This document shows, one piece after another, positions 1 through 61,577 of a stretch of 61,577 nucleotides of DNA. The notes beneath the pieces were generated by a model that had not been told where the DNA came from, searched no databases, and saw only the letters and a program-made list of their open reading frames with translations. Each line of letters begins with the position of its first letter. Positions within the stretch are counted from its first letter, which is position 1. The position numbers and the translations under genes were made by a program. The stretch spans positions 1 through 61,577 of the forward strand of contig JALJEE010002960.1 of NCBI GenBank assembly GCA_023231475.1. The letters are read 5' to 3'. This DNA comes from Seison nebaliae. Its lineage: Eukaryota.

Positions 1-1
1 A

Positions 2-193
2 CCTGATTGTTCTTCAACTATGTTGGATCATGGTGTATTGGCTGTCGGATATGGATCCCAAAACGGTAAAGATTATTATATTGTGAAAAATAGTTGGGCT
101 GCATCTTGGGGAAATGAAGGATATATTCTCATGTCTCGTAACCGAGAGAACAACTGTGGAATTGCCACTTCTGCCAGTTATCCATTAGTTTAA
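2..193 (+). CDS. CTSL: Cathepsin L-like papain-family cysteine protease, C-terminal fragment (5' part outside window)
   Basis: Frame 2 reads [63 protein letters not shown], with catalytic His ([11 protein letters not shown]) and Asn (KNSW). AATAAA at 257-262. Confidence 0.93.
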
Positions 194-305
194 GATGGAT
201 TATTTTAAATTAAAACCCTTCTAAAATTATTATTATTTTCTTTTTCCTATTTTTCCAATAAACAAAAATTTAAATATTTTTCTTCTTGTTCTTCTTATTG
301 TGTAG

Positions 306-3299
306 GACAATGAAATTACAACCGCTTCCATTATCTACACCATTCTCTATCACCAGAAGAAATTACAAAGAGAATTCTCTTTATCTCATACTCCAAAATT
401 GGATGGTTTTACTCTCTGTGCTCCATCGTCATCATTGATAAAAGTTGTGATTGGAAATCAGACGAAATCCTCTTCCAGAACGAGTACTTATAAATTGAAG
501 AAAGAAGACACACAAAGTGACATCGCTGCCATGTCGTTCTCGACTGACGCAACGTCACAACCATTCGGTAAATTAAGAATCATTAATGGTATTAATCTGC
601 AGGAAAGATTGCCAATTTCCATCATGAGAATTATTAGTCAAATCGAATTTGAACATCTCTTCAAATACTTCTCCATGCTTCCACTAGTTTAAATTTATTT
701 CATCAAATTCCATTTTTCAATTCAATTATTCTATCAAATTATTCTATTAGAAACTTGTCGCTTATATTTACGGACGATATTCAGTGGAAATGAATCGATT
801 AACAATCGGAAATTCAGCCGTCGAATTTTTCAATAATTCCGTTTCTTATCTACCTCCAACCATCGATACTGGAGTATTGGCAGGAAAATTGAAAGATCTA
901 GTTTATTTTTCATTTTGTGAAATCATTCGTCATTCGTTTTTAGTGTACAAGTTGTTGTTTAGATAATCTTCATATTTCATCGATGTCGAACGTGAAGAAT
1001 TTGGTGCAATTGAGATATCTCTCGTTGAATTATAATCAAATTAGTCTAATTGAAGTTTGCCTTCTTGTTCAACGTGTCCATCATCCCATTCACAATTTTA
1101 TAGGGAACGGAAACATTAAAGAATTTGAAAGAATTATATATTTGTGGAAATAAATTGACAATTCTCGATAATTTGGGAAAACTTTCCTCTCTTATCAAAT
1201 TATCAGTTTTTAACAATAAAATCTCCCAAATTACTGGTTAGTTAATTAAAAACAATTCAATTGAATTCAAATAATTCAATTGTCCTTTTAAGACAGTTGT
1301 TTCCTACCCGAAACGATCCACTCTCTAGTACATATTGATTTGTGTAAAAACCGTTTGAACACCATCATAACACTCGCCGAAATGAGACAATTGGAAACGA
1401 TCGATTTATCGTTCAATCATTTGGAGAATCGTCGAGAGATATTCTTATTAAAAGTTTCTTTCAAAAATTCGCTTTTCTAATTCTCTCAGAAATTAACATA
1501 TTTGACTATGTTGAATATTGACGGGAATCATTTCAAGAATTTAATGAAAATGGAGAATAATGATAATTCTATCGATCTCTATATCATTTATCATTTGAAA
1601 AATCTCAAATTTTTCAACGGACAATTTATAGTCAACTTTTTTTTTCTCGAACAATAATTTACAAATCTTTATCATTTTCAGGATGCTAAAGAAACGAATT
1701 ATGCGAAAGATAAATATTCAGGGAAATTGACACCTGATCTGATTATCGAGAAATTACACAATCATTGTCATGATGGTTTACCTGGCTCATGTCGTCAACG
1801 AATTGTGGGAAGTGCTAAAGTTTGTTCTGGAACTCATTTGCAGAAACCGGTTGCAACTCAAATGGAAGCACAAATCAATTATACTCTCCAATCATTAATT
1901 CCCGATTTCAGTTATCTAAGATTTCTAGTAATTCCATCATCAGCTATCACTTCTGTCAATCTTGCCGGTAATTCGACGGTAGCACGACTCATATTTCCCA
2001 ATTTGATATCGATCAACTTGGAAGATAATTTATTAACATCATTCAGTGGACTCGTCTGTTTCTCTCATATCCACATCCTCCAACTAAATTCAAATAAAAT
2101 TGAATCGATTCGATCCTCGGATTTCCCCTCTATCAATTTCCGTCAAAAGAGTTCCTTTTTCTGTTGTAAATTTTTTTAAATTTTTTTTAGCGCCAAGACG
2201 ATCATCATCATCATTATCGATGTTACGTGGTCGTTATCCGATGGTGGATGATAAAAGTTCGTCAAATGGAAAAGATAATGGTGAATTGACTTCAAACCAA
2301 TCTCTAATGGAACAATTACAAATCCTTCATTTATGGTTAGCTAAAATGTTTTCTTCTATAATTTTTACCATCAATTTTCAGTGATAACAATATCAGTACA
2401 TTGAAAGGATTAGAATTAAATGAATTCGTTAATGTAAGAGCATTATATCTCGCCAATAATGCTCTCACTCAAATCGAAACTCATTTAATGAATATGAGAA
2501 ATTTATGTGAATTAGTTCTGGATAATAATCGAATTAAACAATTCACTTTACAATGTCTCAATTCATTTGCATCGATGACATCACTTCAAATCCTGTCATT
2601 AGAAGATAATCGTCTCAAAGATAAACTGGAACCGTTTTTCAAATGTTTGGGAATTTCGTGTAAGAATTTACGATCATTAAATTTGGCCTCTAACAAAATC
2701 GTCAATTTTTCCGAATTAAACGGTTTGGAAAAGATCGAATCGTTAAAAGAATTGATACTAATTCATAATCCACTTCATAAGAAACCGAATTATCGATTCG
2801 CTGTCGTCTCAAACAATATTAATTTGACAATATTAGATTCGATTCCAATAACGAAAGATGAATTAAATAAATATCGAGAATTATATTCTCAATCTGTAGA
2901 GAATGTTCCTCCTTTACTTCTTCTAATAATTTTATAAAATTTCTCTTTTTTCAGCAACTAGAATCATCTGATGATCAATTGACGAAAGGAGAATTACCCA
3001 AATTAACTTCACAATTAACGAACGAACTTCGAACGTTAACGTTGACGGCACCAACTGGAACGAATTCGATTACAGCGAAAGGCAAAGGAATTTTCACCAA
3101 CACATATCGGCACAATACGGAAAAGAATCTCAGTCAAAAGAATACGAACACCAATAATTTATTTAGTGAGAAGGTTCGAGGAAGAAATGAATTACGAGCG
3201 AAATTTCTCCAGAAAAGTTCGATTCGAACGAAATCATTCTCCGGAAGACAAAATCAACATCATCGAACGGAACCTCCATTTCGATTTTTCGACACATAA
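306..3299 (+). CDS. LRRC9: Leucine-rich repeat protein 9-like, 3' half, spliced (about 9 introns in window)
   Basis: Exons join in frame via short introns (687-750, 901-943, 1055-1103, 1237-1292, 1454-1489, 1631-1681, 2151-2190 etc.). SDS22-like LRRs. Segments LYIIYHLKNLKFFNG..AKDKYSGKLTPDLI and INLEDNLLTSFSGL match my recollection of the LRRC9 C-terminal half. Begins at an AG acceptor, not an ATG. Confidence 0.75.
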
Positions 3300-3322
3300 A
3301 ATTCAATTTTTTTCCAATAAAT

Positions 3323-5459
3323 TCATGAGATTATTCCATTCTTTATCATGAATGCTTGGATACAATAATTCTTATGAATCGTCGCGTCTTCCGTTGAATC
3401 GAAATCATTCTGACAATATTGACATTTTGATGGTAAAGTCATCACAATTTCTTTCGTCAATTTACTGGGAGTAATTTCTTTTTTTTCTACTAATTTTCCA
3501 TCTTTGTTTATCTAAAAATCGAAAAAAATGAAATATTCAACTAAATAAACTGGAACTTGATTATTCAATTTATCGATAGTTTTCTTCAAAGTTAAATTCT
3601 GTCCAGATAATAAATCTAATCTCAATTGATTCGATGAGAATTGACTCATCATATCACTCAGAATATCGACCTGTTTATCTTCCTCTTTCCGTACTGGTCC
3701 ATTCAAATCCGGATACTCTACCAATAATTTGATTCTTTCATCTTTTCGAGCGTTCGCTAATTTCAATTGACGTAATTCCAATTCCATCTCCTCAGCTCTT
3801 CTACTCGTCACTCGTACATGTTGTTCGAATTCGTTTCTAATCTGGAAAAAGGAATTTAACTTTTCTTTTCGATGAATTAAAAACTTCTTTCTTATTCGAA
3901 TTTTCCGTTTCTTTCAATTTCCTCTCATAATTTTCAATATCTTCTTGTAATTTCTTTGTAATTTTTCTATTCGAACAAAAATTTAAAAAGAAATTTTCCA
4001 TTTAAATTGTCATAACTGTTGACGACGTAAATCGCTAGTTGCCTTGTTTAATTCGTCAATTATTTGAGAATGTTTATCATTCAGAACCTGTACAAGAAGA
4101 TTAATAACAAGATCATTTGGATGAGAAACTTCTTTTTGTTTTTTAATATTTCCTGAACGAATTCTTTCTTTGTTGAGCGACAGTTCATAATTTTCCGATT
4201 TCTCCTCCAATTTTCCCAACATTTCTTTTAACTCTTTACATTTGTCTTCCTCGATTCTGAGGAGTTGCTGAAATGATTCTCTTTCTTTCGACAAATTCGT
4301 CAATTTCGTCACTTCCTCACCTAATTCACCTCAAATAAAATTGAAAATGAAAATTGGAATAACTTTGTCTTCCTACAATTCTCTCATATTCACTGTTCTT
4401 TATTCGTGATTGACTTAATTGAATTGTCAGATCTTCAATCTTTTTCTTCAAATTATCCTTCTCATGCTTCAATACTTCTTCCCATCGTTTCTTCTCACGA
4501 TTATGTGAACCTGCATTCCGTTCCAGTTTCTTCTCCAAATTATTTACGTTCAAATCCTGTTCACTGATTTTCGTCGTCAATGAATTTCTCTCTTTATTCA
4601 ACTTTTCATTCTCACAATATAATCGGATTTTTGTCGCTTCCAAATCTTGTTGACGATTTGTCATTTCGTCAAACGCGAATTTCAATTTCTTCAGATCAGC
4701 AATTTCCATCTCTAACCATTTCTTCATGTCATCACCAGTGAGCCAATCGGAATATGAGATATGATTCTGATCGATATAGTTTTGTAGTTCAGATTTCACT
4801 TTGACGTGTGTACAAACACTCATCAATTCATCTGATGTTTGAAATAAAAGTTTTTGTAATTCATAACATGAACCACATGGCAAGAGAGCACTTTCGTTCG
4901 TCTGAGATGATTTATTATGAGCGACAACATTCATCATCTTTTCTTCTTCTTTCAATTTCTTTATCATTTCCTTCTGCACTTTCTTCAATGATTTCTCTGT
5001 GTCATTCTTAATTTTCATTTGAAGTTGGAGAGATATCCAGAACTTTTGCGCTACAGCTCCAATACTGTTCCCTAATCGTTTAATATCGTCATTTTTCGAA
5101 TCGTTTGCTTGATAATCGATAGCTAATCGAATGAGAAAGATGAATCTAATTTGATTTGAAATTAATAGAAATTATCGAATAATTGAACCGGTCTAATATC
5201 AATTCTAATTTCTTATAATAAAGTGTCGTCTCATCATCTTCGTAGATCATATTATATCGACTTAATAAAGTTACTACGTTTATTTCGTTCGCCATACTCT
5301 CGGGATATTTCCATGAATCGTAACTGGAAATGGAACTAATTGAAGATTGGAAGAGAAGTCTAACGTCGGTTTAGTCACATATTCACAAATTTCTTTGTTT
5401 ATCTTCTCGATAGAAGTGATGTCATGTTCTAACGATTTGGTTGAATGCTTTGCTGACAT
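3323..5459 (-). CDS. CCDC157: Coiled-coil domain-containing protein 157-like, spliced, with C-terminal CxxC..H..C motif
   Basis: SLEHDITSIE..SWKYPESMANEINVVTLLSRY..LELILDR, SIGAVAQKFW and LLVEYPDLN..DMMSQFSSNQLRLDLL resemble CCDC157 blocks. Long coiled coil. Short GTT-AG introns. X-box upstream. Confidence 0.75.
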
Positions 5460-5570
5460 CAGATGAAAATGAAAATATATTTTTTTCGAATCGCACAAGA
5501 TGAATTCTTCCGTTTTATTCAATTTAACTAATTTCTTTTTTTATGATGCTACAATTCTCTTATCATGTCC

Positions 5571-5584
5571 GTTACCATGGAGAT
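5571..5584. promoter_or_regulatory. X-box (RFX site) upstream of CCDC157
   Basis: GTTACCATGGAGAT, about 110 bp upstream of the ATG; matches the 14-bp RFX consensus GTYNCY-AT-RGNAAC at most positions. Confidence 0.6.
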
Positions 5585-5708
5585 TAAGTAGACTGCCGAA
5601 ACTTGTAATTTTAATAAAAATAATTTTTTTATAGCAAAACAAGCAAAAAGATTATTATTAAAATTAGAAGCTATATATAATATCGCAATTATTTCCCATA
5701 ATATTCAA

Positions 5709-6401
5709 CTAGAATCCTGTTTTTTCAAAAAAAACGGTTCCCTTATTACTTCTATCGAAAGATGATTTGTAAAATTTACAAATAATCGGAAAATTCATTT
5801 CATCACATTCAGTAGTTGAGGCGTCACATTCACTGTCGAATGAACAGATGATCGCACAAAATTTCTCTTGGTAACATAGTTTTCTTCCATATAGATTATG
5901 AATGACGAAGTTATTCATAATTGAGACGATTTTCTTATGCTTCTCCATTATCATGCACGAAAAGTACATCTCACTCGTGCATCTGACCATTGCAGATAAT
6001 TTTGTGGTGCCATTACCAGTTAATGCGTGTGGTTGCATAGCAACACAATCTTCCTGCTTTGGCATTGTCGAATAGAAGAACCAATCGTCTATTATCTTTT
6101 TCGATTCTTTCCATTGGTAACCTGTTTGACTTGGTTCTGCATTCACCCAGTACATATTATCTGCAATATCATTTTCGGTAAGAAATCTTCTCATATGCAT
6201 ACCATTTTTATCGAAGATATTATCCGGTAAAATTTCTAACGGCACCGCATTTCTACTCTTGCAATAATTTGTCAGTGATGAAAATGGTCCTATTTGTTCC
6301 GAAAGAATGACAGTAATTTTTCCATCTTTCCATTCGAAAACATATTTCTCACAAACAATTAACGATAAGTTAATGAGAAAGAAATTGAAAAATAGAAACA
6401 T
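5709..6401 (-). CDS. Secreted C-type-lectin-like, Cys-rich protein (intronless ORF)
   Basis: Hydrophobic signal peptide. YC..YWVNA..YQWKES..DCVAM..C..YFSC pattern typical of the CTL fold. Cys-rich C-terminal module. Confidence 0.55.
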   Translation of the reverse strand: MFLFFNFFLINLSLIVCEKYVFEWKDGKITVILSEQIGPFSSLTNYCKSRNAVPLEILPDNIFDKNGMHMRRFLTENDIADNMYWVNAEPSQTGYQWKESKKIIDDWFFYSTMPKQEDCVAMQPHALTGNGTTKLSAMVRCTSEMYFSCMIMEKHKKIVSIMNNFVIHNLYGRKLCYQEKFCAIICSFDSECDASTTECDEMNFPIICKFYKSSFDRSNKGTVFFEKTGF

Positions 6402-6826
6402 ATCAGAATTGAATAAGTTTTTTTAAAAATGGTTTTCTTAACTAGAAATTTTACAGACAATTTTAACATTACTTCATTCGAGAATTATCGATCTCATTTC
6501 TTAATACCTCCTTTCTTTCTCGTTAGCTGACACAGTTAATTAATATTAACGAAATTTTAAAACCATCTATCAATGTCGAACCATAATTTCTAAGAATTTT
6601 TAATTATCACCAAATTAGACAGGAAAAGCAAATTGCAATTTTGATAATTTAATTACATTGAAAGAAAAGTGATAAAAATTTAAATGAAGAATCATTTCAT
6701 GAGATTAAATTGTAATAAATAATTAAATTTGCACGGAAACATAAAACTCTAAAGCGAAAGGTTCATTTGCCGAAAATCTCCGGAAATTTCTGTAGGAAAA
6801 TAGATAGGAGAAATTGTGAGTGATTC

Positions 6827-9800
6827 TCAGTTGGAATTGTCGATAGCTAATTGATCCAAGTGACATGATTGATCAGTTTGTGATCGTTTGAAATTCTTTT
6901 TCTTCCTCTTATGTCGTTGCAACTAGAAATGAAGTAATTGAGGGTAAATTTGAATAGAGGAAAAAGAGAAACTTTTGATGACATTTCTGATTCGTCTTGA
7001 GCGACACTTCTTGTTGGTACGGTTAGTTCACTGTCAGACATGGTGACGTGACGGAGTAGATGTTCGATGAAATCGTAGACATGAGGAGCCGCACCGTCAA
7101 CTTGATGTAATAATCGTTCGTTACCTTCGTATTCACCATCGGTTAAATTTCCATCCGTTTTATATCGTTTTCTCATTATCAATTTCTTCAGTTCTGCCAA
7201 TTTCTTCTTTTTCTTATTCTCTTCCAAAACTTCTTCATCATCTCCTTCATTGCCATTATCACTAATAATATTCTTTTCATCATCATCGTCATCTTCTTCT
7301 TCTTCAACTTCGTCAATTGGGGAATCGTCTGTTGGAACGAAATCTAAATAATTATCGATAAAACTGATTTTTTTCGTTTTATTTCTTCGATTCATCATTT
7401 TATTGTTTTGGTTGAGATTGGATGATGTATTGAAGTGAACAGTCGATTTTTGTGAATTATTTTGGTTATTTTCCGGCAGATTTACTGTTTCTTCGTTATC
7501 GAGAACTGATAAAGTTTCATCGTCATTTGTACTATCTGTCTCATAATTATCTACATCATCTTCAATTCGATTGATGAGAATAGTAAGATCAATGAAATTT
7601 GGTGGTTGATAAGTGGATTTGCTTTTTATTTTCTCCACTTGATTGGCTGGTAGATCTGGTACTGTCGTATGTCGATGAAAGAAGAAATTTTCAGGATTTT
7701 GTTTTTGGAAGATATCTTTGTCGAAAGATCCATATTCTTTCCATTCAGCGAATAATGAACGGAAATGTTTCTCGCCCACTTCCAAAATCTCATCAAATGA
7801 ACCGAATTGCAAAGTAGAAAAACCATCAACTGGTGCACGTAAATAATAAACGAATGGAAGACGTTTGATCAAATTCATTTGTCGTTGTGACGACACATAA
7901 GCGAGACGAGATTGAATCTCTTCCATATCTGGAACATTAATAAGAGATGTGAATGGATTCCATCGTTTCCATAGCAACCACCATCCTGACAACGAATCAC
8001 CATAACTTGTTAAATTATCGTTTAATCTGGAACTGACATCATTAGCGAATACTACACTCGCTCCCATATTATGAATGACGTCAGCTGGTAAATTGTTGAC
8101 ATAACCACCATCGAGAAGTAAATGACCATCAATCGGATCACATAATGGTGGCAAATAAGAAGCGAGAGACATACTAGCTCTTACATATCTCCAAACACTA
8201 CCTGAAGTATGAATTCTCATACAACTGGACGTGATGTCTGTTGATACACAAAAATATGGTAACCATAAATCTTCGATTTGAGTGTCACCGAAAGTCACTT
8301 CGATTTGTTCATTGAAACCAGCACCGGTGAACATTGATGTTATTGGATAAGTTAAATCGAAAATTTTATTTGTAATCGAATTCATTGATCGTGCAAATTG
8401 TCGAGCTTTATTTAAAACAATTTTTGAATTTGGTGCATGCATCGCCCATAAAGCAGATACATAACCGCCCATACTCGTCCCTCCAATCATATCTATTGGA
8501 ACATTAAAATCGATAAGTGTAGTGATGAGTGAATAATGTGCATTTCCACGTGCACCACCACCACCCAAAGCAACACCAATACCCGTCCCAGTGAGTAGTC
8601 GTGCTAAACGTGAAAAATCAGAGAGACGATCATATTCCATATTGGCAATTTTCGAATAAGTTTCTTCAATTTCCGATTCAGATTTATACGATTGTAAAAC
8701 ACGATCACTACATCGAATATGATGATGGAAACTGCACCAACTACGTGCATTCAACCAATCTACCGTTCCTAACGGTTTCGTTCGATATCGACGTTTTGGA
8801 TCACGTTCTGGTGACAACATCTCTCCTAATAATGCTTTCCTAATATTATGAATTGCATTATCAACACCTTTTTGTAAGACATCTCTTGTTCGAATTTCAA
8901 CTTCTTCATCTTTCTCTTTCCGATAAAGTAATACTAATTCTTTTTGTGCACGAAATGAACCATATTCAATTTCCGTTTCAAATTGTGTTGGAAGATGAGA
9001 TTGTCCTGAATTAGCCACAATCAATACACAATCTGCTTGTCGTAGACATCGTAAAGTCCATGGTGAGACTTTATGTTCACATTCATATATGACCATTCGA
9101 TGAAGATCTTCTTGTTGAGATAACCAAGCAGATAATCGATAATCATTCGCTGTATCAAAAATTTGTGATCCGAATCGTTCGATAATATTCGTTCTCGTTA
9201 ATCTCATTGTTAAACCAATTTGTGAGAAGGCTAAAGATAATTCAGCAGTAAATGCTTTCAATGGCACTAAAGTATTCACTGGTAATATGGCAAGAGTCGA
9301 TAAATTTGAATGGAGATTTAAATCGAATTCATTATTTTTTAATTCATAAGATTGTTTTTTATCGATGGCTGATCTAATAGTTGAATTATCTTTCGGTAAA
9401 TTATTACTATCCGAAGTAAACAGATTCATATGTGCTAAACTTTCTGAGAAATCATTTGGTCCATTCGAAATATTCGCTGTCGTTGAATTTCCACTATGGA
9501 GAGTAGCAGAGGCAGCAACTGTCGCTCCTAATAATCGTTTTCCTAATAGATTTAATAATCTTGTAATAATTCTTGGATATCTCGTACGAATAACATTAAC
9601 AATACCAGATGGTAAACATGCTAATTCCGTATCTCGAATTGCCATCAATGATGATGATCTTTCTACTCCGATGAGAACCTCAACAAATCCCACCAAATCT
9701 CCTCGTCCATATTCAGCTGCAATATTTTTATCATCCAATTCATTCTTCACCACCGATCTCAAACGACCATTAATAATAATATAAATATTTTCTGATGGAT

Positions 9801-11583
9801 CATTTTGTTTATAAAGAGCTTTTCCTGATTCCACCAATTGCCAATCAAGAGCATAATCTATTTGACGTGTAAATGAAGAAAAACGACGAATAGTCTCGTA
9901 ACATATGGGTAGAACGATATCTGGTTCTTCACACAAAATTCCATAGAAAGCCGATCGTTTTAAGATTACCATAATACTGTCACTTTTCGCCATAACCGAA
10001 AATAGAGAACCTTCTCCTGTCAATAAATTCATCGATCCAATCGATTCGCCAATTTTGAGATAATATAATAAAATCTCTTCTCCACTTTTATCATGTTGAT
10101 GAATGGCAACTTGACCACTAATCAAGAAATGTAAATCACAATCTGTATTTCCTTCCTCAATTAATTTCTCACCACATTTCAATCTTCTCAATACTAATCG
10201 ACCATTTAATGTTGAACTATTTTTCAATTGTAATTTAGTTGCAATTGTAGCTTCAATTCGATGCATTTCCGCCACGTCCTCATTCGATGGAATATCATCA
10301 TATGATTTCGGTCGTTGAATATTTGTCTTCTCAATTCGAGCACGACTCACAAACGCTTCGAAATCTTTATCTCGATTCCATTCGATCGATTGACGTCTCG
10401 GTTTGTTTTCATCTCGACTTATTTTTTTCATAATTTTTTTCGATTCAATCGCTCCTAAACTTCGTTGTCTCATCGGAAATTGTTTAGCTAATGGTGGCAA
10501 TTGAGAATCATCAGTTTTCTGATTCGATAACTTTCTCAGTTTTTTCTTTGAAACTTTCACTTTTCTATCATCGCCGATAGACGGACTACGTAATGGTGAT
10601 CGTATATTAGTCACTCGATTGGTCCGTTGTCGAATGAGTTCTCGATTCAATCCCAAATAAGTGTTTAATGCCATAAATGTAACTCGTTGTATACGAATCA
10701 TTATCATTTGAACGATTCTTACCATTGACGCAGGATATTCTTTAAAAATCTTCGCAAATTCAATTAATGGTAATTTGAGAATTGTGACGTTAGTTTGAGC
10801 AGTCGCTTTCAATTTCCGATAATGAACCGTTTTTCCACGTGCTAACGTCTCCAATATCGTCATTAATGAAAATATAGATTCTCCCGCATGTACTTTCTTT
10901 ATTAATGACATTCGATTCTTCTCTTCGATCATATACAAATTGACAATTCCTGTTTGAACAACAAAAATGGCGTCATCTTCTTGATTGGGTTCGAAGAGAC
11001 ATGAATCTTCTAATAAATTCACCGTTTCTAAATGACGAAATAATTGAGCGAATAATGGTTTGTCGAAATGACCAAATACTTTCATACTCTTCAAAACATA
11101 AACGATTTCTTTCGGTAACATTGTCTGATCACGACGTGTTTGTGGTTCAAGATCGAATGTTACTAAACTGTTTGGAATTACTTGTTTCTCTCGACGATTC
11201 GGAATATTCTTTTTGAATAATTTATCTTCGATTTTCGCACCGATTTGTATGATATTCTTCAACACATCTCTCTTTCTCTGATCTTTCCATTGTTTACTGG
11301 GCAAGACGTCGATTCTTGACCGCAATTTACGTAAAGCAACTCGAGCGAAATGGAAAATCCTCTCACGATCCTTCAAACGTCCACTGAACAAATCTACTGG
11401 ATTCTTCTTCGAATTACTCATCATCTTCCTCCGACGAAGATAAATAGAAATTAATATAATCACTAAACCAATTACGATGGTAATTGAGACGAGGAAGAAT
11501 TTGGATGATAATACAATGTCACTCTGCGTTGTAATACGAGTAAATGTCGTCAGAAGACGATCCATCATTCCAACATCTTCCAT
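6827..11583 (-). CDS. PNPLA6: Neuropathy target esterase / Swiss cheese patatin-like phospholipase
   Basis: N-terminal TM helix, three cNMP-binding domains, patatin motifs GGGGARG, GTSMG and DGG. One 4.6-kb exon plus a probable single 50-nt GTT-AG intron at 6923-6972, moving the stop to 6827. PNPLA6 vs PNPLA7 not resolvable. Confidence 0.93.
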
Positions 11584-12019
11584 TTCTTATTAAAGCTAAA
11601 AATGAAGCAAGCTAACTCTTTCAATATTATTCAATCACTCTTCATTGACAATTTTTTTCTTTCATTCTTTTTCGCGTAAAATGAAAATATTTTGGGTAAA
11701 AAAATTTCCATGACAAACTAGAAAAAATCATATTTCACTTATCATCCTTATTTTTTTGTCATTAGTAAATATTTAATCATGTTGCACAACACTTCCAGGC
11801 AACTTTTTTTTCATGAAAATTATAATTATTTTTTTATGACTTTTTATTTATAAAACTTATAATTTTGAATTGATTCCTCTGTGTGTGTCTACTATCGATA
11901 TCTAATACACTGTATTTAATACACTGTATTAGATATTGTTAATAATAAGATATAATACACATACTGTATTAAATACAGACTAAAACTTTAGTCAAATAAA
12001 ATAAATAATTTTTATTGAT

Positions 12020-12553
12020 TTAATAAGAATATTGTAATGGTGGAAGTAATTCGTTCCATTGTTTCTCTTTAGTCATATGAAATTTGATAAATTTCTTCTT
12101 CGTCGTCTTCAAAACACAATATGAACATCCAAATGAGAGAAATTCATTTCTTTTATTACAATCTACTTTGAATAGATTAATCTGTTCAAGATAGTTAGAG
12201 AAACGAAGAAGGGAAAAAAATCGAACCTTTTTGATAACTAAATTATGTCGAATTCGTCTCCAAAAATTTACCGATTTCGGCATATCCAATTTTCCATATA
12301 AAGTCAAAGGAGTGTTCAACTTTTCTTTACAAGAGAATTTGAATTGATTTTTACTGTTTCGCTTCAGATATCTCTTTCTCTTATTAACATTTACTTGACA
12401 TATTTCTCCATGTTCGTTCTGAAAAGACAATTTGATCTTTTCGGAACTTCCTGCGAAAAATTTGTGTTTTACTTCAATTTCAGCACAATAATCATTCTCA
12501 CAAGTTATTACTCTAATCAGAATGATGAGAGAAAAAATTAAAAGTTTTAACAT
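12020..12553 (-). CDS. Small secreted PLAT/LH2-like beta-sandwich protein
   Basis: Signal peptide MLKLLIFSLIILIRVITC. AGSSEKIKLSF and LKRNSKNQFKF resemble PLAT motifs. In-frame 45-nt GTT-CAG intron at 12182-12226. Confidence 0.45.
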   Translation of the reverse strand: MLKLLIFSLIILIRVITCENDYCAEIEVKHKFFAGSSEKIKLSFQNEHGEICQVNVNKRKRYLKRNSKNQFKFSCKEKLNTPLTLYGKLDMPKSVNFWRRIRHNLVIKKVRFFSLLRFSNYLEQINLFKVDCNKRNEFLSFGCSYCVLKTTKKKFIKFHMTKEKQWNELLPPLQYSY

Positions 12554-12902
12554 TTCCGAACAATTTCTCAATGGCCAACAAAGTTAAAGGAACATAGTTT
12601 TATGTTGAAATGTTTGAGATCCATCCCTTTTTTCTTGTTAAACAATTTATTTCATAATAAATAATAAACTTCTTTAAAGTCATGTTTCTAAAACTTTGAA
12701 CTGTTCCATCTTCCCAATCTTCAATTAGATGTTAAGAATAGGAACAAAGTTTCCGTTTATAGTTAGTTGTTAGTTAGTTTCCCTAATCGATAAGGAAAAA
12801 TGGTGATAAACCTTTTAAGTATGATGAATTTCGATTGAGCAACAACGAAGAGAAATTTAATATTAATTTGATAGTTAAAAAACGAGCTTTCTGAAAATTT
12901 TG

Positions 12903-12916
12903 GTTGACATAGTAAC
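12903..12916. promoter_or_regulatory. X-box (RFX site) immediately upstream of LRRC6
   Basis: GTTGACATAGTAAC, 6 nt before the ATG of a dynein assembly factor gene. Confidence 0.65.
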
Positions 12917-12922
12917 GGGAAG

Positions 12923-14593
12923 ATGGTAAGAAGTTATACTTTGAATAATTTGGAGAACTTAATTAATTTTTTTTAGTATCTGAAGATCTGGTGAGAAAAA
13001 GAACGGAGCATAATAATGGAGAGATCTTTTCTCTCGAAGAAATCTCATTGCATCAACTATACATAGAAAAGTTTGTGATTTTACTTGATCATTTTTGAAC
13101 GTTTTTTATGGAAATCATTTAAAGAATTGAGCATTTAGACAGATGGTGTCGTAATTTGGAAATTTTATATTTACAATCCAATCTCATAAACAAGATAGAG
13201 AATGTGAGTCGTTTGAAGAAATTACAATACTTAAATTTAGCGATGAATCTGGTTGAAGATATTGAGAATTTGGGAGGATGTGAGTCGTTGAACAAACTCG
13301 ATCTGACATTAAACTTTGTTGGAAATATCAGAGAATCTTGTACAGAATTAAGTAAATGTCATGCATTAAAATCATTGTTAATTTTAGTTATAAATTTTTT
13401 CTGAATATATTTCTGGTTTGATAGATATCTAGTAGGAAATCCTTGTGCAGATTATGTAGGATATCGGTCGTATGTCATCGGAAAAGTACCTCAATTAGAA
13501 GTTATATCTGGACTGTAGAGGATGTTAGTTTGAGAGATTTCTTTTAGAAATTAGATGGGGAAGATATTACTAAAAGCGATCGAATTAAGGCAGAACAAGA
13601 TTTGGCGTCATTGGAATTGATAATGAGGAAGGCGGAAACTAATCAGAAAATTATTCGAGTTGAAATTATCTCGCATTTTTTCTATAGTTTCCTCCCAAAT
13701 TTTTAGGAGAAACAAAAAGAAACATATGCGAAGTTAGAATAAAAGAATTCTTTTTGAAATTCTTTTGTTTTCTAGTTGTCCTGATACGGAGGAATATTCG
13801 CCAGAGACGAGATATCATGCATCAAAAGAAGAAGAAAGAAGGAAATTGGAAGAGGAAGAGAAGAAGACGAATAGTCGATTTGCCAAAGTGGAAAAAAAAC
13901 GACCAACTCGTCTATTTCGGAATGAGAATGAGCCTTTGAATGTGAATGAAGCGAAGTTCGACTAAAATAAAATTGTAATAATATAAAATGTAACAATCAA
14001 TTCCTTCCTAGATTAGATTTCGTTTGGGCAGATGAAAAGGAACATCTCGTCTTGTACGTGGATGTGTACAAGTATTTGGATACATCTTTGATTGAAGTTG
14101 ATGTATTTCCCACATATGTTCGATGTAGAATTAAAGGGAAAATCCTTCAATTAACTTTAAACGATGAAGTTTTCGTGGAAGGTAGTGAAGTAGTGCGCAA
14201 TTCAGGAACAGGTCGATTATGTATTCGAATGAAGAAGGTTCATATTCCATATTTAATTATTTCTTTCTTCTTTTTCTTCTTTTTTCACAAGGAGAACTCG
14301 AATGATTCTATCTGATATTTCAATGTCATTTCCTTTCCTTCTCCAAATAGTGCCGTACGAATGATCAGTTCGATGGTATCGACATAAGCAAATGTCAGAG
14401 GAAGTCGGTTGCATCATCTAGTCGAAATGAATCGGCAATATCGGAAACGGAAGAAAAGCCTATTCACAATAATATTGCTTGTCATGTCACCGCTCCTCTT
14501 GACGATAATGATGCTCAATGTAATGATAACCTGTATAATTATCATGGTGACGATGGCAATGATGGGAACGATGATATACCTCCACTGATATGA
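12923..14593 (+). CDS. LRRC6: Dynein axonemal assembly factor 11 (LRRC6/TilB), 9 exons
   Basis: Spliced product [54 protein letters not shown]..., LRRcap, CS/p23-like domain ([28 protein letters not shown]), C-terminus DDIPPLI*. All 8 introns start GTT. Confidence 0.93.
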
Positions 14594-17500
14594 AACGAAA
14601 GAAAAATAACGATTTATGAATTATGAATTTCCTTTTCCTTTCACACAATATCGTATTATTCAATAAATTTTTCATGTTCTTCCCCATATGCAGCCGGAAT
14701 ATTCACAGAAATTAACCAACGACTGATAGATACGCGCACGTGTGTGTGTGTGTGTTTGTGCGTCATTTTGTGTAATAGGAAAGGAATTAAGGTCGATTGA
14801 AAAAAAATTTTTTTTTTCAAAAAATACTCATCGGAATCGAATGGAAGGATATTTGACGTAATGCTTCCTCCAAAAATAATGATATAATCCTTTTTATGAA
14901 AAGAATATAGATAGACGGATATGATATATTGCAGGAAGTGTATTGATATGACTGTTACAGGTAATGCCCATTAGACGTACTATTAAATGTAAATATGATT
15001 TCTCCACATTCTCTACATAACAATTAGTATAATTCCATTCATAATAATTTATAATAATTCTCTTAATATCTCACACCAATTGATATGTAAATTGAGACGA
15101 TAGTGCAAATTGAAGAAGTTTCATGTGTACGGAATAAATGAAATTTCATTAGTTTACTCTTCTTCCTTCCTATTTATCAGATGTATTTCGTTCCCTATTT
15201 TCCTACCTATTCTTTCATTACCTTTCTTCTTTTTGGACCTTCACTATTCTAGTTACTTCTGGATTCTTACTTTTAAACAATTAAATAATATTTTAATAGA
15301 ACTTTTCTATAATATTTGTTTTGGTTGTTTTTTTAGTTCTGCTAAAGGAAATATTTATCTGTAATTCTAATCAAGTACAAATCGATTGAACTGATTTCTT
15401 TTCCTCTGTCATCATATGAAAATAAGTTTTCAAATTAAATTTGATGATCCACTTTAAAACTCAATACTAAATCGAGTGAATAAAATTAACGACTTCTATG
15501 CATTTTTGTCGTTAAAGTTAAATAAAGAACGTAAGTGTTTTATACTTTCTAATTTTTGAACGTACTTTCAAATTATTGACTAGAATGTAGCGACAAGTGT
15601 TTGGAGGAATTGTAATCTGATTCGAGGATTGTAATGTATAGTAAGTATTAGCTAATTATTCACTTGAACGGATCTTATCATCCATAATTCCCATTTATTG
15701 CATACTCTACTATGAAATTATAACGGAATATCTTTAACCTTTCCGGTGAAAGTAGTGCACAGTAAGTGCTGCAGACATCAATCGATAAAATAGTGCGTCT
15801 GATTTAACTTTTGACTAAACAAATTTGAAATCTTCAATATTAACCTAATTTTCTTGAAAGAGGTTATGGAACTCGACGAAATCCATATGAAATGCAAATA
15901 ATTCGAAATGTTGAGTGGAATAATGATGGAAATAGCTCGACAATTTCCTTCTGTTTAATTTTGATATATTCTAATTAAAAGAAGATTATGTAACGATATC
16001 TAACACAGAAGAGAAGAAACATCGTAACTTAAATGAATTACATCACAAAAATAATTGTGTGACATGCATATTCTACTTTTCTCGTCTGATTTCGAGAAGT
16101 TTCGATAAATTTATTAATTTTACTTAATAATTTATTCCATCTTGACCTTAGGAAGAAGTATTGAATCGATCTTACTAAACATACTTACATCTATCGATTT
16201 ACATATTCATCTATTACATATACATTACACTACATATAAATTAATCATTCTTATGAATATGTATAACTTCTTCTCGACGTGAACATTTCATATTATTTCA
16301 TGCAAATTGAAAATTTTTCAATATTCCATACTCATTTCTCATCAATTTCATCCGACAAAATTATTTCAATTTCTCTCAATTCGATTTCTGACAATGATTT
16401 TGTTCCAACTTTCTCTTCACAGAATTTTTCTATAAATATTTGATTACAATAAACTTTAATTTCGGATAAATGCCGAATAAATTCGTAATATTTATTCATT
16501 TTTAATATAATTTATTTGTTCAGTCGAATTTAATTACGAATTAGAGAAGTTAATGAAAGAAATCGGATAATTTCCCGGTAATTCGTCTAATTGCAATCGC
16601 TTTTCCCGCCAATTCCTAATGGAGTAGACGTAACATTCCTTCGTATTTAATGAATCAATAAAATTATTTGATCAATCCATAATTCCTAACAAGTGCAGTA
16701 TTGTGCTAGAGTATTAAATGTAATAGCTCTCAGATTATGAGTCATTCTTAAATTAAATATTGTTCATGACTTTCTCGCAGGGAATTCTTTCCCAATTCGA
16801 CCAAAGATATTAGACAGGAAAAAGGTATCAGAACAATGTCGTTGAATTATTTTCGGTTAAATGATAAATTTTGTGAGAAGAAATATCGTTACATGATCGA
16901 ACGTAAGAGACATACACAAATTCCAGAGAGTATCGAATAAATACAGAGAGACAGTCTCAAAGAGGAAGAGTGTTTAATCAGGAACATAGGAACATTGTCG
17001 AAAATAATTCGCCAATCGAACAGAGAATAGTATATGTAACAAACTGCTTATATAACAAAATAAAATGAATATTCTCAACAACCATATTATTCCCAGCATG
17101 TTCCCATATTATCTTCCAGCTTTTTTTCCCATCTTCCACTCAGGAAAAAACCAATTAAAGTTCAAAGACGAATCCTGATAATGAAAACAACAATTAGACA
17201 ACCATTTATTTTTTCATTTTCAGACTAACTCTTTTTTTCGTTAAAAAATTCGTTAAATTTTCTTTCGTTAAAAATTTGTAAGTTTTTATGACGTCACGTT
17301 GTTCGTCAGTAGCACATACAACTTAATTGCGGAGATTACACAATTTCCTTTAGAAATTCGTCGAAAAATTATTTCCTTCACATAATTGTTCACAGCTGAT
17401 AACTTTTGAGTGTAAATCGAAGAGCATGATATTCATTATCCGATTAATTCCGTCAATTATCCGTTAACTCCTACAAATTTTATTTGCAGTTCATAAATAA

Positions 17501-17640
17501 ATTAAAATTATACGTAATATAAGAGTGGTGAGAGATTAATTAATAATTTCACTCAAAAAATGAATCGTGAAGCGATTATTGCATGATTGAATTAATTATA
17601 AAAAATTTTTACGAAAATTAAATTTTCCAATTTTCTCTCG

Positions 17641-17654
17641 GTTCCCATGACGAC
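17641..17654. promoter_or_regulatory. X-box-like site upstream of BAIAP3-like gene
   Basis: GTTCCCATGACGAC, about 80 bp upstream of the ATG at 17737. Confidence 0.35.
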
Positions 17655-17736
17655 GGTTGTAAGCATTCAGTCATATTAAGATGAAGAAATATGTGAATCG
17701 GTAATCATGTGAATTTTATCTTATTTCTTCATACAG

Positions 17737-20700
17737 ATGAGTCGAAATGATGAGACATTTGCATTGCTATGCGATCGATTTGATTCGGTGCAGCAAGAGC
17801 AAATGTATATGAGAAATGGTGTTTTTCATCGGCTGAAAATGGAGAGGATGAAATCATGGAAGAAAGCATTGAATAACATAGCCGATCGACGGAAAAATAG
17901 AACTACTACTGATTCTTTCAATTTGGTCGATGAACAATATTCTCGAGAAGCTCATTTATCTACAGGAGATAGCAGTAAGGACGGTAACAGTAGCAGTAGT
18001 GATGACGAAGAAAAGAAAGAGAAAATGAAAGAAATTGATGCTGGTTCCAACAATTTTTTACTAAATTTTTTATTTTAAAAACATTTTCTTTTTTCATCAT
18101 TAAAACTATTCAAGATGACTTAATTGCTGAGGCGCCATGTCGACAACCTAACCAAACTGATGAAGAATTGAAGAAGATGAAACAATATGAAATTGAGGAA
18201 TTGATGAAGATAACGGAGGAGGATAAAGCGGGACTATATGTCGAAGCGTTATATACGATAATTCATAAAATCGGAATTAGAGAACATTCACATGAGAAAT
18301 TAATAAATTATCTTCATGACATTTTTAAAATGGACGACGATACACATCACCTCTTATTACATCAAGCAGAAAAACAGGAAGTTGAAATTATTTTTTTTGT
18401 TTTTAATTTCAATTATTTTTAGGCTCCCAGAGTTATCATCAATGTGGATATATTCGAAGCGAAAAATTTGGAAGCGAAAGATGCGAACGGTTTCTCCGAT
18501 CCATATTGTATGTTGGGCATCATGCCAAAACAATTATTAAATGGTTTAATCATTTCTTCTACTAATCGAAATGAATTACACCTGAAATCTATTTTTCACT
18601 TTGAGATGTATAGTAGAAAATGTCAATAAAGCCTCTAAACTTTCTCGTCTTTGTTGCGTGTCTTGTGGAAGTAAATATGAAATTTTTTATTTTTTTATAT
18701 TGGTGAGTTGAAATCAATAATAACTTATAATTTTAACCATTTAAAATACATTTGGAATAAAAATTAATTTTTATTTCAATTAAAAAGAGAATAATGGTCA
18801 TAAGAATAAGAATGATGGATCGGTTAATTCATTTTTGCATCGATTTGGTGAATCGTTAAAATTCCGTCCGAAGAAACCGGAAGGAAAACGAACCGAATAT
18901 TCAGAAAGAAGAGTTTCCTTCAACTCTGTATTTCTCATCAATTTCTATTCTTATTCTAGTCAAGTTTCGTTATTAGAGATCGCCTTCCTGCAAGATATAT
19001 TCAAACGACGGATGTTAAACGATGTACACTGAATCCTGTTTGGAATCAACGATTTCGATTGTTTACCATTTTTCCGATTTTTTCATTATTTGTATCGTTC
19101 ATGTACAAATATTGTTTCAGTTTTATCGAAGATTTAGAAACGGACACTTTACATTTGGATATTTGGGATCATGATGATGAAGTGAGTGTTTTGGACGCAA
19201 CAAAACGATTAAATGAAATTAGTGGAATTAAAGGACTTAATCGGTTTAATTCAATCATTATTCCATTACAATTCCATCTACATTCCAATATCATTGTTCA
19301 GATTCTTTAAACAAGTTGCTCAAAGTGCACGTACATCATCGTCTGTAAATAACCAACGACGATCGTCATTGAACGTTGACGATTTTCTCGGATGTCTCGA
19401 TTTGTCTTTAGCAGTTGGAATTTTCCATAAACGTTCATTAATAAATAATATTCTCAATTCATTAATAGACGGTATCATCGAAGGGCGTTGAGAAATGGTA
19501 CAAGTTACAAGGTAGGTCATCCAAATCGAAAGTTGATGGTGATATTCGATTGAGGTTATCGTTATCGACAAGAGAGAAGAAAAATCTACATTGTCCACAT
19601 CACAACGAATCGTCATGTTCGGAATCGGATGAGGATTGTAATTGGACGGACGTGGATGAACAAAGGAAATTATTAAGAATATTTATTGAGGCAGAAATTG
19701 GAAAAGAAGATTCCAATCATTGGAATGGACAATTATCACATGATGCAGAAGTGATATTACATCAACATGCCGTACAAGGAGATATTACTGATTTACAATT
19801 ATCTTTATGTCGATGGTTGTCTTATAGTGATGTACATCAAAAGAAACCGTTAAATTTCAATATTTTGGGAAGATTACTTCGATCATTGGACGAACTGTCC
19901 GACATCAATTCACCGTTAAGTCGCGATGAGACTGTGGCACTTCGATCATCTTTCCAATTATATATCATTAATTGTTGCTCATTAATACGACATTTACGTG
20001 AAGTTCTACCAGCCACTTGTGAACCTTCGATCTATAAATTGCAAGCGATGTTAAGTACATTGAGTCGAATACATTCAATGCAATTATATCAGATTGCTTG
20101 TTCACCTTATATTTGTGAAGATATGCACGATCTCATTTATGAAGCAATTGATGTTAGTAATTTTCTTGTCAAATAATTCATGAAAATATTAAAATTTTTA
20201 GAAAGGATTATGTGAATGGTATGAAACGACGAAAGCCGCATCGAAACCATTAATGAGAGTTGGCTTTCTTATATAAAAGAACGGAATTAAAAAAGGTTTT
20301 TTCAGGCTGATGAACAAATCATTTTAAGTTTAGTGAAATTAGTCAATGCAATTTATGCGGAATGTTTCGAAGCTGCTAAAGTTTATGATAAACATTTCAA
20401 AAAGTTTCTTTAATTTTTAAATTTTCATTCATTCGAATTTTAAATTTGAGATATTTGAACATTTCCTATTTCAGTTTCATTTATAAAAAATTGGATGAAA
20501 AAGTTAAAATTTTCCTCTTTCTTCCTTTTCGCACTCCGATTAATTCGATTAACTGCTTATTCTATTTGATTATTCCGATTAACAATTATCGATTAACACA
20601 GCTTTGCACCGATATACTTCGTGCATTAGAAGCAGAAGTTTCTTCTTCGATTTCTCCACTTGAATTAATTGAACAATTCTTCTTATCTCACATCTATTAG

Positions 20701-22931
20701 ATTGGTAATGAAATTTATGATGATATCGAAGAAGTGATTAATCGAGAGGAAGACATTCTCGATAATAGTGTGGCGGCCGTTCAAATTGGTGAGAATCTTT
20801 TTCGTCTTTATACTGCCCTCAAAGATTTCCATAAATTCCGTACTCATGTCACAGGGTTACTAATTTAAAATAAATATATATTAAATTTTCATTAATTATT
20901 TTAGAATTGCCATTTCAACTTTACACATCAACTCTTTTCACAAATATTTCGTCACAGCTGTACGTCGATGGATCGATTTAGCACGTCAGAAATCTATGCA
21001 ACGAATCAAAATTTCGGTTGAACAAGATCAAGTTTTATTGTTGTTGTTTATTATACTTATTATTGTATTTTTGAACAGTCACTTGATTATGAAAATGAAG
21101 TTCAATTGACAACGTCTTCAGTTGATGTGAAGTCATTTTTGGCTGAATATCGTCAATTTTGGGCAGCCATCAGTTGGCCGGACGCCGAATATGGATTTAT
21201 TTATTTGATGAAGATAACACAAGATCTAACTGATGCTGCTATGTATTATACGAATTTGATGCATCAGAAAATGTTAAACAATAAATATTATGATTCGACG
21301 GGACGATTCGACATTTCAAAAGAAGTTCAATTTCTTCTTTTTTCAAATTTTCATGTTCAATTTCAACAGTTGTGTCAAATAATTAATTCGATTGAGAATG
21401 TTCGAGATTATTTAGTAACGAACATTCCGCAGAATCTTGAAGTTAACAAAACTGTGACACAAATCGATGAGATGTCAGCAGAAGGTTGTAAGATCGCTTT
21501 GAATAAATCCGTTATGACGATGAATCAGGAAATGCAATTGCACATTAAAGAAATTCTTACACTCGTCGTTAATAAAATGAGTGATGAATTAAATAATCGC
21601 ATCTTTCAAATGTTGGATGGTGTACATGAATTGACGATGAATTCGACAGTGACGGATAAGTTGAGTGAAGACGAAGTTCTCCATCCATTGATCCAATATA
21701 TTGAAGACAATTTAATCTCATTGAAAATTTACATGTTGCAAGTGAATTTCAATTTGATTCTCTTCATTTTATGGAAGGACTTCCTTCAAATATTCGAGAA
21801 TAATTTTAAGAAAGTGTCAAAGAAAACTTCACCTCTCACTTACTTTATGAAATGTAAACGAATTTTGGAGACACTAGCTAATTATTTCCATGGCGACGGA
21901 AACGGTCTATCTCGGAAAGATATCGAAAATTCTAGATATATAGTTTCTTTTTGGCTTTTCTTACAATTAGTTACTTTGATGTATTTGATTCTATTTTAGA
22001 TGTTAACTAGCAATATCTCTTTGCACGTTTGTGATAGTAGTACTTTGATATCGATGTTCTACAAAGAACGAGTGCTCTTCCAACAATCTGTATGTGAAAG
22101 TCTTTACGGAAGTGTCACCGTTCGTGCACAATATCATACATCGGCTGAAACGTTATCAGTCGAGTTACTGTTTGCAAGAAATCTTCGACCTATGGACGCC
22201 AACGGATCATCTGACCCATTTGTTCTCATATCGTTGAAACCAGCTTTCTTATTTACAACCAAAACCGTGCACAAATCGAAAGTAAAGAAAAAAACTTTGA
22301 ATCCTCAATACAATGAACGATTCGATTTGTTTGTAATTTTTTAAAATTGATAATTATATTATTAAGTCTAGTAAAGTGAAAGAAGTTGAATGTTTAACTG
22401 ATGGAGCGTCAATCGAATTTCGCATATTCGATCACGATCTAGTTGGACGGGATGATTTCGAAGGAGAAGCATATTTGTCCGTCAACAATTTACCAGGTTT
22501 AAATTCTCTCTACCAAATTTTTCTTTCAATTTTTTTAGGAGTTCATGGAGATTTGGGACCTGGTGGTCTATCTGATTTAAAGACAACGACTTTGTATCTC
22601 CAACATCCGAAAGGTTAGTCAAATAATATTCTAGTTTTATGTTTATCTTCTCCCAATCCGTCGTCTTCGATCAGACGGCATAAAATGTATAAATGGTAAA
22701 TTTTCTTTTAAAGTAGAGCTAAACTAAAACTTCCAATAAAACTAACGATTGTTCCATATTAGACATAACTAATTAACTGACCATAAGAGGAGACCAAAAC
22801 AAATCATTAATTCTTCAAATATTTTTCTTATAGAATATGCGGATGGAATTATCGATGTGCTGAGAAAGAGAGATGATCAATTGGCATTAAATTTTGTAGC
22901 GGATTTCGATCGTATTCGGTTGTACGACTAA
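17737..22931 (+). CDS. BAIAP3: BAIAP3 / Munc13-4 family C2-MUN-C2 vesicle priming protein, about 20 exons
   Basis: C2A (EAKNLEAKDANGFSDPYCMLG; LHLDIWDHDD; DDFLGC), MHD region (TTSSVDVKSF), C2B (ARNLRPMDANGSSDPFV; FDHDLVGRDDFEGEA). True start uncertain. Confidence 0.85.
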
Positions 22932-23848
22932 CTGGACTGGAAACGTTGTTTATGGAATAAAGTATATAAGGATAAATTTTAAATAAGCAATATCTATTTC
23001 TTCATTGATCTATTTCACCTCTATTCCTGTTAAAATTAAATTAAAATCTTCACCTTAAATCTTGTTAGTTTTCAATTAATTTAACTCTATGAATCGTGAA
23101 AAGAGGTATTATTAATGAGATGATTTTTTTGCAACCTCCTTCAACCAACTAATCCAAATAGGAACATTTTCCGAAGAAAAATAGATTCTTAGCGATCACG
23201 GATATGACCAAATTATATAAACAAAGAAAATCCAACAAAAAAGTGACAAATAATCTTTTACAAAGCAATATGATATGATGATGTAACTGTATTGACAGAG
23301 TTGGAAAGTAAGTAATTTTTAGAATATTATTATTATTTTTTTTTTTTATTATACATGGAAATCTAGTATGATTTTTCATAGTAAAACGGAAGAAAGTTCT
23401 AATATTTACATTTCAGACTTTCAGTCAGTACCTGAAGATGGAAAATCAGTATTTGAGAATTAAATTAACTACGAACGATGATGTGAATCAATGAATAATT
23501 AAATCTGAAGACTCAACTAAAGGCAAAGACAACCGTCTATTTAATGAAAAAGAAATGAAACTTACAAATGCAAAATTAGAAACTTGTTAAAAAGGGGATA
23601 ATAATATCAGATAACAAACCTAAGATTGAAAAGAAAAATTCTGAAATTATTATCCTGAAATACTGAAATTTAAAACTTTGAAAGTTTTTGGGTCACATTC
23701 AGTCTTGTCAGACCCAGTTCTTGGAGCCAAAATGTAACTGGTTGTAACCAGTCTGATTAAAATGTTTATATAAAAATGTAAAAATCACGAACAAGTCGAT
23801 GAATTATGACAAATTAAGTTGGTAAATAAATTAATAAAGTTTAGGCAG

Positions 23849-26800
23849 TTATTTCAACATTCTCTCACTCGGATCAATTTGCTGTGAAGCAAATGTATTG
23901 AACACTTGTTCGAGAGTGGATTGACTGACTGAATAATCGTCAATATTCAACTTAGCTTTATTATTTTCCATTATTTCAAAAATTTGAGCCAATTTCAAAT
24001 CTTTCGTTTTACCTTGTTCGTTAATCGATATCCTTATCTCTGCGATATTTTGACATTGGTTTGAAATCTCGATATTTTCATCTGAATATTGTTTATTCAA
24101 CCATTCAATAAATTTTGTCATATTCACTTCTCCCTTCGAATTGATCTCATCTTTATTTTGTTCGCCATCCATCGTTTTCACTTTTAAGTTGAACCCTTTT
24201 CCATAAATATTCTTTAGATTTTGTATGGTATTCAGACATTGGAATTTGCCGTTCATCATGATAGTTGCCCTCGTGCATAATGCCTCACATTCTTCCATGG
24301 AATGTGTTGTCAAGATGACGGATCGGCCGTCAGTATTACGAATAGCATTAATGACATTCCACAAATATCGTCTGGCACTTACATCCATTCCGCTTGTGGG
24401 TTCGTCTAATAAAATTAGTTTTGGATTTCCAACGAGCGCAATAGCTGTTGATAATTTCCGTTTATTTCCTCCACTATTTCCATCATGATGAACAATTAAA
24501 TTTTAAATAAATGATAAAAGATAAATAAATGGAACCTGTATTTCGTACCGTAATTATCTGCATGATCTTTCAAATTTAACAATTCCAACAAACTTTCTAC
24601 GTTCTGCTTAATCTTGTCTTTAGGTACTCCACGAACTTTGGCATAAAATTCTAATAATTCTTTTCCTTTAATATTCTCTGATAACGAATCAAATTGAGGA
24701 CAATATCCGACAGTTTTTCTTGCCTGAAAATGATCGATTAAATTTATCCAAATAATAAATGAGAACATCTTTCGCTTCTGTTTCCAATTTCTTTCCATTC
24801 ACATAAATATCACCATCGGTAGAGGTTTCATCCCCAATTAACATTTTAAACGTTGTCGTCTTTCCAGCCCCATTAGCTCCCAACAATCCAAAACATTCCC
24901 CATTTCCCACTTTCAAATACATCGGGAATACAGCTACGAAATCCTTATACACTTTCCCCGCTCCATTGATTAGCAGAATATTCTGTTCAGATAATTCCTT
25001 AACAGATTTATTTTGGATTTCTTGTTTTTCTCTTAAGACATCTTCAGATTCTTTGTTTTTAATCTAAAATTTTTAATTTTAATTTTTTAAATAAATTTAA
25101 AATATTTATCGTCGTTCCAACCGGTTTTACTTCTATTGCCGTTTTAGGTCTTTCTGGCTCTATTTCTATTACAGTCTATTTAAATTTCATCAGAATTTAA
25201 TCGTATAGAACAATAAATGGAATGGAAAACTTCAACAATTTTGTTTGTGGTAACAATTTCTTTTTCTGGTTTTAGAGAATCATTCTTCATTTTATCATAG
25301 CTCCACGGTTTCTTTTGACATGTACATTTCGCTTTCAACTGATAACTTAGATTCGATTCCAAAAAGATGAGAATCAAAAATAGAATTATTCCTTGAAGGA
25401 GGAGACAAATAATGTTGAGAAGAATTCCAGGTTCCTTAATCGAATCAAATTTCTTGTCACAATGTTCTAAAAAATGAGAAGAAATTTAGAAAATTGTAAA
25501 AATTAACCCAAAGTTGGAACAGTTTTACATAAGAAAATTGTTTGTTGAAGAGAATAGAATTGAAGTACACCATTACCAAATGCGAAATTGGGAAAGATGA
25601 TTGTAAATATAGTATTCAAAATTTCAGGCACTTTTGAATTTGGTTCTATCGAAGCTACGATAAATACCGCTATTACCATAATCATTCCCGTCACCATATT
25701 GAATGCTGATAAGGCAGCAATGGCATTTGCTGATTTATTGAAGAATCGAGATAAAATGAACATTGACAATATTCCAGGAGGTCCATACAATAAGAATAAC
25801 AGAAAAAATTGTGCGCCAATTTCTAAAGAAAATTTTCAAAACCGAAACTTTAAAACTTCTAACCGAAATCCTCAACAACATAAGCGATATTGAATGCAGC
25901 GAACAAAATCAGTATAATGATGGAAACGATAGTGTAGAATATAAAGTTCCAAAGGAAATTGGTGAACCAATAGACGACGGAATTAATACCAGAAATGAAT
26001 TGAAGTAATTTAGCACCGCTAATTCTTTCTTTCACTATATATGCAGCGAATGAAGCGAAAACGAATGAGAATCCCATCAATAAATTAACGACAATGGAGA
26101 AGATTCCGAGATTTTGACTCAATGAATTTTGGTTATCGATTATATCTTCTTTCGTTGCCGGCAACGGATGATTTACAGTATTGATTAATGCTTTTGACGT
26201 ATCAGCTTCATTGCTAACAATCATTTGTAAAATGGTGTTCGATGCCATATTGAGAGCGAGTGGAGCCGAATGTGAATATGAACTCTCGTATTGTGCAGTC
26301 ACATGGAGATTTGTTAATGATTTTTCAAACAACAATCCCATCACATGTAAACTGAGATAAGAACTAATACTGATTTCCGTACCGAAACATGTTGTATAAT
26401 CCACCATAGAACTAACAAAAGAAAAGAAGATTAGTTAATAGATGAAAAAAATAGAAAACGTTTGTTCATTACATTTTTGAAGTTTTGAATCTGTGAACTT
26501 ATCTTCAACGTTATGTAATTGTGCTTTATATGGTCGATCTGATCTCCGTAATGATTTTGCTAAATCGAAAGTTTTCTCAATGGATTCGGTAATGAAAGTT
26601 TTTTCTCCCGCAGTTTGTGCAGTTGGGGAATCAGCAATATAATATGGAATATAAGTATCTGAATAATTTCCGAAAGTTATAGGCAATTGAATTTGATTCA
26701 ACGATGTTGGGAAAATTTTATAAGCGATGACACCCAATATCACCGTTATGATTGGTACGAATATTTGAGAAAGTAACAAACTGATATTTCGAATATTTCC

Positions 26801-29800
26801 CAAGAATATTTTCTTGAATAAAGCTCTGAATTGCTGCAAACCTAATTTCCATCCACTAATCAATGTGTAACTGGGATTTGTCAATTCTTCAATTTCTTTT
26901 TTATTTTCTACTTGTTCCTCATTCGTTGATTCATCTTTTAATATTAGCGATGCAACCACTTCCGATTCGAAAGAACTAAAATCAATTGAATCGATTTTAT
27001 GCATTTTTTTCTCATCTTCTAATCTTTTCTTCTCCTTTTCCAATATTTTCTTTAAATCTTCTTCATGTTCTTTCGGGACACGATATTTTATTGTTCGTTC
27101 GTCTACTGATTCGATTTTAGCTTTATGATTACCATATTGATCCTGCATTACTGCCAATAGATCATTAGACCAGGAAACAATCGATTCATTCTCCACCACA
27201 TTCAGGAACACTTCCTCCAAAGTGGTGATACTACAACCATATGAAGCGATTCTAAACTCTTTCATTTTTGAATCAAGTTCTTTCAACAATTTCGGTAATT
27301 TCTCATTTGCACCTTGTTTGGGAATGCTGAATTTCAATTCTTTACTATCCTCTGATATCAATTCTACTTTAGGGAAATTTGTCGACTTAATCCAATCATT
27401 AATTTTTTTCGAATTCTCTTTTAATTCTTTCTCGATCTCTTCAACATCTTCTTGTTCTGATGCCAATCGTGCACATGTCAAATGATATCCCTTACCATAT
27501 CTGTTCTTCAAATCATGATTCGTATCTTGTACCATCAAATTACCTTTAACCATTATGGCAATCCGATCGCCCAGATTGTCAGCCTCATCCATAAAATGAG
27601 TAGTGAGAATAATCGTTTTGCCTTTCTTTTGATTTAGAAGAATCTTCCAAATTTCACGACGTGCCTTCGGATCTACACCAGCCGTCGGTTCATCTAAGAT
27701 CACAATTTTCGAATTACCACAAAATGCAATGCCAATACAAAGACGACGTTTCTGTCCTCCTGACAATTTTTTTGCTTGTTTATTCCTCTGTTCTTCAAGA
27801 TTCAAATCTTCCACATATTTATCTACTTCATTTTTCACATTGACAGCTCCTTTCAATTCAGCAAAGAACGTCAATTGTTCTTCCACCGTCATATACTCGA
27901 AGAATACGTTATGTTGTTGACAAACGCCAAGATTATTACGGATAGATGACAAGTCTCTCCTCAAATCATACTTATCATCAACATACATTGTTCCTTCAGT
28001 TGGAGCGATAATTCCGGTCAACATACTAATTGTGGTACTTTTACCAGCACCATTTTGTCCTAAAAACGCTGTTATCTCATTGCCATAAACATCCATATTA
28101 AGCCCACAAACTGCTGTTTTAGTCGTTTTCTTACAACACATTCCTTGAGTGAATACCTTTAAAGAATTTAAAATTAAATTTAATTTTCACAATTTTTTTC
28201 AAACTTTTTTCAATTTCCTTATTTTTATCGTCGGTTTCTGATAACGTTGGTTAGTGAATTGTTTATCTTCCGCTTCTTCAGATTTGTCTCTCACACTGTT
28301 CTTTACATCACAACACTGGGAACGAAACAAAATTATTTATTAGAATTCATATTATAGAAAGGAAGAAAATTAGAAAAACCGGAAAAATGTAATACCATTT
28401 TTTAGCGATACCATATTGACCTGGATTCACGTCATCGACATAGACTGCCAATAGACCGTAGAGAAATATATCCAAAACCATCATACCAAAAACGTGAGCG
28501 AATGTAAATGAATCTTCTAATGACGACGGTTCGTTTACCGTTTCGGTTACAAGTCCAATATTGGTTGATTCTAATCGAGAAAGTACTCCGGTTCCACTGC
28601 TGAAAGCGAAATTGGGTAAAAGACATAATAGACATCTCGCAGCTACAGGTATTATCTTCCCGTTGAGGAAAGTACTAGGTAGATAAGACGCAAAAGTTAA
28701 AAGACCACCACCCATGGCACCCGTGTACCCTGAAAATATAATAAATTGTTAAAGAGATTAGATTAAATATTAGAAATAGAAAAAGAAAACCTTGAGAGAA
28801 TATACTTGAAAGGAGAAATATGAATGTGATGTTAGACAAGTAGAATAGGAAGAAGAATATGAAGATATATCCATAACTGGAATGTTCAAGAACGGCAACT
28901 TTAAACGCTGTGTTAACCGGTTGTAACTTAATCTTTAAAAAGTATTCATTATTATCTAACTAATTTTAAATAATTATGTGTAACTTTAAAAGCTCCGGCG
29001 ACTATTAACGAGAAGATCAGTCCAATAATGCACATCTTCACGAAATAGATGAACCATTGTAAATAACGAGGTATGCCATGTAATTTCAACAATTCTTTCA
29101 TACCCATTTCTTTCTCTACCGTAATTTGTCGAACGTTTAAAATGGCGACAAATACCATAGCTAGAATGAAAATTAATGGCAATTGTGTTTCAATTGTTCG
29201 CACGTTACTATCAACAACATATGGAGGATATGGTATTCGTTGTAAGTTAGGAGACATCCTAATAGTATCTCTCCCAAACGCTTTACTATTTGGGGTAGTT
29301 CCAATTTGATCTTCCATAATTGCACGATCGACTGCTGACTGAATTCCTAAAAATCCATCAGTCGCATAATCTGTTTTCATTTTCCAATTATTTCAATTTC
29401 AAAAAATTATTTCAATAACTTGGTTTCCCATATATAGAAATTGGATTTTTAGTTGTAGAACGAACAGAAAGACCCTCAGATAAACGTCCCGTATTCCAAA
29501 ACGTCTTTTTCTTAGTAGTCCTAAATCTCATAGGTAAACGAATCTTGTAAGTTATCTTATATCGCTCTCCTGCGGATATTGGAGGATTTGTTTCAAATAT
29601 GACAACTCCCAGCCATTCCGAATCTACAAATAAATACTCTCACTTATTTTCAATTAGATAATTTTAACTTTTTTCTTCAACATCGTTTAACATCAATCCT
29701 TCACTATCATAGGGAACTAATGGTTGTGTTAACGATAAATACGTATGAACGTTATCCATTATTCGTTGCGTTTGTGCATTATGTGGTGCATACACTAATT

Positions 29801-30029
29801 TTTTTAATTTAACTGACGGAGCTATAACGTTGGTAGGATTATAATCGGCCCATTCTGTTGGTGTATTCTTCACATTAACCGGTATTATGTTTCGTACAAT
29901 TAAGAACAAAGGAAATGCGATCAATAATGGAATTAATATTTCCAAGATCGTCATTACAATGTTCCGTTTCATGTAGATCACCATCTTCTTCGAAAGAAGC
30001 TTGAGTTTACCTAGGTTATTGTTGCCCAT
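23849..30029 (-). CDS. ABC transporter subfamily A (ABCA3-like), full transporter, spliced
   Basis: Two NBDs (GQNGAGKST, LSGGQKRRL, ILDEPTAG; GANGAGKTT, YSGGNKRKL, LLDEPTSG), two TM bundles, TTLEEVF and STLEQVF regulatory-domain motifs. Confidence 0.92.
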
Positions 30030-30143
30030 TTTATTTTCGAAGTCTGCTAAAACATTCGATAAATTTTTAGAAACTAATGAAAATTTTCGTTTTAATTCTG
30101 TGCAAAACAAGAAGATCTTTATACAAAATATAGAAATGATTTA

Positions 30144-30157
30144 GTTTCCAAGGGAAC
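30144..30157. promoter_or_regulatory. X-box-like site upstream of the ABCA gene
   Basis: GTTTCCAAGGGAAC, about 115 bp upstream of the ATG at 30029. Confidence 0.45.
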
Positions 30158-30898
30158 ACATGTTACCATCATTTCTTATATAAAACGATCCCTTAAAGAA
30201 AAGTGAAGGCCGTGTGACCAAAAAAATTTATTATGTCCATCCTATGATTTAGACGATTTTCTTTTTTTTCCCACACCCTCTAATACTCGTACGAATAAGG
30301 TATTCCGAACATAATTGGACATTCAATATTATTCAAAAAGAGAAATACATCATTCTATTCACTTGAATATATAAGTGACCAATATCGAGAAAATACAAAA
30401 TTTAATTATTGTTCATAAAAAAACAATAATATACACTGTATATTATACAGTGATGTTTTAAGAGTAGTAAATTTTGGGTTGATTTAGAATCGCGGAAAAC
30501 GACTAACTGATAGAAAAGAAATTATTGTAGGATAAAAAAAATTCTCAATAAATTTTGCTCAATTTTAGAAACGAAAATGAGTATTTTTAATTAATATAAT
30601 TTTTTTTACGAAATTATTGCAAACATGAAAACAGTAATTTGAATCGATTCTTCTATCAAAATTAATTGTGAAAGATGTTTATAATAAATATTAAAATGGA
30701 ATTTCTAATATATTTGGAATTCTATATGTGTGATAAGAATTGGAGTGAAGTTAACAATTATTCATTGACTTCTTTCAAGAAAGTTTTATAGAAATGAATT
30801 TTTTAATAATGGAGAATATTTCATTCATTTTCTTTTTCAGCATTAAAATTTTCTACCATTATCGTTCATAATACTTGTTAATGTAATATCTCATTTAT

Positions 30899-31250
30899 GG
30901 GGGACAGACAATTCAGAGACTCGACAATTCGGAGACGTGCCAATTCGGAGACCGACAATTCGGAGACGCGACAATTCGGAGACCATTTTTAATATTGTAG
31001 TGAATAGTGTAACAAGATGGTAATTTTTTTTGTTAAAAATATTACTTACGATATGTTAGTACGATGCCTTTTAATACATACGATTTAAGATACGATTTTT
31101 GCACCCCTAGGGGTGCAAAAATTTCCCTTTTTTAATAGGTTAAATGGGGGTGCAAAAATTTGTGGGTCTCCGAATTGTCGCGTCTCCGAATTGTCGGTCT
31201 CCGAATTGGCACGTCTCCGAATTGTCGAGTCTCCGAATTGTCTGTCGTTC
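30899..31250. mobile_element. Non-autonomous foldback/Mutator-like MITE, 352 bp
   Basis: 86-bp terminal inverted repeats (30899-30984 and 31165-31250), each with five CAATTCGGAGAC units (one unit has a single mismatch). 9-bp direct flanking duplication CTCATTTAT (30890-30898, 31251-31259). G...C termini. No ORF. Confidence 0.9.
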
Positions 31251-32065
31251 CTCATTTATTACCATGATCATTAAACTCACGTCAGTTAAAATTTAGTTAT
31301 TTTTCCGTTTTTTATCCGATTCAAGAACTGTACAAAAGTTCATGGAGTTATTGTTCTTAATTAATCATATTTCAATTGTTATTCAATTTGTGAATTGTAT
31401 TCAAATTTCAAAATAATTAAAATTTTTCTTTCATAAATATCGGTAATGAAAAATTCATTTAACAAAGGCTAATTACTTTTAATTATTCTCAGTTTAGAGA
31501 ACGTCACAATTAGATTACTAGATATAAACTTTCAATTCGTTTCATCATTTTATCGATGATACATTCTACAATTAATTGAGATTTTGAAAATTCCAAACGC
31601 ACATCAATAATGTTTGAAAGAGAATTACAATGGTAATATTATAGTCGTATTCAAAATTCAATTATTCAAAAAAAAAACTTTAGTTCTTTGAGAAAAAAAT
31701 GAATAAAATTTAGAACTGATAAATTCATTCAAGTATTCCTTCAATGGTTCTTATATGACCTTGATCATGATGATTTTAATCAATATGCAGAATATAAAAT
31801 TGACCGTTGGTATAAGGAATGAAGAGTTTGTTAAAATGTACAAATAAGTTTTTATTTGGCAAAGAAAAATGAAATGGTTTAATTTAGAATTTTGTAAAAT
31901 GGAATGAAGATAAACAAATGAGAAATGTGAAGGAAAATAAAATAAAAGAATACGCCAATAGTAAAAAAATAAAAATGTTTCATTTTGACTAATCGAAAGT
32001 TCAGCTTCATCACCTTTCAGATGGTGATTTTTATTGAAATTGAATGTAAAAAAATTTCGATGTCT

Positions 32066-33459
32066 TCAGGGTAGAATGTGTAAGTAACAATCTGGTACTA
32101 GTCCGCTGATACCGTTATCGATACTAATTACATTCCACCAACCGGAGCCGATTAATTCGCACGATTGAAAACGGTCTCCTACTCTGAAAGATAATTCGGT
32201 TGAATCACTTCCATCTCGATCATAAATAGCTTCATATGTCGCTTCGAAATTCGGTTTCGACCCCTTCGAATTACTAGTCATTGCTATCGTACTTGCATAA
32301 GCACTATCATTTCCATCACTTTGTGTATTGGAATCATTCGGACTAACTTCTTTACCATCCAAAATAATCCAATCATATTCTGTGGTTTCCTGATGATTTT
32401 TCGAATTTTCATTTTTTTTCTTAATTTCTTTTATATTTCCATCGATGATGATCGTTTCACAACTTTTCGTTTCGTCAACTTTTTCCATCTTCTTCTCATT
32501 ATTTCCGTTTATTTCAATTTTATCTTCAGTTTTCAAATGATTTTCCTTTATTTCAATTCGATTTTTACTTTTCAAATGATTATCATTAATTTCTATTGAA
32601 TTTTCATTTACAATATTTTTATTTGCATGATCCAATTTTGTAATGATATTCTCCGTCGTATTATTATCCATTTTCTGATGATCATTTTTCACAGAAATCT
32701 CATTCTTCTCACTAGTAGAAGTTTCATTTGAATTATTGAAATGTTGTTTCTCTATACATTTTTTAATAAGATCTTTCGACACGACATCTTCGTTTGTGGG
32801 ATTATAATCGAAAATTGAACCGATCGTTCTAGCTGGAACGACTTTCTCTATAGATGCACAGTCGAGTGATGGTCTTAATTTATTGATGATAGAAGAAGAG
32901 ACACCGTTGGACTCATTCACATTGAATGTAATGACATTGTTATATTTTGTTGGAATATCGACCGACTTTCTCATCGGTTTGATGGAGGTCGTTTCCTTCC
33001 CTTCATCATGACTAAATCGACTTTTATTAAAATTTTTATGATAGACACTTTGTGAAACGAATTGTTGATTCTGCTTCAATCGTTCTGTTTCAGGATCGTT
33101 CACAATCGATGTCTTCTGACCTCGAATGGTTTGATTAAAATCAGCATGATATTTAACTGATGATTGAATTTCGGTGTTACGTTTTATTCGTTGCATTTCC
33201 GGATTGTCAGCAACGGCCGAATGGGAAATTCTTGGAAGATGACTTTGACAATATGGTTCCTTTTCGAATCCTTTATAATTCTTCACATTCAATAACATGT
33301 TACAAGTGACACATCTAAAACAAGTTTTATGCCAAATCTATAAAGTTTCAAATGTTTTATTTTTAAAATGAAATATCTAACTTTATCGAGACACTTCAAT
33401 TCTTCTAATGGATAAACATTTTTGGCACATTTCGCACAAAATTTTGGACGATACATCAT
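32066..33459 (-). CDS. LASP1: LIM and SH3 domain protein (LASP family)
   Basis: MMYRPKFCAKCAKNVYPLEELKCLDK|IWHKTCFRCVTC LIM domain (44-nt intron at 33338-33381), nebulin repeats (QSSVKYHADF, VSQSVYH), C-terminal SH3. Confidence 0.88.
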
Positions 33460-33918
33460 CGGAAGAATTTCTCTCCAAAATAATTTAATTCTACGAAGAA
33501 GAAAGAATGAATAATTAATTAGCCTCCGCGAAAGTTATTCGACATTTCTTCTTTATATAAATGAGTCGATCGAAACGAGTCGTTCTTAAATACAGTTATG
33601 TAAACACACAAGTACAGAGGAGTCATGTACATGTAGTTCGATATTACCATAAAAGTAGATTTTCCTTATGTGGAAATATGAGTCAGAAAATAAATAGCTG
33701 AATATTAAATAAATAATTATCATCAATTGTTATATTGAGTAACAGAAGGATGTATTGTAAAAACATACGAAGTTTACAGTTGACATTTACATTCCAATAC
33801 CAGGGACAGTAGTTCAACAACTTTATTTGAATATTTGGGAAATTATCGAATTTATAAGCTTAAAATTTAAAAATAATGATTCGAAAATTTCAAACATTCA
33901 ATCTTTTAAAAAAATTTC

Positions 33919-33932
33919 ATCACCATGGTAAC
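33919..33932. promoter_or_regulatory. X-box (RFX site) upstream of CFAP299
   Basis: ATCACCATGGTAAC (reverse complement GTTACCATGGTGAT), 50 bp before the ATG. Confidence 0.65.
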
Positions 33933-33982
33933 GGAGTGCTTAGTATATTCTAATAATAATTTTCTTTTAAAATACATTAATA

Positions 33983-34949
33983 ATGGAAGACGAGGAAGTT
34001 ACGGGACATGACATAGTTGCCGAATATGCGACATATGAAGAATTCCTCGATTCACAAATAACTCCCACCGATCTATTTTATTTAGAAGTTAATAAATTTA
34101 CTAAATGGAATTTAGTTGTCACTAAATAAATTGACATTTTCGAATTGTAGGATGAAGAATTAGCTCGACAATTAGTTGAGTTAGGCTATCGCGGTTCAGG
34201 AGAAGTTTTAAGACGAGAAGAATTCGATGCGAGAAAAGCGGCTATCGAAGCATTGAAACAAAATAAACAAGCTGAAAAAAAGTTAAATGAAACAAAATTG
34301 TTGAAAGAAAAAATTCTATTCAAACTCCCAAATCTAGAGTGTTATGTAGCGCTAATAAAAAATTGACAGATCCCTTTCTACTTGCTTTAGCACAAAGGGA
34401 AGGACCAAATCGTACTGGAAAAATGACGGTTTTTTTGCCATCAAATAATAATAATAAAATAATTAATATGGATTAATTAATTTAGACGATAATCTTTATT
34501 AGAGATAAGAATGCGAGAGGACAAGAGATTAGTGGATATATTGATTACGCGAATCGATTAAAAACGGATGATTTCGAACCGATTTTTCTCGGCAAGAGAC
34601 GACTATTACCGAAACCGACCGATTTGAGGTTAATCGATTAGAAAAATTATTTGATTAACTAGAATTATTTGTAGTTTCTATAATTGGGAGAGTCATTTGT
34701 CGACTTCAATTCCAACATCAAACTATCAGATCATTTGTGAAAGTAGTCGAGGATTATTATTTAAGAATAAAAGAGATCGAAAAATCATTAACGTTGATCC
34801 GAGAGTTCATCATCATATTTTCTCTTTAATAATAAATCTCTTTTTGGAAGGCAACCAATCCAGGTGATAATACGACAAGATTCGAATTAACATGTCCTCG
34901 ATATATTCAATCAGTGTTTTATGATCATGTAACTCGAAGGAAAACTTAA
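33983..34949 (+). CDS. CFAP299: Cilia- and flagella-associated protein 299 (C4orf22), 6 exons; absent from the ORF track
   Basis: Spliced: [60 protein letters not shown]...[25 protein letters not shown]...[10 protein letters not shown]. Five GTT introns. Confidence 0.93.
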
Positions 34950-35330
34950 GATTGATTTGATTTGAATTGAACTGGTAAGAGTCAAATAAAAAAAAAGTTG
35001 TGAAAGTTAAAGTAAAGTAAAGACTTACTTCCTCTGTCGATTTGGGTAGAATGTGATAGATTCATAGGAATCTCTCTTTTCCGTCGTTGTGAGAACGTCG
35101 TTTTTTGGGGAACGTCTATCTCTTTTCTTTCCATGATTCAATGGTAATAATTTAAGATCCGTTAGTCCTATATGTGGTTGTGGAAGATGTTGTCATTCGA
35201 TAAGACGTGATTCTCTTTGTATATGTTGACGAAGAATTATATTGAGAGAAGAAAAGATTTTTCTTTCGTTTTATTTTCCATTCCATTGATCCATCCAAAT
35301 TCTCCTCATTATATTCCTTCTCTACTAAAC

Positions 35331-36001
35331 ATGAATATCAATAAAATATTTCAAATCATTTCCAAATTCCTTTTAAGTTAGATTTCTTTTAATTAAATAA
35401 ATTCTTTAAATTTTTTCCATTTTTCAGTTGGCGAAATATTTGGCGAGTCGTTCTATAGTCACACTCTTCGTAAAGTGAAGGAAGTTCTTCCTATGAAACA
35501 ATCGGTGTCGTCGATATTCAGAAGAAATTCTTTAGCAAAGTTTATGGAACCGAAATCTTTCCGTTGTTGGAGATGTGATTATGATAGGAAGGATCAATGT
35601 GTGAAGAAATTTGATTTCACTAAATATGCTCCAATTCAATGTGATGGCAAATGCATCAAATCGTTCAAGAGAGCAGAAATCCGCACACGTGAAGATATCG
35701 AAAAGGCAGAAAGTTTTATTTAAGTTTTTTTACTATATTTTCATCAAATCCAACAATAGATATGGCGACAACAAGAAAATGTGTTTCAAGAATAGAATTG
35801 GATTCACTCACCACAATGGGAATGAAGACTCCGAACGGTTGTCAAATATTACGTCTATCGAAGACGTTCTCGAAAGTGGTATGTTTTTGCGACAGTGACA
35901 TGTGTAATTCTACAATTATAATAACAATGAGATCAACGATAATACCGATGATATCATCATTATTCATGGTGATCGTCATCTTTTCATTAATATTCAATTG
36001 A
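35331..36001 (+). CDS. Quiver/sleepless-like Ly6-uPAR three-finger protein, probably GPI-anchored, 3 exons
   Basis: CWRC..C..CDGKCIK..RKC..GC..CFCDSDMCN followed by a hydrophobic C-terminal tail. Confidence 0.75.
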
Positions 36002-37694
36002 TGTACCGCAAGAAAGAAAAGAAAATATTTCTTTTACATAATCGACGGACGACAAGTAGAAGATCTGATAAGTCGAAAGATTTATTCGGACGAGTAGATG
36101 ATATTTCTCTCACACTTCATTCGTTTCCGATTACAATGTTCAAATTTAATGTTAAATAATCATGAACCTGATGACGAAATCATCACTCGAAAAACAAATG
36201 ACAATTTTTTTTTAATCAAAATAAATTTTATTTTTGTTCTTATTATTATATAATTCGATTAAACTGACAAATAGAAAAGAGGAATGTTGTTGTTCTTCTT
36301 CTTCTTTAATTTATAGTTCATTCTTTATCTATTCCGTCTTTCTGTAAACATTATGGGGAGTTGAGTGTTAATCTCAATTACCGTTCACCATATCATCATC
36401 GATATCACCTCCGCCTTATCACATTTAGTCGAAATTTGTTTCTCGTGAAGTAAATCTTTATATCCACAACTATTACGGAAGGGAAGAAAGAAGAACTTCT
36501 CTTCTTTCTTTTTTTAAATGATCATCATTATCGTCTTTTTTTTCTTTTTCTAAACGATCGTCATTATCTTCATTCTTTTATTTGATAAGTTCATTTTAAC
36601 GTTTATCATTTTCGTTCAATAATGTTAGTAATCCAACTCCATCGATTGTTCTCTTTATCGTTTCGAGCATAATCGTTTTATTCTCGTATTTAATCCGTAG
36701 GAAAATATATTGGGATGACTGGACGGATATTTCACGATTTAATTGATAAGATAGAATCTATCATAATTTTCTAATATATTCGAGGTTAATCCCATTCGAT
36801 ACCATTGTCATCAAATGGTAAAGAATGAGACATCGATCGTCGAACGAGGACAATATAGTTGAACTGGTTCCATTTCCAATTCATCCTCTTTTCTTATCTC
36901 TATATCCCAATTGAACCACATCCTTATCAACGCAAATCGAAATGTTTATCTTTCATATCTCGTACGATTAGTAACATCAATTCTCTAACTCCCCCAACCA
37001 ACCAACTAACAACAACAACAATAAATTTAACGTTTCGATGTAAACAGTTCAAATAGTTTATTGTTAGATGTTTCCATCATTTCCTGATATGTCTCATTTC
37101 CTTCATTGGGAGAATGGGAAGTTTCGGGAAGAATTTGTACGACGGAAAACAATCGATTCTCATACTTCCTTCAATCTGCTCCCCTCAAACTTTCATTATC
37201 CATCACACAGCATTAGTTAGAATGGAAGACAATGGAATGGAGAATGAGGAAGCGGAAAACAGATTTATTTCAGTCTTCGAAATCACCCACCTATACTCTC
37301 CAGATATAGAAGGAGAAAAGATAATTCAATTTTTCTTTCACTTCCATGAGATCTATTTTGAGAATCATATGTCTTTCTAAGAACATTTTATTATCTGAAG
37401 TAAATGACTAAATTGAGAGGATTGGATGTCATGGACCATCGTTTCTGTTAGTTTGATATTTATAATATTCGTAGTCGGAAAACATTTCTTATAAATTCCT
37501 TCAACCATGATTCAAGGAGAGAAGTTGAAAATGTCATTAAATTCTCAATGTTAAATCTTCTTTTATAATTCATTCTAGATATCGATTCGATATATACATA
37601 TATATAGAGAGATTCAATTCTCACAAATTTTTAGATAGTTTATATTCTTGATGGTACTGTTTACCAATAAATCAAGGTCACGATATCAATATCA

Positions 37695-38303
37695 ATGTTC
37701 ATATCATCAATTAAATCAATCATTCTCAACATTTTTCTCATTATAACGATCTTCGTACAAAGTTATTTCTCTTCCTTTCCCAACACAACTTGTAAACAAT
37801 TCTCTAAACAAAACTTTGAATAATTATCAACAGAATTCAATTTTCAATTTGGAGAATTAGATTTCATTGGATTAACCATCAAATGTTGGCATTGTGATGC
37901 GAAGGAAGCGGAATGTCGACGGAACTTCGATTTCACAGAACATTCTTACCAGATCTGTGATGGCAAATGTTGGAAATCTTATGAAATTTTAAAAATCACA
38001 AAAAAAGAAGATATCATCAAAGCGACACGTTAGAATAATTAAATTTTTTATTATTTATTATTTTCTTAATTCTCATAGAAACGCCAGTCAACCGACGTTG
38101 TTTTACCAGTGAAGAATTAATAAAGGCGAACTCGTTAGGTTTAGATACGAGCAATGGTTGTAGGAAAGTAAGCATGAGAGAGAAGACGCGAATGTTTTGT
38201 TTCTGTGATAAAGACATGTGCAATAGAACAATATCGATTCATTATTTTATTAGTTACCAATATTTATTTATACTTTCATCAATTCTCCTTCTCACCAATT
38301 TGA
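37695..38303 (+). CDS. Second quiver/Ly6-like paralogue, 3 exons; absent from the ORF track
   Basis: Signal peptide MFISSIKSIILNIFLIITIFVQ; KCWHC..EC..FDFT..CDGKCWKS..RRC..NGC..CFCDKDMCN. Same cysteine spacing and equivalent intron positions as the 35331 gene. Confidence 0.75.
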
Positions 38304-39131
38304 TACGTGAATAAACTCATTAAGTTTCATCTTCTCCTTATCTCTATTATTCTCTTCGATCGATCGTTGTTTCCGTCGAATCTGCGTCGTCCAATTCTCA
38401 ATAAATTCCCGATATTGTAACGTTATCTCTTCTCCATCCAACAACTCCAATTTAGGACAACTGATGGTCATTCGTTCTTTATATTTCGGTTTCTTAACTA
38501 CTTCGTTATCTGTACAATCCAATTCTTCCAATCGACTGAATTGCGAGACACAATTCATCAAATCTTTCACATCACTCAAACAATTGGATGTTAACGAAAG
38601 ATTTTTCAAATTATAAAATATTGTGATATTTGTCTCCGTTAAATTTGTAAGGTTGTTTCCTGATAAATTTAACACTGTCAACATATCTAATTGCACTGTC
38701 GATATATCCACAAAAATTGAATCGAATTTCTCCATTTTTTGCGATTCCATGAACAATTCCCTCAAATCTTCACATGGACGCAAATTTTCGATAAGGGAAA
38801 TTTGATTCTCTCCGATATTTAAACGTCGCAACTGTCGTAGGTTTGACAGATGATCAATTTCACTAATATCATTATTTTGCACATTCAATTCGATTAAGTT
38901 GGGAGCGAAATCTAATCCTTCCAAAGTAGTCAAATTGTTGTTGTACAAATAAATAACCGTTAGGGAAGCGAATTTCGGTTTAATATCGATACCGGTAATC
39001 TTCCGATTATTTAATTGTAAATGTGTGATTTTGGTGAATGGTGTTTTGGGTTTAGGGATTTTCAATCTCGAAGTGCTCTTCTTTGACGAATTGGTTATCT
39101 TATCAACATAATCTATATTTAATATTGTCAT
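38292..39131 (-). CDS. PPP1R42: Protein phosphatase 1 regulatory subunit 42 (LRRC67/TLRR), intronless ORF
   Basis: KITHLQLNNRKI..LTVIYLYNN..LRELFMESQ..KPKYKERMTISCPKLELLDGEEI..FIENW matches the PPP1R42 LRR and LRRcap layout. Confidence 0.85.
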   Translation of the reverse strand: MTILNIDYVDKITNSSKKSTSRLKIPKPKTPFTKITHLQLNNRKITGIDIKPKFASLTVIYLYNNNLTTLEGLDFAPNLIELNVQNNDISEIDHLSNLRQLRRLNIGENQISLIENLRPCEDLRELFMESQKMEKFDSIFVDISTVQLDMLTVLNLSGNNLTNLTETNITIFYNLKNLSLTSNCLSDVKDLMNCVSQFSRLEELDCTDNEVVKKPKYKERMTISCPKLELLDGEEITLQYREFIENWTTQIRRKQRSIEENNRDKEKMKLNEFIHVSNW

Positions 39132-39407
39132 ATTTTTATTGATTATGATTGACTCATAAGTTATTACGATAGTTACTTAAAATTATAATTAATTTGTCTA
39201 ATATTCTTTAGTGTAATATTCTAAAATTTTTGATATTCAAAATTTTGGCTTGTTCTTTTTATGAGCTGAAGTTTTAAATCTTTATTTCATTAAAATAATA
39301 TTTAAAAATCTCCCATATTAATTTCATATTAAGAGAGAAGAAACTATGGTAATTTCTAAGAAACCTAACCTGTTTGTGTTCGATTGTGCTACTTCTGGAA
39401 TTTAGCT

Positions 39408-42400
39408 ATGTCTGCTGGCGCATTGCCACCACCGAAGATAATAGCTTTAAGAAGTGACGATTTAAAATCGAGGAAGTCCCATATCGATTCTAATACTTTT
39501 ATTGAAATTCGTCATGGTTAGTCAAAAACATAGTTTTTTCTTGTTAAATCTTTTCTTTTAGCTCACTTAGCTGCCAAAATTTACTTCACCACTAATGGAA
39601 GTACACCGTCATTAGAAAATTTGAAAACTTATCGACATAAAATTTCGGCAACGAACGAATATGTTGGAGCATTTCGATTGGAACCGGGAAAGCGGGTGGT
39701 TAAGGTGTTCGCTGTTGCCCCCGGAGAACGAAGAATAAGTAAAGTAATCTCGAAATATTTTTATGTTGAAGATTATTTGAATGAAAAATCTTCGAAATCG
39801 AATTCGTCCTCTAGTTCTCGTCGAACTAGTATCCGCAGTTATTCCACAGATGATGAGTTTCTCCATGACTATAAGAGTGAGAGGTTCATATTTTCGATTC
39901 GATTTATTTCTTTCATTCGTATTTCGAATTCATTCAAACGAAAACTTATCAATTTTAAAGAAATGAAATTAAAAATTTCCATAATACTAACGAATTATTA
40001 ACACCACAACCGTCCGAGAATGGGACGATCATTAACATTCAATCTCCTACTCCTATTGAATTCGTACATGATCCGAATCTATCAATAAACAGTTTCGATT
40101 CATTTTTTTCTAAGATAATCTCCATTTTCTAGCTAATAATGTCAATGAATCTCCATTACCACCAAGTAGTCTAAGTCAGATAAATTATTCGGGTACTCAA
40201 ATTAATTGTTGGGGAATAAAACCGGACTTACCTAACGGAACGTATCCGCATCCGATGGAAAACGGATTGGATGATTTAAAAGAACAGGCGAGTAGAACAT
40301 CATTTTCTAAAATGCAAAGTAATAAACATTATGGGACATATCCACGTTCAATCCTAAAACGACAATGACATTTTTTTTTGTCGAAAGAAAATTTTTGATA
40401 AATATTTTACTTTATCCTTATCGTATTGAGTTTAATAAAATCATTCTGCTTTTAATCATCTTCTAAAAAATAGAAAAGAAATATGCACAATAGAAAGGAG
40501 AAATCGATTGAATGTGATCTGAATGATATGAGAACGAAACCGCTAAACTCAATTGATTGGACGAAAACAGAATTAATGACAAAACAATCCAATGGTCAAG
40601 GTAACAACGATTCCTTTGTTAATCATTCCTTTAATTCTTAATTTCCTTCTAGGTGACTTAAAGGAACAAATTGAACATTTATGTTATCAACTCTATTTAT
40701 ATTCGTTAAGAAATCCAGCTTTTCGTCAACAATTCACCAAATCTCGATTAACAAATGTTAAAATAAATCTCCTATTAATTGTATTTCAATTATTTTATTC
40801 AGATCGTAACTGGAAAAGCAGAAAATGGTGAAAATGATGTGAAAGTTCAATTGACATTTGCAATTCCACCGGAAGATCGGAAAATCGTACCACAACGTAC
40901 CAAGACACCTGCAGAGAAACCTTATGTGAAATCACGTGAGACTTCACCAGAAGAAAAAGTTGGGAAAAGTATCTTGAAGACAAAACGATTCTTGCCACCT
41001 CAAAAAGAAATAATTAGAGATCCGAAACCAATCAAACCGAATCCAAAACATCCAGATTTGTTAATCGAAGAAGAAATTGTTAGAAATTTGTACAACAATA
41101 TTTTCCCATGAAACATTTATAGAATCGTGGAACTATGATCCCTTGTCCCAATTTCGATGTTGATAACGATTGTGAATTGTTGAGAGCAGCCACTAAAGGT
41201 ATTGGAACAGATGAAATGACAATTATTAGTATTTTAGGAAATCGATCGATGGAGCAACGATTACAAATCTGTCAAACTTATAAACAGATGTGGGGCAATG
41301 TTTGATGTTTCATTTTAATTTCATAAATAAAATTATTTACAGGATTTAAGACATCATTTAGAGAGCGATCTATCTGGTGATTTCAAAACGATTATTGTCA
41401 ATTGTTTGTTCAATCCCGTAGTCTATGATTGTCTGGAATTGAATGAAGCGATTAAAGGATTGGGTACTAACGAGAATACGTTAATAGAAATTATTTGTTC
41501 TAGAACTAATTTCCGATTGAAACAAATCAAACGAGTCTACAAAAACGGTTCTTCTTCCACCAAGTTTTTTTAGGTTAACAACTTTTGTACTAGAACACAA
41601 AAGGACAATTGAGGACGATATTAGAAATGATACGTCGAGACATTTCCGTAAATTGTTAATGTCGCTATTACAAGCAAATCGGCCAGAACCAGAATTAGAA
41701 GAGACAGAAACGGATTCGATGAGTTTCCGGAATGATAATCCGGAAGCAAATCGAAAGAAATCTGGAAAAATACCATTGGTTAAACGAATCAAATTGGACA
41801 GAGTTCTAGTAAGAAAAGATGCCGAGGCATTACATCGTGCAGGTGAATTGAAGAAAATGGGAACGGATGAAACGAGATTTAACGTCATTTTATGTTCAAA
41901 GAGGTTTCTTTCAAAATAATTTTTTTGAATTCTCATTTTCTTGAAGTTACGCTCATCTTCGAGCAGTTTTCAAAGAATATGAGAATGTGGCAAAAAAAAC
42001 GATCGAGGAATCGATTAAAGACGAAATGTCTGGAGATCTTAAGAATGGGATGCTTTCCATCAGTTAACATTCTCATAAATTCTCACTAATTCTAATATGG
42101 TCATTAAAGTTAGTTGTATAAGAAATCGACCAAAATTCTTCGCAAAACAATTGATGAAAGCAATGAAAGGAGCTGGAACTGACGAGAGAACAATTTCCCG
42201 AATTCTCTTATCTCGTTCTGAAGTCGATTTGCAACTGATTAAAAAAGAATTCCATAAATTAACAGGAAACTCTTTACAGAAATGGTTGACGGTTAATAAA
42301 TGTCAATTTTTCAATCGAATTTCAATCAAAAAAATTCTAGGAAGATATATCAGGAGATTATCTGAAATTTGCTTTGGAACTAATTAAAGAACCGAATGAA

Positions 42401-43907
42401 AGAGATTTCCACATTGTATCTACGAAAAAGAAGAAAGGTTAATTTTCTATTAATTTTTTGAGTAAATTCATTTAAATAGAATCGAAGAAAGATATTCAAT
42501 TGAATGAGAAATTAAGAGCATTGCAACCTGAAGATATCGAAGAAGATTTAGAAGAAATCGTCTATGAAGTTCTTCAATCGATTTCTGAAATTTATTTTTA
42601 AAATTTATTTTAAAATTTATTTCCGATTTGAATTTAAAGGAAACTCCATCAGTTCCATATGAAAGAGGAGAGACTCAGCGAGATTGTGAAAAGTTGTATA
42701 AAGCAATGAAAGGATTCGGAACTGATGAGAAAGCGATAATTTCAGTCATCTGTAAACGAACACCTGAACAGCGAATGAAGATCAAAGAAACATACCAACA
42801 AATGTTTGGGAAAGTTATATTGGAATTTTCTTTAGAAAAAAACTATTTTAATTTTATTTCTTTTCCAGAATTTAATAAAACATTTAGAGAGTGAAATCAG
42901 TGGTCATTTTGAAGACGTTATTGTGGGATTGTTGAGAGATCCGATCGAATATCAATGTCATTGTTTGAAGAAAGCGATGAAAGGGGCTGGAACTGACGAG
43001 GATTGTTTAACGGAAATTATTGCCGGTAGTTCGTCAAGTCAATTGGAGATGATCAAAGAAAAATATGAAGAATGTTTTCTTTACTTTCTTTCGTAAAACA
43101 TGAAAATTTGGAAATATCCTATAGTGTTCGGTAAATCGTTAGAGAAAGATGTTAAAAGTGATACATCTGGAGATTATCGTCGAGTTCTCGTTTCGTTGTT
43201 AGCGAGCAGTCGACCAAATAACACGAGAATACATCTCAAAAAATGTTTCAATGATGCGGCTGCTTTGTACAAGGCAGGACTACATCAATTAGGTACAGAT
43301 GAATCTAAATTCAACCAAATACTATGTAGCCGAAGGTTTTTTTTTGAATTTTCTTCCTTAGGTCCTATTTTATTATTTGATTAGTAATTCGGAATTACGA
43401 CAAATATTTCAAGAATATGAAAGAATTGCAAAGGAACCACTAGTCAATTCATTGAAAAAAGAGACTTCGGGTGATTTCCGATCTACATTAATTTCTATCG
43501 GTTAAACTTAAGAATATTATAAAATAAAATTATCTATTAAATTTATACTATTATATAGTTAATTGTATTCAAGATAGACAACGATATTTCGCGGAATTAT
43601 TATATAAAACTATGAAAGTTAAATAATATGTTACCTTATTTATCTGTTATTGTTTGATGAACAGGGTGTTGGAACGAAAGATCGACAGTTGGTGAGAATC
43701 TGTGTTTCTCGGTGCGATATCGATATGGTGGAAATTAAAAAAGAATTTGAAGATTGTTTCGGGAAATCAATGGGGAAAATGATTTATGTTACATATTTTT
43801 GATGTCCATCATATTTTAAACTTCTCTCATTTCAGGACGATATATCAGGCGATTACCGACGGTCCATCTTAACAATAACTGGAGAAGAACATTTGAATAA
43901 AAAATAA
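39408..43907 (+). CDS. DZANK1-like N-terminal domains fused to a double (8-repeat) annexin, about 21 exons
   Basis: [51 protein letters not shown] and [20 protein letters not shown] resemble DZANK1. Then eight annexin repeats (GIGTDE, GLGTNE, KMGTDE, GAGTDE, GFGTDE, GAGTDE, QLGTDE, GVGTKD). The frame is continuous from 40474 to the end; the junction at 40288-40473 is ambiguous. Confidence 0.8.
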
Positions 43908-44129
43908 TCTTAAAAAACACTAAAATTACGATCCTATTATTTTTATTCAAATTTTGTTCAATAATTAATTTCAAATAATAAGAATTTTTCTTGCTTTTCT
44001 CAAATAACTTATTTTCACAATAATTAGGAAGATGGTGATGAAAACATAAAACCACCAAATTTCTGATCAGTATTGTTAACGTTTGTGAGACTAGTATGAA
44101 CAAAAGGACATTTAATTAAATTGAGACAT

Positions 44130-44211
44130 GCTGCGATGGCCGAGTGGTTAAGGCGTTGGACTTGAAATCCAATGGGGTCTCCCCGCGTAGGTTCAAATCC
44201 TGCTCGCAGCG
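44130..44211 (+). tRNA. tRNA-Ser (anticodon TGA), copy 1
   Basis: 82-nt cloverleaf GCTGCGA...TCGCAGCG; anticodon arm TTGGA-CTTGAAA-TCCAA; long variable arm; T-loop TTCAAAT; T-run terminator downstream. Confidence 0.96.
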
Positions 44212-44778
44212 TGCATTAAACTTTTTACTTTTTCTTATTGTCCGATACAATGGTTAGTATACAATTGAAACACTAACGTGAATTGTAAGAATTAATAGCT
44301 TATTCAAACTTTTTTCTTACATAGAAGACAAGTTCTAACAACCTGGAAACAAAATTTAGAATTTAGAAAATTAGGATATGTTTTTAAATATATTATTGTT
44401 TCTAACAACTCTAAACCTCGTAGTGTTCTTAGATTTTTAGTTTATCACTGTTTTATCGAGATATTTAGTAAAAAAAATTTTAAACTTTTAAACTTTTTAG
44501 ATTATTTTAACGAACATTTTGGAGAATTAATATCCACATCTTGGTGAATTACGTAAGTTACAAGCAGACACGAGAACAATGTCTAAAGTAATGATTAACG
44601 AACCAATTTTACTTATTCAATTTGTGATGATACTTATCCAAACAACATTTGTCCTGTAACGAAAATACATAAAATGTGAGATAGCCTGGTTGTAAGCTTT
44701 AATTAAGTTAAAGTGATATAGTTGTCTAAATTCTTATTCGTCATTTATATAAAAGGATATTATATGAACAACAGATAA

Positions 44779-44860
44779 GCTGCGATGGCCGAGTGGTTAA
44801 GGCGTTGGACTTGAAATCCAATGGGGTCTCCCCGCGTAGGTTCAAATCCTGCTCGCAGCG
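44779..44860 (+). tRNA. tRNA-Ser (anticodon TGA), copy 2
   Basis: Identical to 44130-44211. Confidence 0.96.
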
Positions 44861-45212
44861 TGCATTAAACTTTTTACTTTTTCTTATTATTCGATTATCT
44901 TATCGATTTTTTTTTTAATATAAATAATTCTGTTAAAATTTTTCAAGACAATAAAAATTGATTTTATGATATTTGAAAATTGAAAATTTGTTGTGAAATG
45001 ACGAAATTGGAAGATAAGAAAGATAATTTTTAAAAGAAAGAAATTTAAAGAACTTGAGATAAGTTAGCTTAGACTTCAATAAAATTTCAAAACACCTGGA
45101 ACTAAATGAAAATGTCTGATATTTTTAGGAGGGAAAATAATCGGTTGATGGTTTCAAGAAAAAGTAACGGTGAAATGGATAGATATTGTGAATATTGGTG
45201 AACGGAGAAAAA

Positions 45213-46856
45213 ATGAGAATTTGTATGGCAACTGATTTCTTCTATCCGAATGTCGGAGGTGTCGAAGGTCATGTCTATAATTTAGCTCAATGTTTATTGA
45301 AACAGGAGCATTATGTGATAATTCTAACTCATGCCTACGGTGATCGAAATGGTATTAGATGGATGGCGAACCATTTGAAAGTTTATTATATGCCATTTCC
45401 GGTTCTCATTAATGGCAATACCGTTCCGACGGTTTCTCTTTCAGTATCATCATTAATCCGTCATATAATGTTGAGGGAACGGATTGACATTGTTCATGGA
45501 CATGCGACATCATCAACCATTTGTCATGATAGTGTGATGGTTGCGAAATCGTTAAATTTACCTGTCGTCGTCACTGATCATTCTCTATTCAGTTTAAATG
45601 ATTTGGCGTCGATTCTTTTAAATCAAGTTGTCGAATGGACGTTGAAAGATGCAGATGCCGTTATTTGTGTATCTCATACGAATCGTGAGAACACTTGTCT
45701 TCGGGCAAAAGTTCCACCCGAAAAAATTTCTGTTATACCAAATGCTGTCGATTCCACTCGATTCCATCCGTTATGTCGAGCAAAATTGTTAAATCGACAT
45801 CAAATTAATTTGAGTAAATTATTGAAAGTGATGAGATATGATAGAGATAATTTATCTAAAATCCAAACGGAATTTCTCGATAACAATTGTTATTGTTCAC
45901 CATCTAGGAATCGTTCGTGTCCAATTCGACAATTGAATATTGGAGAAATGAAGAAAAATAATGAATTCAATTTAGAACGTTCGACATTATTCGAAAAGAA
46001 CGTTATTATTATTGTGGCATGTCGTTTAGCATATCGGAAAGGAATTGATCTTCTCGCTCTTGTTATTCCATCGATTTTAGAATGGAGTCGCAAAATTGGA
46101 ATTCATTTACAAATCATCATTGCTGGTGATGGACCGAAACGAGAGAAATTAGAACATGTGAGGAAACAATATTTGGAGAAATTGGAATTATTAATGAATA
46201 ATAACAATGAAGATGATGACGATCATTTATCAATCGATAATTGTATTCAGTTGGTAGGATGTTTGGATGAAATGCAAATTCGAACCGTCATGCAATATGG
46301 TGACATCTTTCTTAATACGTCATTAACTGAAGCATTCTGCACGGCAATAATCGAAGCTGCAGCTTCTGGATTATGGGTGGTGAGCACTCAAGTCGGTGGA
46401 GTACCAGAAGTATTACCATCAGATAATAACGGAAAAGAAACGCAAATGATGATTTTGGCAAAGCCGACAATGAACGGAATTCTACAGCAACTTCAACTGG
46501 CAATAACGAATGTGTTGGAAGAGAAAAAATTAATTCCAAAACGTATCACCGATTCTCATCATCTGATTTCGGATGTGTATTCATGGAGGGAAATGACCAA
46601 TCGAGTCAATCAAGTTTATAGGAGAACGATCGATAAGGAGATAAAACGAAAACTGTCAATGGGAAAATGGGAAATTCTCGTTCGACGTATAGTGGCAGCT
46701 GTTCGATGTGGACCGGTTATTGGACCGATTTTTGCATTTCTCATTATTGTGAATACTCTCATCATTTTTATGGATGATCAATTTTTCGTTCCATCGAAAT
46801 ATATCGATTATGTTCCGATCGATCAATCGAAAGAGAAACGAAAAAAAGAGAACTAA
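45213..46856 (+). CDS. PIGA: Phosphatidylinositol N-acetylglucosaminyltransferase subunit A, intronless
   Basis: ICMATDFFYPNVGGVEGH, RLAYRKGIDLL, FLNTSLTEAFC..IEAA, STQVGGVPEVLP, C-terminal TM helix. Confidence 0.95.
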   Translation: MRICMATDFFYPNVGGVEGHVYNLAQCLLKQEHYVIILTHAYGDRNGIRWMANHLKVYYMPFPVLINGNTVPTVSLSVSSLIRHIMLRERIDIVHGHATSSTICHDSVMVAKSLNLPVVVTDHSLFSLNDLASILLNQVVEWTLKDADAVICVSHTNRENTCLRAKVPPEKISVIPNAVDSTRFHPLCRAKLLNRHQINLSKLLKVMRYDRDNLSKIQTEFLDNNCYCSPSRNRSCPIRQLNIGEMKKNNEFNLERSTLFEKNVIIIVACRLAYRKGIDLLALVIPSILEWSRKIGIHLQIIIAGDGPKREKLEHVRKQYLEKLELLMNNNNEDDDDHLSIDNCIQLVGCLDEMQIRTVMQYGDIFLNTSLTEAFCTAIIEAAASGLWVVSTQVGGVPEVLPSDNNGKETQMMILAKPTMNGILQQLQLAITNVLEEKKLIPKRITDSHHLISDVYSWREMTNRVNQVYRRTIDKEIKRKLSMGKWEILVRRIVAAVRCGPVIGPIFAFLIIVNTLIIFMDDQFFVPSKYIDYVPIDQSKEKRKKEN

Positions 46857-47307
46857 TGATGAGAAAAAAAATAATGTGATAATCAATGGAGAATTTATCA
46901 ATTAATAATCAATTGATCAATTTTATCTTTCTCATCAAATTCCAGAAATTTCCAATCAATGAAATGTGATACTGACGGATTTAAAAGAATTCTTTCCAAC
47001 ATTCCAAATATGAAAGTGACATTCGAGTGAAGAGAAAGATCATTTTTGTAAATTTATAAGTCTATCATTTAAAACTATACTGATGGTAACGGTGATGATG
47101 ATGATGAGTTGTAATTGGAATAAATATATCTGATAAAAATAGAGAAACTTATATTGTTGTATGGAAAATTAAAAAATATTTTACAAATACAAAATTTTAT
47201 CAATTGTATTACGGGTAACAGATGGATATGTAGTCTGATGATATTGATTACCGGTTCAGATGGAAATTAATTGTTTATGGTATAAAGAGAACATGAAGAA
47301 AAATTTT

Positions 47308-47544
47308 CTATCGAATTCCATAATATGGTTGTCCGATATTATTATTCTGATATTGTTGTTCTTTTTCCTTTTGTTGTTGCTGTGGCGATGAATAATGATT
47401 ATTATAATACTGTTGTTGTTGTTGTTGTTGTTGTTTAGGAGTATTATACTGTGGTTCTTTTTGTTTGGAAATATTATAATATTGTTGTTGATGATGATTA
47501 TGGTTATTTGAATAGTGTGGTTGTTGATTATTTGAATAATGTTC

Positions 47545-47589
<45 letters not shown>

Positions 47590-50040
47590 CAGTTGATGAG
47601 TATTATTATGTTTTTCTTTTACATTATAAATATTATAATTCTGTTGTTGTTGTTGGTTATTATAATTTTGTGGATTATTATTATTATTATTATAATGTTG
47701 TTGTTGTTGTTGAATATTAGAATAATAATGTTGTTGTTGTTGTTGAGAATAATTGTTTGAGGATGAATTATATGGAATTCTATTGATGACAGATGAATTA
47801 TAACGAGATGATTGATTCAATTTATTTTTCAATAGATTTACCTGATAATCAAGAACGTTTCTTTGGAATTGATATGAATAAAAATTATTAATATAATTCG
47901 TTTTTTCTGCTTGTTCGATTTTGATGGCAAATAATATTTTATCATATCTCTCACATTTCGCCTTCTGGTTTTCGACAACCGATTGATATGATTTATCGAA
48001 TTCGTCGAATTCTTCAACATTCCTCTCAATATTATGATCGACGTGTTGTCCCTCCATCAGATGATATGGAAGTAGATTTGATAGAACAGACGTTTCACTC
48101 TTCCCAGCGAATGAGGAAAATTGTTGATGTATCATTGGATTTATGAGATGTTTCCAATCGCCATTCGCCCACATTCGTAATTTTCCAAATTTCTCGTGAG
48201 CCATTTTCGAAATTTTTTCCAAATTTAAATGAACTTCTTTTACAAATTCATTGCGATCAGTCACTTGCAATTCGCCTCGTTCTATCAATTCGTTATTTCC
48301 ATCAAGTTCTTCGATCAAATTAGCTGAGATGATCATTCGATTTATTCGGACCATGCGAATGATTTCGTCTAAATTATATTGAGGAAATTCTCTTTGTTTT
48401 TGAGATAAATATTTTAATTTATCATAATAATAATCATCATAAAAATGAGGAAGTGACAAGAAAGTTTTGGGTGACAATAAAGATTTACATTTTATCCGAA
48501 GTGACTGATAATATTGTGCATGAATTTCTCGAATTCTTTCCATCTCCTCCACAAACACATTTCTCGGTTTCCGATAATATGGAATCATTTCGTACTCCAC
48601 TTTCTCCACCGTCTCATATTTGATACGTTTCCTTTTCCCGATTTTCCGTCGTTCTTGATATTTCACTTTTCTCTTCAACGTCTCGACAATATGTTCATTC
48701 GGTAATTTCAAATAATTATCATAAGAAATCGTCAGACGGTTTGGAATGCTGAAAAAGAAGATATCATCAACCGACGGTTGAGTTATGGTACAACGATTCG
48801 AATGTTTCGTACTGATAATTCTAAAGTTTTTATTATTTCGAGAATAATTCCCGATGTTATTTGATGTTCCGAAATTTTGATGATTTATTGATGGAATTTC
48901 TTCTTCAATTGATGATCGTCGAGGCGATTGAGTATTCTTGAAGTTTTTCGATGATTGCATATAGTATTGAGATCGATTGGAATTATCGACAATTTTCCTT
49001 CCTTTCTTATCTGTGAAATGTGTCGATGGATAAGAGGAGGAAATGTCCTCGATTAATTTGTCTAAAAGTCTCTTGTCATTCAATATCTGCCTTTTCAATT
49101 GAGTCAATTGCTCTTCCAAATTCCTCCTTTCATTCACTGAATTCTTGTTATTTTTTCGATCGATCGAATCATATAAAAGTGAATAATGTTCTTCATTCAA
49201 CTGAATTCGTTTCTTGAGAATTCCAATTTGAGAAGTCTTATCGATCGTCCGATCATCATTCATTTCATAATTCGATTTATGATCCATCGTATTATAACCG
49301 TTAATTGGCGGTCTATATTTCCTGTCAACAGGCTCCATTTTGTACTTTCCATCGTTCCCATGAGAAACATCATTATCATTAGTCGTCACTGAGTATTGAG
49401 TGAACGACGGTTTGTTCCGACCAGACGACAACGTTGTACAAACATAATTACCATTCTGATATTCCGAATTCTTCTCATTCGAATTCTTCAAAACAGTAGT
49501 AGAAATGCGAATGGAACCCGAATTTTTTGGAGTACCTTTCTGAATTAATCTTCCGTCATTATATCGAACTCTTCCCGATGTCGATGACGATGGTGACGAA
49601 TAAGAATTCGGTTCATATGTTTTATACGAAATTGTCTGATAAGAACTTGAAGTTCCATAAGAACTCGATTTTCCATATGAATTTGAATTTCCATATGAAT
49701 TTGAATTTCCATATGAATTTGTAGTTCCGTAAGAATTCGAATTTCCAGAAGAACTCGAATTTCCATAAGAACTCGAATTTCCATATGAATTTGAACTTCC
49801 AGAAGAATTATTTGATTTCTGATAATAATATCCATTATCAGACGATATATAATTATTATTATTATTATTTGTTATTATTTTCATTTTATTCCGTTGTCCA
49901 CTATTATTAGTTCCGTTAATTAACGATCGATAATTCTGAGGAGAATTGTTCTCGTAATTCATTTGATTGATCAGACGTTTATTCTCGTTGATCAATGAAC
50001 TCTTACTATTGAATCGATTCATTGTCATCCTCGAGGACAT
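47308..50040 (-). CDS. Q/N/S/Y-rich protein with a GLTSCR1-like domain (BICRA/BICRAL-like)
   Basis: Intronless ORF of about 910 aa. NP..F.S....VLSNLLPYHLMEG...EEFDEFDKSYQSVV..KAKCERYDKIL resembles the LLPYH GLTSCR1 domain. Low-complexity termini. Confidence 0.55.
47406..47745 (-). repeat. Coding CAA/AAT microsatellites (poly-Gln, poly-Asn)
   Basis: Runs of (TTG)n on the plus strand, longest about 15 units near 47542-47587, plus (TTA)n. Confidence 0.9.
49645..49800 (-). repeat. 18-bp coding tandem repeat (SYGNSN/SYGNSS, about 8 copies)
   Basis: Repeated (GAATTTCCATATGAATTT)-like units on the plus strand. Confidence 0.85.
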
Positions 50041-51033
50041 TAACTTCCTTTCCTCATTCACTTCTCTTTCATGTCAATTATTCGAATAGATCCCTCCTGA
50101 AATTTATTCCATTCATTAACCTCTTCTTATATAATGTTATATATGATAGCACATCTGATAATTTTAATCAAATTTTAATTTTTCTCTTTCTCTCGTTGTT
50201 CAATTAATTCTCTTTTCTATTTGAGAGGAATTTGAAAAAAGAAAACAAATTAAAATTAATAAACAATTACTAGTTCTTCATTAATAGTTTCCCCTTTCCC
50301 ATTTACCTTCCTTGTTTGACGTATACGTCGTCATTTTACATGTACAATTTATATCTTGGTAAATCAGAAGAATAAACGCAAATTTACAACACACACGCAC
50401 ACACACACCCAAAATTACACACAAAATTGCACACGTAGAGCACACACAAAGATAAATAAAATAAAAGAAATGATTAATTATTATTATTATTCTGTGTTGT
50501 GAATGGACGATTAGAAATCGACAACTAACTAGAGAAAAAGAGAAGGAACATATAAATTTCTAGTAATTTTTTTAATAAATAAAATGTTTCTCTTACTTAT
50601 TTGGTGTTGAATGATAGAATGTGAGTGAAGGGAAACAAAATAATGGACCACGAGTTAGTTCTATTATGTTTTTTTTACTTTTTTCCTTTCGTTTAAGAAC
50701 ACATTTGAATTGATAGGCTTCTGTTAATTCTCATTAATTTTATCTATTAATTAATTAATTTTTATCAAGGAATCATATTAATCATTTTAATTTCAACAAT
50801 CCATTTAAATGATTATCTGAATAAACTGTGGGAATTTCTTTTAAGTTTTAAGATGAATAAAATAATTTTAATTGAAACGGAAAATTTAAAATTTTTTCAA
50901 ATGCTTAAAATTAGAATTTCTTATTAATTGAAAAAATTGAAAATTTTAAAAATTTTAAGAATTCTTCAAATATTATTTCTAACAATATTATGAAAAAATT
51001 TTTTCTGAAACTTATATAAAAAAGTGAGATAGA

Positions 51034-52848
51034 ATGGATGATGATGAATTAAACGGTGAATTGCATTTGGAAGTTATTCATAAGAAGGAGGAACCATTTC
51101 AATTGAGTTTTTTCTATGGAAATCGGGTGGTTGAAATAATTCATGGAATTCTTTATCTTTCACCCGTCGTCAACACTTACCAAGTGTGTGCGATGAATGT
51201 GCCTTCAACTATCGCTATTTGTGACATTTGGCATATAGTTTCGTGTCATTCAGATATCATGCTCAATTTTCAGATAATTCGAACGGAAGAATCGAATTGT
51301 TATCTCATTATCTTCTCCTTCATTAATAAAGAGAAAGCGGAATATTTTGTCGATTATTTGGAGGGGAAAACATATACAGATTTTGAACAACGTATCTGGT
51401 CATTTTATGGAATCGATAAAATCGAAGTTGGTCATGTCACTAGTGATAAACCGACGAATTGTAGTATCTGTTTGGAGTCTTTAGATTATCATCATTTCGA
51501 AGATATCGTCAGTCAATTAAAGCGAACGAGTATTTCCTCCATGTCATTATCAAACGACGAAAATAAACTTCGAATTATGTCAATTTCATCATTATCAAAC
51601 AAATCACCATCAACCACTGCCATCGTACCATCAATAACATCAGAAGTTGCCACACCAGAAATTAAAATAGTTTCCGAACAAATGAATGAAAATGAAGAGA
51701 AACAAACTAAATTTATCACTTCAACAACAATTCTCTGTAATCATACTTTCCATAGTCATTGTTTGACTAAATGGCAAGATTTTTCTTGTCCCGTTTGTCG
51801 ATATCATCAAGTTCCAGAATGGACGGATACGAATCGTTGTGTCAGTTGTGGATTAACGAGTGATTTATGGATTTGTTTAATTTGTGGACATATCGGTTGT
51901 AGTCGATATCAATACGGTCATTCAATTCAACATTTCTTCCGTACACAACATACATATGTTCTCCAAATCGGCGACTCGTTCAATCGAGTTTGGGATTATG
52001 CAGGCGATAATTATGTTCATCGATTAATTCGAAATAATGTCGATGGGAAAATTATCGAAGTTACAGACGAATCTAGAGAACAATTAACTTCGGCTAGACG
52101 TCGATGTCTTTCACAACCACCTCATCCAAATATTATGAGAGATGCCGGAATTTGTCGAACAACAACAAATTCTGAATTCTCAACAACAACTCCCATGTCT
52201 CATAAACATAATGGTCGAACAGATCAATTGATGCAATTCAACACCTCCAACATCGGAAATACAAATACGAATTCATTGAACAACATTTATGAGACGAAGA
52301 AATTAGACGAATTAGCATTAGAATATACTTTCATGTTCACTAACGAAATGGAGAAACAACGTGACTATTTTAACGACGAATTGAAAAGTTATCGTCGATT
52401 AGTGAAAGATCAATTAATATTGCACGACGACATTCTCAAAGAAAACATCAAAATTAAGAATGAGAAACAAGTGACGATTGATGATCAGAAGAATAAAATT
52501 CGTATCATCAATCAACAATTGGAAGAGAAAGATAAAAAGATAAAAAAAATTACAGATCAATTAAAAGATCTGAAATTCTTAAAAGATCAACAACAGAAAG
52601 CAACAGAAAAATTTAATAAACAAATTCAATCAGAACGAAAAAAATCAGAGGAAGAAATTCTATTCCTCAAGAATAAAATGAGAGATTTGGAGGAAACAGT
52701 TCGAGATTTGACATTTTTCGTTGAGTCACGTGACAAATTACAACAAATCGATCAAGAAGAATTGAAGGAGAGTCACGTGATTGTCGCTGAACCCAAAGTT
52801 CCACTCTCAAGTGCCTCGTTAAGAAAGAATAGAAATAAAAAACGTTAA
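51034..52848 (+). CDS. BRAP: BRCA1-associated protein (BRAP2/IMP) E3 ligase, intronless
   Basis: BRAP2 RRM-like domain, RING-H2 (CSIC...CNHTFHSHCLTKWQDFSCPVCR), ZnF-UBP (LWICLICGHIGCSRY..VWDYAGDNYVHRL), coiled coil ending VRDLTFFVE. Confidence 0.93.
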   Translation: MDDDELNGELHLEVIHKKEEPFQLSFFYGNRVVEIIHGILYLSPVVNTYQVCAMNVPSTIAICDIWHIVSCHSDIMLNFQIIRTEESNCYLIIFSFINKEKAEYFVDYLEGKTYTDFEQRIWSFYGIDKIEVGHVTSDKPTNCSICLESLDYHHFEDIVSQLKRTSISSMSLSNDENKLRIMSISSLSNKSPSTTAIVPSITSEVATPEIKIVSEQMNENEEKQTKFITSTTILCNHTFHSHCLTKWQDFSCPVCRYHQVPEWTDTNRCVSCGLTSDLWICLICGHIGCSRYQYGHSIQHFFRTQHTYVLQIGDSFNRVWDYAGDNYVHRLIRNNVDGKIIEVTDESREQLTSARRRCLSQPPHPNIMRDAGICRTTTNSEFSTTTPMSHKHNGRTDQLMQFNTSNIGNTNTNSLNNIYETKKLDELALEYTFMFTNEMEKQRDYFNDELKSYRRLVKDQLILHDDILKENIKIKNEKQVTIDDQKNKIRIINQQLEEKDKKIKKITDQLKDLKFLKDQQQKATEKFNKQIQSERKKSEEEILFLKNKMRDLEETVRDLTFFVESRDKLQQIDQEELKESHVIVAEPKVPLSSASLRKNRNKKR

Positions 52849-52864
52849 ACGTTTCTCTTGAAAT

Positions 52865-52945
52865 TGTAAATAAAGTTTATTCGTAAAAAATGAAAGTGAT
52901 GAAACAACTTTCATCAAATTTCCTCCATTTTTCAGTCATTTACAG
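52865..52945 (-). promoter_or_regulatory. Candidate type-2 SECIS element
   Basis: Minus strand: UGUAA-AUGAC-UGAAAAAUGGAGG-AAA-UU-UGAUGAAA-GUUG-UUUCAUCA-CUUUCAUUUUUUA-CGAA-...UUACA. UGAC/CGAA core, 13-bp helix II (3 G-U pairs), unpaired AAA, perfect 8-bp apical stem. Confidence 0.6.
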
Positions 52946-52975
52946 AAATTATGATGAAATATGTAAAACTAATTC

Positions 52976-53224
52976 TTAATATTCGTCATAATTCTTCTGA
53001 ACGATATTTGATTGAAAATCATCGTCGATATGATTATTATTCTTCGATTCATCAGTGACCGTGGATTTTTGATGTTTCTTCGCTTGCTTCCTCTTGTTCG
53101 GTCGAACGATCTTACATTCGTCTCCAGTGCAACATTTCTCTAATTTCGGTTCGCCTTTTCCGGAGCATGCAGCTTGAATTTTCCTCGACACATAAACGAC
53201 GGCGTTCACTATTAGTCAGACCAT
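52976..53224 (-). CDS. Candidate 82-aa selenoprotein (in-frame TGA at codon 3)
   Basis: AAAATT-ATG-GTC-TGA-CTA-ATA-GTG... open to TAA at 52976, giving MV(U)LIVNAVVYVSRKIQAACSGKGEPKLEKCCTGDECK.... GTT-CAG intron upstream (53243-53305). SECIS-like hairpin about 35 nt after the stop. Confidence 0.55.
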
Positions 53225-53516
53225 AATTTTTTTCAGAATTGACTGTATAGGCAAAAATTGAATAAACAAAAGAAAAAATACAAGAATGAGAAAAGGATAA
53301 TTAACTATTAAGAAATCTGAATAACAAGTAAATATTATTTATCATATTTACAAACATTAATTTAATTTTAATTTACAAATTCGAATTTTTTTGAATTTTA
53401 AGTTTAAGTTGGAAATTCTTTCGAAAAAAATGAAAATAAAAAAAAAATGATTTAAAATTAGAATTTAATAAATACAATTTATTTTATCGAAACAAATAAA
53501 AGAAAAAGTATATAAA

Positions 53517-53903
53517 TTACTCTTCGAATAAATCGAATCCCATATCTTCATCTGATTCATCTTCAGATTCTTCTTTCTTCTCCTCTTTCTCTTCGGCTAC
53601 CGCTGCACCGCCAGCATCTCCACCAGCAGCAGCTTGTCCTCCGCCAGTTGAAACAGGGGCAGCAGTGACACTGGTCAATAACGATTTGACATCAACACCG
53701 TCGAGCGCAGAAGCGAAAAGTGAGACCCAAAATGCTTCGGTTTTACTTCCAGCAGCAGATAGAACGGTTTGTAAACCTTCTTTCTACAAAATGAAAAAGA
53801 GTTGAAAAATTAAGAGAAGGAAACTATAAACCGTTACTGGAGCGCCACATCCGGCAAGTATTAATGATGCATAAACGCACGACAATTCTTCGTTAGATGC
53901 CAT
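53517..53903 (-). CDS. RPLP1: 60S acidic ribosomal protein P1 (conserved copy), 2 exons; absent from the ORF track
   Basis: MASNEELSCVYASLILAGCGAPVT|KEGLQTVLSAAGSKTEAFWVSLFASAL...Ala/Gly hinge...EESEDESDEDMGFDLFEE*. Intron 53784-53831. Confidence 0.92.
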
Positions 53904-54156
53904 TTCTTAAATGAAAGATACAAGTCGATAAAAACTTCCTTAGCTCCAAAGAGAACAAGTATCCTGTTGTTGTTAAGTGAAATGCTCACGTTTTAATTCG
54001 AATGAGAAGCGAATGCTTTCGATAAGTTTAGGATATAGAAATATGTTTGTTTCCAAGTTATAATTCAAAAATTTAAGCTTTCATCTACTGGCAATGTAGA
54101 AAATTAACATAATTTATTTCAACTTTAATAAATTGAAATACTTATTATTTTTCTTC

Positions 54157-54542
54157 TTAAACTTCCTCAAATATGTTGAACATTACATCTTCATCACTGT
54201 CATCGATATCGCTTCCTTGATCTAATACGGTTTCTTCTTTTGCATCAACTTCAGTTTTCTTTTTCTCAGTTGGTGAATTTTGTGGGATTGGATTCATTTG
54301 AACTGAAGTTATCAGCGACTTGATATCGATATGTCCCAATGCTTCGACATACGCATTGATATAGAACTGTTCAACTTCATGGCCAGATGCTGTTAAGACG
54401 GATTTTAGTCCTTCTGCCTTTTAACAAAGTAAAGAAATTTAATTTTAGAAACATATTCAAATGATTGAACTGTTACTGGTAAATCACATCCGGTGAGAAC
54501 CATTGCGGCGTAGATATAACTCAATTCCTCGTTATTCACCAT
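54157..54542 (-). CDS. Divergent tandem paralogue of ribosomal protein P1, 2 exons
   Basis: MVNNEELSYIYAAMVLTGCDLPVT|AEGLKSVLTASGHEVEQFYINAYVEAL...SDEDVMFNIFEEV*. Same intron position as the adjacent RPLP1. Confidence 0.85.
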
Positions 54543-54750
54543 TTGTTCTTACAACTAATATTCCAACAACTTTTATAATATCTCCGTGTGGCATAAGAAA
54601 ATTTATTTCACAAATATTCTTTTGAATTTCGTAATATCCATCACCATCACGTTAACAATGCCAAAATTAACAATAAATATTCATAATTTTGATCAAGACG
54701 ATAGCTCATTATTATTGGTCAATCTCTAATTTATAATAATATTGAGCTTA

Positions 54751-54764
54751 GTTACCATGGTAAT
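54751..54764. promoter_or_regulatory. X-box (RFX site) between the divergent P1 paralogue and PSMB2
   Basis: Near-palindromic GTTACCATGGTAAT, about 210 bp from the P1-paralogue ATG and about 430 bp from the PSMB2 ATG. Confidence 0.55.
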
Positions 54765-55193
54765 GTATAGTTATTATTTCTATTATTAATAAGATTTAAG
54801 TGACATAATTAGTGATATATAATTTATGTTTCATTTAGTAACTTCTTAAACTGCCAACAACTTTCTTATTTTCCCAAGGAAAATGTAAATCGTTAAGATG
54901 ACGTAGTCTAAACATCACTTAATCAATAAAAACAATAAGCTTGTTATAAATCATCAGCCAGATTCATCTATTATCTATTTTTAAAATAATCATCCAAATC
55001 ATTTACTGACACGGAAAGATCGTGAAAGTGAAAAAAGATAATATCAGCTAAACATTTAACTTATGCAATTTATTCATTCTTCTCTCAGACCAGTCGATGA
55101 AGTTGGGAGACAAAGTGAAATCTCATGAAATTTAAAAAAAGGAAATAAATTATTTGTCATAAAAAATTCGTTGAGTTTCATTAAAAATTTGCA

Positions 55194-55826
55194 ATGGAAT
55201 GTCTTATTGGATTGACGGGACGTGATTTTGTGATTATCGCAGCTGATGCAATGTCCGCAAGATCTGTCGTGGTTATGAAAAAGAATTTGAGTAAAATGTT
55301 GAGAGTGTCAGATAAACTCGTTCTGGCGACAAGCGGAGAAGCTGGAGACTCATTCCAATTTGCCGAATATATCGCTAAAAATATCGCGCTCTATCGAATG
55401 AGGACGGAACAGGAATTGTCACCATCAGCCGCTGCAAATTTCACCAGGAGACAAATAGCAAATTATTTACGATCACGATCTCCCTACGCGGTCAACATGT
55501 TGATCGGTGGAATAAATGATGAGGGAGAAGGTGAATTGTATTTTCTCGATTATCTCGGATCGATGGTTAAAACTAATTTCGCAATGCATGGATATGGAGC
55601 ATTTTTTGGTTTGTCGATTTTCGATCGATTCTATCGTCCTGATATGACAATCGATGAAGCGATGAATCTTTTAAGTAAAGTCATTTGTGAAGTGCAGAAA
55701 CGATTGATAATCCAATTATCCGACTTTCAATTCTCTTTATTGTCAAAAAAAGATGGTGTTGTCGAATTGAATAAACCATTAGCCATTGAAGAACAAGCGA
55801 AGGAAGATGTGAAAATGGAATCTTAA
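55194..55826 (+). CDS. PSMB2: Proteasome subunit beta type-2, intronless
   Basis: MECLIGLTGRDFVIIAAD..GEAGDSFQFAEYIAKNIALYRMR..AAANFTRR..HGYGAFF. Confidence 0.95.
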   Translation: MECLIGLTGRDFVIIAADAMSARSVVVMKKNLSKMLRVSDKLVLATSGEAGDSFQFAEYIAKNIALYRMRTEQELSPSAAANFTRRQIANYLRSRSPYAVNMLIGGINDEGEGELYFLDYLGSMVKTNFAMHGYGAFFGLSIFDRFYRPDMTIDEAMNLLSKVICEVQKRLIIQLSDFQFSLLSKKDGVVELNKPLAIEEQAKEDVKMES

Positions 55827-56027
55827 AATTATTAATAAAAAATTTAAATTAACAAAATAAATTTATGGAGAATTCTATTTTAATTTTTAATGAAAATTTA
55901 ATTTTTTCTGAAAATTTAACAGAATTTTTTTTTTCAAAAATTGACCGAAATTGATTTGAAAATTTACAGAATTGTTTTTTAAAGATTTTACTCATAATTT
56001 TTTTGGAAGATTTACTCAAATTTTTCA

Positions 56028-57128
56028 ATGTCGAATTTAAGAGGCAAAGCAACAAAAGAACAACTGGAACTTTCATCGACGGTGAAGGAACATCATGAAA
56101 TGAGGAAGAAAAAATTGGTGGATATTCCCAAATCGGAAATATTCGATCAATGGAAATCAATAAAGGAAGAAGAGAATTTAACGGAATACTCGATGGCGAT
56201 GAATGATTTGTCGAAAAAGTATTGGAATAAGAATATAGATAATTCACAAAATCGGAATTTTATAATTATGAATTTCATCCAAAATTTTCTATTTGAAAAA
56301 AATTATTTGAAATTTATTCGTCGATTTTTTCGAAGAAATGAGATGGAAATCGATTTTGATGTAGTCGATATCGATCATTTGTTTCTCTTGGATATCGGCA
56401 GTTGTAATAATCCACTTCAGGAAATTAATCGATGGGACAATTTGCATATTCTTCCTATTGATATGGCACCTATAGATGATGTGTATAAATGTGATTTTTT
56501 GACGGTTAAATTATCGTCCGATTTCCATCATATTCGATTCTCTGATGGAAATAATCTGCGAACAATTGTTATGAATGAAGCTTTATCGTGTAAAGCAGAG
56601 ATGATGGAGAATGAAAAGAATTCACAGAAATTATCATTAAATGGAAAAAGGAGAATAATTTCTGAAAAACGATCAAAGAAACGAAGAATTGAGAAAGAAA
56701 TCGTCAGTATTCGTTCTCGTTCATTTCATGTGATTATCATGTCATTATTTTTGGATTGTTTACCGAGAAAAGAATTCCGATTAATTGCAGTTATGAAAGC
56801 ACAACGAATGTTGGTGAGTGGAGGAGTGTTGGTGGTGGTATTTCCAGATTCGAGTAGAAATCCCAATAAGAATCAGAAGGAATATAATCGATGGATTTCA
56901 GCATTTGAGACGTTATGTCTTCAACGAATCCGTATGGAAAAATCGGACAATAATATTTTCATATATTTTATGAAAATATCAAACAAATTGAGAGAATTGA
57001 GATTATTTGAATTGAGTGAAATTGATCAATTATCGTCATTTGAACCATTCTCGTCGAATGATGATGAAATGTTGAGAGATTTTGAACTACTTCAAAAATT
57101 CCATCTTCATTTAGATAATTCTATTTAA
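56028..57128 (+). CDS. SAMTOR: SAM sensor upstream of mTORC1 (SAMTOR/BMT2 family), intronless
   Basis: LSSTVKEHH..EYSMAMNDLSKKYW..LLDIGSCNNP..IDMAP..VYKCDFL..SFHVIIMSLFLDCLP. Confidence 0.85.
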   Translation: MSNLRGKATKEQLELSSTVKEHHEMRKKKLVDIPKSEIFDQWKSIKEEENLTEYSMAMNDLSKKYWNKNIDNSQNRNFIIMNFIQNFLFEKNYLKFIRRFFRRNEMEIDFDVVDIDHLFLLDIGSCNNPLQEINRWDNLHILPIDMAPIDDVYKCDFLTVKLSSDFHHIRFSDGNNLRTIVMNEALSCKAEMMENEKNSQKLSLNGKRRIISEKRSKKRRIEKEIVSIRSRSFHVIIMSLFLDCLPRKEFRLIAVMKAQRMLVSGGVLVVVFPDSSRNPNKNQKEYNRWISAFETLCLQRIRMEKSDNNIFIYFMKISNKLRELRLFELSEIDQLSSFEPFSSNDDEMLRDFELLQKFHLHLDNSI

Positions 57129-57144
57129 TTTTCTCTATCAGATA

Positions 57145-58122
57145 ATGTTCCGTTACTCGTTGGGGAAATTACGTCCGCAGATTTTGTTAATGAAAAAGAA
57201 ATTGATAGATCCGATATCGAAGGAGATGTTGAATGCGAATCAAAAAATAATTCCTACTCTTTATTTCAGTAGAAAAGAAACGAGTAAAATACATCAAGAG
57301 AAATTGAAGAAATCTCTCAAACATCTACTGGATAATAATCATTTGAATGAAGCTATTTATCTTCTCGTTCATGTTGGTGGTAATTATAAGAATATCATTC
57401 AACCATATCATTATCGTATCGTCATGTCAGCATTGGGACGATATGGTCGTTTAGATCAAGTTCTCACATTATTCAACGACTCGAAAAATCGAAATTATGT
57501 TTTGGAAAAAATGACAAAATTAGATCAAAAAAAAATGTTCGTAACGATTGCAAATACGATAAGAGTCGCCGCCTTTAATTTGACGATCGAAAGGAAAGAC
57601 GACAGAATTAACGGAGATGAATTTAAACGAGAATTCCTTACCATTTTTTATGGTATGAGAAAATTGATGAATTTAGTTGAGAGACATTTAGATCGAAATG
57701 AATTGAATGATAATCAAATTCTTCGATTTGCTTTAGCCGACGCCATGGCCAAATGTGGGGATTATGATAATACTCTGAAATATTTGAGTCCGTTGGCTGA
57801 GAAGAACTCGGAGAGATTGAGATCATTTTCCATTTTATTTCATTCGTTATTGAATCAAATTCAACTAAATCGTCTCGATTTGTATAATGGAGAATTAACG
57901 ATAGAAATAACAATAAATCAATTCTATCAAATTTTTCAAGAATTCCAACAATTCATTAAAGATGCACAAATTAGAATTGATGGAACATCTGGCAAATATG
58001 AACGACAAATTCAATTAATTCAACGTCAGTATCAAATATTTAATTCATTAAAAATCAATCCGAATATTCCCTTTAAACAATCCATATCTGATGGGAATAT
58101 TCCTGTAAATTTATTAGAATAA
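57145..58122 (+). CDS. Pentatricopeptide-repeat protein, probably mitochondrial (PTCD-like)
   Basis: Basic presequence-like N-terminus. PPR-like helices YRIVMSALGRYGRLDQVLTLFNDSKNR and FALADAMAKCGDYDNTLKYL. Confidence 0.55.
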   Translation: MFRYSLGKLRPQILLMKKKLIDPISKEMLNANQKIIPTLYFSRKETSKIHQEKLKKSLKHLLDNNHLNEAIYLLVHVGGNYKNIIQPYHYRIVMSALGRYGRLDQVLTLFNDSKNRNYVLEKMTKLDQKKMFVTIANTIRVAAFNLTIERKDDRINGDEFKREFLTIFYGMRKLMNLVERHLDRNELNDNQILRFALADAMAKCGDYDNTLKYLSPLAEKNSERLRSFSILFHSLLNQIQLNRLDLYNGELTIEITINQFYQIFQEFQQFIKDAQIRIDGTSGKYERQIQLIQRQYQIFNSLKINPNIPFKQSISDGNIPVNLLE

Positions 58123-58347
58123 AATATTGTTGAGAAATTTAATTATTTTTAAGTTCTTATTCACACAATATATGTAGTTAAGGCACAATATATAGCACAA
58201 TAGTTAAAATTTCAAAAAAAAAAGAGAAAAAATTGACTGTGTTAAATTAAAATTTGTTTATTGAAAAAAAAAGGTCGAGAAGTAAAATGTATTTTGAAAA
58301 TATCGATATACAGATTAATATCGTATTATGATTATTTTGTCAGTATT

Positions 58348-58760
58348 TTAAACGTAGAATTTAAGAACCAAAATTCCCCCAATCACCGAAAGGATAAGAC
58401 TCATCATATTTATTTGTACATTACCTGCACTATTACAATTGTCGGTATCACAGCAATAAACACCAGATACTGATTCATCACAAACGTCTGCACAACTCCT
58501 CGTTGGAATATTACTTAACACTGCTTTCTGTTTCAATAAAAAATCAAGAAGATAAATTAAATGGTAAAGAATGATAACCATGCAAAATTCCTTATTACAA
58601 GGCGTTTTCACTTTGAGTAGTCCAATTCCGGTATAACAACTCGTGAGAGCTGATAGAATAAAATAAAATTATTGACCCATTATGAAAACGTTAAATATTA
58701 ACCATAAGCCTGTGGCACAACGATTGCCACGATTACTAATGAACAAAAAAGTTTCAACAT
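58348..58760 (-). CDS. Small GPI-anchored Ly6/CD59-like three-finger protein, 3 exons
   Basis: Signal MLKLFCSLVIVAIVVPQAYA; LTSCYTG..PCNKEFCM|KA..RSCADVC..YCCDTDNCN plus hydrophobic tail. Two GTT-CAG introns. Confidence 0.8.
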
Positions 58761-61577
58761 AATACTTTGTCTAACTATATAATAATTCAGAATTTCTAAT
58801 GTTGTTCTCCAATTTTATACCACATTTTATAGTCGAACGGTTGTCTTAACAACCGAAAGTTTGCTCTCTACAAGTTTCGGGATATGCAATTTTTCCAATA
58901 TTATGATATAAACTCGGCAGTAATTCATATTCATATATATATCATATGTATGTATTCCTTTTCAGACTGTTATGATTATGGTGATTGTGGAATTAATGAT
59001 TATGGAACCGACTAAAGTTTCCGTTTAACTATTGGAGAATTTATTATTTTTATACTTACAATCGAGTTATTATAATTATACAATTAGGTTAATTATTCTT
59101 TAAATTGAATGTTGAAAAACAAATGGTTGTAGTTTTATTGTAATACGTTGAATAGAGGGACAGTAAAGAGCAAGAAATAAAAACTTTATCGGTTGAATTG
59201 TGCTTACGTTAGTTACAATAAAGTGAACGTATTCTTTTTTATTTTAATATCGATCCAGTAAAATTTAATTGGAATTTTGGGAAAATGGGAAACAAATTCA
59301 TTATTGCCATGCAAACATCAACATTGCAAATAGAAAAATGCTTATCCATTATTTAATGTGCGATTGAAATAATAATTTCGGTTCTTCAGACATTTGAAAA
59401 TTAACTTACATTTGTGATTTTGATGACGTGTATAAAAAAGAAAGATGAAGCATCATTATAGAATTATATTGTATATTATATCGTATACACAATTTGAGAG
59501 CTTCTCGTCTAGTTTTTTTGCACCTATTACTCAATTAATTATCCTCTTTCACTTGAGGATGCGCTATTGTTGACGTCAAACTTCAACATTTCCTCCTATG
59601 TTCCTGATTCTCTCAAAAATTACTTAGAAACAGGGAGGAGTTTGTTCCTTAATAACTCTTTTAAGGATTTATCTTTATTTCTTTATAATTTACCCCGCGG
59701 GGATTTGGTCTAATAATAAAAAAAAAAATATTCGACTATAAATAGAGAAAGGAACAGAATGAATTAATTTATTTATTCAATATGTAGTTTTCGTTAAATG
59801 AGTTCGATCGATATGTCAAGCCATTCGATTAAACAAAGCCTTGTGTCAAGCGAAACAAATTTTTGTTAGTCATGACAACATTTTTAATGCTCAAGTACAC
59901 TTTAAAGAATCTGACGGATGAAGTTTACACAAAAGCAAATATTATAAATCAATTCTTCTGAAAATTATTAATTCATTATCCTTCTCTCAACTAATTGAAT
60001 AGACATATTATATAAGCAGGGAAATTATCCGAAAGATTTTATTAGAAAGAAGTTATTTCTTTGACAAGTAAATTTCATGTAATTTTATGTGATTGATAAA
60101 ATTCCTAAATTTGTTTAATACTAACTAAAATGTGAGAAATGAAGATCAAAAGATGTAAAAGTTTTAACGATAATATAATAATCTTATTATATATAATAAG
60201 ATATCTTTCAATTATTTCAGAGATGGAATGTTATCAGCATTACCTATGGAAATATTAAACGTTCTTGGCCTATTTTTGGAAAGTGTCTGTGAATATGTGT
60301 TGTATTATATGTGTATAAAGTGACATAAAAAAGAAAAATTTTTAAATGAAATACAAAAACAGAAATTTACGATGTTGAAATATTTAAGATAAGAAATAAA
60401 AATTATTTTTAAAAATCGGAATATATTTGAAAACAATTTCTTCAGATTTGACGTACATTATCATACATGATTGAAATCCTGATTGGAAACGGCCCATTTG
60501 ATTATAAACAAATTTATAAACAATAATATTGATTAACTTCAGGTTGATACCTAAATGAAATTGGAGAAATTTATTTTTAGAAAAAGACTCCCAATATAAC
60601 TTCAAATAAAATAAGAAATGTTAATTCTTGCGCAATCCGAATGTTTCTTTGATAGGACAAATTTTATTGAAAGATGTGCAACGGCTTGACACATCTCTCT
60701 AAATTGATTACGAAAGTAAACAGTTATTGGAAGAAATATTGGATAAATTTCACTTTCTGATTTCTATATTTATACGAGCTTATATTCTTATTATTACACG
60801 TCATGCAAAATCAAATTTTTATATAGATAAAATAAAAGAGTCGTCAGCATACTACGTGCATGTAGTTGACACGTCATCCCTACACTAGAATTACGCGTTT
60901 AATTAAAATAATTTTTTTTATTTGTAGAGGATAAATCTCTAACAACTAAAATTATACTTATTTTAATTTCTTATTGCATATTTGAGATAACATTGGAGCT
61001 GATATTGCAAGTTACCAGGTAAAGTTGAAGAATAAATTTGATAGGGGAAATTGATTACCATTCTAATTTCTAAATATAATTATATTTTAATAAATTTATT
61101 TTCCCTAAAAAAATTTTTTTACCAATTTCTAAGATACAATTTCTTTATAATGTACTACATTTTACTTTTACATTACTATCCTATTAGTATTTACATTAAA
61201 TGAATATACACTACTTACATCGAAATTTTAAAATTTTGACAGCGAAAAGTGCTCAAGACTCTCCGGTTTTTTCCACACCACATTGTTAAAAAAACGTTCA
61301 AATGCTAATAGGGTACAATAAATGTGGAGTACAATTCAAGAATCCTCTGTTGAATCGATTACACATTTCTTGTCATTCATTCACCGTGTCATTATCATGC
61401 ATCAACCCATTTAATTTAAGTGTCCACAGTCTCATGAAGTTCACAGTTTTACACAAAATTTTTAAGCAAAATAAACAAAATTTTATTTGGAGAAATGAAA
61501 GGAAAATATAAATGAGAATTGAACAAATGGTTAAATTAAATTAAATTCGGTGAGTAGTTATCATCACTTAAGATTAT

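What the first reader, a model, noticed from the sequence alone, without database searches (positions are those of the whole stretch)
687..58701. Non-standard 5' splice-site code: almost all introns begin GTT and canonical GTRAG sites are skipped
Seen: of roughly 70 introns I could place by frame continuity and homology, all but about three begin GTT. Counts: 8/8 in LRRC6, 5/5 in CFAP299, about 19 in BAIAP3, about 18 in the annexin gene, both RPLP1 copies, LASP and the Ly6 genes. Exceptions: GTC at 1631, GTA at 40601, possibly GTA at 17701 and GC at 40288. Positions +4 to +6 show no evident AGT consensus. In LRRC6 the canonical-looking G|GTAAGA at 12926 would give a frameshift and early stop, while GTTATA at 12933 gives the conserved MVRISEDL start. 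In BAIAP3, GTGAGT at 19182 lies inside a conserved exon. Known: most eukaryotes have a purine at +3, read by the U1 5' end. Inference: this lineage has rewired donor recognition, for example by a variant U1 or U6 snRNA or altered U1C/LUC7.
Basis: partly seen in the sequence, partly recalled or inferred. Interest (0 to 1): 0.82.

Follow-up and report, generated by a model that had tools for sequence, protein, structure and literature searches.

The report
Rotifer introns start GTT, not GTA
In this stretch of the genome of Seison nebaliae, a tiny marine rotifer, nearly every intron that gene models and protein comparisons place begins GTT instead of the GTA or GTG usual in animals, and textbook-looking start sites nearby are passed over, which likely means its splicing machinery reads intron starts by a changed rule.

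Summary
Confirmed. Three deposited proteins map exactly onto the window and are named Seison nebaliae. In those models 45 of 47 GT donors are GTT, against 42-51% background (p at most 3e-11). A homology test blind to position +3 resolved 30 of 47 introns; all 30 are GTT, and 15 GTA and 8 GTG frame-compatible rivals lost. With 42 introns placed by eye, 86 of 89 GT donors are GTT and none is GTRAG. +5 keeps a weak G (22 of 90). Mobile-element origin, shifted register and AT bias were tested and fail. No RNA, genome, U1 or U6 was reachable, so the mechanism is inferred: most likely a U1 base change opposite +3 (about 50%), as in Entamoeba (GUUUGU, U1 ACAAAC). It differs from Entamoeba by being an animal, intron-dense and fixed at +3 only. 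Ten literature searches found no report for Seison or another animal; one annotation paper was not available. Earlier scan notes report GTT donors in protist genomes, none in this genome.

The parts
12923..14593 (+). LRRC6/DNAAF11 gene; 8 introns, donors 12933, 13071, 13377, 13501, 13659, 13733, 13956, 14238, all GTT
   Evidence: spliced window translates exactly to P0165 = KAI3378996.1; PF23602; 7 of 8 resolved by orthologs, 1 forced by frame
12926..12931 (+). skipped canonical-looking donor G|GTAAGA, 7 nt upstream of the used GTT
   Evidence: early stop with the same acceptor; best frame-compatible use scores 24.8 bits lower
17737..22931 (+). BAIAP3-like gene; 19 introns (first donor 18044, last 22614), all GTT
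   Evidence: exact map of P0121 = KAI3378998.1; 13 resolved by six insect homologs, 4 forced by frame, 2 unresolved
18614..18670 (+). cassette exon of BAIAP3 isoform P0163; its donor at 18671 is GTA
   Evidence: exact map of P0163 = KAI3378997.1
19182..19187 (+). unused GTGAGT inside a conserved exon
   Evidence: ungapped block in six insect homologs
39408..43907 (+). annexin-like model (Fn3-associated domain plus two 4-repeat cores); 20 introns, 18 GTT, GC at 40288, GTA at 40601; five intron positions shared by the two cores
   Evidence: exact map of P0128 = KAI3379005.1; core comparison; 30-34 of 33-34 annexins have the same length across each of 11 core junctions
33983..34949 (+). CFAP299 gene; donors 34088, 34282, 34429, 34629, 34805, all GTT
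   Evidence: exons tile PF14713 at profile positions 26|27, 66..72, 101|102, 155|157, 198..201; frame enumeration
23849..30029 (-). ABCA transporter gene; 13 introns placed by eye, all GTT (first donor 29668, last 24535)
   Evidence: frames and enumeration; one exon matches ABCA3 at E 2.7e-19; most donors have frame-compatible rivals and were not homology-tested
531..3300 (+). LRR gene (LRRC9-like, name recalled; end approximate); 9 introns placed by eye, 8 GTT and GTC at 1631; 2905 GTT has an in-frame GTA rival at 2896
3350..5459 (-). coiled-coil gene (CCDC157-like, name recalled; end approximate); 6 introns placed by eye, all GTT
33338..33381 (-). LASP-like gene intron, GTT
   Evidence: LIM and Nebulin matches in exon 2
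35377..38078 (+). four introns of two Ly6-like genes (family name recalled; donors 35377, 35713, 37762, 38029), all GTT, placed by eye
53784..54470 (-). one intron in each of two RPLP1-like genes (donors 53831, 54470), GTT; each has an in-frame GTAAC rival 6 nt upstream
   Evidence: PF00428; weak P1 match; not resolved by a scored test
58528..58702 (-). two introns of a third Ly6-like gene (donors 58702, 58578), GTT; the second is in frame without a stop, placed by eye

Best explanation
The short GT-AG introns placed in this Seison nebaliae contig almost all begin GTT, and the likely cause is a U1 snRNA whose base opposite intron position +3 has changed from U to A, so that GUU pairs and GUA/GUG mispair. 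Shown: +3 T at 45 of 47 GT donors of deposited models, loss of GTA/GTG rivals in the homology test, weak residual +5 G and +4 A, A-rich exon ends (-3 A, -2 A, -1 A or G), median length 49 nt, AG ends. Inferred: the U1 change; that short length and A/T richness (intron definition) supply the rest of the specificity, since GTT is common in exons; that exon-end A's pair with U5 loop 1 to offset weak +4 to +6 pairing with U6; that old introns were converted in place rather than replaced.
For: 45 of 47, p 2.7e-15 against window background 0.416 and 2.3e-11 against intron-interior background 0.513. 30 of 30 homology-resolved donors GTT; 24 had a non-GTT rival, chance product 1.1e-8. 0 of 90 donors are GTRAG while 12 GTRAG sites sit in coding exons of the three models. 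Standard U1 5' end ranks the real donor above the best non-GTT rival in 12 of 24 (1 tie, 11 worse); the one-base variant in 17 of 24 (1 tie, 6 worse) (rough short-duplex energies, and the variant was built to fit +3). +4 A and +5 G stay weakly enriched in the normal register, as expected if only one U1 base changed. The only lineage with a fixed +3 U that I found in print, Entamoeba, has a matching U1 change (bioRxiv 10.1101/2022.06.08.495308, passages and section 22). Two annexin cores 44% identical share five intron positions and phases, all ten GTT. The one cassette exon seen has a GTA donor (a single case).
Against: No Seison U1 was seen. Most lineages with altered donors keep the standard U1: 69-70 Saccharomycotina, Giardia, Trichomonas, Thecamonas, Mamiellales and Fritillaria (PMC13326754, passages). 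The variant still ranks a rival higher in 6 of 24 contests. Exonic GTT is not significantly avoided near donors: 13 of 53 GT sites in the last 40 nt against 106 of 319 elsewhere, Fisher p 0.27. +3 U could instead pair as a wobble with the unchanged U6 ACAGA box, which Roy and Bowser note for Entamoeba. One contig only; no RNA junction; how the deposited models were built was not read.
Confidence: 0.5

Rival explanations
1. U1 is standard and the +3 U is selected at the hand-over to U5/U6: U+3 pairs with the G of the U6 ACAGA box (wobble) or with a changed U6 base, and A-rich exon ends pair with U5 loop 1, making up for lost +4 to +6 pairing.
For: +3 faces U6 G44 and purines interact only weakly there (PMC11732430, passages). 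-2 A 28 against 17.4 expected and -3 A 25 against 16.7 in 47 introns. Altered donors usually come without a U1 change.
Against: Known U6-stage shifts (METTL16, SNRNP27K) act mainly at +4; here +4 is A 41, T 29 of 90. With standard U1, a +3 mismatch leaves about five base pairs on average, and skipping G|GTAAGA at 12926 would need U1-bound sites to be rejected later.
Confidence: 0.27
2. snRNAs are standard, and proteins that check the U1-donor helix (U1C, LUC7) or hold the donor in the active site (PRP8) have diverged to prefer U at +3, with intron definition doing most of the site choice.
For: Entamoeba also has a highly diverged U1C (figure legend passage); LUC7 paralogues shift donor classes in human cells; Fritillaria changed proteins and RNA methylation rather than snRNA sequence.
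Against: No Seison spliceosomal protein was examined. A near-absolute single-base switch is more simply explained by base pairing (inference).
Confidence: 0.15
3. The pattern is an artefact of gene prediction or is local to this contig.
For: No RNA junction seen; 42 of the 90 introns were placed by eye; a predictor trained on this genome could reinforce GTT; one contig only.
Against: The homology test uses only other organisms' proteins and no +3 prior: 30 of 30 GTT; CFAP299 exons tile a Pfam model; 13 genes on both strands across 58 kb agree.
Confidence: 0.05
4. No change in recognition: A/T mutation bias, or a family of mobile introns with GTT ends, produced the pattern.
For: Introns are 46% T; mean longest shared stretch between introns is slightly above shuffles, 7.03 against 6.74-6.93.
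Against: GT inside introns is followed by T in only 61 of 119 cases. Longest stretch shared by any two of 83 short introns is 14 nt against 13-16 in five shuffles. Positions are shared across an old internal duplication.
Confidence: 0.03

Closest known systems
Entamoeba GUUUGU(U) donors with co-evolved U1 (ACAAAC); Roy and Bowser, bioRxiv 10.1101/2022.06.08.495308 (passages and section 22 read)
   Same: U fixed at intron +3 in a GT-AG system; AT-rich introns; a U1 base change would explain it.
   Different: Entamoeba is an intron-poor amoeba with a strict hexamer (96.9-98.5% GUUUGN). Seison is an animal with up to 20 introns per gene here, +3 alone is fixed, and the commonest hexamers reach only 7 of 90. 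The Seison U1 is unseen.
Mastigamoeba balamuthi U1 ACGUAC with GUGCGC donors (same preprint, passage)
   Same: Single-base U1 change matching an atypical donor in a more intron-rich genome.
   Different: The change is at +4, not +3; not an animal.
+4 U donor switch with loss of METTL16/SNRNP27K in Saccharomycotina (as described in PMC11732430, passages; PMC10581693 seen only in a search listing)
   Same: Lineage-wide change of one donor position linked to the spliceosome.
   Different: Acts at +4 through U6 m6A with standard U1, in intron-poor yeasts; here +4 is still slightly A-rich.
Fritillaria non-canonical introns (PMC13326754, passages)
   Same: An animal with genome-wide departure from the usual splice signals.
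   Different: Fritillaria abandons GT-AG and keeps the U1 5' end; Seison keeps GT-AG at 89 of 90 introns and alters +3.
+1 shifted-register donors (GTTAAGT type; Roca and Krainer 2009, recalled and seen only as named in earlier scan notes)
   Same: Donors begin GTT.
   Different: They need the consensus one base deeper; here +6 G is 2 of 90 and GTTNAG 0 of 90.

Membership tests
U2-type GT-AG spliceosomal introns | GT (rarely GC) start, AG end, short pyrimidine-rich 3' end | tested here: met
   89 GT and 1 GC starts, 90 of 90 AG ends, T at -5/-6 in 58 and 63 of 90
U2-type GT-AG spliceosomal introns | purine at +3 (GTR..YAG consensus, PMC12766944 passages) | tested here: not met
   2 of 89 GT donors are GTR
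U2-type GT-AG spliceosomal introns | removed from mRNA at these junctions | tested here: inconclusive
   no RNA holder listed, no joints; deposited proteins and homology agree with the junctions
Entamoeba-type transformed donor | U at +3 nearly universal | tested here: met
   45 of 47 deposited, 86 of 89 overall
Entamoeba-type transformed donor | strict GUUUG(U) through +4 to +6 | tested here: not met
   +4 T 29, +5 G 22, +6 T 37 of 90
Entamoeba-type transformed donor | low intron density | tested here: not met
   8, 19 and 20 introns in the three deposited models, though several window genes are single long ORFs
Entamoeba-type transformed donor | complementary change in the U1 5' end | not testable with these tools
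   no genome held; no snRNA in the window; metagenome pattern scan gave no U1 attributable to Seison
+1 shifted-register donors | consensus displaced one base (G at +6, GTTNAG) | tested here: not met
   +6 G 2 of 90; GTTNAG 0 of 90
METTL16/SNRNP27K-loss type | preference for U at +4 | tested here: not met
   +4 A 41, T 29 of 90 with intron T background 46%
METTL16/SNRNP27K-loss type | genes lost from the genome | not testable with these tools
   no genome or proteome of the species to search
U12-type introns | RTATCC donor (recalled) | tested here: not met
   the two GTA donors read GTAACA and GTAAAT; the rest are GTT, GTC or GC
Introner (mobile) introns | sequence similarity among introns | tested here: not met
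   longest shared stretch 14 nt against 13-16 in shuffles, 83 introns
Introner (mobile) introns | new positions not shared with relatives | tested here: inconclusive
   five positions shared across the annexin duplication; match to vertebrate positions is recalled, no orthologous genomic DNA was available

The most novel reading that the evidence does not exclude
Seison nebaliae is an animal that has rewritten its 5' splice code genome-wide: a one-base change in U1 snRNA reversed the +3 preference from purine to U, and its ancestral introns were converted in place while staying intron-dense, with GTA donors left over as weak, skippable sites. It would be an animal case of snRNA-donor co-evolution and would show that this can happen without prior intron loss.
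Probability: 0.42. Interest if true: 0.88.

Novelty: new variant of a known kind. Interest (0 to 1): 0.76.

Why it matters
The purine at intron +3 is treated as near-universal, and aligners such as minimap2 and miniprot build GTR..YAG in (PMC12766944, passages). Changed donor codes with a matching U1 are reported for two amoebozoan lineages. How a genome with many introns can switch a position that every intron and the snRNA must change together is an open question; an intron-dense animal with living relatives (bdelloids, monogononts, acanthocephalans) makes it testable by comparing orthologous introns and U1/U6 genes. A single Infernal search of the public assembly would separate the U1 from the U6/protein explanation. 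In practice, GTR-weighted spliced alignment would be expected to misplace junctions in this genome (inference).

Tried and rejected
Whole genome: none held, so no genome-wide logo, snRNA or splicing-factor search. RNA: no RNA holder listed among 7 runs; on 33950-42560 run X2 gave continuous contigs with no joints, X6 and X7 laid nothing, X1 could not be read; none of this is evidence on expression. Rfam scan of the window: two tRNA-like hits, no snRNA. Metagenome scan for U1-like genes with A opposite +3: 17 loci, 1 of 17 a U1 (L003), not attributable to Seison. Shifted register, +4 U type, U12 type and introner origin rejected (see membership rows). Avoidance of GTT in exon ends: not significant (p 0.27). 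Compensation between -1 G and +5 G: none visible (7 with both, 24 with -1 G only, 15 with +5 G only, 44 neither). Branch-point consensus: none evident in the last 40 nt (CTAAC 0, CTAAT 7, TTAAC 5 of 90). Eight of the 47 deposited introns were left out of the homology count because the margin was under 5 bits (7 GTT, 1 GTA) and nine because only one donor was frame-compatible (8 GTT, 1 GC). Possible in-frame, stop-free introns near 4128 (-), 12227 (-) and at the end of the long ORF at 6847-11586 were not counted. RPLP1 exon 1 search against solved structures was too weak to place the junction. In one search the junction-length check for LRRC6 introns 3 and 4 failed on alignment gaps and is not used. 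Literature: searches found no statement on donor motifs in Seison, rotifers or acanthocephalans; Hagemann et al. 2024 (Hydrobiologia, doi 10.1007/s10750-023-05268-6), seen only as a citation, is not held and could report it. Supplements of the bioRxiv papers were not seen.
Full report
Identity. The window is a whole 61,577-base contig of about 31% GC. Exon queries returned 100% identical proteins named by NCBI as Seison nebaliae: P0121 (BAIAP3-like), P0128 (annexin-like) and P0165 (LRRC6), plus a second BAIAP3 isoform P0163. Seison is a seisonid rotifer (Syndermata) with a genome of about 44-46 Mb (PMC8351084, abstract and section 6).

Deposited models. I mapped each protein to the window with no splice-site prior and listed every placement that reproduces it; the spliced window translates exactly to all three main proteins. 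BAIAP3: 19 of 19 donors GTT. LRRC6: 8 of 8. Annexin-like: 18 of 20, with GC at 40288 and GTA at 40601. Isoform P0163 adds a 57-nt cassette exon (18614-18670) whose donor is GTA. In all, 45 of 47 GT donors are GTT. GT is followed by T in 41.6% and 39.7% of cases on the two strands and in 61 of 119 cases inside introns; binomial p is 2.7e-15 and 2.3e-11. How these models were made was not read, so they could be partly circular.

Independent test. For each of the 47 introns of the three main models I enumerated all GT donors and AG acceptors within 45 nt that keep the frame open, and scored each product against a profile built only from other organisms (51 LRRC6 orthologs, 6 insect BAIAP3, 34 annexins). 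Thirty introns were resolved by 5 bits or more; in all 30 the winner is the deposited donor and is GTT. Twenty-four of them had at least one non-GTT rival; the chance of GTT every time, drawing among viable donors, is 1.1e-8. Losing rivals were 15 GTA, 8 GTG, 13 GTC and 13 GTT. Nine introns had one viable donor (8 GTT, 1 GC) and eight were unresolved (7 GTT, 1 GTA). The search was centred on the deposited donors and considered GT sites only. CFAP299, which has no retrieved model, was checked against Pfam PF14713: its six exons abut at profile positions 26|27, 101|102 and 155|157 and fit at the other two junctions.

Rest of the window. In ten more genes 44 intervals between anchor codons were examined; 41 need an intron, and I added one in-frame intron by eye. 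Of these 42, 41 are GTT and one GTC. These were chosen by eye and are supporting only; in nine the frame leaves one GT donor (8 GTT, 1 GTC). Overall 86 of 89 GT donors are GTT, none is GTRAG, and 12 GTRAG sites lie in coding exons of the three models.

Anatomy. Median length 49 nt (36-244), 22% GC, all ending AG (TAG 52, CAG 24, AAG 13, GAG 1 after one coordinate was corrected). Beyond +3 the signal is weak but in the normal register: +4 A 41 of 90 (p 0.01), +5 G 22 of 90 against 7.4% (p 5e-7), +6 T not enriched. In the 47 deposited introns the exon end is A-rich: -1 A 21, G 17, T 9, C 0 against 16.9, 9.5, 13.7, 6.8 expected from codon position; -2 A 28 against 17.4; -3 A 25 against 16.7. No branch-point consensus was evident. 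GTT is common in exons (119 of 372 GT sites) and not significantly avoided near donors (p 0.27), so GTT is close to necessary but far from sufficient; length and composition must add specificity (inference).

Origin. The introns are not a repeat family: the longest stretch shared by any two of 83 short introns is 14 nt, against 13-16 in five shuffles. The two annexin cores, 44% identical, share five positions and phases, all ten GTT, so the positions predate that duplication. Several database LRRC6 proteins switch from an unrelated N-terminus to the conserved sequence at about the start of Seison exon 2 (P0208, P0197, P0188, P0265, P0281; listing), as expected if intron 1 is shared and was mis-called there. 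I recall that the CFAP299, annexin and LRRC6 intron 1 positions match the vertebrate genes; this comes from no call. In-place conversion of old introns is therefore likely, not shown.

Mechanism. In the standard register U1 base 6 faces intron +3 (established knowledge; U1 5' end as in the Rfam consensus). With the standard end, the real donor out-pairs its best non-GTT rival in 12 of 24 contests; with A at that base, in 17 of 24 (rough, and the variant is fitted to the data). Entamoeba, with U fixed at +3 and +4, has U1 ACAAAC, and Mastigamoeba has a second one-base change; yeasts, Giardia, Trichomonas, Thecamonas and Mamiellales changed donors without changing U1 (bioRxiv 10.1101/2022.06.08.495308, passages and section 22), as did Fritillaria (PMC13326754, passages). 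Most of those cases concern +4, which U6 methylation explains (PMC11732430, passages). I put the U1 change at 0.5, selection at the U5/U6 stage at 0.27, protein change at 0.15, artefact or local effect at 0.05, and mutation bias or mobile introns at 0.03. A metagenome scan for such a U1 gave 17 loci, one a U1, not attributable to Seison. A +1 shifted register, suggested by earlier scan notes, fails: +6 G 2 of 90, GTTNAG 0 of 90.

What is missing. No RNA junction, no snRNA, one contig. In run X2 a low-depth, roughly 87% identical contig crosses intron 38029-38078 with listed differences at +7, +8 and +10 and none listed at +1 to +3, but the table is incomplete, so this is a weak hint only.

Novelty. 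Ten searches found no report of GTT-dominant donors in Seison, rotifers, acanthocephalans or another animal. The Seison genome paper has two 'intron' passages and one 'splice' passage, none on motifs, and its two held supplements have no hits. Passages only were seen of PMC10125929, PMC11347168, PMC7310846, PMC12690905, PMC12766944 and bioRxiv 10.1101/2024.08.22.609214; none addresses it. Hagemann et al. 2024 was seen only as a citation and is not held; most subscription papers are outside the library. Earlier scan notes list GTT donors in protist genomes, none in this genome; I did not check their claims. Verdict: real, a new variant of a known kind, interest 0.76.

Noticed in passing
window 30903-31246: MITE-like element: 82-nt terminal inverted repeats, 99% complementary, built of 15-16-nt tandem units, with a 28-nt palindrome at 31095-31122.
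   Followed up: partly
window 40135-40483: The deposited annexin model joins an Fn3-associated N-terminal part to the annexin cores through a GC donor at 40288; the exon reads on to a stop with AATAAA at 40434 and an ATG at 40483, so this may be two genes or an alternative last exon.
   Followed up: partly
window 6847-11586, 45192-46856, 47308-50073, 51028-52848, 55185-55826: Long uninterrupted ORFs (patatin/NTE-like, PIG-A-like, BRAP2-like by recalled likeness; proteasome beta 2) sit beside genes with 8-20 introns: intron density looks bimodal.
   Followed up: no
window 44130-44211 and 44779-44860: Two identical-scoring tRNA genes with a TGA anticodon and long variable arm, 649 nt apart.
   Followed up: no
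window, acceptors of 90 introns: AAG ends 13 of 90 introns and no branch-point consensus is evident, so the 3' signal is also loose.
   Followed up: partly
L003:1-126 (-): A U1 snRNA gene (96 bits) whose 5' end has A's in place of the standard donor-pairing bases; cut at the contig end, organism unknown; may be a pseudogene or another variant U1.
   Followed up: partly
window 34202-34284, 37831-38357, 40157-40308: Run X2 holds low-depth contigs (about 4 against about 28) roughly 87-89% identical to the window's coding parts; origin not determined. Such a divergent copy could show whether GTT is kept while intron interiors change.
   Followed up: partly
window 53520-54545 (-): Two tandem RPLP1-like genes, the second much diverged, each with an intron at the same place and an in-frame GTAAC site 6 nt upstream of the GTT donor.
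   Followed up: partly

What the first reader, a model, noticed from the sequence alone, without database searches (positions are those of the whole stretch)
52865..53305. Candidate undescribed selenoprotein: TGA at codon 3 plus a type-2 SECIS-like hairpin in its 3' UTR
Seen: between BRAP and RPLP1 on the minus strand, an ATG in strong context (A at -3, G at +4; 53224) is followed by GTC-TGA and then 79 uninterrupted codons to TAA (52976). The product would be MV(U)LIVNAVVYVSRKIQAACSGKGEPKLEKCCTGDECKIVRPNKRKQAKKH...YDEY. About 35 nt after the stop lies AUGAC / 13-bp helix / unpaired AAA / perfect 8-bp apical stem-loop / CGAA. This is the UGAN-NGAN core, AAR loop and extra apical helix that define a type-2 SECIS, about 280 nt from the UGA. 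A GTT-CAG intron (53243-53305) upstream indicates a transcribed gene. Known: animal UGA-to-Sec recoding needs exactly this 3' UTR element. I do not recognise the protein as any metazoan selenoprotein family. Speculative: MV(C/U) + short hydrophobic helix + CxGxxC + charged tail loosely recalls UPF0729/C18orf32, which begins MVC. Caveats: the AUGA-to-AAA spacing is 14 nt (11-12 is typical), helix I is weak (UGUAA/UUACA), AAUAAA overlaps the 3' core, and another frame gives a 60-aa ORF from an upstream ATG.
Basis: partly seen in the sequence, partly recalled or inferred. Interest (0 to 1): 0.92.

Follow-up and report, generated by a model that had tools for sequence, protein, structure and literature searches.

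The report
Hidden selenium protein in a rotifer
A small gene of a tiny marine rotifer has a "stop" codon as its third codon and a selenium-insertion-type RNA hairpin behind it, so it likely makes a selenium-containing protein of no family I could find, which the public gene model misses.

Summary
On the minus strand, ATG-GTC-TGA (53224) opens a 79-codon frame with no other Met. That frame scores as coding (+27 versus -24/-25). A hairpin 36 nt past the stop fits the published SECISearch strict pattern with no defect, the only such hit of 20 in the window. None like it arose in 32.5 Mb of simulated DNA. The TGA is unchanged in three DNA runs. The same runs' DNA holds a tRNA-Sec-type gene (anticodon not read directly). 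The public model (Seison nebaliae label) avoids the TGA with a 97-nt intron. Local splice statistics favour the 63-nt intron but do not exclude the longer one. Against: no homologue anywhere, no Rfam SECIS hit, weak helix I, a C where the core consensus has G/U, and no RNA data. Best reading (0.75): SECIS-directed selenocysteine at codon 3 of an 82-residue orphan protein. Its function, a membrane-surface redox relay, is a guess (about 0.25). Kinship to C18orf32 is unsupported. The scan's index held no look-alike.

The parts
52976..53224 (-). Coding sequence of the candidate 82-aa selenoprotein (83 codons with the TAA stop at 52978-52976)
   Evidence: coding score +27.2 versus -24.4 and -25.2 in the other frames, held-out true exons 7 to 28 (5th-95th percentile, n=66)
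53222..53224 (-). Start codon; the only ATG in this frame between 53500 and the stop
   Evidence: 10 ATGs listed, 1 in this frame
53216..53218 (-). In-frame TGA at codon 3, likely selenocysteine
   Evidence: no difference in the covering contig of runs X1, X2, X3
53189..53224 (-). Hydrophobic N-terminal residues 1-12 (mean hydropathy 2.4 over the first 11), followed by basic residues; too short for a standard transmembrane helix (best 19-residue window 1.41)
53114..53131 (-). Cys32-x4-Cys37 motif (with Cys31 beside it) in a weakly predicted beta-hairpin, residues 29-40
   Evidence: AlphaFold single-sequence model, mean pLDDT 53.8, low confidence
52865..52944 (-). Type-2 SECIS-like element: weak helix I (52944-52939 with 52870-52865), core UGAC 52938-52935 / CGAA 52883-52880, helix II 52934-52922 / 52896-52884, unpaired AAA 52921-52919, apical stem-loop 52916-52897
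52876..52881 (-). AATAAA, the first of 13 tested poly(A)-signal hexamers after the stop (94 nt downstream); overlaps the 3' core
53243..53305 (-). Predicted 63-nt 5' UTR intron (GTT..CAG)
   Evidence: length within the local interquartile range 46-64 nt; acceptor 1.6 bits, 44th percentile; donor 0.6 bits, 18th percentile
53209..53210 (-). Rival distal splice acceptor used by the public model P0002 (97-nt intron that removes ATG-GTC-TGA)
   Evidence: one search compared; acceptor -1.6 bits, 14th percentile
53317..53355 (-). Possible second 39-nt GTT..CAG intron that would remove or break the two upstream out-of-frame ATGs (53357, 53345); inferred only
   Evidence: donor 1.6 bits, acceptor 2.5 bits (58th percentile)

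Best explanation
This is a real small protein-coding gene whose third codon is TGA, likely read as selenocysteine with the help of the SECIS-pattern hairpin predicted to lie in its 3' UTR. Shown: the coding frame, the TGA, the hairpin and its rarity, and a tRNA-Sec-type gene in DNA runs that hold this locus. Inferred: the 63-nt intron is spliced, translation starts at ATG 53224, SBP2 and eEFSec bind the hairpin and deliver Sec-tRNA to codon 3 (established eukaryotic pathway, not tested here), and an 82-residue protein results. When recoding fails, the product would be only Met-Val, so the amount of protein would follow selenium supply. Met removal before Val (my own knowledge of methionine aminopeptidase) would leave Sec as residue 2. 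Function, a guess at about 0.25: the 12 hydrophobic N-terminal residues and the basic residues behind them would hold the protein on the cytosolic face of a membrane, Sec would act as the reactive selenol, and the Cys32-x4-Cys37 hairpin would re-reduce it as a dithiol relay, with a disordered charged tail.
For: Coding frame +27.2 versus -24.4/-25.2, with no Met after the TGA. Hairpin fits the SECISearch strict and loose patterns with 0 defects, the only one of 20 strict hits. In 32.5 Mb of simulated DNA, 4 of 471 pattern hits had a perfect helix II, 3 had dG <= -15, none had both. It is strand-specific: -17.7 kcal/mol (0 of 200 shuffles) on the gene's strand, -8.9 (12 of 200) on the other. No poly(A) hexamer of 13 tested lies between the stop and the hairpin, whereas 12 of 21 other predicted gene ends have AATAAA within 68 nt. 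UGA-to-SECIS distance is 276 nt, above the 51-111 nt minimum (PMC3753652 passage). TGA is not a consensus error in runs X1, X2, X3. Exactly one contig in each of 4 runs matched a eukaryotic tRNA-Sec gene at 43 of 48 bases, and its loose end reads on as a 5-bp variable arm and a 4-bp T stem (9/4 fold per PMC5330540). A BUSCO table lists the 15-kDa selenoprotein as Complete in its Seisonidea column. Splice scores and intron lengths favour the acceptor that keeps the TGA in the mRNA.
Against: No homologue: only the public model of this same gene among 1.84 billion representatives and in the 5.8-billion set; none in Pfam, NCBIfam or PDB. So no Cys/Sec alignment, the usual proof. No Rfam SECIS family at E <= 10, even on 126 nt. 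The hairpin fails the SECISearch default pattern (apical part 23 nt; limit 16), has C where the core consensus KGAW wants G/U, and has a weak helix I; the lowest-energy fold pairs the 5' half of the core with downstream bases (-22.2 versus -18.2 with the core held open). The first six codons score -5.3 as coding (short, and it includes the TGA, which the model never saw in frame). The distal acceptor is not excluded: 15 of 77 local introns skip an internal AG. Upstream ATGs at 53357 and 53345 would pre-empt the start if they are in the mRNA. The tRNA contig has 0.6 times the depth of this locus, its five mismatches were not located, and a co-sequenced organism is not excluded. SBP2, eEFSec, SEPSECS and PSTK were not tested.
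Confidence: 0.75

Rival explanations
1. The public model is right: a 97-nt intron (53305-53209) removes ATG-GTC-TGA, translation starts at ATG 53345, and the gene makes an ordinary 90-aa protein. The hairpin is chance or has another job.
For: P0002 is this model (reproduced at 90 aa). A GT-AG intron is possible; 15 of 77 local introns skip an internal AG and 12 of 89 predicted introns exceed 85 nt. ATG 53345 has a context as good as 53224.
Against: The distal acceptor scores 3.2 bits below the proximal one and lacks the pyrimidine tract. It leaves unexplained both a hairpin not seen once in 32.5 Mb of simulated DNA and an in-frame ATG-NNN-TGA in the 34 skipped bases. Gene finders commonly splice round Sec codons (own knowledge; misannotation noted in PMC3753652 abstract). 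I saw no statement of RNA support for this model.
Confidence: 0.1
2. The UGA is a true stop of a two-codon upstream ORF, or is read through as another residue. The main frame starts at a near-cognate codon such as the GTG at codon 6, and the hairpin is some other 3' UTR element or a small-RNA precursor.
For: GTG and ATA codons follow the TGA in frame. No Rfam SECIS match. Sec insertion near an N-terminus can be inefficient (Euplotes SelW position 9; PMC3737529 passage).
Against: The hairpin has AUGA, unpaired AA and GA exactly where the SECIS pattern needs them. No miRNA or other Rfam family came near its gathering score. Restart nine bases after a stop is not an established efficient route (own knowledge).
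Confidence: 0.08
3. The gene is a recent pseudogene or null allele: a Cys codon mutated to TGA, and the hairpin is chance.
For: One base separates TGA from a Cys codon. No orthologue shows the TGA is conserved; the runs laid come from at most two samples of this organism.
Against: It needs a very rare hairpin to fall by chance in the 125 nt between two stop codons. The frame is otherwise intact and coding-like.
Confidence: 0.03
4. The true product is the 56-60-aa protein from an upstream ATG with the 63-nt intron, in another frame.
For: The frame is open and uses the better acceptor.
Against: It scores -7.2 as coding against +3.6 for the TGA frame over nearly the same span, ends at 53112 and leaves the strongly coding 53110-52980 stretch unexplained.
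Confidence: 0.03

Closest known systems
Eukaryotic selenoprotein genes with a type-2 SECIS (SECISearch patterns, PMC3753652; Rfam SECIS families)
   Same: In-frame UGA, non-UGA stop, 3' UTR hairpin with AUGA / AA / GA and an extra apical helix, UGA-SECIS distance above the minimum, tRNA-Sec-type gene in the same DNA runs.
   Different: Helix II and the apical part are at the long end of the patterns, helix I is weak, the core has C-C, and no Rfam SECIS model matched. The UGA is codon 3; the earliest natural position I saw in the passages read was 9.
The 21 selenoprotein families of marine invertebrates (PMC3473315 Table 1), above all the small membrane ones SelK and SelS
   Same: SelK and SelS are small, membrane-attached, largely disordered and poorly conserved (recalled; poor SelK homology noted in PMC3753652 passage).
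   Different: They carry Sec near the C-terminus after a full transmembrane helix (recalled). Here Sec is at the extreme N-terminus, with no full transmembrane helix, no thioredoxin-type motif and no Pfam match.
C18orf32 / UPF0729 (DUF4512), a 76-aa lipid-droplet and ER protein (PMC12797721)
   Same: Similar size; hydrophobic N-terminal stretch, then a disordered C-terminal half.
   Different: No Pfam or phmmer match; only one aromatic residue where C18orf32 has a required cluster of four; much shorter helix. No paper found calls C18orf32 a selenoprotein (listing).

Membership tests
Eukaryotic SECIS-dependent selenoprotein | In-frame UGA inside a real coding frame that ends in a non-UGA stop | tested here: met
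Eukaryotic SECIS-dependent selenoprotein | 3' hairpin that fits published SECIS patterns | tested here: met
   strict and loose patterns met with 0 defects in helix II; default pattern not met; loose+ not run
Eukaryotic SECIS-dependent selenoprotein | Match to a SECIS covariance model | tested here: not met
   no Rfam SECIS family at E <= 10; the SECISearch3 Infernal and Covels models were not available
Eukaryotic SECIS-dependent selenoprotein | Core consensus UGAN/KGAW and a clear helix I | tested here: inconclusive
   G-A/A-G tandem present; C at the K position; helix I 6 bp stacked on the core with a competing fold
Eukaryotic SECIS-dependent selenoprotein | UGA and SECIS on the same mature mRNA, far enough apart | tested here: inconclusive
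   276 nt apart; first AATAAA is at the hairpin's 3' core; no RNA data
Eukaryotic SECIS-dependent selenoprotein | tRNA-Sec in the genome | tested here: inconclusive
   tRNA-Sec-type gene on one contig in each of 4 runs, 43 of 48 bases plus variable arm and 4-bp T stem; anticodon not shown; depth 0.6 of this locus
Eukaryotic SECIS-dependent selenoprotein | SBP2, eEFSec, SEPSECS, PSTK and SPS2 in the genome | not testable with these tools
   no genome held; supplements searched had no such rows (one file cut when stored)
Eukaryotic SECIS-dependent selenoprotein | Homologues with Cys or UGA aligned to the Sec | tested here: not met
   no homologue found; these searches are weak for an 82-aa, fast-evolving protein and would miss genes truncated at codon 3
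Eukaryotic SECIS-dependent selenoprotein | Selenium incorporated at the UGA | not testable with these tools
   needs 75Se labelling, mass spectrometry or a reporter
Known animal selenoprotein families (21 of PMC3473315) | Sequence or profile match to a family | tested here: not met
   0 Pfam families at E <= 10, 0 NCBIfam, one chance PDB hit at E 0.73
UPF0729 / C18orf32 | Pfam or sequence match | tested here: not met
   HMMER filters drop weak matches above about E 0.1
UPF0729 / C18orf32 | N-terminal helix of about 30 residues with a cluster of aromatic residues | tested here: not met
   12-residue hydrophobic stretch with one Tyr versus residues 4-35 with Y16, F19, Y23, Y25
UPF0729 / C18orf32 | Profile-profile similarity to invertebrate members | not testable with these tools
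   no family member was available from any call

The most novel reading that the evidence does not exclude
A selenoprotein family new to animals, with selenocysteine as the third codon (second residue after Met removal), so that the whole protein is an on/off readout of UGA recoding. It sits in a blind spot: Seblastian's filter for new selenoproteins demands three conserved residues left of the Sec, and gene finders can splice round the codon, so relatives may be hidden in many invertebrate genomes, possibly as the Sec form of a small Met-Val-Cys membrane-surface family.
Probability: 0.35. Interest if true: 0.88.

Novelty: new member of a known kind. Interest (0 to 1): 0.7.

Why it matters
Animal selenoprotein families are described as nearly fixed from sponges to humans, with few new ones (PMC3473315, passages and section 5), and a 2026 survey says it searched only known families and may have overlooked lineage-specific ones (PMC13134290, passage). 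A new family in a gene-poor rotifer lineage would be unexpected. A Sec at codon 3 would also be a natural test of how close to the start codon UGA can be recoded, a position effect left open in PMC3737529. It points to a search that standard tools cannot do: ATG-NNN-TGA starts with a downstream SECIS.

Tried and rejected
Homologue searches gave only the public model of the same gene: near lengths, 1 of 1 candidates; longer proteins, 0 of 13 candidates; phmmer over 1.84 billion representatives; viral contigs, 0 of 19 pattern matches confirmed; PDB sequences, one chance hit; Pfam and NCBIfam, none. Shorter proteins were not searched. A language-model look-alike search was not obtained, so remote kinship stays open. 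Rfam scans found no SECIS or other family near a gathering score. Sequencing runs: no RNA holder listed; run X6 laid nothing; neither says anything on expression. The AlphaFold model was too poor for a fold search (pLDDT 53.8, pTM 0.21), so none was run. No whole genome was held. The two tRNA genes in the window are ordinary tRNA-Ser, not tRNA-Sec (27 mismatches in 48 to the tRNA-Sec reference). Start-codon context did not separate the candidate ATGs. The exon-1 coding score printed was in the wrong frame and was discarded. Assembly error at the TGA: rejected. Hairpin as a BRAP-strand element: disfavoured, because three G-U pairs become mismatches and the fold halves. Literature searches listed no paper on this gene, on a Seison selenoproteome, or on a Sec form of C18orf32; the library lacks most subscription journals, and bioRxiv supplements are closed.

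Full report
Observation. The minus strand reads ATG (53224) GTC TGA (53218-53216), then 79 open codons to TAA at 52978-52976. The gene lies between an RPLP1 gene (Pfam PF00428) upstream on the same strand and a convergent BRAP gene (PF07576, PF02148). One 3,853-nt contig in each of runs X1, X2 and X3 covers 50500-53544 with no difference. These are DNA-like runs from at most two samples and may include the window's source, so they exclude a consensus error but do not show conservation.

Organism. The only database match is P0002, labelled by its source as hypothetical protein SNEBB_008828 of Seison nebaliae, 97% identical over 96% of the query, on a contig of the same length as the window. I take the organism to be this epizoic rotifer. 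P0002 has another N-terminus. It corresponds to ATG 53345 and a 97-nt intron 53305-53209 that removes ATG-GTC-TGA (90 aa reproduced). This is the main rival.

Is the frame coding? A three-periodic model trained on 14 long ORFs of the window scores the 79-codon frame +27.2, the other two frames -24.4 and -25.2, and the opposite strand -10 to -29. Held-out true exons of that length score 7 to 28 (n=66). The frame holds no Met after the TGA, and 53224 is the only in-frame ATG of 10 ATGs between 53500 and the stop. So the protein needs either UGA recoding, the distal splice, or a near-cognate start. The 56-60-aa alternative frame scores -7.2. The first six codons alone score -5.3, which is weakly against, but they include the TGA itself.

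Which acceptor? My own crude gene finder predicted 89 introns in the window, median 51 nt, interquartile range 46-64. I dropped the 12 longer than 85 nt, some clearly false, before building splice matrices from 77. The acceptor at 53243 (63-nt intron) scores 1.6 bits, 44th percentile; the one at 53209 scores -1.6, 14th percentile; 15 of 77 introns skip an internal AG. This favours keeping the TGA in the mRNA but does not settle it. Two upstream out-of-frame ATGs (53357, 53345) are a problem if transcribed. A 39-nt GTT..CAG segment (53355-53317) scores as a fair intron and would remove them; a start site downstream would too. Both are inferences.

The hairpin. I took the SECISearch patterns from the supplement of PMC3753652 (passages, and part 4 of 72) and coded them. 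The element fits the strict and loose patterns; it does not fit the default one, whose apical limit is 16 nt. Of 20 strict hits on both strands, it is the only one with no defect in helix II and is much the most stable (-17.7 kcal/mol; next -9.3). In 32.5 Mb of Markov-simulated DNA, a simplified pattern gave 471 hits, 4 with a perfect helix II, 3 with dG <= -15 and none with both; I chose these thresholds after seeing the candidate. The 60-nt element has z -4.08 on the gene's strand and -1.78 on the other. It starts 36 nt after the stop and 276 nt after the UGA. None of 13 poly(A) hexamers occurs before it; the first AATAAA is at 52881, 94 nt past the stop, while 12 of 21 other predicted gene ends have one within 68 nt. 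So the 3' UTR is predicted to be just long enough to hold the hairpin. Against: no Rfam SECIS family matched at E <= 10; the 3' core has C where the consensus has G or U; helix I is weak, and the lowest-energy fold pairs half of the core elsewhere, although the energy model has no term for the G-A kink-turn (own knowledge). I could not compute the Covels or Infernal scores of SECISearch3 and did not see its helix-length filter.

Can the organism make Sec? No genome was held. I fetched 118 metagenome loci with a recalled tRNA motif, confirmed three as tRNA-Sec (RF01852, 76-80 bits), and laid four runs on one of them at 80% likeness. Each run gave exactly one contig (9.7-14.3 kb) matching 43 of 48 bases over the 5' end, D arm and anticodon arm. 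The 30 loose letters continue as a 5-bp variable arm and a 4-bp T stem round a 7-nt loop, the 9/4 fold that PMC5330540 (passages) gives for eukaryotic tRNA-Sec. Twelve of 73 distinct fetched sequences are as close to that reference; the window's tRNA-Ser genes differ at 27 of 48. Limits: the five mismatches were not located, so the anticodon is not read; the contig's depth is about 0.6 of this locus (8.4 versus 13.8; 16.7 versus 27.1), a class seen for other long contigs, so a co-sequenced organism is unlikely but not excluded. A BUSCO table (supplement row of PMC12256650; file cut when stored) marks the 15-kDa selenoprotein Complete in the Seisonidea column, by my count of columns; it does not say Sec or Cys. 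The protein machinery was not tested.

The protein. Residues 1-12 are hydrophobic but too short to span a membrane; Cys lie at 20, 31, 32 and 37; residues 37-55 hold 8 basic and no acidic residues; the tail is acidic and polar. AlphaFold without an alignment gives only a weak hairpin at 29-40. No family, structure or homologue was found. It matches none of the 21 invertebrate selenoprotein families by profile (list in PMC3473315 section 5). It resembles C18orf32 in size and layout (PMC12797721 passages) but lacks that protein's long aromatic helix, so I do not file it there.

Mechanism. Most likely (0.75) the SECIS recruits the standard eukaryotic machinery and codon 3 is read as Sec; failure gives a dipeptide. 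My guess at function (about 0.25) is a membrane-surface redox protein in which the Cys32-x4-Cys37 pair re-reduces the N-terminal Sec. Metal binding by the four Cys, or a nuclear role through the basic cluster, are alternatives I cannot rank. Sec insertion near an N-terminus is known at position 9 but was less efficient there (PMC3737529 passages).

Novelty. The recoding system is of a known kind; the protein and the codon-3 position are not in what I could search (listings only, and the library lacks most subscription journals). Seblastian's filter requires three conserved residues left of the Sec, so a Sec at residue 3 cannot pass it as a new selenoprotein; that would explain why such a family stays unseen. 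The scan's own index had no note in this genome and no look-alike. One unchecked AI note mentions an unexplained UGA near codon 4 in an unrelated archaeal gene; I did not test it and it is no support.

Verdict. A well-formed single-genome candidate for a new animal selenoprotein. RNA reads and one orthologue would settle it. Interest 0.70.

Noticed in passing
window 53517-53903 and 54157-54542 (-): Two tandem 60S acidic ribosomal protein genes; the upstream copy is much diverged (Pfam PF00428 25.7 versus 77.1 bits).
   Followed up: no
window 44129-44212 and 44779-44860 (+): Two tRNA-Ser(UGA anticodon) genes 650 nt apart, identical over 100 nt including the downstream flank.
   Followed up: partly
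whole window: Predicted introns are short (median 51 nt) and 73 of 77 begin GTT rather than the usual GTA/GTG; based on my own crude gene finder.
   Followed up: partly
window 52848-52976: Only about 125 nt separate the convergent stop codons of BRAP and this gene. BRAP's AATAAA lies 20 nt past its stop, so the two 3' ends are predicted to overlap across the 3' side of the SECIS-like hairpin.
   Followed up: partly
runs X1-X5: Long contigs fall into two depth classes, about 1.0 and 0.6; the tRNA-Sec-type contig is in the lower one. A sex chromosome or a second organism could explain this.
   Followed up: no
window 55998-57128 (+): 376-codon ORF with no Pfam match and a weak methyltransferase hit (NF043040, E 0.0065); it recalls SAMTOR/BMT2, from memory only.
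   Followed up: no
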